A DNA stretch of 64,000 nucleotides from Eledone cirrhosa (lineage: Eukaryota), in contig OZ024741.1 of the NCBI GenBank assembly GCA_964016885.1, forward strand, positions 23,498,001-23,562,000, read 5' to 3'. Numbering within the stretch: position 1 is the first letter of the stretch; each line of letters begins with the position of its first letter. The position numbers and the translations under genes were made by a program. This document shows, piece by piece, positions 1 through 64,000 of the stretch. The notes under the pieces were generated by a model that saw nothing but the letters and a program-made list of their open reading frames with translations, did not search any database and was not told the origin of the DNA.

Positions 1-3000
1 CAGCATCAACAGTACCCCTTTACACTGTACTGGGTACATTATATCACAGCACCAACACTACCACTTTACACTGTACTGGGTACATTATATCACAGCACCA
101 ACACTACCACTTTATACTGTACTGGGTATATTATATCACAGCACCAGCACTACCACTTTACACTGTACTGGGTATATTATATCACCGCACCAACACTACC
201 ACTTTACACTGTACAGGGTACATTATATCACAGCACCAGCACTACCACTTTACACTGTACTGGGTATATTATATCACAGCACCAACACTACCACTTTACA
301 CTGTACTGGGTACATTATATCACAGCACCAGCACTACCACTTTACACTGTACTGGGTATATTATATCACGGCACCAACACTATCACTTTACACTGTACTG
401 GGTACATTATATCACAGCACCAACACTACCACTTTACACTGTACTGGGTATATTATATCATACCACCAGCACTACCACTTTACACTGTACTGGGTACATT
501 ATATCACAGCACCAGTACTACCACTTTACACTGTACTGGGTATATTATATCACAGCACCAACACTACCACTTTACACTGTACTGGGTATATTATATCACA
601 GAACCAACACCACCACTTTACACTGTACTGGGTACATTATATCACAGCACCAACATTACCACTTTACACTGTACTGGGTATATTATATCACAGCACCAGC
701 ACTACCACTTTACACTGTACTGGGTATATTATATCACAGCACCAACACTACCACTTTACACTGTACTGGGTATATTATATCACAGCACCAACACCCCCAC
801 TTTACACTGTACTGGGTATATTATATCACAGCATCAAAACTACCCCTTTACACTGTACTGGGTACATTATATCACAGCACCAACACTACCACTTTACACT
901 GTACTGGGTACATTATATCACAGCACCAACACTACCACTTTACACTGTACTGGGTATATTATAATCACAGCACCAGCACTACCACTTTACACTGTACTGG
1001 GTATATTATATCACGGCACCAACACTACCACTTTACACTGTACTGGGTATATTATATCACAGCACCAACACCCCCACTTTACACTGTACTGGGTACATTA
1101 TATCACAGCACCAACATTACCATTTTACACTGTACTGGGTATATTATATCACAGCACCAACACTACCACTTTACACTGTACTGGGTACATTATATCACAG
1201 CACCACCACTACCACTTTACACTGTACTGGGTATATTATATCACAGCACCAACACTACCATTTTACACTGTACTGGGTATATTATATCACAGCACCAACA
1301 CTACCACTTTACACTGTACTGGGTATATTATATCACAGCACCAGCACTACCACTTTACACTGTACTGGGTACATTATATCACAGCACCAGCACTACCACT
1401 TTACACTGTACTGGGTACATTATATCACAGCACCAACACTCCCCCTTTACACTGTACTGGGTATATTATATCACAGCATCAACACAACCCCTTTACACTG
1501 TACTGGGTACATTATATCACAGCACCAACACTACCACTTTACACTGTACTGGGTATATTATAATCACAGCACCAATACTACCACTTTACACTGTACTGGG
1601 TATATTATATCACAGCATCAACACTACCACTTTACACTGTACTGGGTATATTATATCACAGCACCAACACTACCACTTTACACTGTACTGGGTACATTAT
1701 ATCACAGCACCAGTACTACCACTTTACACTGTACTGGGAACATTATATCACAGCACCAACACCATCACCTTACACTGTACTGGGTACATTATATCACAGC
1801 ATCAACACTACCACTTTACACTGTACTGGGTATATTATATCACAGCACCAACACTACCCCTTTACACTGTACTGGGTATATTATATCACAGCATCAACAG
1901 TACCCCTTTACGCTGTACTGGGTACATTATATCACAGCACCAACACCACCACTTTACACTGTACTGGGTATATTATATCACAGCATCAACACTACCACTT
2001 TACACTGTACTGGGTATATTATATCACAGCATCAACAGTACCCCTTTACGCTGTACTGGGTACATTATATCACAGCACCAACACTCCCCCTTTACACTGT
2101 ACTGGGTATATTATATCACAGCATCAACACAACCCCTTTACACTGTACTGGGTATATTATAATCACAGCACCAATACTACCACTTTACACTGTACTGGGT
2201 ATATTATATCACAGCATCAACACTACCACTTTACACTGTACTGGGAATATTATATCACAGCACCAACACTACCACTTTACACTGTACTGGGTATATTATA
2301 ATCACAGCACCAGTACTACCACTTTACACTGTACCGGGAACATTATATCACAGCACCAACACCATCACTTTACACTGTACTGGGTACATTATATCACAGC
2401 ACCAACACTACCACTTTACACTGTACTGGGTATATTATATCACACCACTAGCACTACCACTTTACACTGTACTGGGTACATTATATAACAGCACCAACAC
2501 TACCACTTTACACTGTACTGGGTACATTACATCACAGCACTAGCACTACCACTTTACACTGTACTGGGTACATTATATCACAGCACCAACACTACCCCTT
2601 TACACTGTACTGGGTATATTATATCACAGCATCAACAGTACCCCTTTACGCTGTACTGGGTACATTATATCACAGCACCAACACCACCACTTTACACTCT
2701 ACTGGGTACATTATATCACAGCACCAACACTACCACTTTACACTGTACTGGGTATATTATATCACAGCACCAACATTACTACTTTACACTGCACTGGGTA
2801 CATTATATCACAGCACCAACACTACCACTTTACACTGTACTGGGTACATTATATCACAGCACCAACACTACCACTTTACACTGTACTGGGTACATTATAT
2901 CACAGCACCAACACCACCACTTTACACTCTACTGGGTACATTATATCACAGCACCAACACTACCACTTTACACTGTACTGGGTATATTATATCACAGCAC

Positions 3001-6000
3001 CAACATTACTACTTTACACTGCACTGGGTACATTATATCACAGCACCAACACCACAACTTTACACTGTACTGGGTACATTATATCACAGCACCAACACTA
3101 CCACTTTACACTGTACTGGGTACATTATATCACAGCACCAACACTACCACTTTACACTGCACTGGGTACATTATATCACAGCATCAACACTACCACTTTA
3201 CACTGTACTGGGTACATTATATCACAGCACCAACACTACCACTTTACACTGTACTGGGTATATTATAATCACAGCACCAGCACTACCACTTTACACTGTA
3301 CTGGGTACATTATATCACAGCATCAACACGACCACTTTACACTGTACTGGGTATATTATATCACAGCATCAACAGTACCCCTTTACACTGTACTGGGTAC
3401 ATTATATCACAGCACCAACACCACCACTTTACACTCTACTGGGTACATTATATCACAGCACCAACACTACCACTTTACACTGTACTGTGTATATTATATC
3501 ACAGCACCAACATTACTACTTTACACTGCACTGGGTACATTATATCACAGCACCAACACTACCACTTTACACAGTACTGGGTACATTATATCACAGCACC
3601 AACATTACCACTTTACACTGTACTGGGTACATTATATCACAGCACCAACACTACCACTTTACACTGCACTGGGTACATTATATCACAGTACTACCACTTT
3701 ACACTGTACTGGGTATATTATATCACAGCACCAGCACTACCACTTTACACTGTACTGGTTACATTATATCACAGCATCAACACTACCACTTTACACTGTA
3801 CTGGGTATATTATAATCACAGCACCAGCACTAACACTTTACACTGTACTGGGTACATTATATCACAGCATCAACACGACCACTTTACACTGTACTGGGTA
3901 TATTATATCACAGCACCAGCACTACCACTTTACACTGTACTGGGTATATTATAATCACAAAACCAACACTACCACTTTACACTATACTGGGTACATTATA
4001 TCACAGCATCAACACTACCACTTTACACTGTACTGGGTACATTATATCACAGCACCAACACTACCACTTTACACTGCACTGGGTACATTATATCACAGCA
4101 CCAACACTACCACTTTACACTGCACTGGGTACATTATATCACAGCACCAACACTACCACTTTACACTGTACTGGGTATATTATAATCACAGCACCAACAC
4201 TACTACTTTACACTGTACTGGGTATATTATAATCACAGCACCAACACTACCACTTTTCACTGTACTGGGTATATTATATCACAGCATCAACAGTACCCCT
4301 TTACACTGTACTGGGTACATTATATCACAGCACCAACACCACCACTTTACACTGTACTGGGTACATTATATCACAACACCAGCACTACCACTTTACACTG
4401 TACTGGGTATATTATATCACCGCACCAACACTACCACTTTACACTGTACAGGGTACATTATATCACAGCACCAACACTACCACTTTACACTGTACTGGGT
4501 ACATTATATCACAGCACCAACACTACCACTTTACACTGTACTGGGTATATTATATCACAGCACCAACATTACTACTTTACACTGCACTGGGTACATTATA
4601 TCACAGCACCAACACTACCACTTTACACTGTACTGGGTACATTATATCACAGCACCAACACTACCACTTTACACTGCACTGGGTACATTATATCACAACA
4701 CCAACACTACCACTTTACACTGCACTGGGTACATTATATCACAGCACCAACACTACCACTTTACACTGTACTGGGTACATTATATCACAGCACTACCACT
4801 TTACACTGTACTGGGTATATTATATCACAGCACCAGCACTACCACTTTACACTGTACTGGTTACATTATATCACAGCATCAACACTACCACTTTACACTG
4901 TACTGGGTACATTATATCACAGCACCAACACTACCACTTTACACTGTACTGGGTATATTATAATCACAGCACCAGCACTACCACTTTACACTGTACTGGG
5001 TATATTATATCACAGCACCAACACTACCACTTTACACTGTACTGGGTATATTATATCACAGCACCAACACCCCCACTTTACACTGTACTGGGTATATTAT
5101 ATCACAGCATCAACACTACCCCTTTACACTGTACTGGGTACATTATATCACAGCACCAACACTACCACTTTACACTGTACTGGGTACATTATATCACAGC
5201 ACCAACACTACCACTTTACACTGTACTGGGTATATTATAATCACAGCACCAGCACTACCACTTTACACTGTACTGGGTATATTATATCACGGCACCAACA
5301 CTACCACTTTACACTGTACTGGGTATATTATATCACAGCACCAACACCCCCACTTTACACTGTACTGGGTACATTATATCACAGCACCAACATTACCATT
5401 TTACACTGTACTGGGTATATTATATCACAGCACCAACAGTACCACTTTACACTGTACTGGGTACATTATAACACAGCATCAACACTACCACTTTACACTG
5501 TACTGGGTACATTATATCACAGCACCACCACTACCACTTTACACTGTACTGGGTATATTATATCACAGCACCAACACTACCATTTTACACTGTACTGGGT
5601 ATATTATATCACAGCACCAACACTACCACTTTACACTGTACTGGGTATATTATATCACAGCACCAGCACTACCACTTTACACTGTACTGGGTACATTATA
5701 TCACAGCACCAGCACTACCACTTTACACTGTACTGGGTACATTATATCACAGCACCAACACTCCCCCTTTACACTGTACTGGGTATATTATATCACAGCA
5801 TCAACACTACCCCTTTACACTGTACTGGGTACATTATATCACAGCACCAACACTACCACTTTACACTGTACTGGGTACATTATATCACAGCACCAACACT
5901 ACCACTTTACACTGTACTGCGTATATTATAATCACAGCACCAATACTACCACTTTACACTGTACTGGGTATAATATATCACAGCATCAACACTACCACTT

Positions 6001-9000
6001 TACACTGTACTGGGTATATTATATCACAGCACCAACACTACCACTTTACACTGTACTGGGTACATTATATCACAGCACCAGTACTACCACTTTACACTGT
6101 ACTGGGAACATTATATCACAGCACCAACACTACCACTTTACACTGTACTGGGTATATTATATCACACCACCAGCACTTCCACTTTACACTGTACTGGGTA
6201 TATTATATCACAGAACCAACACCACCACTTTACACTGTACTGGGTACATTATATCACAGCACCAACATTACCACTTTACACTGTACTGGGTATATTATAT
6301 CACAGCACCAACACCCCCACTTTACACTGTACTGGGTATATTATATCACAGCATCAACACTACCCCTTTACACTGTACTGGGTACATTATATCACAGCAC
6401 CAACACTACCACTTTACACTGTACTGGGTACATTATATCACAGCACCAACACTACCACTTTACACTGTACTGGGTATATTATATCACAGCACCAACATTA
6501 CCATTTTACACTGTACTGGGTACATTATAACACAGCATCAACACTACCACTTTACACTGTACTGGGTACATTATATCACAGCACCACCACTACCACTTTA
6601 CACTGTACTGGGTATATTATATCACAGCACCAACACTACCATTTTACACTGTACTGGGTATATTATATCACAGCACCAACACTACCACTTTACACTGTAC
6701 TGGGTATATTATATCACAGCACCAGCACTACCACTTTACACTGTACTGGGTACATTATATCACAGCACCAGCACTACCACTTTACACTGTACTGGGTACA
6801 TTATATCACAGCACCAACACTCCCCCTTTACACTGTACTGGGTATATTATATCACAGCATCAACACAACCCCTTTACACTGTACTGGGTACATTATATCA
6901 CAGCACCAACACTACCACTTTACACTGTACTGGGTACATTATATCACAGCACGAACACTACCACTTTACACTGTACTGGGTATATTATAATCACAGCACC
7001 AATACTACCACTTTACACTGTACTGGGTATATTATATCACAGCATCAACACTACCACTTTACACTGTACTGGGTATATTATATCACAGCACCAACACTAC
7101 CACTTTACACTGTACTGGGTACATTATATGACAGCACCAGTACTACCACTTTACACTGTACTGGGAACATTATATCACAGCACCAACACCATCACCTTAC
7201 ACTGTACTGGGTACATCATATCACAGCACGAAGACTACCACTTTACACTGTACTGGGTATATTATATCACAGCATCAACACTACCACTTTACACTGTACT
7301 TGGTACATTATATCACGGCACCAACACTACCACTTTACACTGTACTGGGTATATTATAATCACAGCACCAACACTACCACTTTACACTGTACTGGGTATA
7401 TTATATCACAGCATCAACACTACCACTTTACACTGTACTGGGTATATTATATCACAGCACCAACACTACCACTTTACACTGTACTGGGTATATTATAATC
7501 ACAGCACCAACACTACCACTTTACACTATACTGGGTATATTATATCACAGCATCAACACTACCACTTTACACTGTACTGGGTATATTATATCACAGCACC
7601 AACACTACCACTTTACACTGTACTGGGTACATTATATCACAGCACCAGTACTACCACTTTACACTGTACCGGGAACATTATATCACAGCACCAACACCAT
7701 CACTTTACACTGTACTGGGTACATTATATCACAGCACCAACACTACCACTTTACACTGTACTGGGTATATTATATCACACCACCAGCACCACCACTTTAC
7801 ACTGTACTGGGTACATTATATAACAGCACCAACACTACCACTTTACACTGTACTGGGTACATTATATCACAGCACCAACACTACCCCTTTACATTGTACT
7901 GGGTATATTATATCACAGCATCAACAGTACCCCTTTACACTGTACTGGGTACATTATATCACAGCACCAACACCACCACTTTACACTCTACTGGGTACAT
8001 TATATCACAGCACCAACACTACCACTTTACACTGTACTGGGTATATTATATCACAGCACCAACATTACTACTTTACACTGCACTGGGTACATTATATCAC
8101 AGCACCAACACTACCACTTTACACTGTACTGGGTACATTATATCACAGCACCAACACCACCACTTTACACTCTACTGGGTACATTATATCACAGCACCAA
8201 CACTACCACTTTACACTGTACTGGGTATATTATATCACAGCACCAACATTACTACTTTACACTGCACTGGGTACATTATATCACAGCACCAACACTACCA
8301 CTTTACACTGTACTGGGTACATTATATCACAGCACCAACACTACCACTTTACACTGTACTGGGTACATTATATCACAGCACCAACACTACCACTTTACAC
8401 TGCACTGGGTACATTATATCACAGCATCAACACCACCACTTTACACTGTACTGGGTACATTATATCACAGCACCAACACTACCACTTTACACTGTACTGG
8501 GTACATTATATCACAGCACCAACACTACCACTTTACACTGTACTGGGTACATTATATCACAGCACCAACACTACCACTTTACACTGCACTGGGTACATTA
8601 TATCACAGCATCAACACTACCACTTTACACTGTACTGGGTACATTATATCACAGCACCAACACTACCACTTTACACTGCACTGGGTACATTATATCACAG
8701 CATCAACACTACCACTTTACACTGTACTGGGTACATTATATCACAGCACCAACACTACCACTTTACACTGTACTGGGTATATTATATCACAGCACCAACA
8801 TTACTACTTTACACTGCACTGGGTACATTATATCACAGCACCAACACTACCACTTTACACTGTACTGGGTATATTATAATCACAGCACCAGCACCCCCAC
8901 TTTACACTGTACTGGGTATATTATATCACAGCACCAACACTACCACTTTACACTGTACTGGGTATATTATAATCACAGCACCAGCACTACCACTTTACAC

Positions 9001-12000
9001 TGTACTGGGTACATTATATCACAGCATCAACACGACCACTTTACACTGTACTGGGTATATTATATCACAGCATCAACAGTACCCCCTTTACACTGTACTG
9101 GGTACATTATATCACAGCACCAACACCACCACTTTACACTCTACTGGGTACATTATATCACAGCACCAACACTACCACTTTACACTGTACTGGGTATATT
9201 ATATCACAGCACCAACATTACTACTTTACACTGCACTGGGTACATTATATCACAGCACCAACACTACCACTTTACACTGTACTGGGTACATTATATCACA
9301 GCACCAACACTACCACTTTACACTGTACTGGGTATATTATATCACAGCACCAACATTACTACTTTACACTGCACTGGGTACATTATATCACAGCACCAAC
9401 ACTACCACTTTACACTGTACTGGGTACATTATATCACAGCACCAACACTACCACTTTACACTGCACTGGGTACATTATATCACAACACCAACACTACCAC
9501 TTTACACTGCACTGGGTACATTATATCACAGCACCAACACTACCACTTTACACTGTACTGGGTACATTATATCACAGCACTACCACTTTACACTGTACTG
9601 GGTATATTATATCACAGCACCAGCACTACCACTTTACACTGTACTGGTTACATTATATCACAGCATCAACACTACCACTTTACACTGTACTGGGTACATT
9701 ATATCACAGCACCAACACTACCACTTTACACTGTACTGGGTATATTATAATCACAGCACCAGCACTACCACTTTACACTGTACTGGGTATATTATATCAC
9801 AGCACCAACACTACCACTTTACACTGTACTGGGTATATTATATCACAGCACCAACACCCCCACTTTACACTGTACTGGGTATATTATATCACAGCATCAA
9901 CACTACCCCTTTACACTGTACTGGGTACATTATATCACAGCACCAACACTACCACTTTACACTGTACTGGGTACATTATATCACAGCACCAACACTACCA
10001 CTTTACACTGTACTGGGTATATTATAATCACAGCACCAGCACTACCACTTTACACTGTACTGGGTATATTATATCACGGCACCAACACTACCACTTTACA
10101 CTGTACTGGGTATATTATATCACAGCACCAACACCCCCACTTTACACTGTACTGGGTACATTATATCACAGCACCAACATTACCATTTTACACTGTACTG
10201 GGTATATTATATCACAGCACCAACAGTACCACTTTACACTGTACTGGGTACATTATAACACAGCATCAACACTACCACTTTACACTGTACTGGGTACATT
10301 ATATCACAGCACCACCACTACCACTTTACACTGTACTGGGTATATTATATCACAGCACCAACACTACCATTTTACACTGTACTGGGTATATTATATCACA
10401 GCACCAACACTACCACTTTACACTGTACTGGGTATATTATATCACAGCACCAGCACTACCACTTTACACTGTACTGGGTACATTATATCACAGCACCAGC
10501 ACTACCACTTTACACTGTACTGGGTACATTATATCACAGCACCAACACTCCCCCTTTACACTGTACTGGGTATATTATATCACAGCATCAACACTACCCC
10601 TTTACACTGTACTGGGTACATTATATCACAGCACCAACACTACCACTTTACACTGTACTGGGTACATTATATCACAGCACCAACACTACCACTTTACACT
10701 GTACTGCGTATATTATAATCACAGCACCAATACTACCACTTTACACTGTACTGGGTATAATATATCACAGCATCAACACTACCACTTTACACTGTACTGG
10801 GTATATTATATCACAGCACCAACACTACCACTTTACACTGTACTGGGTACATTATATCACAGCACCAGTACTACCACTTTACACTGTACTGGGAACATTA
10901 TATCACAGCACCAACACTACCACTTTACACTGTACTGGGTATATTATATCACACCACCAGCACTTCCACTTTACACTGTACTGGGTATATTATATCACAG
11001 AACCAACACCACCACTTTACACTGTACTGGGTACATTATATCACAGCACCAACATTACCACTTTACACTGTACTGGGTATATTATATCACAGCACCAACA
11101 CCCCCACTTTACACTGTACTGGGTATATTATATCACAGCATCAACACTACCCCTTTACACTGTACTGGGTACATTATATCACAGCACCAACACTACCACT
11201 TTACACTGTACTGGGTACATTATATCACAGCACCAACACTACCACTTTACACTGTACTGGGTATATTATATCACAGCACCAACATTACCATTTTACACTG
11301 TACTGGGTACATTATAACACAGCATCAACACTACCACTTTACACTGTACTGGGTACATTATATCACAGCACCACCACTACCACTTTACACTGTACTGGGT
11401 ATATTATATCACAGCACCAACACTACCATTTTACACTGTACTGGGTATATTATATCACAGCACCAACACTACCACTTTACACTGTACTGGGTATATTATA
11501 TCACAGCACCAGCACTACCACTTTACACTGTACTGGGTACATTATATCACAGCACCAGCACTACCACTTTACACTGTACTGGGTACATTATATCACAGCA
11601 CCAACACTCCCCCTTTACACTGTACTGGGTATATTATATCACAGCATCAACACAACCCCTTTACACTGTACTGGGTACATTATATCACAGCACCAACACT
11701 ACCACTTTACACTGTACTGGGTACATTATATCACAGCACGAACACTACCACTTTACACTGTACTGGGTATATTATAATCACAGCACCAATACTACCACTT
11801 TACACTGTACTGGGTATATTATATCACAGCATCAACACTACCACTTTACACTGTACTGGGTATATTATATCACAGCACCAACACTACCACTTTACACTGT
11901 ACTGGGTACATTATATCACAGCACCAGTACTACCACTTTACACTGTACTGGGAACATTATATCACAGCACCAACACCATCACCTTACACTGTACTGGGTA

Positions 12001-15000
12001 CATTATATCACAGCACGAAGACTACCACTTTACACTGTACTGGGTATATTATATCACAGCATCAACACTACCACTTTACACTGTACTTGGTACATTATAT
12101 CACGGCACCAACACTACCACTTTACACTGTACTGGGTATATTATAATCACAGCACCAACACTACCACTTTACACTGTACTGGGTATATTATATCACAGCA
12201 TCAACACTACCACTTTACACTGTACTGGGTATATTATATCACAGCACCAACACTACCACTTTACACTGTACTGGGTATATTATAATCACAGCACCAACAC
12301 TACCACTTTACACTGTACTGGGTATATTATATCACAGCATCAACACTACCACTTTACACTGTACTGGGTATATTATATCACAGCACCAACACTACCACTT
12401 TACACTGTACTGGGTACATTATATCACAGCACCAGTACTACCACTTTACACTGTACCGGGAACATTATATCACAGCACCAACACCATCACTTTACACTGT
12501 ACTGGGTACATTATATCACAGCACCAACACTACCACTTTACACTGTACTGGGTATATTATATCACACCACCAGCACTACCACTTTACACTGTACTGGGTA
12601 CATTATATAACAGCACCAACACTACCACTTTACACTGTACTGGGTACATTATATCACAGCACCAACACTACCCCTTTACATTGTACTGGGTATATTATAT
12701 CACAGCATCAACAGTACCCCTTTACACTGTACTGGGTACATTATATCACAGCACCAACACCACCACTTTACACTCTACTGGGTACATTATATCACAGCAC
12801 CAACACTACCACTTTACACTGTACTGGGTATATTATATCACAGCACCAACATTACTACTTTACACTGCACTGGGTACATTATATCACAGCACCAACACTA
12901 CCACTTTACACTGTACTGGGTACATTATATCACAGCACCAACACCACCACTTTACACTCTACTGGGTACATTATATCACAGCACCAACACTACCACTTTA
13001 CACTGTACTGGGTATATTATATCACAGCACCAACATTACTACTTTACACTGCACTGGGTACATTATATCACAGCACCAACACTACCACTTTACACTGTAC
13101 TGGGTACATTATATCACAGCAGCAACACTACCACTTTACACTGTACTGGGTACATTATATCACAGCACCAACACTACCACTTTACACTGCACTGGGTACA
13201 TTATATCACAGCATCAACACTACCACTTTACACTGTACTGGGTACATTATATCACAGCACCAACACTACCACTTTACACTGTACTGGGTACATTATATCA
13301 CAGCACCAACACTACCACTTTACACTGTACTGGGTACATTATATCACAGCACCAACACTACCACTTTACACTGCACTGGGTACATTATATCACAGCATCA
13401 ACACTACCACTTTACACTGTACTGGGTACATTATATCACAGCACCAACACTACCACTTTACACTGCACTGGGTACATTATATCACAGCATCAACACTACC
13501 ACTTTACACTGTACTGGGTACATTATATCACAGCACCAACACTACCACTTTACACTGTACTGGGTATATTATATCACAGCACCAACATTACTACTTTACA
13601 CTGCACTGGGTACATTATATCACAGCACCAACACTACCACTTTACACTGTACTGGGTATATTATAATCACAGCACCAGCACCCCCACTTTACACTGTACT
13701 GGGTATATTATATCACAGCACCAACACTACCACTTTACACTGTACTGGGTATATTATAATCACAGCACCAGCACTACCACTTTACACTGTACTGGGTACA
13801 TTATATCACAGCATCAACACGACCACTTTACACTGTACTGGGTATATTATATCACAGCATCAACAGTACCCCTTTACACTGTACTGGGTACATTATATCA
13901 CAGCACCAACACCACCACTTTACACTCTACTGGGTACATTATATCACAGCACCAACACTACCACTTTACACTGTACTGGGTATATTATATCACAGCACCA
14001 ACATTACTACTTTACACTGCACTGGGTACATTATATCACAGCACCAACACTACCACTTTACACTGTACTGGGTACATTATATCACAGCACCAACACTACC
14101 ACTTTACACTGTACTGGGTACATTATATCACAGCACCAACACTACCACTTTACACTGCACTGGGTACATTATATCACAGTACTACCACTTTTCACTGTAC
14201 TGGGTATATTATATCACAGCACCAGCACTACCACTTTACACTGTACTGGGTACATTATATCACAGCACCAACACTACCACTTTACACTGTACTGGGTATA
14301 TTATAATCACAGCACCAGCACTAACACTTTACACTGTACTGGGTACATTATATCACAGCATCAACACGACCACTTTACACTGTACTGGGTATATTATATC
14401 ACAGCACCAGCACTACCACTTTACACTGTACTGGGTATATTATAATCACAGAACCAACACTACCACTTTACACTATACTGGGTACATTATATCACAGCAT
14501 CAACACTACCACTTTACACTGTACTGGGTACATTATATCACAGCACCAACACTACCACTTTACACTGTACTGGGTACATTATATCACAGCACCAACACTA
14601 CCACTTTACACTGTACTGGGTATATTATAATCACAGCACCAACACTACCACTTTACACTGTACTGGGTATATTATAATCACAGCACCAACACTACCACTT
14701 TACACTGTACTGGGTATATTATATCACAGCATCAACAGTACCCCTTTACACTGTACTGGGTACATTATATCACAGCACCAACACTACCACTTTACACTGT
14801 ACTGGGTACATTATATCACAGCACCAACACTACCACTTTATACTGTACTGGGTATATTATATCACAGCACCAGCACTACCACTTTACACTGTACTGGGTA
14901 TATTATATCACCGCACCAACACTACCACTTTACACTGTACAGGGTACATTATATCACAGCACCAGCACTACCACTTTACACTGTACTGGGTACATTATAT

Positions 15001-18000
15001 CACAGCACCAACACTACCCCTTTACACTGTACTGGGTATATGATATCACAGCATCAACAGTACCCTTTTACACTGTACTGGGTACATTATATCACAGCAC
15101 CAACACTACCACTTTACACTGTACTGGGTACATTATATCACAGCACCAACACTACCACTTTACACTGTACTGGGTATATTATATCACAGCACCAACATTA
15201 CTACTTTACACTGCACTGGGTACATTATATCACAGCACCAACACTACCACTTTACACTGTACTGGGTACATTATATCACATCACCAACACTACCACTTTA
15301 CACTGCACTGGGTACATTATATCACAGCACCAACACTACCACTTTACACTGTACTGGGTACATTATATCACAGCACTACCACTTTACACTGTACTGGGTA
15401 TATTATATCACAGCACCAGCACTACCACTTTACACTGTACTGGTTACATTATATCACAGCATCAACACTACCACTTTACACTGTACTGGGTACATTATAT
15501 CACAGCACCAACACTACCACTTTACACTGTACTGGGTATATTATAATCACAGCACCAGCACTACCACTTTACACTGTACTGGGTACATTATATCACAGCA
15601 TCAACACGACCACTTTACACTGTACTGGGTATATTATATCACAGCACCAGCACTACCACTTTACACTGTACTGGGTATATTATATCACAGCATCAACACT
15701 ACCACTTTACACTGTACTGTGTACATTATATCACAGCACCAACACTACGACTTTACACTGCACTGGGTACATTATATCACAGCACCACCACTACCAATTT
15801 ACACTGGACTGGGTATATTATATCACAACATCAACACTACCACTTTACACTGTACTGGGTACATTATATCACAGCACCAACACTACCACTTTACACTGTA
15901 CTGGGTACATTATATCACAGCACCAACACTACCACTTTACACTGCACTGGGTACATTATATCACAGTACTACCACTTTTCACTGTACTGGGTATATTATA
16001 TCACAGCACCAGCACTACCACTTTACACTGTACTGGGTACATTATATCACAGCACCAACACTACCACTTTACACTGTACTGGGTATATTATAATCACAGC
16101 ACCAGCACTAACACTTTACACTGTACTGGGTACATTATATCACAGCATCAACACGACCACTTTACACTGTACTGGGTATATTATATCACAGCACCAGCAC
16201 TACCACTTTACACTGTACTGGGTATATTATAATCACAGAACCAACACTACCACTTTACACTATACTGGGTACATTATATCACAGCATCAACACTACCACT
16301 TTACACTGTACTGGGTACATTATATCACAGCACCAACACTACCACTTTACACTGTACTGGGTACATTATATCACAGCACCAACACTACCACTTTACACTG
16401 TACTGGGTATATTATAATCACAGCACCAACACTACCACTTTACACTGTACTGGGTATATTATAATCACAGCACCAACACTACCACTTTACACTGTACTGG
16501 GTATATTATATCACAGCATCAACAGTACCCCTTTACACTGTACTGGGTACATTATATCACAGCACCAACACTACCACTTTACACTGTACTGGGTACATTA
16601 TATCACAGCACCAACACTACCACTTTATACTGTACTGGGTATATTATATCACAGCACCAGCACTACCACTTTACACTGTACTGGGTATATTATATCACCG
16701 CACCAACACTACCACTTTACACTGTACAGGGTACATTATATCACAGCACCAGCACTACCACTTTACACTGTACTGGGTACATTATATCACAGCACCAACA
16801 CTACCCCTTTACACTGTACTGGGTATATGATATCACAGCATCAACAGTACCCTTTTACACTGTACTGGGTACATTATATCACAGCACCAACACTACCACT
16901 TTACACTGTACTGGGTACATTATATCACAGCACCAACACTACCACTTTACACTGTACTGGGTATATTATATCACAGCACCAACATTACTACTTTACACTG
17001 CACTGGGTACATTATATCACAGCACCAACACTACCACTTTACACTGTACTGGGTACATTATATCACATCACCAACACTACCACTTTACACTGCACTGGGT
17101 ACATTATATCACAGCACCAACACTACCACTTTACACTGTACTGGGTACATTATATCACAGCACTACCACTTTACACTGTACTGGGTATATTATATCACAG
17201 CACCAGCACTACCACTTTACACTGTACTGGTTACATTATATCACAGCATCAACACTACCACTTTACACTGTACTGGGTACATTATATCACAGCACCAACA
17301 CTACCACTTTACACTGTACTGGGTATATTATAATCACAGCACCAGCACTACCACTTTACACTGTACTGGGTACATTATATCACAGCATCAACACGACCAC
17401 TTTACACTGTACTGGGTATATTATATCACAGCACCAGCACTACCACTTTACACTGTACTGGGTATATTATATCACAGCATCAACACTACCACTTTACACT
17501 GTACTGTGTACATTATATCACAGCACCAACACTACGACTTTACACTGCACTGGGTACATTATATCACAGCACCACCACTACCAATTTACACTGGACTGGG
17601 TATATTATATCACAACATCAACACTACCACTTTACACTGTACTGGGTACATTATATCACAGCACCAACACTACCACTTTACACTGTACTGGGTATATTGT
17701 AATCACAGCACCAACACTACCACTTTACACTGTACTGGGTATATTATATCACAGCACCAACACTACCACTTTACACTGTACTGGGTATATTATATCACAG
17801 CACCAACACTACCACTTTACACTGTACAGGGTATATTATATCACAGCACCAGCACTACCACTTTACACTGTACTGGGTACATTATATCACAGCACCAACA
17901 CTATCACTTTACACTGTACTGGGTACATTATATCACAGCATCAACACTACCACTTACACTGTACAGGGTATATTATATCACAGCAGCAACACTACCACTT

Positions 18001-18053
18001 TACACTGTACAGGGTATATTATATCACAGCACCAACACTACCACTTTACACTG
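1..18053. repeat. 46-bp tandem satellite (consensus CAGCACCAACACTACCACTTTACACTGTACTGGGTAYATTATATCA), roughly 390 units, continuing off the left edge
   Basis: Uninterrupted 46-bp periodicity with point variants, a +1 variant (TATAATCA) and occasional 40-bp deleted units; it ends at ...CCACTTTACACTG|AACCAGG. Confidence 0.98.
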
Positions 18054-18165
18054 AACCAGGTGCATTTTATTGTGTATATTTGCTTTTGTTTATAAAGCGT
18101 TATTAATATGAAGATTAAAATAAAATGTTTTCAATTATAAAATAGGTTTTCTTGACAATTTTTAG

Positions 18166-18255
18166 ACCAAAATCCATCCAAACCCGAAAGCAGATGTTGT
18201 GTCTGAGACAGTTTGTTGATTTTTTGAAAAAACTTTGGATTGTGTTTCCATATAC
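18166..18255 (+). CDS. Internal exon A of an unidentified + strand protein-coding gene (xPKSIQTRKQMLCLRQFVDFLKKLWIVFPY)
   Basis: TTTTTAG acceptor, GTAAGT donor and a 90-bp open frame. Its phase-2 end joins exon B in frame (AC+G = Thr). Confidence 0.7.
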
Positions 18256-18297
18256 GTAAGTTTTGAGTTTTCTATCACTGTATCATATCTTTATTAC

Positions 18298-18656
18298 TAT
18301 TCTCAGGTCTCAAATAATAGTTTTACCCCACCCCCCTCTTAGTCATTTTTTAGATTTTCTCTACCCGCACCTATCCCTGCTTAAAAAACTTTGTTAATCT
18401 ATCTCCAGCAAAATTTTATTTTAATTGGTAGCATTCCTGCGACTATTAATTCTCTTTAGATGTTTAAAAACAAAAAAAGAGGTACATTACTAGAAATCCC
18501 ATACGTTATAAAATAAATAGGATGGGTTGGGGTCTCAATATGTAAACTAAACAACTCTGGTTTTAAAATAAAAACCAACGAAGACAACCTAGAACAATTA
18601 CCAATTCAAACTGCCCCCCCCCCCCCCCCCCGCACATTAATTAGGGCCCAAGAGTA
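18298..18656. mobile_element. Probable MITE / non-autonomous DNA transposon
   Basis: Imperfect terminal inverted repeats TATTCTCAGGTCTCAAATAAT ... ATTAATTAGGGCCCAAGAGTA with TA termini and a non-coding interior. Confidence 0.5.
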
Positions 18657-18779
18657 CAATTATCCAAAATTAATTTGTTTGTTCTCATATTTTAAAATAG
18701 TAGGGTATGCGATGAAACATTTAGATGTTATTTCTAGCTTGTCAAGTAACCACATAGAGGCTCCCTTTTGGCTCAACAT

Positions 18780-18962
18780 TATTTGGCAGTATCGGTAGAG
18801 GGTCGGACATGCTTTCCAGCATAGTTACGTCCCTTTACGATCTGAGTTCAAATCCCGTCGAGGTTAACTTTGCCTTTCATCCTAACGGGGGTCGATAAAA
18901 TAGAGTACCAGTAATACACTGGGATAATTGTTGGCCTTGTACCTATTGTAGAAACAATTATT
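18780..18962 (+). mobile_element. tRNA-derived SINE with a Nin/Deu-like central domain
   Basis: B-box-like GAGTTCAAATCCC followed by TTTGCCTTTCATCC..GGGGTCGATAAAATAGAGTACCAG; a closely similar copy lies inverted at 58851-59042. Confidence 0.8.
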
Positions 18963-18983
18963 TGAATAAAATACACACACACT

Positions 18984-19478
18984 CATCATCATCGTTTAAC
19001 GTCCATTTTCCACACTAGCATGGGTTAGACAGGTTGTCCCATTTAAGGTAAGTTGGGTCAGGTGACAGTGTCTTGCTCATACACAACTGTTTCTGGCTTG
19101 TTTTCTATGGCTGGATGCCTTTCCTAACACCAACCTCATTCATAGTCTGTGCTGGGTGCTTTTTGTCCTGACACCTACATGACCACTTTACAGTGTGGAC
19201 TGGGTGCTTTTTGTCCTGACACCTACATGACCACTTTACAGTGTGGACTGGGTGCTTTTTGTCGTCATATCTACATGACCACTTTGCAGTGTGGACTAGG
19301 TGCTTTTTGTCGTCATACCTACATGACCACTTTGCAGTGTGTGTTGGGTACTTTTTATCATGACACCTACATGACTACTTTACAGCGTGGACTGGGTACT
19401 TTTTATCATGACACCTACATGACTACTTTACAGTGTGTGTTGGGTACTTTTTGTGATACCAACACGACAACTTTACAG
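18984..19478 (-). mobile_element. RTE LINE 3'UTR remnant whose internal 48-bp unit is expanded to about 7 copies (19150-19478)
   Basis: (CAT)n tail, CGTTTAACGTCC...CTAGCATGGGTTAGAC and GGATGCCTTTCCTAACACCAACCTCATT match the reverse complement of 49850-50093. It is flanked by repeated GAATAAAATACACAC (18964 and 19481). Confidence 0.85.
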
Positions 19479-20055
19479 ATGAATAAAATACACACTCATA
19501 GATGAATAAAATAGAGGGTCCCTTTTGACTCAACACTATATGTTAGACATATATAGTAGTCTAGTGGAAAAAACATAAAATATTCCACAATCCTTAATAT
19601 TGGTGGGCACCTTCATCGGTAGCAACTCTTTCTCCTTTCTCACTCATATATGGTTTACATGACAATGTGAATTTTGTATATCTAATGATATATGGTATGT
19701 TTATAAATAAACACTTGGAAAGCCTTCTAGCGGGTTTTAGCAGAAGTAGCAGGGGACAACTGTCGATCAAATTTTGGCTCTGGCTGTCATCAGAACAGTG
19801 CTTTCCCTGCTCTATGCTGTTCAATATTCATAGCAAGGAGGCCTTCCCAGTGTTGAGTGCTTCTAAGTCAGGAGAGAAGTTTTCAGAAGGGAGGGTTTCT
19901 ATGTTGAAAGAGGGTCGTTCTCAATCCTCTCCATCTAAAGCTGGAGTTTGGTTTCCTCACAAGATGTTGTTATAGACTGGACGTGTGTGAGGAAGCTTCT
20001 TATTTCAATAGTTGGGTGAGAGGTTGACATCTATAGAGGAAGTAGCATTCATCAT

Positions 20056-20256
20056 TTAACCCTTTAGCATTTAAACCGGCTGTATCCAGCCAGAATTTTC
20101 TCACCTCTTTACTGGCCACTCATACTGATATTAAGTTATTGTTTTCAAAATGAATAATAGTAATAAAATCTCATAGATTCAATATTATGTGAGGTAAAGC
20201 CTTTACCATGAAAATATAATAGTATATGTAGAGTAATGAAAATGCTGATGGGTTAA
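20056..20256. mobile_element. About 200-bp TTAA-flanked piggyBac-type MITE (family M1)
   Basis: TTAA|CCCTTTAGCATTT ... AAATGCTGATGGG|TTAA ends; homologous to 60452-60657 and to the ends of 38391-41105. Confidence 0.85.
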
Positions 20257-20367
20257 CTGCACTTGTCATCTTGACTCAGCTGGTAACTTTAATATAACTG
20301 AACAATAATGAGATCAGTAGGTCACATTCTATTTTTGTTGTTGGAAAATAATCTTTATCTTATTTAG

Positions 20368-20467
20368 GTCAGAATTTTCCTGTGAGTTCACTTTACAGCA
20401 ATACATGAGTCGACAACGGAAACTACTTCATGGAAATCAGTTGAGACATTTGAAACATATCCCTCAG
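20368..20467 (+). CDS. Internal exon B (xSEFSCEFTLQQYMSRQRKLLHGNQLRHLKHIPQ)
   Basis: TCTTATTTAG acceptor, CAG|GTAAA donor, 100 bp, phase 2 to phase 0, compatible with exons A and C. Confidence 0.8.
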
Positions 20468-20508
20468 GTAAAACTTTAATACTTTGTCTAAAGAAAGACA
20501 CCACCTAT

Positions 20509-23209
20509 GACATGAAGCTGTTTGGGTGACAAATTAGCAGTGTTGTTAGGACATGAAGCTGTTTGGGTGACAAATTAGCAATGTTGTTAGGACATGAGAC
20601 TGTTTGGGTGACAAATTAGCAGTGTTGTTAGGACATGAGACTGTTTGGGTGACAAATTAGCAGTGTTGTTAGGACATGAGACTGTTTGGGTGACAAATTA
20701 GCAGTGTTGTTAGGACATGAAGCTGTTTGGGTGACAAATTAGCAGTGTTGTTAGGACATGAGACTGTTTGGGTGACAAATTAGCAATGTTGTTAGGACAT
20801 GAGACTGTTTGGGTGACAAATTAGCAGTGTTGTTAGGACATGAGACTGTTTGGGTGACAAATTAGCAGTGTTGTTAGGACATGAGACTGTTTGGGTGACA
20901 AATTAGCAGTGTTGTTAGGACATGAGACTGTTTGGGTGACAAATTAGCAGTGTTGTTAGGACATGAAGCTGTTTGGGTGACAAATTAGCAGTGTTGTTAG
21001 GACATGAGACTGTTTGGGTGACAAATTAGCAGTGTTGTTAGGACATGAGACTGTTTGGGTGACAAATTAACAGTGTTGTTAGGACATGAAGCTGTTTGGG
21101 TGACAAATTAGCAGTGTTGTTAGGACATGAGACTGTTTGGGTGACAAATTAGCAGTGTTGTTAGGACATGAGACTGTTTGGGTGACAAATTAGCAGTGTT
21201 GTTAGGACATGAGACTGTTTGGGTGACAAATTAGCAGTGTTGTTAGGACATGAAGCTGTTTGGGTGACAAATTAGCAGTGTTGTTCGGACATGAGACTGT
21301 TTGGGTGACAAATTAGCAGTGTTGTTAGGACATGAGACTGTTTGGGTGACAAATTAGCAGTGTTGTTAGGACATGAAGCTGTTTGGGTGACAAATTAGCA
21401 GTGTTAGGACATGAAGCTGTTTGGGTGACAAATTAGCAGTGTTGTTAGGACATGAAGCTGTTTGGGTGACAAATTAGCAGTGTTGTTAGGACATGAGACT
21501 GTTTGGGTGACAAATTAGCAGTGTTGTTAGGACATGAGACTGTTTGGGTGACAAATTAGCAGTGTTGTTAGGACATGAGACTGTTTGGGTGACAAATTAG
21601 CAGTGTTGTTAGGACATGAAGCTGTTTGGGTGACAAATTAGCAGTGTTGTTAGGACATGAGACTGTTTGGGTGACAAATTAGCAGTGTTGTTAGGACATG
21701 AGACTGTTTGGGTGACAAATTAGCAGTGTTGTTAGGACATGAGACTGTTTCGGTGACAAATTAGCAGTGTTGTTAGGACATGAAGCTGTTTGGGTGACAA
21801 ATTAGCAGTGTTGTTAGGACATGAGACTGTTTGGGTGACAAATTAGCAGTGTTGTTAGGACATGAGACTGTTTGGGTGACAAATTAGCAGTGTTGTTAGG
21901 ACATGAGACTGTTTGGGTGACAAATTAGCAGTGTTGTTAGGACATGAAGCTGTTTGGGTGACAAATTAGCAGTGTTGTTAGGACATGAGACTGTTTGGGT
22001 GACAAATTAGCAGTGTTGTTAGGACATGAGACTGTTTGGGTGACAAATTAGCAGTGTTGTTAGGACATGAGACTGTTTGGGTGACAAATTAGCAGTGTTG
22101 TTAGGACATGAGACTGTTTGGGTGACAAATTAGCAGTGTTGTTAGGACATGAGACTGTTTGGGTGACAAATTAGCAGTGTTGTTAGGACATGAAGCTGTT
22201 TGGGTGACAAATTAGCAGTGTTGTTAGGACATGAGACTGTTTGGGTGACAAATTAGCAGTGTTGTTAGGACATGAGACTGTTTGGGTGACAAATTAGCAG
22301 TGTTGTTAGGACATGAAGCTGTTTGGGTGACAAATTAGCAGTGTTGTTAGGACATGTAGCTGTTTGGGTGACAAATTAGCAGTGTTGTTAGGACATGAGA
22401 CTGTTTGGGTGACAAATTAGCAGTGTTGTTAGGACATGAGACTGTTTGGGTGACAAATTAGCAGTGTTGTTAGGACATGAAGCTGTTTGGGTGACAAATT
22501 AGCAGTGTTGTTAGGACATGAGACTGTTTGGGTGACAAATTAGCAGTGTTGTTAGGACATGAGACTGTTTGGGTGACAAATTAGCAGTGTTGTTAGGACA
22601 TGAGACTGTTTGGGTGACAAATTAGCAGTGTTGTTAGGACATGAGACTGTTTCGGTGACAAATTAGCAGTGTTGTTAGGACATGAGACTGTTTCGGTGAC
22701 AAATTAGCAGTGTTGTTAGGACATGAGACTGTTTCGGTGACAAATTAGCAGTGTTGTTAGGACATGAGACTGTTTGGGTGACAAATTAGCAGTGTTGTTA
22801 GGACATGAGACTGTTTGGGTGACAAATTAGCAGTGTTGTTAGGACATGAGACTGTTTCGGTGACAAATTAGCAGTGTTGTTAGGACATGAGACTGTTTGG
22901 GTGACAAATTAGCAGTGTTGTTAGGACATGAGACTGTTTGGGTGACAAATTAGCAGTGTTGTTAGGACATGAGACTGTTTCGGTGACAAATTAGCAGTGT
23001 TGTTAGGACATGAAGCTGTTTGGGTGACAAATTAGCAGTGTTGTTAGGACATGAAGCTGTTTGGGTGACAAATTAGCAGTGTTGTTAGGACATGAGACTG
23101 TTTGGGTGACAAATTAGCAGTGTTGTTAGGACATGAGACTGTTTCGGTGACAAATTAGCAGTGTTGTTAGGACATGAGACTGTTTCGGTGACAAATTAGC
23201 AGTGTTAGG
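20509..23209. repeat. 41-bp tandem satellite (GACATGAGACTGTTTGGGTGACAAATTAGCAGTGTTGTTAG), about 66 units, intronic
   Basis: Near-perfect 41-bp periodicity with two main polymorphisms (GAGAC/GAAGC and TTTGGG/TTTCGG). Confidence 0.97.
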
Positions 23210-23325
23210 GTGTCAGATTAAATCCTCCATAGTATGTTCCAGTTCTCTGTGCTCTGAGTTCAAATCCTACTGAGGTCAACTTTGTCTTTCTTCCTTTTGG
23301 GGTTGATAAATAAAGTACCAGTCCA
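23185..23325 (+). mobile_element. Degenerate Nin/Deu-like SINE continuous with the last satellite unit
   Basis: CTGAGTTCAAATCCTACTGAGGTCAACTTTGTCTTTCTTCCTTTTGGGGTTGATAAATAAAGTACCAGT matches the SINE at 18780. A second SINE head follows at about 23330-23425. Confidence 0.75.
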
Positions 23326-24114
23326 AGGTTGCTGGCTAGATTGGCAAAATTGTTAAAGAGTTGGGTGTAATGCTTTGTTGCGTCTCCTCTGTCTGGCTCT
23401 GTACATTCTGGGTTCAAATCCTGCCCCCTTCTGCCAATAGTTGCGACCAGCAGACAGTATCAGCAATAGAAACAGTTTTCTTGATCTCATCTGACAATCA
23501 GCTCCTTTTCTTTGTGGAACATAACTTAACAAAGGTTCCTATGTAAAATTATGATGGAAGGTTTTAGATAAATATAAACACTTTAAAAATAAACAGTTTT
23601 GTATTATAGAACCAGAGGCAGTTTCTGGTGGTTTTGGTTATCAAAAGAGTTAATATTCTACTGCATAACAGATGAGTTGGAGCTTTAGATCTTCAGGTGT
23701 GTAAAGAAAGAAAATATTTTTCTTCGTGTTGTTGAAGTAATCTCTAATTTATGTAAATCCTTCAATAAATGTGTTGTTGCTGATGATGGAATAAATCTTA
23801 GAATGCAGATGTTTTCTATGTCTATGTTTGTATTTACATTTACTGTTAGTTTATATCCCATAATTTAGCAGTTTGGCAAAATGAGATTGATAAAATAAGT
23901 ACTGGAGTTGTTATAATTAATTAAATTCATTCCAGGTGGTGCCCCAGTATGGCATGGCCACAGTATGAAACCAGTAAAAGAGAGTGTGTGTGTGCGTGTG
24001 TTTCTTTGTAATATTTACTTTACCATTGTAAACAGAACAGAAACAAAATAGACCTTGCTTACTTAAACATGGTGGAAGAGGCAGGAATAACTTCCGTCCA
24101 ATGAGTAAGATGGT

Positions 24115-24511
24115 AGTGCTCCAGTATGGCCACAGTCCAATGACTGATGGCAGTACCCCAGTATGGCCACAGTCCAATGACTGTTGCCAGTGTGCCCCAG
24201 TATGGCCACAGTCCAATGTTTGATGGCTGTGCTCCAGTATGGTTACAGTCCAATGTTTGATGGCTGTGCTCCAGTATGGCCATAGTCCAATGACTGTTGC
24301 CAGTGCCCCAGTATGGCCACAGTCCAATGACCGCTCCCAGTGCCCCTGTATGGCCACAGTCCAATGACCGCTCCCAGTGTTCCAGTATGGCCACAGTCCA
24401 ATGACCGCTCCCAGTGCCCCTGTATGGCCACAGTCCAATGACCGCTCCCAGTGTTCCAGTATGGCCACAGTCCAATGACCGCTCCCAGTGTTCCAGTATG
24501 GCCACAGTCCA
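24115..24511. repeat. About 37-bp minisatellite (CCAGTATGGCCACAGTCCAATGACCGCTCCCAGTGTT), about 11 units
   Basis: Direct tandem periodicity; units are more diverged on the left and more homogeneous on the right. Confidence 0.93.
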
Positions 24512-24606
24512 AGTATATTTTTTACCATTTTCATAAATATAGAAATAACAAGCCTTGATTTGTTTTAACAATTTTATAGTGTTTGTTATTTGTTTGTTCT
24601 TTACAG

Positions 24607-25188
24607 ATTATTTATTACATATGTGAACGTCTGCTAGAACTTGCTGGTCGTGGCAGCACCGCCACTTTGTCTCCTACAAATAAAGATTTTACCATTCCAA
24701 CCAATATCTCAAACTACGTCTCTGAAGAAGAAACAGTAGACATACCATATATGGGTCAAACTTCTAGTGTTGACCATTTGACATTTCAAGGAGACGTGTT
24801 GCAGAACGACAGACCCAGTATCTTATATTCGAATATGTTACCCATGTCCTTTAATAGCAACTGTGACAACGATGCGATGGACGCCCTGGAATACCATGCT
24901 TTGGAACAGTTGGACAGCATAACTAAATCTAAACTCTGTTACAATGATAGCAACCTACTAAAAGGTGTTGACACTGGTAGGAATGTATTTCTCTCTGATA
25001 CTAATCCAATGACTGAAACATCTAAATACAAGAAAAGTAATAAAGAAGGTAATCATTGTAAAGGTAGAAATCTCCAGAAAAGAGCTGAGAGTGGCAACAA
25101 ACCTAGAAAGGAGACCCTTAAAATTGCAAATGTCTTAAGTGAAACAATGTTCCCAGAGAAAGTCATTTTACAAACAAATACTCTAAAG
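24607..25188 (+). CDS. Large internal exon C (IIYYICERLLELAGRG...VILQTNTLK, 194 codons)
   Basis: TTCTTTACAG acceptor, AAG|GTATA donor, 582-bp stop-free non-repetitive frame (ORF track 24583-25218), phase 0/0. Confidence 0.85.
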
Positions 25189-25269
25189 GTATATATTTAT
25201 ATATATGTATATATTTGAGTTAGAAATAGATGCTATTGCCTCATTTGCTTCCCCATTAACTCCAGCCCT

Positions 25270-25500
25270 GCCCCCATCATCTTCAGCCATGTCTTTCTTG
25301 GTCTTCCCTTTCCTCTACTTCTTTCCACATTCATTTTCATCATTCCTCTAACCCATTCCTTCCCTCAACACATGACCAAGCCATCTCATTCCATTTCTCT
25401 TCACAACATTTATCCCTGGTTCTATTCCCATTCAGCACTTACCATGTTTGCCTTTCCTCTCTGAGTGATACTTCGCTCATTCACCGAACTCTACTCATTC
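25270..25500 (-). mobile_element. Highly degenerate LINE 3' coding remnant
   Basis: The minus strand gives RMRWLGHV- and RGKGRPRK-like motifs typical of the C-terminus of RTE-type LINE proteins. Confidence 0.5.
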
Positions 25501-25679
25501 ATGTTCATATAACAGATTGCTATAAGTTTCATTTGAAACTATTGTTCCAGCATGAACTAAATAACAGTGATAATGGATGGAAGTTGATCCTTGCAGAATC
25601 GAACCCAGAAGTATTGGTGGCCCTCTTGTGGGAATGGTTAAACAGGCTACAGGTTTGACTTTTCTTTATTATATTTGAT

Positions 25680-25992
25680 CAATCCTTTTCTTATTATATT
25701 ACTAATGAAAGACACTGCTTATGATTTTCAAATCATTTTGAAAATAAAGGATTTAGAGGGATTCAGTAATAAAAACAACCTCCTCATTAGTAAGTTGGTG
25801 TTTGGAGAATAACTTAACAAAGGTTCTTACATAGAACTATAATGGAAGGTTAGTAGATAAATATAAACACATTGGAATAAACAACTCTCTGTCATATAAA
25901 CACATTAAAATAAACAGCTCCCTTTCATACAAACCCATTAAAATAAACAGCTATTGTAGAACCAGGAGCAGTTTGGTATCAAATGGATTAAA
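25680..25992. mobile_element. Dispersed AT-rich repeat (family M2, probably a second TTAA-ended MITE)
   Basis: Shares AACTTAACAAAGGTTC..GGAAGGTT..AGATAAATATAAACAC..TAGAACCAG..GGTATCAAA..TTAA with 23510-23653 and 61650-61887, and inverted with 50697-50883 and 38334-41227. Confidence 0.6.
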
Positions 25993-26880
25993 TTTTTAAT
26001 GATTTTAATTATTGTAAACAGTCTTAGTGTAAATGTAAATAACATTTAATCTGTTATGTCAGTGTTAAAAATCACTCCAGTTTCAGTGCAGGAACTGTAT
26101 TCATTGGTTAATGTAAAGTATTTGAGGATGTTATTCTATTGTAGGGGAACTTAAAAGAAACTCAATGTCAGAAATTCCTATAGGGCAGTGTTTCTCAAAG
26201 TGGGCTCTGCAAAAAATATCTGGGGTTCTATGAAATAGTGCCATTTAATAGTTTCATTAACATTTTTTTTATGAATAAATTTTCCTTAAAACAATTTTTG
26301 TTTCATTTAATATCGTATTAAGATTAGAGTGGTGGGTATTGTTTGGTTGGTATATTAAACATCATTTCTCTCCCTGTCTAGACAGTAAGCCATAAGAAAC
26401 TATAATAGAATAGAAGTAATCCTTTGTTTGTTTTTTGCTTCTTCTGCAAATATTTAGCATTAATTGCTTTTGTTTGAGTTTTACAATTATACAAGTCTAC
26501 CATAGCACTCTTACATCTACACCTAGTCACAATACAAAGCTGTTTATTTCAAAGACTTAATATTTATCTAAAACCCTTTCATCATAATTTTATGAAAGGA
26601 ATCAAAACACTTCATTTCAGGTTGTGCCAGTCAACTCAACTGAAAATGATTACTAGTAGCAACTGGGTGTTAATCCTATAATGGTGTGACGTCCTATCCA
26701 GGGATGAGTTTTGTACTTTTAGTTGCTCAATACCAATGAAACTGGGATAAGCTCAGGCTTTAACTTTTAGCCCTGTGAAATGATCCTTTCTTTTATTAGT
26801 CATTACTATATTTCTATATATATTTCAAAGTTGTACTTGTTTGACAAGTACATGCCTTTCATTTTGAGGGAGAAGCCTTT

Positions 26881-27630
26881 TACTGCCACTGCTAGCTGCA
26901 AAAGGCTTCTCCCACAAAATGAAAGGCAGACTGTATGATGCATGTATCCGAACAGCAATGTTACATGGTAGTGAGACCTGGGCGCTGAAGACTTAGGTAG
27001 ATTAGAAAGAAACGAAGCCTGCATGCTCCGATGGATGTGTAATAGTAATATACGCAAAGCATAGATGAATTGAGAGGGAGACTGAGCATAAGAGGAATCA
27101 AATACTGTGTGCAGGAGAGGCGGTTGCGTTAGTATGGACATGTGATGCATATGAAGGATGACAGCTGCATAAAAAGGTGCGGAGTGGGGAGACCCAAGAA
27201 GACCTGGGATGAGGTGATAAAAGCCGACCTTATCCAATTACACCTCTCAAAGGCGATGACACACGACCGTAACCTCTGGCATCACGCAGTAATACAGAGT
27301 ACCCGACCTCCCATGGGTACAAGCTGAAGCATATAGACAATATGCCCCCACACCCTCCCACTGCAAAGTGGTCGTGGAGGTGCCATGGCAAAAAAGCACC
27401 CAGCCCACACTGTAAAGTGGACGTGTAGGCGCCACGGAAAAAAGCACCCAACACTCACTGTAAATGAGGTTGGTGTTAGGAAGAACATCCAGCTGTAGAA
27501 ATCAAGCCAAAATCAGTTCCTGTATGAGCAAGGCATGGTCAGCCGACCAGACACTGCCCACTACAGGACAACCCGTCTAACCCATGCTAGCATGGAAGAA
27601 CGGACGTAAAACGGTGATGATGATGATGAT
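26881..27630 (+). mobile_element. 5'-truncated RTE LINE 3' fragment with frameshifts and a (GAT)n tail
   Basis: Highly similar to 49303-50093, with small internal deletions; ends in CGGACGTAAAACGGT(GAT)n. Confidence 0.93.
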
Positions 27631-27885
27631 TGTTTTGATACTGTATGTTATAACCATTAAAAAACAGACAAAAACTATTAAATTCACTTTACATTTATCA
27701 TTTACTTCATGGTGTAAACAATTTTTAATGGCTAAAATAGCTCTTCTATGATATAATTATTTTATAAAATTGCAAGAAGTCTTAATTTAACATTTATTGT
27801 TCGATAGGTTGTAGAAAATCTAAGGTTTTAAAATGACTCATTAAGGGTATCCTGATAATTTTGTTTTAAATCTTGTCTTTTTAAG

Positions 27886-27969
27886 GAACCAATTCTTCGT
27901 TATAGAGATTTGAAAAGTTTACTGACATATGGAGAGGATCCATTTCTTTGTCTCAGCACTCTTGAAAAG
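27886..27969 (+). CDS. Internal exon D (EPILRYRDLKSLLTYGEDPFLCLSTLEK)
   Basis: TCTTTTTAAG acceptor, AAG|GTAAG donor, 84 bp, phase 0/0. Confidence 0.8.
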
Positions 27970-28299
27970 GTAAGACTAGGTGATATTTCCTCCTTCAAGT
28001 CTTTACCTTTCAACTTCATTATCATTTTCGATCTGGTTTTTTTTTCATACTATCATGTGTTGGATGGACTTTGGGTTCAGTCTTCTATCTGCTAACTTGT
28101 AGCTTTCTTTCACCGACACACACACACACATCTATATATATTCTATGGATCTTAGTACTCTTGGATGTACTCATTTGTTAACTTTTGATGTAGAAGACAA
28201 AAAACTGTTGTTTTAATGAGATATCTTAAGTCCCCAAAGTGAGGTGAAATATCATTACTACCCCCAATGATATGGGCCCTGACGTGAGGGAACATACTC

Positions 28300-31200
28300 A
28301 GTGTATTCTACCATGACACCAGCACTATCACTTTACATAGTGTACTGGGTGTATTCTACCATGACACCAGCACTATCACTTTACAGAGTGTACTGGGTGT
28401 ATTCTACCATGACACCAGCACTATCACTTTACATAGTGTACTAGTGTATTCTACCATGACACCAGCACTATCACTTTACAGAGTGTACTAGTGTATTCTA
28501 CCATGACACCAGAACTATCACTTTACATAGTGTACTAGTGTATTCTACCATGACACCAGCACTATCACTTTACATAGTGTACTAGTGTATTCTACCATGA
28601 CACCAGCACTATCACTTTACAGAGTGTACTGGGTGTATTCTACCATGACACCAGCACTATCACTTTACAGAGTGTACTGGGTGTATTCTACCATGACACC
28701 AGTACTATCACTTTTCAGAGTGTACTGGGTGTATTCTACCATGACACCAGCACTATCACTTTACAGAGTGTACTGGGTGTTTTCTACCATGACACCAGCA
28801 CTATCACTTTACAGTGTGTACTGGGTATTTTCTACCATGACACCAGCACTATCACTTTACAGAGTGTACTGGGTGTTTTCTACCATGACACCAGCACTAT
28901 CACTTTACAGAGTGTACTGGGTGTTTTCTACCATGCAACCAGCACTATCACTTTACAGAGTGTACTGGGTGTATTCTACCATGACACCAGCACTATCACT
29001 TTACAGAGTGTACTAGTGTATTCTACCATGACACCAGCACTATCACTTTACAGAGTGTACTGGGTGTTTTCTACCATGACACCAACACTACCACTTTACA
29101 GAGTGTACTGAGTGTATTCTACCATGACACCAACACTATCACTTTACAGAGTGTACTGGGTGTTTTCTATCATGACACCAGCACTATCACTTTACAGAGT
29201 GTACTGGGTGTATTCTACCATGACACCAGCACTATCACTTTACAGAGTGTACTGGGTGTTTTCTACCATCACACCAGCACTATCACTTTACAGAGTGTAC
29301 TGGGTGTTTTCTACCATGACACCAGCACTATCACTTTACAGAGTGTACTGGGTGTATTCTACCATGACACCAGCACTATCACTTTACAGAGTGTACTAGT
29401 GTATTCTACCATGACACCAGCACCATCACTTTACATAGTGTACTGGGTGTATTCTACCATGACACCAGCACTATCACTTTACAGAGTGTACTGGGTGTTT
29501 TCTACCATGACACCAGCACTATCACTTTACAGAGTGTACTGGGTGTATTCTACCATGACACCAGCACTATCACTTTACAGAGTGTACTAGTGTATTCTAC
29601 CATGACACCAGCACTATCACTTTACAGAGTGTACTGGGTGTATTCTACCATGACACCAGCACTATCACTTTACAGAGTGTACTGGGTGTATTCTACCATG
29701 ACACCAGCACTATCACTTTACATAGTGTACTAGTGTATTCTATCATGACACCAGCACTATCACTTTACAGAGTGTACTGGGTGTATTCTACCATGACACC
29801 AGCACTATCACTTTACAGAGTGTACTAGTGTATTCTACCATGACACCAGAACTATCACTTTACATAGTGTACTAGTGTATTCTACCATGACACCAGCACT
29901 ATCACTTTACATAGTGTACTAGTGTATTCTACCATGACACCAGCACTATCACTTTACAGAGTGTACTGGGTGTATTCTACCATGACACCAGCACTATCAC
30001 TTTACAGAGTGTACTGGGTGTATTCTACCATGACACCAGTACTATCACTTTTCAGAGTGTACTGGGTGTATTCTACCATGACACCAGCACTATCACTTTA
30101 CAGAGTGTACTGGGTGTTTTCTACCATGACACCAGCACTATCACTTTACAGTGTGTACTGGGTGTTTTCTACCATGACACCAGCACTATCACTTTACAGA
30201 GTGTACTGGGTGTTTTCTACCATGACACCAGCACTATCACTTTACAGAGTGTACTGGGTGTATTCTACCATGACACCAGCACTATCACTTTACATAGTGT
30301 ACTAGTGTATTCTACCATGACACCAGCACTATCACTTTACAGAGTGTACTGGGTGTATTCTACCATGACACCAGCACTATCACTTTACAGAGTGTACTAG
30401 TGTATTCTATCATGACACCAGCACTATCACTTTACAGAGTGCACTGGGTGTATTCTACCATGACACCAGCACTACCACATTACAGAGTGTACTGGGTGTT
30501 TTCTATCATGACACCAGCACTATCACTTTACAGAGTGTACTAGTGTTTTCTACCATGACACCAGCACTATCACTTTACAGAGTGTACTGGGTGTATTCTA
30601 CCATGACACCAGCACTATCACTTTACAGAGTGTACTGGGTGTTTTCTACCATAACACCAGCACTATCACTTTACAGAGTGTACTGGGTGTATTCTACCAT
30701 GACACCAGCACTATCACTTTACAGAGTGTACTGGGTGTTTTCTATCATGGCAGCAGCACTATCACTTTACAGAGTGTACTGGGTGTATTCTATCAGGACA
30801 CCAGCACTATCACTTTACAGAGTGTACTGGGTGTTTTCTATCATGGCACCAGCACTATCACTTTACAGAGTGTACTGGGTGTTTTCTATCATGGCACCAG
30901 CACTATCACTTTTCAGAGTGTACTGGGTGTATTCTACCATGACACCAGCACTATCACTTTACAGAGTGTACTGGGTGTATTCTACCATGACACCAGCACT
31001 ATCACTTTACAGAGTGTACTAGTGTATTCTACCATTACACCAGCACTATCACTTTACAGAGTGTACTGGGTGTATTCTACCATGACACCAGCACTATCAC
31101 TTTACAGAGTGTACTAGTGTATTCTACCATGACACCAGCACTATCACTTTACAGAGTGTACTGGGTGTTTTCTATCATGGCACCAGCACTATCACTTTAC

Positions 31201-34200
31201 AGAGTGTACTAGTGTATTCTACCATGACACCAGCACTATCACTTTACAGAGTGTACTAGTGTATTCTACCATGACACCAGCACTATCACTTTACAGAGTG
31301 TACTGGGTGTTTTCTATCATGGCACCAGCACTATCACTTTACAGAGTGTACTAGTGTATTCTACCATGACACCAGCACTATCACTTTACAGAGTGTACTG
31401 GGTGTATTCTACCATGACACCAGCACTATCACTTTACAGAGTGTACTAGTGTATTCTACCATGACACCAGCACTATCACTTTACAGAGTGTACTAGTGTA
31501 TTCTACCATGACACCAGCACTATCACTTTACATAGTGTACTAGTGTATTCTACCATGACACCAGCACTATCACTTTACAGAGTGTACTAGTGTATTCTAC
31601 CATGACACCAGAACTATCACTTTACATAGTGTACTAGTGTATTCTACCATGACACCAGCACTATCACTTTACATAGTGTACTAGTGTATTCTACCATGAC
31701 ACCAGCACTATCACTTTACAGAGTGTACTGGGTGTATTCTACCATGACACCAGCACTATCACTTTACAGAGTGTACTGGGTGTATTCTACCATGACACCA
31801 GTACTATCACTTTTCAGAGTGTACTGGGTGTATTCTACCATGACACCAGCACTATCACTTTACAGAGTGTACTGGGTGTTTTCTACCATGACACCAGCAC
31901 TATCACTTTACAGTGTGTACTGGGTGTTTTCTACCATGACACCAGCACTATCACTTTACAGAGTGTACTGGGTGTTTTCTACCATGACACCAGCACTATC
32001 ACTTTACAGAGTGTACTGGGTGTATTCTACCATGACACCAGCACTATCACTTTACATAGTGTACTAGTGTATTCTACCATGACACCAGCACTATCACTTT
32101 ACAGAGTGTACTGGGTGTATTCTACCATGACACCAGCACTATCACTTTACAGAGTGTACTAGTGTATTCTATCATGACACCAGCACTATCACTTTACAGA
32201 GTGTACTGGGTGTATTCTACCATGACACCAGCACTACCACATTACAGAGTGTACTGGATGTTTTCTATCATGACACCAGCACTATCACTTTACAGAGTGT
32301 ACTAGTGTTTTCTACCATGACACCAGCACTATCACTTTACAGAGTGTACTGGGTGTATTCTACCATGACACCAGCACTATCACTTTACAGAGTGTACTAG
32401 TGTATTCTACCATGACACCAGCACTATCACTTTACAGAGTGTACTGGGTGTATTCTACCATGACACCAGCACTATCACTTTACAGAGTGTACTAGTGTAT
32501 TCTATCATGACACCAGCACTATCACTTTACAGAGTGTACTGGGTGTATTCTACCATGACACCAGCACTACCACATTACAGAGTGTACTGGGTGTTTTCTA
32601 TCATGACACCAGCACTATCACTTTACAGAGTGTACTAGTGTTTTCTACCATGACACCAGCACTATCACTTTACAGAGTGTACTGGGTGTATTCTACCATG
32701 ACACCAGCACTATCACTTTACAGAGTGTACTGGGTGTATTCTACCATGGCACCAGCACTATCACTTTACAGAGTGTACTAGTGTATTCTACCATGACACC
32801 AGCACTATCACTTTACAGAGTGTACTAGTGTATTCTACCATGACACCAGCACTATCACTTTACATAGTGTACTAGTGTATTCTACCATGACACCAGCACT
32901 ATCACTTTACAGAGTGTACTAGTGTATTCTACCATGACACCAGAACTATCACTTTACATAGTGTACTAGTGTATTCTACCATGACACCAGCACTATCACT
33001 TTACATAGTGTACTAGTGTATTCTACCATGACACCAGCACTATCACTTTACAGAGTGTACTGGGTGTATTCTACCATGACACCAGCACTATCACTTTACA
33101 GAGTGTACTGGGTGTATTCTACCATGACACCAGTACTATCACTTTTCAGAGTGTACTGGGTGTATTCTACCATGACACCAGCACTATCACTTTACAGAGT
33201 GTACTGGGTGTTTTCTACCATGACACCAGCACTATCACTTTACAGTGTGTACTGGGTGTTTTCTACCATGACACCAGCACTATCACTTTACAGAGTGTAC
33301 TGGGTGTTTTCTACCATGACACCAGCACTATCACTTTACAGAGTGTACTGGGTGTATTCTACCATGACACCAGCACTATCACTTTACATAGTGTACTAGT
33401 GTATTCTACCATGACACCAGCACTATCACTTTACAGAGTGTACTGGGTGTATTCTACCATGACACCAGCACTATCACTTTACAGAGTGTACTAGTGTATT
33501 CTATCATGACACCAGCACTATCACTTTACAGAGTGTACTGGGTGTATTCTACCATGACACCAGCACTACCACATTACAGAGTGTACTGGATGTTTTCTAT
33601 CATGACACCAGCACTATCACTTTACAGAGTGTACTAGTGTTTTCTACCATGACACCAGCACTATCACTTTACAGAGTGTACTGGGTGTATTCTACCATGA
33701 CACCAGCACTATCACTTTACAGAGTGTACTAGTGTATTCTACCATGACACCAGCACTATCACTTTACAGAGTGTACTGGGTGTATTCTACCATGACACCA
33801 GCACTATCACTTTACAGAGTGTACTAGTGTATTCTATCATGACACCAGCACTATCACTTTACAGAGTGTACTGGGTGTATTCTACCATGACACCAGCACT
33901 ACCACATTACAGAGTGTACTGGGTGTTTTCTATCATGACACCAGCACTATCACTTTACAGAGTGTACTAGTGTTTTCTACCATGACACCAGCACTATCAC
34001 TTTACAGAGTGTACTGGGTGTATTCTACCATGACACCAGCACTATCACTTTACAGAGTGTACTGGGTGTTTTCTACCATAACACCAGCACTATCACTTTA
34101 CAGAGTGTACTGGGTGTTTTCTATCATGGCACCAGCACTATCACTTTACAGAGTGTACTGGGTGTATTCTACCATGACACCAGCACTATCACTTTACAGA

Positions 34201-37069
34201 GTGTACTGGGTGTTTTCTACCATAACACCAGCACTATCACTTTACAGAGTGTACTGGGTGTTTTCTATCATGGCACCAGCACTATCACTTTACAGAGTGT
34301 ACTGGGTGTTTTCTATCATGGCACCAGCACTATCACTTTTCAGAGTGTACTGGGTGTATTCTACCATGACACCAGCACTATCACTTTACAGAGTGTACTG
34401 GGTGTATTCTACCATGACACCAGCACTATCACTTTACAGAGTGTACTAGTGTATTCTACCATGACACCAGCACTATCACTTTACAGAGTGTACTGGATGT
34501 ATTCTACCATGACACCAGCACTATCACTTTACAGAGTGTACTAGTGTATTCTACCATGACACCAGCACTATCACTTTACAGAGTGTACTGGGTGTTTTCT
34601 ATCATGGCACCAGCACTATCACTTTACAGAGTGTACTAGTGTATTCTACCATGACACCAGCACTATCACTTTACAGAGTGTACTGGGTGTATTCTACCAT
34701 GACACCAGCACTATCACTTTACAGAGTGTACTAGTGTATTCTACCATGACACCAGCACTATCACTTTACAGAGTGTACTGGGTGTATTCTACCATGACAC
34801 CAGCACTATCACTTTACATAGTGTACTAGTGTATTCTACCATGACACCAGCACTATCACTTTACAGAGTGTACTAGTGTATTCTACCATGACACCAGAAC
34901 TATCACTTTACATAGTGTACTAGTGTATTCTACCATGACACCAGCACTATCACTTTACATAGTGTACTAGTGTATTCTACCATGACACCAGCACTATCAC
35001 TTTACAGAGTGTACTGGGTGTATTCTACCATGACACCAGCACTATCACTTTACAGAGTGTACTGGGTGTATTCTACCATGACACCAGTACTATCACTTTT
35101 CAGAGTGTACTGGGTGTATTCTACCATGACACCAGCACTATCACTTTACAGAGTGTACTGGGTGTTTTCTACCATGACACCAGCACTATCACTTTACAGT
35201 GTGTACTGGGTGTTTTCTACCATGATACCAGCACTATCACTTTACAGAGTGTACTGGGTGTTTTCTACCATGACACCAGCACTATCACTTTACAGAGTAT
35301 ACTGGGTGTATTCTACCATGACACCAGCACTATCACTTTACATAGTGTACTAGTGTATTCTACCATGACACCAGCACTATCACTTTACAGAGTGTACTGG
35401 GTGTATTCTACCATGACACCAGCACTATCACTTTACAGAGTGTACTAGTGTATTCTATCATGACACCAGCACTATCACTTTACAGAGTGTACTGGGTGTA
35501 TTCTACCATGACACCAGCACTACCACATTACAGAGTGTACTGGGTGTTTTCTATCATGACACCAGCACTATCACTTTACAGAGTGTACTAGTGTTTTCTA
35601 CCATGACACCAGCACTATCACTTTACAGAGTGTACTGGGTGTTTTCTACCATAGCACCAGCACTATCACTTTACAGAGTGTTCTGGGTGTATTCTACCAT
35701 GACACCAGCACTATCACTTTACAGAGTGTACTGGGTGTTTTCTATCATGGCAGCAGCACTATCACTTTACAGAGTGTACTGGGTGTATTCTATCAGGACA
35801 CCAGCACTATCACTTTACAGAGTGTACTGGGTGTTTTCTATCATGGCACCAGCACTATCACTTTACAGAGTGTACTGGGTGTTTTCTATCATGGCACCAG
35901 CACTATCACTTTTCAGAGTGTACTGGGTGTATTCTACCATGACACCAGCACTATCACTTTACAGAGTGTACTGGGTGTATTCTACCATGACACCAGCACT
36001 ATCACTTTACAGAGTGTACTGGGTGTATTCTACCATGACACCAGCACTATCACTTTACAGAGTGTACTAGTGTATTCTACCATGACACCAGCACTATCAC
36101 TTTACAGAGTGTACTGGGTGTTTTCTATCATGGCACCAGCACTATCACTTTTCAGAGTGTACTGGGTGTATTCTACCATGACACCAGCACTATCACTTTA
36201 CAGAGTGTACTGGGTGTATTCTACCATGACACCAGCACTATCACTTTACATAGTGTACTAGTGTATTCTACCATGACACCAGCACTATCACTTTACAGAG
36301 TGTACTGGGTGTATTCTACCATGACACCAGCACTATCACTTTACAGAGTGTACTAGTGTATTCTATCATGACACCAGCACTATCACTTTACAGAGTGTAC
36401 TGGGTGTATTCTACCATGACACCAGCACTACCACATTACAGAGTGTACTGGGTGTTTTCTATCATGACACCAGCACTATCACTTTACAGAGTGTACTAGT
36501 GTTTTCTACCATGACACCAGCACTATCACTTTACAGAGTGTACTAGTGTATTCTACCATGACACCAGCACTGTCACTTTACAGAGTGTACTGGGTGTATT
36601 CTACCATGACACCAGCACTATCACTTTACAGAGTGTACTAGTGTATTCTACCATGACACCAGCACTATCACTTTACAGAGTGTACTGGGTGTTTTCTATC
36701 ATGGCACCAGCACTATCACTTTTCAGAGTGTACTGGGTGTATTCTACCATGACACCAGCACTATCACTTTACAGAGTGTACTGGGGGTTTTCTATCATGG
36801 CACCAGCACTATCACTTTACAGAGTGTACTGGGTGTATTCTATCAGGACACCAGCACTATCACTTTACAGAGTGTACTGGGTGTTTTCTATCATGGCACC
36901 AGCACTATCACTTTACAGAGTGTACTGGGTGTTTTCTATCATGGCACCAGCACTATCACTTTACAGAGTGTACTGGGTGTTTTCTATCATGGCACCAGCA
37001 CTATCACTTTACAGAGTGTACTGGGTGTTTTCTATCATGACACCAGCACTATCACTTTACAGAGTGTAC
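28300..37069. repeat. 47/48-bp tandem satellite (GTGTATTCTACCATGACACCAGCACTATCACTTTACAGAGTGTACTGG), about 185 units, intronic
   Basis: Continuous periodicity with 48-bp (CTGGGT) and 47-bp (CTAGT) variants; it fills most of the intron between exons D and E. Confidence 0.98.
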
Positions 37070-37074
37070 CCCAA

Positions 37075-37170
37075 ACAAGATGGATGGATAACATCCATGA
37101 GTTTTGCTGGGGATCCATTGGAAGGAGTGTTTGAGGGCTCTGCCCCCCACGGCCCTTTTAGGAACAAGAA
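37075..37170. repeat. Dispersed repeat fragment of unknown class
   Basis: CAAGATGGATGGATAACATCCATGA...GGAAGGAGTGTTTGAGGGCTCTGCCCCC recurs at about 62104-62221. Confidence 0.6.
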
Positions 37171-37246
37171 GAAACATTGTCAGACTTCCAAATGCCCAAA
37201 TTTATTTCTTGTATTTGTATCTTATATATATTATTTCTATTTTCAG

Positions 37247-37516
37247 AGCCCCCATGCTACAATAAATTACCTCAATAAAGTGGTGGTTCAACTTCTACCT
37301 TTACCTGAGATGCTGCTAAATCATCTTCTGGAAGTCTTACTTTCCCATCTCACTCATCACTACATCTCTCTTGATCCATGTAACACATCATGGAAGAATT
37401 CCGACTGGTTGGATCTCTACAACCCAACACCTCTGGATTTAATCAATTTTTTTAAATGTCTTCTGCACATGAATTGGGGGAAAATGTTACAAAATACTCC
37501 TGCAACCGGTTGTTAA
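37247..37516 (+). CDS. Terminal coding exon E (SPHATINYLNKVVVQLLPLPEMLLNHLLEVLLSHL...PATGC*)
   Basis: TTTCTATTTTCAG acceptor, phase 0, open to TAA at 37514-37516. AT-rich 3'UTR with AATAAA at 37761 and 37961. Confidence 0.8.
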   Translation, partial: SPHATINYLNKVVVQLLPLPEMLLNHLLEVLLSHLTHHYISLDPCNTSWKNSDWLDLYNPTPLDLINFFKCLLHMNWGKMLQNTPATGC

Positions 37517-38037
37517 ATTATTTAGAGTTTTTATTTAATTAATTTACCTTCATTAGGCAGAAATAGTGAACTATTTGCATAATGTCAGCAGAGAAATATC
37601 TATAAAGACCTACATTATCATACGTCCAACCATTCAACAAGATACACCACAAGTATAAACTTTAGAGAATATATCATTGTAACTTCTTCTTCAGTCATGT
37701 TTTGTTGTGCATTGTTGATAATATATTTATATCTACTTACCATACTCGATATGTCAGATAAATAAAGTTTGAGCTTTACACCAGAAAAAGGACGTGTTTG
37801 AAATGTTATGTACAGTTACTATTTTTTAATTTCCAAGTGATTTTAAATAATTCTTTTTTATTTTCTCTTATTATTTAAATGTATTCTGTGATAATAATTT
37901 TCTATCGGCATCACTGAGGATGTTGTGTGGAAATAGAATTATGCATGTATACAGATTGGCAATAAATTACTTATTTTCATTAAAATCTCTGTTTGATGAT
38001 ACTCAAGAAACTAAATGTCATTAACCTCTTTTGATAG

Positions 38038-38328
38038 TGAAGATGCATGGCTTTGTGGTTAGGGTATTCGGCTCACAATTGTAAAGTGGTGGTGCGATGT
38101 ATCCTTGAGCAAGACACTTTATTTTCGTGTTGCTCCATTCCACTCAGCTGGCAAAAATGAGTTGTACCCGTAATACAAAGGGTCAGCCTTGTCCACACCA
38201 AATCTCCCTGAGAACTATGTTATTGGTACGGGTGTCTGTGGAATGCTCAGTCACTTGCACATTAATTTCACAAGCAGGCTGTTCCATTGATCAACTGGAA
38301 CACTTGTCGTAACCGACGGAGTGACAGT
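38038..38328 (+). mobile_element. tRNA-derived SINE (second family)
   Basis: A-box-like GCATGGCTTTGTGGTTAGGG and core TCCTTGAGCAAGACACTTTATTT..CACTCAGCTG, shared with 58250-58400 and 61262-61400. Confidence 0.7.
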
Positions 38329-38390
38329 CAGTCAACCTCTTTCAATACGAAACTACCAGAAACCAGTTCTACAATACAAAGCTGTTTGTC

Positions 38391-41105
38391 TTAATCCTTT
38401 AACATTTAATCCGGCCAGAATTGTCTCACCTCTTTCTGTTCAAACCAACTGTAACCGGCAGCTCATACTGACGTTAAGGTATTGTTTTCAAAATCTCTAT
38501 ATTATGTGAGATAATTATGTAAGGTAAAGACTTTACCACAAAATACAATTGTGTATGTAGAGTAATGTAAATGTTATGTGAGATAATTATGTAAGGTAAA
38601 GACTTTACCACAAAATACAATTGTGTATGTAGAGTAATGTAAATGTTATGTGAGATAATTATGTAAGGTAAAGACTTTACCACAAAATACAGTTGTGTAT
38701 GTAGAGTAATGTAAATGTTATGTGAGATAATTATGTAAGGTAAAGACTTTACCACAAAATACAATTGTGTATGTAGAGTAATGTAAATGTTATGTGAGAT
38801 AATTATGTAAGGTAAAGACTTTACCACAAAATACAGTTGTGTATGTAGAGTAATGTAAATGTTATGTGAGATAATTATGTAAGGTAAAGACTTTACCACA
38901 AAATACAATTGTGTATGTAGAGTAATGTAAATGTTATGTGAGATAATTATGTAAGGTAAAGACTTTACCACAAAATACAATTGTGTATGTAGAGTAATGT
39001 AAATGTTATGTGAGATAATTATGTAAGGTAAAGACTTTACCACAAAATACAGTTGTGTATGTAGAGTAATGTAAATGTTATGTGAGATAATTATGTAAGG
39101 TAAAGACTTTACCACAAAATACAGTTGTGTATGTAGAGTAATGTAAATGTTATGTGAGATAATTATGTAAGGTAAAGACTTTACCACAAAATACAGTTGT
39201 GTATGTAGAGTAATGTAAATGTTATGTGAGATAATTATGTAAGGTAAAGACTTTACCACAAAATACAGTTGTGTATGTAGAGTAATGTAAATGTTATGTG
39301 AGATAATTATGTAAGGTAAAGACTTTACCACAAAATACAGTTGTGTATGTAGAGTAATGTAAATGTTATGTGAGATAATTATGTAAGGTAAAGACTTTAC
39401 CACAAAATACAGTTGTGTATGTAGAGTAATGTAAATGTTATGTGAGATAATTATGTAAGGTAAAGACTTTACCACAAAATACAGTTGTGTATGTAGAGTA
39501 ATGTAAATGTTATGTGAGATAATTATGTAAGGTAAAGACTTTACCACAAAATACAGTTGTGTATGTAGAGTAATGTAAATGTTATGTGAGATAATTATGT
39601 AAGGTAAAGACTTTACCACAAAATACAGTTGTGTATGTAGAGTAATGTAAATGTTATGTGAGATAATTATGTAAGGTAAAGACTTTACCACAAAATACAG
39701 TTGTGTATGTAGAGTAATGTAAATGTTATGTGAGATAATTATGTAAGGTAAAGACTTTACCACAAAATACAGTTGTGTATGTAGAGTAATGTAAATGTTA
39801 TGTGAGATAATTATGTAAGGTAAAGACTTTACCACAAAATACAGTTGTGTATGTAGAGTAATGTAAATGTTATGTGAGATAATTATGTAAGGTAAAGACT
39901 TTACATACACAACTGTATTTTGTGGTAAAGTCTTTACCTTACATAATTATCTCACATAACATTTACATTACTCTACATACACAACTGTATTTTGTGGTAA
40001 AGTCTTTACCTTACATAATTATCTCACATAACATTTACATTACTCTACATACACAACTGTATTTTGTGGTAAAGTCTTTACCTTACATAATTATCTCACA
40101 TAACATTTACATTACTCTACATACACAATTGTATTTTGTGGTAAAGTCTTTACCTTACATAATTATCTCACATAACATTTACATTACTCTACATACACAA
40201 CTGTATTTTGTGGTAAAGTCTTTACCTTACATAATTATCTCACATAACATTTACATTACTCTACATACACAATTGTATTTTGTGGTAAAGTCTTTACCTT
40301 ACATAATTATCTCACATAACATTTACATTACTCTACATACACAATTGTATTTTGTGGTAAAGTCTTTACCTTACATAATTATCTCACATAACATTTACAT
40401 TACTCTACATACACAATTGTATTTTGTGGTAAAGTCTTTACCTTACATAATTATCTCACATAACATTTACATTACTCTACATACACAACTGTATTTTGTG
40501 GTAAAGTCTTTACCTTACATAATTATCTCACATAACATTTACATTACTCTACATACACAACTGTATTTTGTGGTAGAGTAATGTAAATGTTATGTGAGAT
40601 AATTATGTAAGGTAAAGACTTTACCACAAAATACAGTTGTGTATGTAGAGTAATGTAAATGTTATGTGAGATAATTATGTAAGGTAAAGACTTTACCACA
40701 AAATACAATTGTGTATGTAGAGTAATGTAAATGTTATGTGAGATAATTATGTAAGGTAAAGACTTTACCACAAAATACAATTGTGTATGTAGAGTAATGT
40801 AAATGTTATGTGAGATAATTATGTAAGGTAAAGACTTTACCACAAAATACAATTGTGTATGTAGAGTAATGTAAATGTTATGTGAGATAATTATGTAAGG
40901 TAAAGACTTTACCACAAAATACAGTTGTGTATGTAGAGTAATGTAAATGTTATGTGAGATAATTATGTAAGGTAAAGACTTTACCACAAAATACAATTGT
41001 GTATGTAGAGTAATGTAAATGTTATGTGAGATAATTATGTAAGGTAAAGACTTTACCACAAAATACAGTTGTGTATGTAGAGTAATGTAAATGTTAAAGG
41101 GTTAA
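38391..41105. mobile_element. M1 piggyBac-type MITE inflated to 2.7 kb by internal tandem amplification
   Basis: TTAA|TCCTTTAACATTTA left end, TAAATGTTAAAGGG|TTAA right end; the first ~105 bp align to 20056 and 60452. Confidence 0.9.
38497..41096. repeat. 72-bp tandem satellite, about 36 near-identical units, with an inverted block at 39905-40572
   Basis: Unit TTATGTGAGATAATTATGTAAGGTAAAGACTTTACCACAAAATACARTTGTGTATGTAGAGTAATGTAAATG; only one A/G polymorphism seen; orientation is +/-/+. Confidence 0.97.
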
Positions 41106-41227
41106 AGAGTTTATAGTTATTAAAAACATTCCAATCATAATTTTATTTAAGAAACTTTTATGTTCCAAAATCCAGTTTAACAATGAATAAATTGATTTTA
41201 TGAAATTATTGTAAACTGATAACCTGG

Positions 41228-42275
41228 TGGAAGACGCCCCAGCTGACAGCGCCCTCCTTAGACAGCTTTTCTTTTCAAGGCAACCCCCCCGGTGTTCAGG
41301 CGATTTTAGCGCCTATGATGGAGTCTACCACAGTCGACCAGCTAGCAGCTTCGGCCAACAAAATTATAAGTTTCACTGGAAACCCTGCCTCCTATGTTGC
41401 ACCTCAGCCACCAACTGCGGTCTCTTCGTTCTCCCCTGCCTCCTATGTTGCACCTCAGCCACCAACTGCGGTCTCTTCGTTCTCCCCTGCCTCCTATGTT
41501 GTACCTCAGCCACCAGCGGCAGTCTCTTCGTTCTCCCCTGCCTCCTATGTTGCACCTCAGCCACCAGCTGCGGTCTCTTCGTTCTCCCCTGCCTCCTATG
41601 TTGCACCTCAGCCACCAGCTGCGGTCTCTTCGTTCTCCCCTGCCTCCTATGTTGCACCTCAGCCACCAGCTGTGGTCTCTTCGTTCTCCCCTGCCTCCTA
41701 TGTTGCACCTCAGCCACCAGCTGTGGTCTCTTTGTTCTCCTCTGCCTCCTATGTTGCACCTCAGCCACCAGCGGCGGTCTCTTCGTTCTCCCCTGCCTCC
41801 TATGTTGCACCTCAGCCACCAACTGCGGTCTCTTCGTTCTCCCCTGCCTCCTATGTTGCACCTCAGCCACCAGCTGTGGTCTCTTCGTTCTCCCCTGCCT
41901 CCTATGTTGCACCTCAGCCACCAGCTGCGGTCTCTTCGTTCTCTCCTGTCTCCTATGTTGCACCTCAGCCACCAGCTGCGGTCTCTCCTGCCTCCTTCGT
42001 TGCACCTCAGCCACCGGCTGCAGTCTCTTCGTTCTCTGCAGCAGCTGCCGTCCACACCGATCACTCACGTGTGTCTGTGGCAATACTTCAAGCCATAGAG
42101 CAACTCACCAAAGAGGTGAGACAATTGAGTACCTCCAGGGCTCAATCGCCCAGACGTCGCTTCCAGAGCCGTTCGGCGCCACACAAGCAAACCAGGACTG
42201 TGCTACTACCACAGTCGTTTTGGCACGGCGGCACGCTCTTGTAACCAGCCCTGTTCGTTTTCCATCCAGGGAAAC
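41228..42275 (+). pseudogene. gag: Gypsy gag C-terminal part, frameshifted
   Basis: LLRQLFFSR..GVQAILAPMMESTTVDQLAASANKI and the C-terminal CYYHSRFGTAARSCNQPC motif lie in different frames. Confidence 0.75.
41384..42037 (+). repeat. 51-bp coding-phase tandem repeat (PASYVAPQPPAAVSSFS) x about 13 inside gag
   Basis: 51-bp periodicity that preserves the gag frame (ORF 41315-42244). Confidence 0.93.
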
Positions 42276-42313
42276 GGATTTCAGGAGACCTGAACACGGC
42301 ACAGTCTCCTCTG

Positions 42314-45200
42314 ATGCTCCCAAATAATTGTGCGTTCTTTATAACTGACACGTTTTCCCAAGCTCGATGTCTTGTGGATACAGGCGCTGCTTGCAGCATA
42401 TGGCTGCTAAAACTTCTCAAAGAGAAGCCGCCAGTTTCATCCATTTCTCTGCAAGCCGTAAATCATTCTCCTATCTCCACGTATGGTCAAATTTCTCGTT
42501 CTTTGAACCTGGAATTGCAAAGAGACTTCACGTGGATTTTCACGGTCGCTGATTTGCCTACCCTATTCTAGGCTTGGATTTCCTGCACCACTATAACCTC
42601 TTACTGGATATGCGCAGACGACGGTTGTTGGATGCTAATACGGAACTCTCCGTTCCGGGTTTGAAATCTACTGTCTCATCTATCAGCCCGGTATTCTTCA
42701 TCGCCGCTTCAGAGGACCCTTTCCAGTCGCTTTTAAATTCCTTCCTGGAATTGACAAATTTTAATTTTGTGCTGAGCAAGCCTACTCCCTCCACAAAACA
42801 TTATATCGAAACTTCTGGCGCTCCTGTATTTTCTCACCCTCGCCGCCTCCCTGCAGAGAAATTGAAAGCAGCAAAGGCTGAATTTAACCACATGCTACAG
42901 CTGGGGATCATACACCCATCCTCAAGTCCGTGGGCCACTCCTTTGCATTTGGTTCCGAAGCGTTCCGGTGATTGGCGTCCCACTGGGGACTTTCGCCGGT
43001 TAAACGCGATGACGGTACCCGATGGCTACCCGATCCCACACATACAAGATTTCGCGTCTTCGCTTCATGGATGTAAGAGATTCTCCAAATTGGATTTGGT
43101 CAAGGCTTACCACCAGATTCCAATGAACCCGGCAGATATACCTAAAACTGCCATAACAACTCCTTTCGGAGCGTTCGAATTTCTGACTATGCCTTTCGGT
43201 TTGCGAAACGCAGCCAGTACTTTCCAATGTTTCATGGATGAAGTTGTGCGAGATTTTGACTTCGTGTATAACTACATTGATGACATTCTCGTAGCAAGTG
43301 CCTCACCCGAGGAACATGTCACTCACCTCCGTCTACTGTTTGAGCGGTTTCAGCCCGGCGAAATGTGTTTTCGGTGCGTCTTCACTTGTCTTCTTGGGCC
43401 ATGTTATCAGCCCTGAGGGAATCTTACCACTGCCTGACAAGGTGAAAGCTCTGCAAGACCTTCAACCACCCACTTCACTTCGCCAGCTACGACATTTCCT
43501 TGGTCTGTTGAACTACTACAGACGTTTTATCCCACACTGTGCGGATCTCCTGTCTCCTTTATCCGACCTGTTACGTAACAGGAAAAGGAAAAATGAATCC
43601 ATCACACTGGACACGAGTCAGCTAAAAGCCTTCAACGAAGTGAAGCAGAAACTCGCGGAGACATCACTGCTTGTACATCCTATGTCTGGTGTCCAGTTTT
43701 CACTGGTCGTTGATGCATCGGGCACAGCTGTAGGTGCAGTTTTGCAACAGCATCACTAACAACAACTACAACCTCTCGCGTACTTCTCGAGACTACTGAA
43801 ACCGGCAGAGACACGATATAGCACGTTCGGCCGTGAACTCCTGGCTATGTACCTCGTAGTGAAACACTTTCGACATTCACTGGAGGGTCGTCAATTTGTG
43901 ATCTACACTGATCATCGTCTGCTTACGTTCGCACTGCGTTCTAAGCCGGATAAATATTCACCTCGCGAAACTCATTTGGACTTTGTTTCGCAATTTACCA
44001 GCGATATCCGACACATCTCCGGTGAGCAGAGTGCGGCGGCAGATGCCTTGTCTCGCCTCCCAATCAATTCCCTGTCATCACCTTCGGATATTGACCTTCA
44101 ACGGATGGCCACAGATCAGCCACCCCTGGACACCTTGGATCTTTCGTCTCCTGAATTTGCAACTGGCAAATTTTTATATCAACCTGTGCCCACTTCGGAC
44201 ACACAGATTATTTGTGACACCTCGACGAATTCACCTCGTCCTCTAGTTCCAGCGACTCATCGTCATGCAGTTTTCGAGACCTTGCACGGTCTAGCACACC
44301 CTGGCATGTCGACCACAGTGAAGCTCATTTCAGTTAGATACTTCTGGCCGAATATGAGGCGTGACATCACTGTCTGGACACGTTCCTGCTTGTCCTGCCA
44401 GAAGTCAAAGGTGCACAAACAAATACTCGCACCCCTCGGAACTTTCAGCACTCCAGACGCTCGGTTCAGTCATGTCCATATAGATCTCGTTGGGCCATGG
44501 CCGGTCAGCCAAGGATTTACCTATCTCCTGACCTGTATTGATCGCTTCACACGTTGGCCTGAAGCCATTCCTTTAAGTGACATTTCGGCGGAATCTGTAT
44601 CGCGAGCTCTAGTATCGGGTTGGATATCGTGTTACGGAGTTCCAACCACTGTCACCACGGACCGTGGTGGACAGTTTGAGTCCCATCTCTTCCGAGAACT
44701 TTCAAGGATCCTGGGAATTAAGTGCATCCAAACGACTAGCTACCATCCAGCTTCGAACAGAATGATAGAGCGCTTCCACCGCCAATTGAAAGCCGCATTG
44801 CACGCTTATCCGGATCAACAACAATGGAGCGAGTATGTACCAATTGTCCTTCTTGGCTGTCGTGCAGCTATCAGGGAGGATCTAGGATACTCCCCAGCTG
44901 AACTGGTTTACGGAGTACCTATATCTTTGCCGGGTCAGATGTTGACCCCAATGGATTTACCTGAAACAGATCCAGCTCTGTATGTGAACAGACTGCGATC
45001 CTATTTTGGCAATCTTCGGCAACAGACATTGCTTCGTGGACCCACGTCTTTCTATGGAAGGATGCCGTGAGAGCTCCTCTCACGTCACCTTATACCGGTC
45101 CTTATTGTGTGCTTGCACGCACAGATAAACTGTTCACTCTGGACATTGGTGGCAAAAAAGAGACTGTATCCATCGATAGGGTGAAACGGGCCTTTACAGA
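42314..45200 (+). pseudogene. pol: Gypsy pol (aspartic protease, RT, RNase H, integrase) with stops and frameshifts
   Basis: LVDTGA; [34 protein letters not shown]; VDASGTAVGAVL, YTDH; H-x3-H..C-x2-[22 protein letters not shown]; PYTGPY. These are split over ORFs 42314, 42574, 43298, 43847 and 45067. Confidence 0.95.
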
Positions 45201-45639
45201 CACTCATACAAGAGCCCCATATTCCCCCTACATATACTCTACATCAGCCAACACACGCTACACATGCAACATTGCACACACCTTCTACACCTACATATGT
45301 CACCACCACACGTAGTGGTCGCCGAGTACATTGGCCCAAGAAGCTTTGCAAGACTATATATATGAACTATGTTATATAGAGCAAACTTTTTGAGTTCTTG
45401 TCCTCTCTTGTATTTATATTAAATGCATTAATTAATGTGAACTTTGGACTATTTCTGCTGCTCAGTTTTTTTTTTATGTTCCTCTTTTTCTCTGAAGCAA
45501 AACGCAGACATTCCTGTGAAATGAATATTTAGTTTTCTGTGAATTGATATTGCTTATTATATATTTACTGTTATATTTTTTTTTCTTTCTTGCAACTGCT
45601 ACCCTTTTTTCTCTGTCGGCTTTAAGCCTAAGCAGGGGG

Positions 45640-45940
45640 TGATGTAGCAGTAATATATATCCTTTGTAATTAAATGTATTTTCCTTCGGCGAAAGAAAAA
45701 TGTTACGGAAGTAAATTGGCTGAAGTGTGAGCCAATCAAAACCTTCGGCGTAGCGATACAAGTAACTGGACTACTTAGACCAGAGAACGGAAGTTAAGAC
45801 AGAAGACCAGTCTCCAGAAAAATCTGCTATCATCAAAACGTTGATTCTTCGATACGCCATATCCTGTCATATCTCACACATGGAAATACAGGCAAAACAA
45901 CTTTCACAGTGTGAAGCAAGAATAAACGAAGTACATACTT
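45640..45940 (+). repeat. Putative single (3') LTR
   Basis: TGATGTAGCAG directly after the polypurine tract, and AATAAA at 45921. No partner LTR is in the window, so the end is not verifiable. Confidence 0.45.
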
Positions 45941-46261
45941 GTAATGGAGTTTGTCTATTTAATGCTTTCTGATCTAACGACTTACATTCTTCATTATAGT
46001 TTTCCATGCTGGTATGGGTTAGACTGGTTGTCATGGTCTAAGACTAGACAAGTAGGAGGAACACATCTTGCCCTTGGTCTCTCTAGATGGATGTCCTTCC
46101 TAATGTCAACCACTTTACAGAATGTACTGTTGGCATAATAGCATGGCACCACTTTGCAAAGTGTATTGGGTGCATTTTATTGAGGCATAAACTATAAATG
46201 GTATAGCTGAACCATATTACGGATAAAGTCTGCCAAAGGAAATATAGCTATGGCATGAGTC

Positions 46262-47195
46262 AGCATCATCATCACTGTTTAACATTCTAGCATGGGTTAG
46301 ATGGGTTACTCTTTTACCTGTTCCAGCCATCCGGCTGAGGCCATGCTGGGGCACCACCCCTGCGATGTCACATGAGACAAGTCAGGTCTGGAGACCATGT
46401 CTTCTTCATAAGGATCTGTATTTAGGCTTGGTTTCTACAACTTGATGCTATTAACCACATTACAGTGTAGACTGGGTGTTTTTTATTGTGGCACCAAAAC
46501 AACCATCTAACAGGGTGGACTGAGTGCTTTTTCAACATGTCACCAGCACAACCACCTTTTGACATAAATTGGGTGCTTTTTTGTTGTATCACCAGTACAA
46601 CCCCCTTATAGTGACACAACTGTGGGAGAGCAGGTATGGAGTGTGTATACCTTTCCATGTTTGTATGCATAGGTTGGATAGGAGGGGGTGAAACATGTAT
46701 GCAGGCTGAGGATAGGTGAGTATTAAGGTGTATGAGCAGAGGAGGGGAAGATTGGTGCAGACAAGTGTCCTTTAGAAGTGTACATGGGAAGGTGGGTCTT
46801 CTGCAGTACAGTTTGTCACCAGAGGTTTCAATTCTATGTCATCACCTTTGAAAGGTTTTATCACTTCCTCCTAAATTTTCCTGGGTCTTTCGCTTCCATA
46901 GTTTCCTTCAACACCAGACACCCTGCATCTTTTTATACAGCTGTCATCCTCCATACACATCACATCTGTATTACTGCCATCCCCTCTCCAGTACACTGCA
47001 TCTGACGTCTCTTATACCCAGTTTTTCTCTATCATTTATGCTTTGCTGCTCATGCACACTACTATTACACATCTATCCAAGCATGTAAGCTTCATTTCTT
47101 TCCAATCTTCATAGGTCCTCTGCACATATTGCCCAGGTTTCACTTAAATACAACATTACTGTTCGTACCCAAGCTTCATATAGTTTGCTTTCATC
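46262..47195 (-). mobile_element. Old degenerate RTE LINE 3' fragment (another tail remnant at about 45990-46180)
   Basis: (CAT)n..CTAGCATGGGTTAGA tail, decayed 48-bp units at 46455-46610, and a decayed match to the RTE C-terminal coding region at 46840-47190. Confidence 0.75.
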
Positions 47196-47566
47196 ACATA
47201 CTCAGAGAATTGCAGTAGTGGTTGAAGTGGCGGCATTATCAGTAGGGGTATTGGTTCCTGGAGGTGGCAGTAAGGAGGGCAAAGACTACTTTTGTTTTTA
47301 TTGAACTAAAATATACGTTTCTTCTAGCCATAGAAGATAGCAAATCTCACACACTCATCTACACTTGTCATTACAAAGGATGTCCGCACTCAATGCTGCC
47401 TATGTACCAAGAGGAAGAGAGACAGCCCAAACTTCTGGTGTGATGTCACTGGCCCCTCACTTCCAGCAAGACCTCCCTTGCACCTCCAGTACTCTAGCCC
47501 TACATAAATCCTCAATTACTGAACACACTCTTTGGTATAAAACTTAACTGGTGCTTTTGTTAGGGT

Positions 47567-50099
47567 AGTTAAAGATATTTTACTCAACGCCTACGACAGT
47601 AAAGAAGAACAGATAGAGACATTTAACGTAGAAGAGAACTGGGAGTTCCTAAAAAATAACTTACTAGAGGCGACGGATGAGGTTTGTGGCTGGAGTAAGA
47701 CCTCAAGCAGGAGGAGAGTGACTTGGTGGTGGAACAATAAGGTAGATGAAGCAGTCAAGGCCAAGAGACAGGCATGGAAAGAATGGAAGAACGGGGGGAG
47801 CAGGGTACATTACATAGAGACCAAGAGGGAAGCTAGGCGACAAGTATACTTAGCTAGGAGGGAAGCAGAGGATAGAAAATTCAAGCATGTTTTACAACGT
47901 GAGGACCAGAAACAGGAGGTATTCAAGATTGCGAGGCAGTGTGTCAGAGATAGTTGTGATGTCATTGGAGAGAAGTGTATCCGGAATGATAAAGGTGAGC
48001 TTGCCCTCACAAGTGCTGAGAAGAAAGATGCATGGAAGAGTCATTATGATAGATTACTAAATGAGGAGAATGCATGGGAAGAAGAGACCCTACCCCACGT
48101 AGACCCTATAGAGGGACCAGCAGTACAAGTCAGCGGCAGCGTAGTAAGTAAGGCAATCAGAGATATGAAGATAGGGAAGGCAACCGGTCCATCGGGTATA
48201 GCTGCCGAGATGCTGAAGGCATCTGGGTCTGTAGGTCACACTATAACCACACGTATCGTTAACCAGGTAATACTAGAGGGGGCCATACCAAAAGATTGGT
48301 GCAGTAGCATCATTGTCAACTGCTACAAAGGTAAAGGCGATGCACTAGATAGAGGAAACTATAGAGGTATAAAGTTGATGGACCAGGTCATGAAAGTAAC
48401 AGAAAGAGTTATAGCACAGCTGATTAGGGACCGGGTGAATATAGACGAGATGCAATTTGGGTTTGTTCCAGGGAAAGGCACCACTGATGCGCTCTTCCTT
48501 GTGAGGCAATTACAGGAAAAGTACCTAGCTAAAAGTAAGCCACTCTACTTGGCATTTGTCGACCTTGAGAAAGCCTTTGACAGAGTTCCACGTGCAGTAA
48601 TCTGGTGGGCTCTTAGAAAACTAGGAGTAGATGAATGGCTTGTGAAAGCGGTACAAGCCATGTATAGGGGAGCAGTCAGCAAAGTTAGGATTGGCAATGA
48701 GTATAGCGAGGAATTTAGCGTACAGGTTGGGGTCCACCAGGGCTCTGTTCTTAGCCCTCTCCTGTTCATCATAGTCCTGCAGGCAATAACGGAGGAGTTT
48801 AAGACCGGATGCCCATGGGAACTCCTGTATGCTGATGACCTCGCACTCATAGCTGAATCTATGGTAGAACTAGAGAATAAATTCCAAACCTGGAAGCAGG
48901 GACTAGAGAGAAAGGGCCTCAAAGTCAACATGACAAAGACTAAGGTCCTTATAAGTAGACGAGAAAACAGAACCCAGATCCCCTCAGGGAAATGGCCTTG
49001 CTCAGTATGTAGGAAAGGTGTAGGTAGGAACTCCATTCTTTGCCCCAAATGCAAACAATGGGTACACAAGAGATGTAGCGGGATCTCAGGAAGCTTAATT
49101 AAGAATGTAGGATTCACATGCAGCAGCTGTGCTGAAACAGCAAGCAAACAGCCACAGGAAACAAGTACCACCAATCTCTGGGAGGGCCCTGTAGAAACAG
49201 TAGACAGCTTCTGCTACCTAGGTGACCGAATTAGCAACGGAGGTGGGTGCTCAGAAAGTACAATAACTAGGGTAAGAACGGGATGGAAGAAGTTTAGGGA
49301 ACTACTACCACTGCTAGCTGCAAAAGGCTTCTCCCTCAGAATGAAAGGCAGACTGTATGATGCGTGTATCCGAACAGCGATGTTGCATGGTAGTGAGACC
49401 TGGGCGCTGAAGGTGGAAGACTTACGTAGATTAGAGAGAAACGAAGCCTGCATGCTCCGATGGATGTGTAACAGTAATATACGTGAACGACAAAGCATAA
49501 ATGAATTGAGAGAGAGACTGAGCATAAGAGGAATCAAATGCTGCGTGCAGGAGAGGCGGTTACGCTGGTATGGACATGTGATGCGTATGAAGGATGACAG
49601 CTGCATAAAAAGGTGCAGAGCACTAGAAGTTGATGGAAACCGCGGAGTGGGGAGACCCAAGATGACTTGGGATGAGGTGATAAAAGCCGACCTTACCCAA
49701 CTACACCTCTCAAAGTCAATGACACACGACCGTGACTTCTGGCGTCACGCAGTAATACAGTGTACCCGACCTCCCATGGGTACATGCTGAAGCATATAAA
49801 CAATATGCCCCCCCCCCCCCCACCGCAAGGTGGTCGTGGAGGTGCCACGGCAAAAAAGCACCCAGCCCACACTGTAAAGTGGACGTGTAGGCGCCACGAA
49901 AAAGCACCCAGCACTCACTGTAAATGAGGTTGGTGTTAGGAAGGGCATCCAGCTGTAGAAATCAAGCCAGATCAGTTCCTGTATGAGCAAGGCATGGTCA
50001 GCCGACCAGACACTGCCCACAACAGGACAACCCGTCTAACCCATGCTAGCGTGGAAGAACGGACGTAAAACGGTGATGATGATGATGATGATGAGTTAA
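47567..50099 (+). mobile_element. RTE-clade LINE, 5'-truncated (lacks the APE endonuclease)
   Basis: Open RT frame, a 3'UTR with about 2.5 internal 48-bp units and a (GAT)n tail ending at about 50093. AGTTAA at 47567 and 50094 is a candidate short TSD. Confidence 0.95.
47570..49790 (+). CDS. RTE reverse transcriptase ORF remnant (uninterrupted; no native start)
   Basis: NYRGIKL, QFGF, FVDLEKAFDRV, GVHQGSVLSPLLF, LLYADD, YLG, RLRWYGHV; the frame continues upstream of the ORF-track start (KDILLNAYDSKEE...). Confidence 0.93.
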
Positions 50100-50360
50100 T
50101 ACCAATAAACAAAGGAAACAGGTAAAATTATCACGAAAAACATTGTATATAAGAATGTATTAAATCATTTAATTAAAATGATAATTAATGACATAACGAT
50201 CCAAATGATATTTATTAGGCGTTGAAGCAAAATAAATAAATTCCATTTCTCTTCTCATCTGTCCATGCAAAGATAATAAATTACTTCAATATAATTGTAC
50301 AAATATCTGTTAACAATTACTGTGTATTAGCAACAACTGTGATATTTCCATGGGACCATC

Positions 50361-50491
50361 TTATGATATACCACTCTTCAATAATTGCTGTTGTAACAGT
50401 TTCAACTTGGCATCAATATCTCCAATCTCCAGTGACTTCTCAAGGTCATTCACTTCACATATCTCCAATGACTGATCAATACTATCAACTT
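50361..50491 (-). CDS. Probable terminal exon of a - strand gene (xVDSIDQSLEICEVNDLEKSLEIGDIDAKLKLLQQQLLKSGIS*)
   Basis: TTTTCTTTTCAG acceptor on the minus strand, phase 1, 43 codons ending in TAA, coiled-coil-like composition. Confidence 0.6.
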
Positions 50492-50606
50492 CTGAAAAGA
50501 AAATATTTTTTTTAATCTTTCATAAAACAATGTTGATGATTTACATAATTTTTTTTTTTTTTTTTTTGCATAGTTTCTAGAACTATGAATCAACTGTAAT
50601 AATAGT

Positions 50607-50883
50607 CAAAGAAACTTAATGTCATTAACCTCTTTTGATACAAAACTACCAGTGACCAGTTCTACAATACAAAACTGTTTGTCTAAACGAAAATGTCATT
50701 AACCTCTTTTGATGTGAAACTGCCAGAAACTGGTTCTACAAAGAAAACTGTTTGTTTTAAAGAGTTTATACTTACTAAAAACGTTCCATCATAATTTTAT
50801 TGAAGAAACTTCATGTTCCAAAGTCCAGTTTAACAATGAATAAATTATTGATTTTATGAAATTGTTGTAAACTGATAACCTGG
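50607..50883 (-). repeat. M2 repeat copy with a duplicated end; empty-site paralogue of 38004-41227
   Basis: Colinear with 38004-38036, 38334-38394 and 41102-41227. Confidence 0.8.
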
Positions 50884-51396
50884 CTGAAGGCTCCAGTCAG
50901 ACATGACAGCAACTGTAGTAGATGTATATCATTGTAAGTAAATGGAGCAGAGGTTTTGGTGAATTAAATATTTGTTTGTTTTTGTATGGTGTAATTCCTT
51001 TATTGGTTAACTAATTATGCAATCTGCACCTGATGGTGTCACCAGGATCTTAAGTAACCTGGACATTGAAATACATATGTTTTTGCAACAATAAAACTTT
51101 AAAGGAACATCATCAGTCCAGCCTCCTGTTATTTTAATCAAACCAATATTTAACTCTTTTCCTGCACCAACCACAAGATTCAACATCAACCATGGATGAG
51201 TTGTGTAACGTAGAGTGCTTTTCCTACTATTAGATCATGGTTAATAAATGGAATGACCAGTTCTATCCAGTTCTAACCACTAAACATAAATGAATGTATA
51301 TATATATATTGTTCAGAAGAGATTGTTTTGGTAAAAACAGGAGCAAGCAGGAGAAAGCTCTCAACAATCATAGTTTTTAGTTACGATGGAGATTTT

Positions 51397-51679
51397 TATA
51401 AAAATAACAAAATAAGATGCTGAGGTTACATATATTGTTTAATCATTATAATTATTTCCACGGTTCTCCATGCAATCGAGAAGTCCTTCATGCATTTGTT
51501 GTTGTTATGAGAACGGTATCCTCAGATGATATCCGATATGTTTGATATGTCGCTGGCAGGAAAAAACACACGTCCTATTGCTTATGTGCCGTTGGGCACA
51601 CAAGCAATAGGGTGTGAACATAATTATAATGATTAAACGATCTATGTAACCTCAGCATCTTCTTTTGTTATTTTTTATA
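51397..51679. mobile_element. About 283-bp fold-back MITE with about 59-bp TIRs and TA ends
   Basis: 51397-51455 is the near-perfect reverse complement of 51620-51679; there is an internal hairpin at 51574-51611. Confidence 0.85.
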
Positions 51680-51896
51680 TATACACACCATATATATACT
51701 CAAATATAAGCTGATATCCCTATTTTATGTCTAAGAAATGGGCAAAAATCCAAATCCCGTTTATAACATATTACAGAATGGACTTGAAATTCTCATGACT
51801 GGAGAAAATATTTGCAGAGTTTTAATATTTTGATATTTAAAATGTTTTAAGTGTCATTCCCTAACTCTAATCCATCAATTTTCCTGAAGGGTTTAA

Positions 51897-52110
51897 GTGA
51901 AAGTGACACAGAGAAGACTGAGGTTAGCTGGACATGCTCACAGACATTCAGAGTTGACACTGCACTCTGTGGTCCTGTGGGAGCTCCTACATGGACACAC
52001 TAGAAGAGGGAGACTGAGGTTGACATATATTGATGCCATAAGTACAGACATTGGTCTCTGGGAGACACAGGTCATGGCAGTGATGATCAAGGACAGAGAC
52101 TGCTGAAGAG
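51897..52110 (+). mobile_element. Degenerate 3' end of a different LINE family
   Basis: RRLRLAGHAHRH...RRGRLRLTYID...DRD resembles the RTE/RTE-X C-terminal motif. Confidence 0.6.
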
Positions 52111-52297
52111 AACTCGTCCATGGATCTCGGGAATTTTACCCGCCCTATATATATATATATGTGTAAAAAGTAAATGTGAAAAAGCACAGAAGTATATTTA
52201 GAGATTATTTTGTCTTTAATCAGACAGAATGAATATTTTTATAATTGTTTCATTAAATGGATTTAGATTTTGTCAAATGTTACCGGTTTCGATTGGT

Positions 52298-55200
52298 ATC
52301 ATCATCATCATCATCATCACCGTTTAACGTCCGTGTTCCACGCTTGCATGGGTTTGGACGGGGGTAGTCCCACTTGAGGCAAGAGTGATTGTCTTGCTCG
52401 CATAGGACTGTCTGTCAGGTTTTCTACAGTTGGATGCCCTTCCTAACACCAACCACATTTACAGTGTGGGGCTGGGAGGTTTTTACCGTGTTGCCTACAC
52501 GGCCACATTACAGCGTGGACTGTGTGTTTTTTTTTGTCGTGACACCTACACGATCTCATTTGTTTCGGCCTGGATGGTGTGGCACCAACACAACTTTACA
52601 TAGAACGGGGTGGCGTGGTGGGACGGGGGGGGGGGGGTATTTTGTTAGATGCCTACTGGCTGTAGTAGGTTTTACTTTGTATTTAGGTAAGGCGGGTCTT
52701 CTCTGTTACTGAGTACCGTCAAAGGTCTCGGTCCAGTGACATTGTCTTGGAGAGGTGTAAGTGTGTGAGGTCGGAGTTTATCAGCTCGTCCCAGGTTTTT
52801 CTAGGTCTGCCTATTCCGTGGCTACCGTCTATCTTTATTGCCCTGCACTTTGTTATACAGCTATCGACTTTCATGCGCATCACGTGTCCATACCAACGTA
52901 GCCTTCTCTCGAGTAAACAACATCTGATCCCTCTTATTTCTAACTTTTTCCTTAGTTCGTTTATGCTTTGCCGTTCACGTATATTACTGTTACACATCCA
53001 GCGGAGCATGCAAGCTTCGTTCCTCTCTAGTCTGCGTATATCCTCTGCACACAATGCCCAGGTCTCACTGCCATGCAACATTGCTGTTCGTATGCAGGCA
53101 TCGTACAACCTGCCTTTCATTTTTAGGGAGAACCCTTTAGCAGCTAATAGTGGTATAAGCTCTCTGAACTTTTTCCAACCAGTTCTGACTCTAGCTACTG
53201 TACTTTCAGAGCACCCTCCCCCACTGCTGATTTTATCACCCAGGTAACGGAAACTGTCCACTATTTCTATAGAACCCTCTGCGCAATTGAAAGAGCTAGT
53301 ATTTAGTGGGCACTTGCTGCTACTTATTGCACCAGAGCACCGGCCACATGTAAAATCTATGTTCTTAGTTAGCTTACCTGTGATCCCACTACATCTTTTA
53401 TGCACCCATACTTTGCATTTAGGACATAAAATGGAGTTTCTACCTACGCCTTTCCTACACACCAAGCACGACCATTTCCCAGAAGGGACCGCCGCCTTAT
53501 TTTCTTTCCTACAAACTAGAACTTTAGTCTTAGCCAGGTTAATTTTAAGGCCTTTTGATTCTAGGCCGTGCTTCCATGTTTGGAATTTCTTCTCTAGCTC
53601 GGCCATTGATTCCGCTATGAGTGTCAGGTCGTCTGCGTATAGGAGTTCCCATGGGCAGCCGGTCTTGAACTCCTCTGTTATAGCCTGAAGGGCAATAATA
53701 AATAGTAGGGGGCTGAGAACAGAGCCCTGATGGACGCCAACTTTTACGCTAAACTCTTCACTATATTCGTTGTTAATTCTAACCTTGCTGACTGTTTCTT
53801 TATACATGGCTTGTATAGCTCTCACAAGCCATTCGTCAACGCCTAGTTTTCTAAGAGCCCACCAGATAATGGAGCGGGGGACTCTGTCGAAGGCTTTCTC
53901 CAAGTCGACAAAAGCTAAGTAGAGGGGTTTACCTTTAGTTAGGTACTTCTCCTGTAGTTGTCGTACAATGAAAAGAGCGTCTGTGGTACTTTTGCCTGAC
54001 ACAAACCCGAACTGCATTTCATCTAGGTCAATTCTCTCTCTGATTAGTTGTGCTATTACTTTTTCCGTGACCTTCATGACCTGGTCGATTAATTTAATGC
54101 CTCTATAGTTACTCCTATCTAGGGCGTCTCCTTTACCCTTATAACAGTTAACGATGATGCTGCTATGCCAGTCCTTCGGAACAACCCCATTCTGTACGAC
54201 TTGGTTAACTATGCGGGTGACCATGGTGTGTCCCACCGTGCCAGATGCCTTCAGCATCTCAGCAACTATTTCCGAAGGCCCAGCCACCTTACCCATCTTC
54301 ATATCCTTGATTACCTTACTTATTATACTCCCCTCGACTAACACTGCTGGTCCCTCTATTGGGTCGATATGGGGGAGACTGTCTTTCTCCCATTTATTCT
54401 CCTCATTTAGTAGCCTTTCATAGTGACACTTCCAAGCTACCTTCTTATCAGCGTCGGTGATGGCAAGTGTGCCATCGTCGTTTAGTACACACTTCTCCTC
54501 GACAATATCACGGTTTTCCTCGACGCATTGCCTAGCAATCCTGAACACCTCACGTTTTTGGTCATCGCGTTGTAGAACATGCTTGAACTTTCTTTCCTCA
54601 GCTTCCCTTCTTGCTAAGTACACTTGTCTCCTAGCTTCCCTCCTGGCCACTTGATAGTCTTCTCTACTTCCCCCATCCCGCCATACTTTCCAAGCCTGCT
54701 TTTTGGCCTTAATTGACCCCTCCACCTTACTGTTCCACCACCATGTTACTCTCCTCCTGCCTACAGGCCTGCTCCAGCCACAGACTTTGTCTGTCGCCAA
54801 CAGCAGGTTTGCTTTCAGAAATTCCCACTCTCCCTCTATATTGTCCGACTCTAAATGTTCTTCCTTACTGTCGAAAGCATCAAGTAATATGCTTTGAAAT
54901 TTATTCCTGGCTGTGGGGTCCTTTAGCTTCCATATTTTTCTCCTGAGGATAGTCCTCTTCTGCTGTCGAGTACGTCTCGTCCTGACTATGAGGTCGCTAA
55001 TTATGAGTCTATGTTGGGAGGTGCATTCTTCATGGGGGAGGGATTTAGTGTTTACAACAGACACTCTGTCACGTCTTCTGGTAAGGATATAATCTACCTG
55101 GCTTGTGTGTTCCCCGGATCTATAGGTGATCAGGTGATTGTCACGTTTTTTGAAGTTAGTGTTACAGATAGTTAGGTTATTTGCATCACAGAATTCCAGG

Positions 55201-56224
55201 ATTCTGGAGCCTTCCTCATTTCTAGTACCAAACCCATAGCCTCCATGGATTTCGTCGTAGCCGTCACAATGTTGTCCAACGTGACCATTTAGGTCGCCTG
55301 CAATAATTATATAGTCACTGTCAGATATTTGGGAGGTAGTTAGCATCAGTGTCTCATAGAATCTGTCTTTTATAGTGCCGGGCAGTCCGGATTGGGGTGC
55401 GTACGCAGATATTACTTTCACCGTAGTTCTATTGAGGACAAGTCGTATTTTAATTATTCTGTCGTTCACTCTATTTACGTCTATTATCTTATCTGCCCAC
55501 TTTTCTGCTACCATGATTCCTACTCCACCCAGCCCATCGTCGTTTCCCACCCAGAAAAGCTTATAACATCGTTTTTTACCCTCAATGAATCTAGCAGACC
55601 CACCCCTCCACCTGGTCTCTTGAATACAACAAACATCGACCTCCTTACGTTCAAGCATTTCTACAACCTCGTTAGCGCGACACTTTAGGGTGCCTACATT
55701 TATGGTACCAACTCTGAAGTTTTGGATTGCGTTTGGGGGTTGGGGGCGGTGGGGGGCGGTGGGGGGCGGGGGGCGATGGGGTTATGTTAGCCGCCCGCGG
55801 TCGAAACAATGAGGAGTGCTCGCATTCTCGTCCAAGAGGTGAATTTGTCTTTATCTTTGGCATTGTCGCTGAGCGTCCAGATTTTTCTCTCTCTCCTCCA
55901 CTCTCCAGGATTCCGCAGTCCATCTATCCATCATATATCGAAAGGCAACCAGGCAAGCGATAGTATAGGCCTCTGGCTTCTGATTGGTCCGCGTAATAAT
56001 AATACTGGTGATGCGTGGGGGCTCTGGCTTATGATTGGTCCACATAATAGCAATGGTGGTGCATGGGGGTGGGAGGGAGGGGTGTTGGGTAGCTAGATAG
56101 AAGGTAATGATTGAATGGGGGTCCTTGCATTTAACAAGCGATTAACAAAAATACAAAATTTGTTCTGTTCCAATACGACAAAAACTTTTGTATCTAACAA
56201 TTAATGAATACAAAAAATGTAGAT
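52298..56224 (-). mobile_element. Near full-length RTE-clade LINE (second subfamily); the 5' end may extend to about 56835
   Basis: (GAT)n tail at 52298-52320, 3'UTR with about 3 diverged 48-bp units, an APE+RT ORF and a long upstream region. No TSD identified. Confidence 0.93.
52719..55720 (-). CDS. RTE LINE APE endonuclease / reverse transcriptase polyprotein (about 1000 aa)
   Basis: VGTINVGTL, CIQETRW, SAYAPQ, AGDLNGHVG, QVDYIL, SQHRL (APE); QFGF, DLEKAFD, QGSVLSPLLF, YADD (RT). A premature TGA lies about 12 codons before the expected end. Confidence 0.95.
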
Positions 56225-56369
56225 TGTTTTAGCAATAGATTGGCTATTTGGACTTGATACGAAATATGGAGTGTGGAGGTAGAGATGAAGAAAAATATGT
56301 ACATTACGTTACATGAATATCGTGGGATAGACAGCAAAGCAATGAAATTTGGCGAAGTGAATTTTTATC

Positions 56370-56413
<44 letters not shown>

Positions 56414-56835
56414 CTAAGAGAGAGAGAGAGAGAGAGAGAGAGAGCTAAGAGAGAGAGGGGGGGGGCGTATGATGTGTGTGTGTGTGTGTGTATTGGGCGG
56501 TTGACCGCCATGCCCTCGCGAAGTAGAGGGGGTGGGGGTCGAGGAAGCGGGAGTTTAGAGTTTCGAAAGAAGGAAGAAGGAAAGGATTTTGTTTTTTTTG
56601 TTTTGAAAATACGCTAGAATTAGGAATTGAGGTTTGAAAATACGCTAGGAATTAAGGTTTGAAAATACGCTAGATTAAGAATTAAGGAATTTATAAGAAG
56701 AAGAAGAGATAGAAGGTAATGATTGAATGGGGTCCTTGCATTTAACAAGCGATTAACAAAAATACAAAATTTGTTCTGTTCCAATACGACAAAAACTTTC
56801 GTATCTAACAATTAATGAATACAAAAAATGTAGAT
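56095..56835. repeat. 130-bp direct repeat pair (56095-56224 and 56707-56835) enclosing (TA)n(GA)n(TG)n microsatellites and three TTGAAAATACGCTAG units
   Basis: The two copies differ by one G indel and one substitution. Confidence 0.9.
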
Positions 56836-56981
56836 CAAATATTAAAAACATTTGTTCTAATATTCTGTGAGCAGTTAGAACATATATGAATTTTCTATCA
56901 AAATTTCTTCTTATATATATATACTCTTTTACATATGCATGCTTACATATATATGTAAATATATGTGTGTGTACATATATA

Positions 56982-57160
56982 TCATCATCATCATCATTTC
57001 ATTTTATGTCCGCTTTTTCCTTGCTTGCAAGGGTGGGACGGGAACTGATTCTGGCTTGATTTCTACAGCTGGATGCCCTTCCTAACACCAACCTTATTTA
57101 CAGTGAGTGCTGGGTGCTTTTTTTTTTTGCCGTGGCACCTCCATGACCACTTTGCAGTGG
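56982..57160 (-). mobile_element. RTE 3'UTR remnant
   Basis: (CAT)n tail and CTACAGCTGGATGCCCTTCCTAACACCAACC..TTTACAGTGAGTGCTGGGTGC match the reverse complement of the RTE tail. Confidence 0.8.
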
Positions 57161-58850
57161 AATGATATGAACCCCAGTCCCTATCATCTCATTTCTACAG
57201 CTGAGTAAACTGGAGCAATGTGAAATATATATACATATATCATCATCAATAATCGACTATTTTCCACATAGTATGGGTTGAGGCAAGATTGATTGGGTGA
57301 CCGTGTTTCGCTCATATAGGACTTTGTGTGTGTGTGTGTGTGTGTGTGTACAAATACACGCACACACATATATATATATTATCCATAACCATACTCTACT
57401 AGCCCAAGTATTGAGTACTCTGTTGAGTAATGGTCTAACTAGTTTCAAACTGAATCCATCCTCATTTATATATGCATATATATGTAACAGACCTCTAAAC
57501 AGTTTCTGTCCCTCCAATTTCACTTACAAGATTTGTGTTGACCTGAAGATATGGTAAAGAAACTTGCCCAAGATTCCACAGTGGAATTGAACCCAGGATC
57601 TCATGATTGTGAAGCTGACAACCATAACAACTCTGCCATCTTTTAATATTACTCCCCTAAAAACAATATCAAGTAATCAGACATCTCAACATACAAATCT
57701 ATAAGTTACAAAATACTTACTTTGGGATTTGCGAGTTTGTGGATGTAGCAGTTTAGATGATAGAGTGATAAGTTAAGGAAACAACACAATATTCTATCAA
57801 AAATTACCTATGTATCATTTCAAGCCTTTTGAAAAGTTTAATTTTTTTTTTCTACTTTCTCTTGTTTTTCTTAGAAAAAATGCCAGTCAATTGCAAGCTT
57901 AACCTCCAATAACTTACTGACATTCATCTTGAGGGGACTGAAACAATATGAAATAAAGTACCTTGATCAAAGACACATCATACTGCACAATCCAGAGATT
58001 GAACTCATAACCTTATGATCTTCAGAGAAAAACCCTAACTACTAGGCCACACAACTTTACTCTAATTATTAGTTACCAAAGAAGAAATAAAGTTAAGATT
58101 TATTAAAACCAATTTTGCAGATAACAGGGAACTATCATACACTAAATTTCACATATTTAAAAACCTCTTAATATGTTACCCATGGGAATTTGGATTAACT
58201 GATTCTGGAGATTGCAAGATTTTATGTAAACTATATATTTTTTACAGCAGTAAATGTGGCCTTGATGTTAAGGTGTTGGTCTCACAATTATAAAATAATA
58301 GGTTCAATCCCTGTGCCAGGGAGCATGTTATATATTTGAGCAAGGTACTTCATTTTATGTTGCTTCAGTCCATTCAGCTGAAAAAATGGGTACCAGCAGC
58401 TGGGATGTTGGACTAGTGTTCTCTCTTGTACTCTCAGTTGCTTAACACCACATGGGAGAGATAAAGACTTGAACTTTTAAATGAATTTTCTAGTCATCAT
58501 TAAAATATATGATATTTAGATTTTCAGTAAGATCAATTAACACAATTGTGCAACACAACGCTTATAGCAGAAGACTTGAAAGTTATTAAAATTTCACCTA
58601 AGTATTTTTCAGTTGCAAGTTCTGTACAGAAGAGATAACATCATAGTTAGTCAAGACCACAATATGGCTTTTATTTGCAGATATTGCCATTTGACTTCAA
58701 TTTGACTTGTAAAGATTTCTTACTTAGGTATTAGGTCACCCAAGTTATAAGAGAGAAGAATGAGATTGTATGATAAAATATTCATTATTTTTTCAAAGTT
58801 CAACTTGTTCTCAACTGAGAAGCAAAACTTGAAGACAGACTGTTTTAAAT

Positions 58851-59042
58851 AATAATTGTTTCTACTTTAGGCACAAGGCCAGCAATTACCCAGTGCATTA
58901 CTGGTACTTTATTTTATCGACCCCGTAAGGATGAAAGGCAAAGTCAACCTCGGCGGGATTTGAACTCAGATCGTAAAGGGACGTAACTATGCTGGAAAGC
59001 ATGGCATCCGACCCTCTACTGATACTGCCAATCCACCGCCTT
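58851..59042 (-). mobile_element. Full-length Nin/Deu-like tRNA SINE with a 17-bp target-site duplication
   Basis: Reverse complement of the 18780 SINE; CTGTTTTAAATAATAAT occurs at 58840-58856 and 59043-59059. Confidence 0.9.
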
Positions 59043-60451
59043 CTGTTTTAAATAATAATGAAATTATTGTGTACAGTGCTCAGGTGCACTACAAGCTTAC
59101 TTCTTGCAATATTACATTCACTTTTGACAAATGAAATGTCATTGAAAAAGGGCTTGAACATCACAGCACAGCACTTCCGTAAAAATAAAATCTGAGGTTT
59201 TGTAACTTAGATATAAATTGTCTTATGGAAAATACAATAGTTTTCTATTTTATATCTTTTTAGCTGTCTGTCAATTAGTTTGTCTATTTCTTGGGTAGTG
59301 GACTTAATATATCACCTAATTTAACACTACTACCTGGCTAATGGCTGCCTTTAGTAAAGTTCATTCTGCTGCAAATATTCAGACCAGATTCCCAGTTTGA
59401 GGGTAACTTACTCCATTTCTGATAAATGTCTTAGAGGCACTAAAAAGGGACATGGGTTCTGATCCTTCCTCAACTGACTAAACTATAAAAATTAAATTAA
59501 GTTTACCATTATCTATACAACATTCAATACATCATTATAGATATAATTCATAGTAAAAAGGATATTATTTATTTTTCACAGAACGAATGCAATCTTTTGG
59601 GTTCTGAAAAGAAAGTTTTGAAGATTTAAAAAAAACAAAAAGCAAAAAAAAAAAAACAGTATATACAAAACTTCAAAATAGATACAGCAAGCATTTTTAA
59701 GGCTATTTTCCCTGCTAGAGCAGGGGTTAGCCTTGCAAGCCACATAACAGACTTCATTCTCATCATGGTATCTCTTTTGAGGAAATGTTTTATGCCCAAA
59801 TGATAACTAAATCATCGGCATACAAGACTTCCCTCAAGCAGTCTTAACTCTTTCACGACTCCATTTCTAATGAATTACGCACTATTTTAATTAATTAATC
59901 TCTTGCAGTGTATTTCTCTCTCTCTATCTCTTGGTATGTATGTATCTCTCTCTCAGCATGTATTTCTCTCTCTATTTTGCCTCTCTTGGTTTTTACTCTC
60001 ATATTGTATTACACACCATCTCTCTTTCTCTCTCCACTACAGAATAGAGAAAGAGAGACAATTTCAAAACAAAATTCAGTTAATTTAATATAAAGTACTG
60101 CCAGGTATCAAGATGAATGTTACATTACTAGTCCAGTGAGATGGGTGCACAATAATATAGGTTTTCATTTCTCTAATTTCTGAGTACAAGACACACAGAG
60201 ACAACTACCGCGTGCGTGTGTGTGTGTGTACTTGTAGAGAGAGAGAGAACACTGTTTGCAGAGAATGGTGATTTCTGGATTTCTGACATGAATGAAAGCA
60301 TATTTTAGAACATTTTTGACAGATTGTAGTGTTCCTGTGACAGACAGACTAAAAAGCTGTGCTATTATTATGATATAGTTTACTACTGCTACTACTACAA
60401 CTATGGATATTTTGAATGTGACCGAGGATGGAAAGACTCTGTCCTATAAAT

Positions 60452-60657
60452 TTAACCCTTTAGCATTTAAACTGGTCATATCCGGCCAGAATTCTCTCAC
60501 CTCTTTCTCTTCAAACTGGCTGCTCATATTGACATCAAGGTATTGTTCTCAAAATAAATAAAAACAAAATCTCATAGATTTGATATTATGTGAGGCAAAA
60601 CCTTTACCATGGAAATATAATAGTACATATAGAATAATGTAAAAACTAAAGGGTTAA
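60452..60657. mobile_element. M1 piggyBac-type MITE
   Basis: TTAA|CCCTTTAG ... CTAAAGGG|TTAA; colinear with 20056-20256. Confidence 0.88.
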
Positions 60658-61005
60658 ACAATACTACTCCAATGTGGGGCTTTATTGAAAACTTGAAAAT
60701 ATATCATTGAAATTAATTTAATGATTCAAAACAACACAAAAACAGTTAAATATTTTACCATTATCATTTATTTCTCAGCGTCAAAACCATTGGTGCACTG
60801 TCAGCAACCTTGTCAATGGAACTGTGTCAGCGTTACTAACAGTGTAATGAATATTTTGACACCAAGAAATAAATTATAAATGTAAAGTGATTCTTGGGGG
60901 GGCGAGGGTCACCTCCACAATGTAATTGTTTTAGTTTCAACACATGGCCTCAGATCAAATCACTTGTCAAACAAATACAATTCTAAAATTGAAAATATTA
61001 CTTAC

Positions 61006-61051
61006 TTCCTTTGGACTGGGAGAATGGACATATTTAGCTGGAGGTCTGTGT
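61006..61051 (-). CDS. Probable small exon of the - strand gene (xHRPPAKYVHSPSPKE)
   Basis: TATTTTTCAG acceptor, GTAAGT donor, phase 2 to 0; joins the 62673 exon in frame. Confidence 0.55.
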
Positions 61052-62672
61052 CTGAAAAATATATTTAGAATATAACAGAAACAATAAAAACAAGTTTTAA
61101 CTCATTTGTGACCGTAATTTTAATGAAAGACATTGCCTATGATTATAAAATAATTTTGAAAATAATCCAGAATTTGGAGAAATTTAGTAATACGAGGTAC
61201 ACTCAAGAGGTTTTAAGTCTTTTATCAGAGACATTTATTTAACTTAGATCAACACAAAACTGTGAAGGCACATGGCTTGCAATCGAAAGGTTTTGAGTTC
61301 AATTCTCGGACCGGGTGATGTGTTGTTTCCTTGAGCAAGACACTTTATTTCCAGTTTACTCAGCTGTAGAAATGAGATGATAGGACTGGGGTCCCTATCA
61401 TTAAATTACCCAAGACACCTCCAACGAGATATATCTTGGAGAAGGCCAGCTCAACCTGCATAGGTGTGAGCTGTCACACACACACACACACATAGGTGTG
61501 AGCTGTAACACACAAAGTAGGATCTTCCAACTTCAATACACTTGTAGCGCTCCAGCCACTTCTGGAAGACCCTATTTAGTACTCCAAAGTAAACATGTCT
61601 ACTTTCATCATTATCATCAAAGTACTAATATTAAAATTGATTTGAAAGACATTGTGTGTGTGTGTTTGAATTTTAAAAAGATTTTGAAAATAATCAAGAA
61701 TATGGAGGAATTTAGTAATATATCTAACTTTCATTCTTAAATTGGACTTTCAAGTAGAACCTAACAAAGGTTCTTACAGAAAATCACAAGTTTTTAATTT
61801 AAATACTTTAGAATAAGTTGTTTTATATGATAGAATGAGGGGCAGTTATGGGGGGGGGGGGGGGGGGTTTAATATCAAAAGGATTAACCGTATTTCTAAT
61901 GAAATACGATATGTTTCAATTCATTTTGAAAATAATGATCGAGTGCATAGCTTGGGGATCAAAGAGTCACTCTAAGTAGAGCTGCTAATTTTCTGAATTA
62001 AGAGATTACAGCTCCAGATGGTTAGAATGTCACAGGAAACATACACTGGACAGATTTTACAGGCAAAAACCAACCGACAGGAGACCCAGGGGTAGGCTCC
62101 AAGCAAGATGGTTGGATAACATCCATGAACTTGGCTGATCTTGCTAGGAGATTCAGCCAGATCAGTTGGAGATGGAAGGAGTATTTGAGGACTCTTCCCC
62201 CACAGCCCTCTCAGGAATAAGTGGGACAAGAAGGTAATTGCCATCATCTTGAAAAACAAAACTGTATTTCAAAAGTGTATCTTAACAGCTTTAGAAATGG
62301 ATTATGTTTGAGTTTAAGAGGAAAGTGAAATTTTATTTCATATTTTAATATTTAACTTTTTTGATCTGAACCTGACTGAAACTGCTCCTGCTTTTAGAAT
62401 ACAAAACTGACCATTTTACAATACTCAAAGGAAAGTAGAGAATTATATATGATTATATATAATTGCCACGTCTTTTCAGAATTAGCTCAATGTGTTTATG
62501 TATTATATTGGTTTAAAGAAAATCCCATCAATATACTTGTGCCTCAGAGGGGAACTTTCTAGGTGCAAATCCCATGGTCATATATATATATACACACATG
62601 CAATTTCAGTAAAAATAGTGTAAATATTCTCTTAGAGGAACTATGTAGACATTAACATAAATGAAATCTCAC

Positions 62673-62742
62673 CTGGTTCTATAATATGAAGATGAAGAAT
62701 AATCTGAAAGACCTCCATCACTTGAGTCACCAGATCTGTCAA
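62673..62742 (-). CDS. Probable exon of the - strand gene (xDRSGDSSDGGLSDYSSSSYYRTx)
   Basis: CTTTCTTCTCCAG acceptor, CAG|GTGAG donor, phase 1 to 2. Confidence 0.6.
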
Positions 62743-63124
62743 CTGGAGAAGAAAGACATTTTAAACAATGGAATATAGGGGTACAGACATAGCTGTAAAA
62801 ATAATGAGTCACCAGATATGTCAACTGGAGAAGAAAAACATTATAACAATATAGGGGTACAGATATGGCTGTATATATAAGGAGTTTGCTTCACAATCGC
62901 ATGGTTTTCAGTTCAGTCTCATTGCAGAGCTTTTGGGCGCAAATGTCTTCTATTACTGTCTAAGGTTGATCAATGCTTTGTAAGTGAAGTTTGGTAGATG
63001 GAAACTACAGAAGCCTATTTCATGTGTCTGATGACTCTGTTATAAACAGGCAAAACTCCAGTGTAATATGACTCACTATTTAACCTTAATAAAATGAATA
63101 TATATATGTGTGTGTATATATGTA

Positions 63125-63489
63125 TGTAAAGTGGTCATGTAGGTGTCATGATAAAAATCACCCAGATCACACTGTAAAGTGGTCATGTAGGAGTCACAAC
63201 AAAAAGCCCCCAGTACACACTGTAAAGTGGTCATGTAGGAGTCACAACAAAAAGCCCCCAGTACACACTGTAAAGTGGTCATGTAGGAGTCACAACAAAA
63301 AGCCCCCAGTACACACTGTAAATGTGATTAGTGTTAGGAAAGACATCCAGCTGTAGAAACCAAGCCAAAATCAATTCTGCATAAGCAAGACATGGTTACC
63401 TGACCTGGCTTTTTTGACAATGGGACAACTCGTTTAACCCATGCTAGCATGGAAAAAATGGATATTAAACAGTAATGACAATGATGATG
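63125..63489 (+). mobile_element. RTE 3'UTR remnant with the 48-bp unit in about 4 tandem copies (63125-63322)
   Basis: TGTTAGGAAAGACATCCAGCTGTAGAAACCAAGCC...AACCCATGCTAGCATGG...GATGATGA matches 49930-50093. Confidence 0.88.
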
Positions 63490-63547
63490 ACACACATGTG
63501 TGAGTGGAGCAATGAAATAAAGAGGAAAGGGTCCCTTAGATACCTAC

Positions 63548-63612
63548 CTTTCCTCTGACATTTGTATAATTTCTGGGATCTGTTGGTACTTTTTCCAGAC
63601 TTGCGGCAGTTA
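63548..63612 (-). CDS. Probable exon of the - strand gene (xNCRKSGKSTNRSQKLYKCQRKx)
   Basis: TCTTTATATTTAAAG acceptor, AAG|GTAGG donor, phase 2 to 1, in frame with the 62742 exon. Confidence 0.5.
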
Positions 63613-64000
63613 CTTTAAATATAAAGACAACAAATTCAAATTATGTAGTTCTATATATTTAAGATGAGTTATAAGATTAGAATTCTTCTGATTATTAACC
63701 TCAGAGATGCAAACTTCCTTGTTCTGTTGATGAATTATCCCATTCTACATAATGATATAATTCTCCTTGCATATATTTTGCTCATCTCAAGGGAATGTCC
63801 TCATGCTACAATTATGTCTTTCTATTTTTTAAAGGCAATATTTGGCTGTAATGTTTTTTTTTTTACTTCTGTGTCTACAGATTGGTATTTCTTAGTTTCA
63901 GATGAGCCCACTTAAGGTGAAAGCAGAAATTATTTGTTTAAACTTTTAATCTGCTCTAATAATCTGTCATATATATATATATATATATATATATTCCATT

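Follow-up and report, generated by a model that had tools for sequence, protein, structure and literature searches.

A short tandem repeat in the 3'UTR of an RTE-like LINE as a probable seed of minisatellites and satellites in Eledone cirrhosa

Analysis of a 64,000-nucleotide stretch of the Eledone cirrhosa genome (contig OZ024741.1; hereafter the window), together with genome-wide searches, indicates that a tandem dimer or trimer of a ~48-bp unit, carried in the 3'UTR of an RTE-like LINE, very probably seeds arrays of 10 to ~500 copies at a minority of its insertion sites, and that the two giant satellites of the window likely derive from it as well. The beginnings of satellites are hard to study because their first stages are seldom observed. 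In this genome one seed occurs at very many sites in dated subfamilies. Insertion can be dated from the tail and expansion from the array, which makes it possible to ask in what chromosomal settings a dimer expands, at what rate, and when exchange between loci begins.

The carrier LINE and its copies in the window

The type-B copy of the LINE contains a single frame of 1,020 aa (52719-55781, minus strand) encoding an AP-type endonuclease (PF03372/PF14529), followed by a reverse transcriptase (RT, PF00078) and a PHD finger, while the young type-A copy retains a 749-aa RT+PHD frame (47541-49790, plus strand); the two are 75% identical at the nucleotide level over a span of 2.2 kb. The element terminates in a (GAT)n simple repeat, and 5'-truncated copies are frequent. 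Two to three ~48-bp units lie in tandem inside the 3'UTR, followed by ~160 bp of downstream flank and then (GAT)n. This dimer or trimer is present in ORF-bearing copies of two subfamilies, which constitutes the first step of the proposed mechanism. The single endonuclease-RT ORF, the simple-repeat end, the frequent 5' truncation and the RT motifs, which we take to be RTE-like and on which the clade name rests, led us to call the carrier RTE-like. Elements of the RTE clade usually lack a cysteine finger at the C terminus, and their 3'UTR tends to be very short; the present LINE departs from this in its PHD finger C-terminal to the RT, found also in many homologues, and in its longer 3'UTR of ~300-400 bp. 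Four unit and tail types (A, B, C and D) were distinguished, and the window contains the following copies and arrays.

1..18053, minus strand: right-hand portion of a 46-bp satellite of 60 kb; unit of old type C, shortened by a 2-bp deletion; LINE flank not recognised
18983..19478, minus strand: 5'-truncated LINE 3' end with 6-7 type-D units, ~160-bp downstream flank and (GAT)n
26881..27630, plus strand: 5'-truncated young LINE, type A; two full units and a partial one at 27346-27470; tail ends at 27630
28011..28069, minus strand: weak, possibly chance remnant of the LINE terminal segment, oriented as predicted and ~230 bp away from the 48-bp satellite
28301..37069, minus strand: 48/47-bp satellite of 184 copies; type-C unit; no clear LINE flank
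46381..47194, minus strand: old decayed LINE 3' end with an ORF2 remnant at 46856-47194 (72% to type A), ~3 diverged units and a partial tail
47541..50094, plus strand: young LINE, type A; frame 47541-49790, units 49808-49930, downstream flank and (GAT)n
52299..55781, minus strand: LINE, type B; frame 52719-55781, three unlike units at 52452-52605, tail 52299-52451
56981..57159, minus strand: short LINE 3' fragment with one to two units
63125..63490, plus strand: 5'-truncated LINE 3' end with four type-D units and tail

TRF delimited five of these repeats (46 bp x392.6 at 1-18053, 48 bp x183.9 at 28301-37069, 48 bp x6.3 at 19152-19454, 49 bp x2.2 at 27359-27464 and 48 bp x4.1 at 63125-63322), and the units at 49808-49930 and 52452-52605 were read directly from the sequence. 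The results agree with an earlier note on this DNA as to the ~48-bp unit in the LINE 3'UTR (the antisense 46-mer quoted there is the reverse complement of 49852-49898), the ~185-fold 48-bp satellite and the ~4-fold repeat at 63125; the repeat at 19150-19478, given as ~7-fold, does lie in a LINE tail and comprises six to seven units. Other statements had to be amended. The ~390 copies of the 46-bp satellite are correct for the window, but the full array comprises 1,304 copies over 60 kb (G000:C2:23,456,092-23,516,053), 41.9 kb of it left of the window. Units are present at both sites described as ~2.5-fold repeats in intact LINE tails, but the copy at 27355 is a ~750-bp 5'-truncated LINE, and the ~3 units at 52455-52605 are unlike one another rather than a clean repeat.

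The possibility that the unit is a ribozyme or the basis of an RNA-structure-based satellite was rejected, since an Rfam scan of window positions 45000-58000 returned no RNA family, simple-repeat miRNA noise alone, and RNA fold stability was not unusual in five stretches (z of -1.4 to +0.6).

Dispersal of the unit and growth of arrays in place

A unit profile built from the short window copies alone was run against a census sample of 57 blocks (950 kb), the positions of which were picked without regard to sequence or repeats, and gave 274 matches versus none in reversed sequence. Of the 77 unit clusters in this sample, 65 are joined to the downstream flank of the LINE in the expected orientation, 11 lack such a junction and one lies at an edge; all four arrays of 10 or more units (12, 13, 18 and 90 units) are so joined, the chance adjacency of a cluster and a tail being ~0.75% per cluster. 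Exact patterns counted genome-wide yielded 113,051 matches to a tail 23-mer and 71,991 to a unit 23-mer, with 0 for the reversed controls; the genome contains more than 100,000 LINE 3' ends, mostly 5'-truncated. Extrapolation from the 49 tails and four arrays in 950 kb gives an estimated 115,000-205,000 seed insertion sites and an estimated 3,400-32,000 with 10 or more copies. LINE copies bearing two to three units are scattered genome-wide, which supports the proposal that retrotransposition disperses a pre-formed tandem, and this mass dispersal, mostly as 5'-truncated ends, is the second step.

The genome amplifies many other sequences into minisatellites, and the LINE unit accounts for ~10% of arrays by number (4 of 42). 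The other 38 sampled arrays are unrelated to the LINE, and unit arrays make up 6.4 of 146 kb of array DNA; the LINE unit is nevertheless the sole monomer that recurs among the 42 (4/42 versus 0.7% of bases, p ~2e-4). The notion of a LINE-generated satellite superfamily holds in that unit arrays occur at many sites, but is tempered by this small share and by the two giants, which have no clear LINE flank.

LINE sequence was found on both sides of an array of 97 copies (C25:3.298-3.303 Mb, with the ORF2 end upstream and the tail downstream), of another of 90 copies (C26:13.70 Mb) and of arrays of 25, 12 and 12 copies. A LINE tail directly borders an array of 36 copies located 74 kb to the left of the window, and type-C arrays of 117 and 499 copies (24 kb) adjoin old tails. 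Tail-bearing unit arrays span 2 to 499 units, with intermediate lengths present; a clear LINE flank is absent at type-C arrays of 229 and 49 copies. Unit variants are reshuffled within arrays, and the longest identical runs reach 80, 27, 18, 22 and 37 units versus at most 3-6 in shuffled order, the block structure of the 36-copy array being barely above shuffles (8 versus 6). Duplicated blocks measure 1.3-3.7 kb and comprise up to 80 units, and the long identical blocks could partly reflect assembly errors. Block duplications of several kilobases suggest growth after insertion. The third step is the occurrence of such arrays between LINE flanks, which most likely expanded in place, once the element had inserted, by misaligned recombination (unequal exchange) or slippage at the DNA level.

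Two further candidates were set aside. A 28-bp x57 array touching LINE tails in L070, considered as a second 3'UTR unit, is a pre-existing array into which LINEs inserted. To the right of the window lie 19-bp arrays that have a 9-mer in common with the unit; LINE sequence does not flank them, and they were left out of the counts.

The window giants and exchange among type-C arrays

Unit type and tail type are correlated (Mantel rho 0.58, 0/999, n=74), arrays have grown in all four types, and the oldest tails (~25% from the column majority) still adjoin units. Because the oldest tails adjoin units and unit type tracks tail type, the direction for present-day arrays is from LINE to array. A nearest-tail test gave a mixed picture: for 6 of 16 arrays the short copy with the nearest tail was among the four best of 51 in unit similarity, and for another 6 it placed 26th or lower.

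The left flank of the 46-bp array, where the earlier note had looked for a LINE tail beyond position 1, consists instead of a SINE-like stretch and a microsatellite, with the nearest LINE tail at least ~1.75 kb away. Directly at the LINE-sense 3' end no LINE tail was found for the 46-bp array, and for the 48-bp array just the weak 55-bp remnant 230 bp off (28011..28069; nhmmer E=0.047, or 0.0087 with a type-C profile), such short ends being common in the genome. As neither giant has a clear LINE flank, we infer their LINE origin from homology and from flanked relatives elsewhere. The unit of the 48-bp satellite matches the widespread C unit at 43-44 of 48 bases. Judged by their monomers, both giants are old subfamily C units and not derivatives of the young type-A LINE first quoted, so the window does not hold one copy-number series of one family; the flank-less 184- and 1,304-copy satellites are likely late products of that old subfamily.

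Tails are kept at 15 of 40 type-C 62-mer loci, at 12 of 41 arrays under a stricter rule, and at 12 of 23 arrays of five or more copies in the type-C set. Old non-expanded copies lose them as often (5 of 15 keep one), and decay or deletion of the flanks of old copies would be the fourth step. Type-C probes are depleted on C1 (61 of 3,986 matches versus 589 expected by length).

Identical C units occur behind tails 23-40% apart. Ten arrays with near-identical units stand on tails as old as any (mean 25% from the majority; smallest pairwise distance 0.23 in 325 pairs). At such a tail age the chance of a pristine 48-mer is 1e-5 to 1e-6, yet it occurs at no fewer than 47 loci among the first 100 of 323 matches; among the matches listed this variant is absent from C1, C3 and C4, although C1 has 21 loci with a 29-mer. 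Three loci are chimeric, and in one array, which has a younger tail, 13 type-C units abut 11 type-D units at a sharp boundary. These patterns suggest that amplification of type C was not purely independent and involved exchange between loci. The view of amplification as local and independent thus stands as regards repeated in-place growth in LINE 3'UTRs in all four types, but its independence is contradicted for part of type C. As a fifth and less certain step, it appears somewhat probable that, in a subset of the old type-C arrays, units have since passed from one unlinked locus to another, chiefly on small chromosomes and at chromosome ends.

A serious alternative, to which we give somewhat less than even weight, holds that local amplification was strictly independent, and that the identity of type-C units reflects an effect of picking loci with exact probes or selection on the unit (e.g. 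as a protein-binding site), with no exchange. At the 29-mer-picked loci the 19 unselected bases are indeed 21% off the column majority, close to the 25% of the tails; a second variant 48-mer recurs at 23 loci (three on C1), ~10 times the column-product expectation, so that this null for unit identity is too strict; and local deletion between adjacent copies could account for two of the three chimeras. Such independence is nonetheless hard to reconcile with near-identical units on the oldest tails, with the number and chromosomal distribution of pristine 48-mers and with the sharp junction of C and D units. It bears on the fifth step alone and is compatible with the first four. Returning to exchange, its fullest version, on which we are evenly divided, is that a single unit variant, from a subfamily long dead, has broken free of its carrier and is spreading among unlinked loci on small chromosomes and at chromosome ends, with fossil tails and the arrays of younger LINEs as landing sites, and that of over 100,000 seeds thousands became minisatellites or satellites. 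If true, one animal genome would display the whole life cycle, from a dimer in a LINE 3'UTR to a free satellite that homogenises itself.

That arrays are made mainly at the RNA or cDNA step, by RT slippage or jumping on the units or by retrotransposition of long-array donors as a whole, is improbable. An array of 12 units has a tail identical to the youngest type-A tails (dT 0.000), so its 12 units arose on insertion or shortly thereafter; in many copies the 5' truncation falls within the units; and slippage during retrotransposition has been proposed for RTE microsatellites (PMC2887409). Against this, arrays with 90-96% homogeneity on tails 19-36% diverged from the family are far younger than the insertion, arrays of 9-60 kb with duplicated blocks are larger than the element itself, and the 46-bp satellite is private to one locus (319 of 319 genome-wide exact matches of a 33-mer lie inside the array). 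Tail-less type-C arrays, moreover, have no flanks in common at corresponding offsets and gave no convincing sign of target-site duplication (7+ bases are shared at 2 of 29, in one case as unit sequence), which also led us to reject a separate carrier element for them.

Still less credible is that the satellite came first, the LINE ancestor having captured the dimer and type-C arrays being remnants or offshoots of an independent satellite. Type C is the oldest tail class, and more than half of its arrays have no recognisable LINE flank; but type-C arrays are short to medium and dispersed, and any flank that survives is LINE tail, in register and immediately adjacent to the final unit. The A, B and D arrays, moreover, lie within the flanks of their own subfamily, which capture cannot account for, and no large tail-less array of these types was met.

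Chance resemblance of unrelated short repeats, conceivable given short monomers and the very many minisatellites of this genome, is refuted by the shuffled-control comparison that the earlier note proposed (z=7.3 for the 46-bp and z=7.2 for the 48-bp monomer against two natural LINE units, with 0 of 300 dinucleotide shuffles each, versus z of at most 2.1 for 63 unrelated arrays scored alike) and by the continuous series of intermediates. Five other arrays (20509, 24115, 38502 and 41383 in the window, and a 21-bp array just outside at 64622) gave no match to the LINE units.

Relation to known systems

The closest precedents appear to be the Ogre 3'UTR satellites of legumes and the RTE-seeded microsatellites of moths. 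Tandem repeats in the 3'UTR of Ogre/Tat LTR-retrotransposons gave rise to satellites in Fabeae (PisTR-A; Lathyrus sativus; Vondrak et al., PMC7004042), and, as here, short arrays are described as dispersed with the element, with some expanding and intermediates keeping element flanks. The present carrier is instead an animal non-LTR endonuclease-RT LINE present mostly as short 5'-truncated ends, which works alike without being a family member and extends the plant model to an animal LINE. Ogre/Tat elements are reported with many unrelated monomers, whereas one 48-bp unit lineage runs across the present subfamilies; centromeric expansion is not established here, type C leaning to small chromosomes and chromosome ends.

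RTE-clade LINEs generate microsatellite families in Lepidoptera (Tay et al., PMC2887409) and resemble the present element in their single ORF, abundant 3' partial copies and 3' repeats that seed tandem families. Their described seed is a terminal simple repeat, whereas the present one is an internal complex 48-bp unit ~160 bp before (GAT)n, whose arrays reach tens of kilobases. A review (PMC9659126) presents LINE-derived satellites (cetacean common satellite from the L1 3' end, chicken HinfI from CR1, Drosophila 18HT from HeT-A/TART) and the central tandem repeats inside Helitron/Tetris elements, in which, as here, the monomer originates in 3' sequence of a non-LTR element or in tandem repeats internal to a mobile element. 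Its LINE cases are single satellites derived from a piece of the element, whereas the Eledone LINE carries a pre-formed dimer, which expands at separate sites estimated to number in the thousands. Spreading of Rsp-like into 1.688 clusters in Drosophila simulans (Sproul et al., PMC7403614) is described with young homogeneous blocks joined to older related arrays, small dispersed clusters and within-locus block duplication, as in Eledone; here, in contrast, the older landing sites would be LINE fossils, and the exchange is putative. A unit common to so many sites constitutes a genome-wide substrate for ectopic recombination; we claim no function for it.

No report of the present LINE-satellite family was found; Repbase/Dfam or the O. 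vulgaris repeat library (PMC13282606) may hold a consensus of the LINE. The comparable RTE-2_OV of Octopus vulgaris is a single-ORF endonuclease-RT-zinc-finger RTE with a repeat-rich 3'UTR (Petrosino et al., PMC9115989), where the finger is noted as rare in RTE yet present in an octopus RTE. The passages of that paper on the element make no link to satellites, and four of its eight supplement files gave no match to the unit motifs. Compared by description alone, RTE-2_OV has a C2H2 finger and a "microsatellite" 3'UTR, whereas the present LINE has a PHD-type finger and a 48-bp minisatellite; their sizes are similar (1,109 aa versus 1,020+ aa). Sequencing runs registered under other organisms contain the young type-A LINE at 99%+, and no RNA run was among those listed. 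A metagenome search recovered related ORF2 sequences at 13 distant loci, with 28-41% identity.

Carrier LINE and its tandem arrays

The carrier of the ~48-bp units is a LINE, which from its motifs we take to be probably an RTE element; its protein homologues carried no clade names. Two copies with open reading frames, sharing 75% identity across 2.2 kb, lie in the window:

47541-49790, + strand: LINE ORF, 749 aa, with RT and PHD
52719-55781, - strand: LINE ORF, 1,020 aa, with endonuclease, RT and PHD finger

In both, the 3'UTR leads from two to three units to a unique tail of ~160 bp and a (GAT)n end. The genome spans 3.0 Gb, with four chromosomes measuring 379-443 Mb and numerous others between 22 and 136 Mb; the LINE end and the SINE at 18783-18962 suggest an octopod source. 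For a blind test, 950 kb was drawn as 57 arbitrarily placed blocks from 26 contigs. Tails were detected with a profile built on 11 copies (window and targeted) and units with a matrix built on 15 units from short copies in the window; the matrix gave 274 matches versus 0 in reversed sequence. As the earlier note had predicted, the clusters adjoin the LINE 3'UTR in a set orientation: 65 of 77 were joined to a tail (11 were without one and one lay at an edge), as were all four arrays of 10 or more units, with a chance expectation of ~0.75%. A recognised unit stood upstream in 41 of 49 full tails, most of the remaining eight being truncated there. In exact counts across the genome, one tail 23-mer occurred 113,051 times and one unit 23-mer 71,991 times (0 for the controls); extrapolation gave ~155,000 tails and 12,600 arrays of 10 or more units (95% range 3,400-32,000).

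Arrays of intermediate size are still joined to LINE sequence. To the left of the window, at a distance of 74 kb, a 36x array begins directly at a full tail; another array, 38x, lies behind the ORF2 of a B-type element. Chromosome C25 bears 25x, 117x and 97x arrays within one 30-kb block, the last with the ORF2 end upstream and a tail downstream, while a 90x array on C26 has LINE flanks on both sides and amplifies the middle of the three units of subfamily B. On C1, a 499x array spanning 24 kb is joined to an old tail, which scores 27 bits against a profile built without it. Seeding of minisatellites and satellites by the LINE 3'UTR dimer at very many sites is well supported. Separately, four loci (L071, L133, L146 and window coordinate about -72000) share a young B-type variant in which 112 bp across unit and flank are duplicated; their tails are near-identical, indicating that retrotransposition also carries small tandem changes.

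The general route from retroelement 3' repeats to tandem repeats is already known. Ogre 3'UTR repeats are the seed of most Lathyrus sativus satellites (PMC7004042), microsatellites of moths arise from RTE ends (PMC2887409), Rsp-like repeats have inserted into 1.688 clusters (PMC7403614), and a cephalopod RTE has a 'microsatellite' 3'UTR (PMC9115989). A review of satellites treats L1-, CR1- and HeT-A-derived cases, with no RTE case in the passages covered and 0 matches for RTE (PMC9659126); the passages covered of three cephalopod papers make no LINE-satellite link (PMC13282606, PMC12988792, PMC9068888), and those of a further source were uninformative (PMC4758252). No published description of this family was found in a search with most subscription papers and repeat databases outside its coverage, and we regard the LINE-unit system as a new variant of the known seeding mechanism.

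The two large satellites of the window

All arrays listed in the earlier note were located in place. When scored against two natural LINE units taken from the window, the 46-bp (window 1-18053) and 48-bp (window 28301-37069) monomers gave z values of 7.3 and 7.2, respectively, a level that none of 300 dinucleotide shuffles reached; this bears out the claimed similarity, and 63 unrelated arrays scored in the same way reached z of at most 2.1. The 46-bp array, noted at about 390 copies, extends 41.9 kb beyond the left edge of the window and totals 1,304 copies in 60 kb. All 319 exact genome-wide matches of a 33-mer from this array fall inside it. The LINE tail expected left of position 1 was absent from the left flank of the array, and a few 48-bp units remaining at its left edge indicate that the 46-mer was derived by a 2-bp deletion. 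The sole LINE trace at the 48-bp array is a weak remnant of a terminal segment, 55 bp long and separated from it by 230 bp (E=0.047; 0.0087), which may be a chance match. Both satellites are of type C, the oldest of the four unit types, and from homology and their relatives at other loci we infer a probable LINE origin for both.

Age of the arrays and possible exchange between loci

Unit types A and B (young), D (middle) and C (old) were called from diagnostic bases. A full unit was present in 129 clusters, 74 of which also had a tail of at least 110 bp; in these 74, unit distance tracks tail distance (Mantel rho 0.58, 0/999), and unit types group on the tail tree (10 changes versus 39 shuffled, rough bootstrap). 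Arrays are present in all four types; a nearest-tail test of 16 arrays was mixed, with rank 1-4 of 51 in six and 26 or worse in six. For arrays with 90-96% homogeneity whose tails have diverged by 19-36%, expansion came long after insertion. Identical units recur in matching order over 80 units in the 46-bp array (lag 147), 27 in the 48-bp array (lag 28) and 18-37 in three others, versus at most 3-6 in shuffled order (8 versus 6 in the 36x array). Such ordered runs indicate block duplication at the DNA level, assembly error being a possible alternative source of the long runs. In one 12x array, whose tail matches the youngest copies exactly, the two parental units form a mosaic, so the first amplification steps were fast; slippage at insertion could contribute to them.

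The young LINE 3' end (window 49300-50090) was also observed at 99%+ identity in public runs coded as several other organisms. In 18 runs under 15 organism codes, 35-95% of its sampled words were present; three runs with other organism codes yielded contigs that span the end of ORF2, the units and the tail, with segments of ≥99% identity, and one contig has a joint going back 48 bases. On sequence identity, this suggests very recent shared activity or transfer.

A 62-mer of the common type-C variant has 323 matches, of which the 100 listed represent 47 loci; among the matches listed, none lies on C1, C3 or C4, six loci lie at the far end of C2, and small chromosomes hold most. In 40 of these at least 47 loci, the tail was kept at 15 (12 of 41 arrays under a stricter rule). 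The retained tails are old and related in a star-like manner: they differ by 25% from the column majority, and no pair among 26 tails is closer than 0.23. The units, by contrast, are identical or almost so. At such tail age the chance of a pristine 48-mer is 1e-5 to 1e-6, too small for at least 47 loci. Three chimeras were found: at L174, 13 C units abut 11 D units and the tail is a younger one; at L196, C units have a young tail; and at L056, a C block is preceded by the ORF2 and 3'UTR of a B-type element. A screen of 63 clusters of six or more units for internal mixing flagged only L174.

The 62-mer probe itself selects for unit identity, and loci chosen by a 29-mer (37 on C1 and proximal C2, 31 usable) therefore served as control. 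There, 19 unselected unit bases differ by 21%, matching the clock prediction, so most old loci drift alone. A control variant also recurs (23 loci, 56 matches), at 3 of 31 loci on C1/C2 versus 0.9% by column product; this ~10x excess means that the simple column-product null is too strict and that high identity is not limited to one variant. The 62-mer variant was expected to be three times rarer than the control variant, yet was found at no fewer than twice as many loci. Remaining ascertainment and selection on the unit are rival explanations of type-C identity; we lean slightly towards exchange between loci, which accounts for both the identity and the chimeras and is plausible as a second stage. 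It would proceed by ectopic conversion, deletion between copies or circle reinsertion, routes that the evidence here does not separate. Local amplification, described earlier as independent, is so for most old loci in the 29-mer test; the pristine C units and the three chimeras appear to depart from it.

Type-C 29-mer loci bunch mid-chromosome on the two largest chromosomes (G000:C1 about 209-224 Mb, C2 about 193-219 Mb), speculatively marking centromeres or old fused chromosome ends. At G000:C28:104.39-104.42 Mb, a type-C 48-mer repeats every 86 bp, the unit here being part of a new, longer monomer. At L055:210-2472, a long (CACCAC/CACTAC)-type simple repeat abuts a 49x type-C array at the unit's own CACTACCAC motif, from which it perhaps grew.

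Other tandem repeats

Among 42 TRF arrays in the blind sample (period 20-200, 10 or more copies), four consist of the LINE unit and 38 are unrelated, the unit accounting for 6.4 of 146 kb of array DNA. It is enriched among arrays (4/42 versus 0.7% of bases, p about 2e-4) and is the only monomer to recur. The genome amplifies many other sequences, SINE pieces included, and carries an unusual load of large locus-specific minisatellites; seven of the 57 blind blocks (L079, L087, L093, L095, L107, also L057 and L066) are almost entirely giant arrays of unrelated 21-72-bp monomers. Two further window elements are associated with tandem repeats:

18783-18962: SINE
42553-45070: gypsy-like pol remnant, with RT, RNase H and integrase in separate frames

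The head of this SINE gave rise to a 45-bp x66 array (L053, C25:3,294,503-3,297,467), its 3' part to an 80-bp x5 array (L056:3389-3793). A 51-bp x13 array (window 41383-42036), just upstream of the broken LTR-retrotransposon remnant, is possibly another element-borne tandem repeat. Right of the window, 19-bp arrays (389x and 297x; window coordinates 76392-95588, L010-L012) have a 9-mer in common with the LINE unit; no LINE flank was found at them, and the unique stretch beside them is duplicated. In the 72-bp x36 array (window 38502-41096), GC skew flips near 40,000, likely through an internal inversion, and its relatives at L017:6144-6506 and G000:C2 about 395.968 Mb identify a second dispersed minisatellite family.

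Follow-up and report, generated by a model that had tools for sequence, protein, structure and literature searches.

A putative piggyBac-type MITE in Eledone cirrhosa expanded by an internal 72-bp tandem array with an inverted block

We analyzed a window of 64,000 nucleotides from Eledone cirrhosa (assembly GCA_964016885.1, contig OZ024741.1, positions 23,498,001 to 23,562,000 of the forward strand); all coordinates below are those of this window. Database comparison of the open frame at 24625-25182 gives one relative, the Octopus vulgaris tyrosine phosphatase domain-containing protein 1, to which it is 50% identical, and six collinear exons of this PTPDC1-like gene, 51-87% identical to the Octopus vulgaris protein, lie between 18164 and 37498. 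By these matches the genome looks octopod-like, though probably not that of Octopus vulgaris. The introns of the gene hold 37-, 41-, 33- and 48-bp tandem arrays together with one copy of a MITE (short for miniature inverted-repeat transposable element). About 0.9 kb after the stop codon begins a 2715-bp expanded copy of that MITE (38391-41105), with candidate poly(A) hexamers at 37761, 37961 and 37979 upstream of it. Because it lies beyond both the stop codon and these hexamers, the expanded element is probably outside the PTPDC1-like transcript. The expanded copy, its surroundings and its relatives are composed as follows:

38331-38390, plus strand: host repeat (older, AT-rich, dispersed), left half; 82-89% identical to the copies at 50627-50755
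38391-38394, no strand: left target site duplication (TSD), TTAA; in the corresponding place, 2 of 3 empty paralogs have one TTAA
38395-38408, plus strand: left 14-bp terminal inverted repeat (TIR); begins with T, against C at the right end and at each of the relatives' four ends
38409-38501, plus strand: left arm of the MITE, unique, homologous to both relatives with indels
38502-39904, plus strand: first forward block of the array, 19 units and 35 bp
39902-40575 (39905-40572 without microhomologies), minus strand: inverted block of 668-674 bp, 9 units and 20-26 bp
40573-41096, plus strand: last forward block, comprising 7 full units and identical to 40029-40552 in reverse complement
41088-41101, minus strand: right 14-bp TIR with its CCC end intact; the closing part of the array period covers its inner 9 bp
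41102-41105, no strand: right TSD, TTAA
41106-41233, plus strand: host repeat, right half; 89% identical to 50761-50889, truncated at 41233 by an LTR-retrotransposon-like fragment
20056-20256, plus strand: unexpanded relative of 201 bp with TTAA at both ends, inside an intron of the PTPDC1-like gene
60452-60657, plus strand: unexpanded relative of 206 bp with TTAA at both ends
50690-50889, plus strand: empty insertion-site paralog, its one TTAA at 50757-50760; both flanks of the element match

The TIRs of the expanded copy are complementary at 13 of 14 positions and disagree only at the outermost base of the left end, where T replaces C. Both of these features, the retention of the two TTAA sites and TIRs and the C-to-T change at the left terminus, had been noted in a preliminary description of the locus and hold on measurement. 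A tolerant search of the window for the TIR joined to TTAA returned seven matches against 0.58 expected from shuffled sequence; six are the ends of the three MITE copies, and the seventh, with three mismatches, lies within an exon. Four other TTAA-bounded inverted pairs (complementary at no fewer than 11 of 14 positions) occur in the window, none of them beginning with C, and the two long ones that span arrays were taken as chance. An exact 21-base match in one bacterial metagenome-assembled genome, the single match among prokaryotic genomes, has no MITE similarity in its flanks and was likewise set aside as chance.

The element interrupts a copy of the host repeat and is absent from all three aligned host-repeat paralogs. 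The paralog at 50690-50889, 89% identical to the right flank and with 82% identity to the left flank in the adjacent copy, runs continuously across the insertion site and has one TTAA there, as does a second, near 23583 on the minus strand; a third, near 26549, carries a one-base variant of TTAA. Because the element is missing from these empty paralogs and one TTAA is preserved in two of them, the flanking TTAA is a true target duplication, and the comparison offers good evidence for a genuine insertion, although the empty sites are paralogs and hence give no date for it.

The two unexpanded relatives are 85% identical to one another, and the expanded element, when reduced to one unit, is ~195 bp long and 80-81% identical to each over aligned columns. 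TTAA stands at both ends of all three copies in the 64-kb window, and the TIRs of the relatives are complementary at 12/14 and 11/14 positions. Five of the six TIRs begin with CCC, four with CCCTTT and none with a purine. At TIR position 8 the expanded copy has A at both ends, where all four ends of the relatives have G. The 201- and 206-bp relatives and the ~195-bp collapsed copy are short (<500 bp) and non-coding, with TIRs and a TSD, as is usual for MITEs. Open frames do run over the array, merely repeating a 24-residue period; a coding role for them was considered and rejected, as they are a by-product of a 72-bp period that happens to be free of stop codons. A Pfam scan of 113 window ORFs (the 110 longest of 158 stop-to-stop frames of at least 55 aa outside five large arrays, plus three overlapping arrays, so that frames of at least ~63 aa were covered) detected no transposase; the only domains found were reverse transcriptase, endonuclease, PHD, RNase H and integrase.

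According to two published sources, piggyBac-like elements are characterized by TTAA duplication, 12-19-bp TIRs and a C-initial motif (PMC5381638), the most conserved end motif being CCCTT (PMC10813416). The preliminary description had assigned the element to piggyBac from its TTAA sites and CCC termini, and this is supported, with the TSD now backed by the empty paralogs and the label itself drawn from the ends alone; we therefore refer to a piggyBac-type non-autonomous MITE in a provisional sense. Derivation from another TTAA-targeting superfamily, Kolobok/T2, is very improbable. Kolobok also duplicates TTAA, and its T2 MITE Xmix bears the Xstir array (PMC6004289), but the Kolobok ends tabulated in that source open with two purines, AG in 10 of 10 elements, whereas here CCC opens five ends of six and matches the favored piggyBac motif (PMC10813416).

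The array occupies 38502-41096 (2595 bp; 36.04 units of 72 bp) and starts 107 bp after the left TIR begins, close to the earlier estimate of about 105 bp. Its last unit is continuous with the right end, also as first described: the period reaches 3 bp (TTA) into the right TIR, and the first unit starts with the same TTA. The monomer aligns to both relatives (87% over 61 bp, E = 2e-15; 78% over 59 bp, E = 3e-7), its positions 14-72 corresponding to their interior as far as the inner portion of the right TIR. This alignment had been named beforehand as the test of whether the monomer came from the interior of the MITE, its junction at a TTA lying within the right TIR, and the collinearity of positions 14-72 with both relatives bears that origin out. 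The accompanying claim that each relative holds a single monomer copy is correct only in part, since monomer positions 1-13 are a copy of positions 14-26 with two differences and are absent from both relatives, which thus hold 59 of the 72 bp. A shared 3-mer was found in 137 of 6018 position pairs 50-100 bp apart (2.3%; a post hoc calculation), and against that background the TTA microhomology at the junction is suggestive.

Growth of a pre-existing satellite that was captured by the MITE, the model described for miDNA4 in Xenopus (PMC12628747), is hardly credible for this locus. In both relatives the interior and right TIR are collinear with the 59 bp, and the remaining 13 bp are a duplicate of adjacent sequence; given this collinearity, capture is largely refuted.

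After correction for orientation, the 36 units vary at unit position 47 only (13 A, 23 G), and the 2595 bp contain neither private substitutions nor private indels (95% upper bound 0.0012 per site). The mismatch between adjacent units is 0.004, against 0.04-0.22 in four other arrays of the window, where the higher values are inflated by indels. The units had been called almost identical, which understates their uniformity; the same account missed an inverted segment at 39902-40575. Since the units are homogeneous while the element is only ~80% identical to its relatives, recent amplification, as previously proposed, is supported. Array turnover erases singletons, so this homogeneity dates the last turnover rather than the first duplication. 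The indels and the 13-bp duplication are common to all 36 units and must therefore predate the amplification. The TSD and TIR pairs of the expanded copy differ by one mismatch in 18 (95% interval 0.001-0.27), and the age contrast between ends and array, with one mismatch and so wide an interval, is weak.

No Rfam family matched at the gathering threshold within 18000-64000. Dimers of the monomer, which contains a 15-bp palindrome at unit positions 22-36, fold modestly better than shuffled sequences (z of -2.6 to -2.8), and we attribute this to internal palindromes rather than to function.

Ten of the 36 unit slots fail to match the monomer in forward orientation, and the array is thus not uniformly head-to-tail. 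Reversing 39902-40575 in silico leaves no mismatches to the period. The monomer contains an interrupted inverted repeat (unit positions 29-35 and 56-62, matching exactly over 3 bp and at 6 of 7 bp overall, with a 20-nt spacer) that adjoins the 15-bp palindrome, and both breakpoints fall in it. The right-hand part of the inverted block and the last forward block form a perfect palindrome, with 524-bp arms (40029-40552 and 40573-41096) on either side of a 20-nt spacer (40553-40572), that ends at the right TIR. At the right junction the pattern of A and G variants is mirrored in 7 of 7 units, for which four post hoc null calculations give a chance of 0.006-0.022; at the left junction the mirror holds for 204 bp only, and 5 of 9 units agree. 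The inverted block is two units longer than the terminal block that it mirrors. We consider the inverted block the most distinctive feature of the expanded MITE.

So exact a mirror is also what a fold-back read would produce, and the inverted block could be a sequencing or assembly artefact, from a fold-back read or mis-mapped polishing, in an array that is in truth plainly head-to-tail. Fold-back artefacts are known in Nanopore and PacBio reads (PMC12870357), and reversed k-mers occur in none of the 10 other arrays of the window. Nonetheless, the block has two reciprocal junctions in exact phase at the same natural interrupted inverted repeat, whereas one fold-back yields one junction; there are no N gaps and no indels in the array, and the flanks are collinear with the empty site. 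Orientation switches in Tribolium satellites have, moreover, been reported as verified on raw HiFi reads (PMC13081366). We judge an artefact unlikely, though a concern to be kept in mind.

If the block is real, two simple origins may be compared. A clean inverted triplication (DUP/IN/DUP) accounts for the short inverted microhomology and short spacer at both junctions (6/7 bp, 20 nt), but it leaves the right flank, despite its 7/7 agreement, two units short, and the left flank agrees in only 5/9 units. A pure in-place inversion requires a prior duplication of nine units whose length coincidentally equals that of the inversion. Neither explains everything without extra gains or losses of units. 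The common denominator of these readings would be template switching at the inverted repeat of the monomer, and arm-to-arm conversion following the inversion is possible.

The expanded MITE lies in a window rich in tandem arrays. Of the 10 others that were tested, six have monomers that match dispersed, non-array copies, chiefly in the host repeat and in the region directly 3' of two LINE open frames; among the rest, a 46-bp monomer resembles those six, a 51-bp array lies in an LTR-retrotransposon-like open frame, and two have no match in the window. None of the 10 is bounded by a C-ended TTAA-TIR pair within the window, beyond which the left end of the 46-bp array lies. Because these other repeat-derived arrays lack such bounds, tandem growth of repeat fragments without transposition is routine in this window.

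We regard the following account, taken whole, as likely: amplification in place within a probably immobile piggyBac-type MITE, followed by inversion through template switching. A ~200-bp MITE inserted at a TTAA of the older dispersed repeat downstream of the PTPDC1-like gene, as the empty paralogs indicate. This copy, or its lineage, acquired indels and the 13-bp internal duplication, the duplicate then diverging at two sites, which can be read directly from the alignment. A 72-bp segment ending in the right TIR would next have been duplicated at the TTA microhomology visible at the junction, presumably by slippage or end-joining repair. Growth to 36 copies could have proceeded by slippage or unequal exchange, recently to judge from the homogeneity and most likely in place. 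Finally, a template switch at the interrupted inverted repeat may have generated the 670-bp inverted block, whose structure is observed. On the best reading, the copy is a minisatellite that arose in a transposon remnant, neutral and locally unstable, with no function of its own.

The left end bears on mobility. The first cytosine of the TIR is highly conserved in piggyBac-like elements (PMC5381638), and in the Trichoplusia ni (T. ni) piggyBac, deletion of the terminal 3' G at one end is reported to have abolished excision (PMC5381638, citing Elick et al. 1997). Because the conserved terminal C of its left TIR is lost, the expanded copy is probably immobile and no longer excisable, by analogy with a case that involved a deletion where the present one is a substitution.

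The competing view is that an array-bearing MITE subfamily transposes with its satellite as cargo, so that an array, short or long, arrived at insertion and would also be present at other TTAA sites. The two TSDs are whole, the TIRs keep 13 of 14 bases, the A common to both ends hints at a distinct subfamily, and the size of 2.7 kb fits the piggyBac-like range, for which a mean of 2.8 kb is given (PMC5381638); Xstir, too, is said to have spread with its TIRs (PMC6004289). Set against these points are the loss of the left terminal C, the occurrence of the array in one of the three copies in 64 kb, the two relatives being single-copy and no other copy bearing an array, and the absence of transposases among the 113 ORFs; furthermore, had the array arrived as it now stands, the sole later substitution would have fallen in the 36 bp of the ends and not in the 2595-bp array. 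We consider cargo transposition unlikely. The preliminary suggestion that the element could move the array is unsupported rather than refuted, since the left C is lost and the window holds no second TIR-bounded array. Growth in place is favored by the dead left terminus, by zero private changes in the array against one in the ends, by the single-copy relatives and by the local habit of tandem growth. The evidence on the origin of the array comes from a single locus.

The A shared by both TIRs may mark a separate, possibly younger subfamily, which may already have carried a short array. Because the variant fits a separate subfamily, the 20% divergence from the relatives need not have accrued in place. 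A bolder version, in which an octopod piggyBac-type subfamily with A-variant TIRs spreads the array to many TTAA sites and the inverted repeat of the monomer repeatedly triggers template-switch inversions at the same two unit positions, is decidedly improbable. If true, it would mean that kilobase palindromes are sown genome-wide, and the steps by which a MITE becomes a mobile satellite and then a macro-dyad could be traced.

Tandem arrays inside MITEs are already established from Xmix/Xstir, miDNA4, DTC84 and Tetris, and reviews list further cases (PMC6947457). Xmix/Xstir of Xenopus, from the T2 family (presumed Kolobok), is likewise a TTAA-targeting MITE with an internal segment amplified in tandem, and its plain, array and composite forms coexist, as single-copy and array forms do here (PMC6004289, PMC12628747). 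It differs in its ends (AGGRR against CCCTTT here; PMC6004289) and in being a large genome-wide family, in contrast to the one array-bearing copy described here, and the inverted block is particular to the present element in that comparison. For miDNA4, a Tc1/mariner MITE of Xenopus tropicalis, the monomer occurs singly or in variable arrays within the MITE, short microhomologies are invoked, and loss of terminal sequence frees the array (PMC12628747, PMC9659126); it belongs to another superfamily, and capture of a pre-existing repeat is proposed for it, whereas the present monomer was cut from the MITE's own interior and TIR. The molluscan DTC84/pearl-like elements of bivalves (DTC84 itself is from a clam) are MITE-like and have internal core repeats, each with a palindrome, and ordered variants. 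They have an AA target duplication, no more than about five 160-bp repeats plus a microsatellite, and a possibly Helitron-like nature (PMC3879986), and their repeats are a family trait, while the present array is known from one copy. In Tetris/TIR-220, a foldback element of Drosophila virilis, up to 66 copies are amplified inside a non-autonomous DNA transposon (PMC4079207); its TIRs are long, modular and repeat-containing, unlike the 14-bp TIRs here, where both ends of the array point in the same direction.

The coral piggyBac-associated CMITEs are likewise short and TTAA/piggyBac-type, with 13-14-bp TIRs, but what is arrayed in tandem there is the whole element instead of an internal segment (PMC2872659). 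Judged by titles and the beginnings of abstracts, the open-access literature yielded no piggyBac-type or cephalopod case of a MITE-internal array. The inverted block resembles the small inverted triplications, which have a forward-inverted-forward order with short inverted microhomology and a short spacer (6-bp junctions and a 30-bp median spacer; PMC13334657), and the satellite macro-dyads of Tribolium, where orientation also switches within arrays (PMC13081366). It departs from both in that the left arm mirrors 5/9 units only, and in being one isolated case, under a kilobase in size, that gives no sign of being conserved.

The locus adds no new mechanism, and nothing suggests a function; it neatly preserves a known route from transposon to satellite DNA rather than presenting a new kind of element. 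Its value lies in an unusually clean snapshot of satellite birth, with target site, both ends, unexpanded relatives and founding junction in one window, accompanied by one marker site from which unit history can be followed and by an inversion whose breakpoints are defined to the base. This makes it a handy locus for testing the origin of the first duplication and of the first inversion in arrays.

Several other repeats of the window are described here in their own right. A family of 46-49-bp arrays (1-18053, 28301-37069, 19152-19454, 27359-27464 and 63125-63322; monomers 70-90% alike) reaches 18 kb and 8.8 kb, far more than the MITE array, and the 8.8-kb member occupies most of the last PTPDC1-like intron. 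For four of the five, matches lie directly 3' of the LINE open frames (49818-49924, 52452-52553), and the 46-bp one is linked through the others; the arrays look like satellites grown from a LINE/SINE tail. Both big arrays (28301-37069 and 1-18053) have signs of higher-order repeats, with secondary identity peaks at lags near 3427 and 4787 bp, and repeated blocks of translated text. At 20509-23206, ~40 bp past the end of an exon, lies a 41-bp array of ~66 near-identical units with no dispersed match in the window.

The host repeat is a dispersed family (23530-23655, 25800-25975, 26530-26600, 50618-50889, 62347-62417) that itself contains small tandem duplications, of 33 bp x 2.8 at 25861 and 74 bp x 1.9 at 50618. 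Certain copies begin near TTAA with a pyrimidine-rich end, the far end not being found, and the family may be an older MITE. In the same host-repeat copy, 60 bp to the left of the expanded MITE, is a ~300-bp insert (38037-38330) with diverged ~14-bp direct repeats and partial matches at 57930-58391 and 61314, which we take to be SINE-like. Starting abruptly 128 bp to the right of the MITE, fragmented LTR-retrotransposon-like sequence (41234-45200) has reverse transcriptase, RNase H and integrase domains in separate frames; no LTR was found for it, and its first open frame contains the in-frame 51-bp array (13 units, 41383-42036).

Elsewhere in the window, a 276-bp MITE-like element at 51400-51675, unrelated to the expanded MITE, has 62-bp inverted ends (92% complementary), and a weaker TTAA-bounded inverted pair lies at 50964-51153. 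The two LINE open frames face each other at 52719-55781 (minus strand) and 47541-49790 (plus strand). The former is an uninterrupted 1020-aa frame with endonuclease, reverse transcriptase and PHD domains, and on that ground may have been active recently; a homolog search with its protein returned 205 relatives, the best 120 of the 205 being 35-54% identical.
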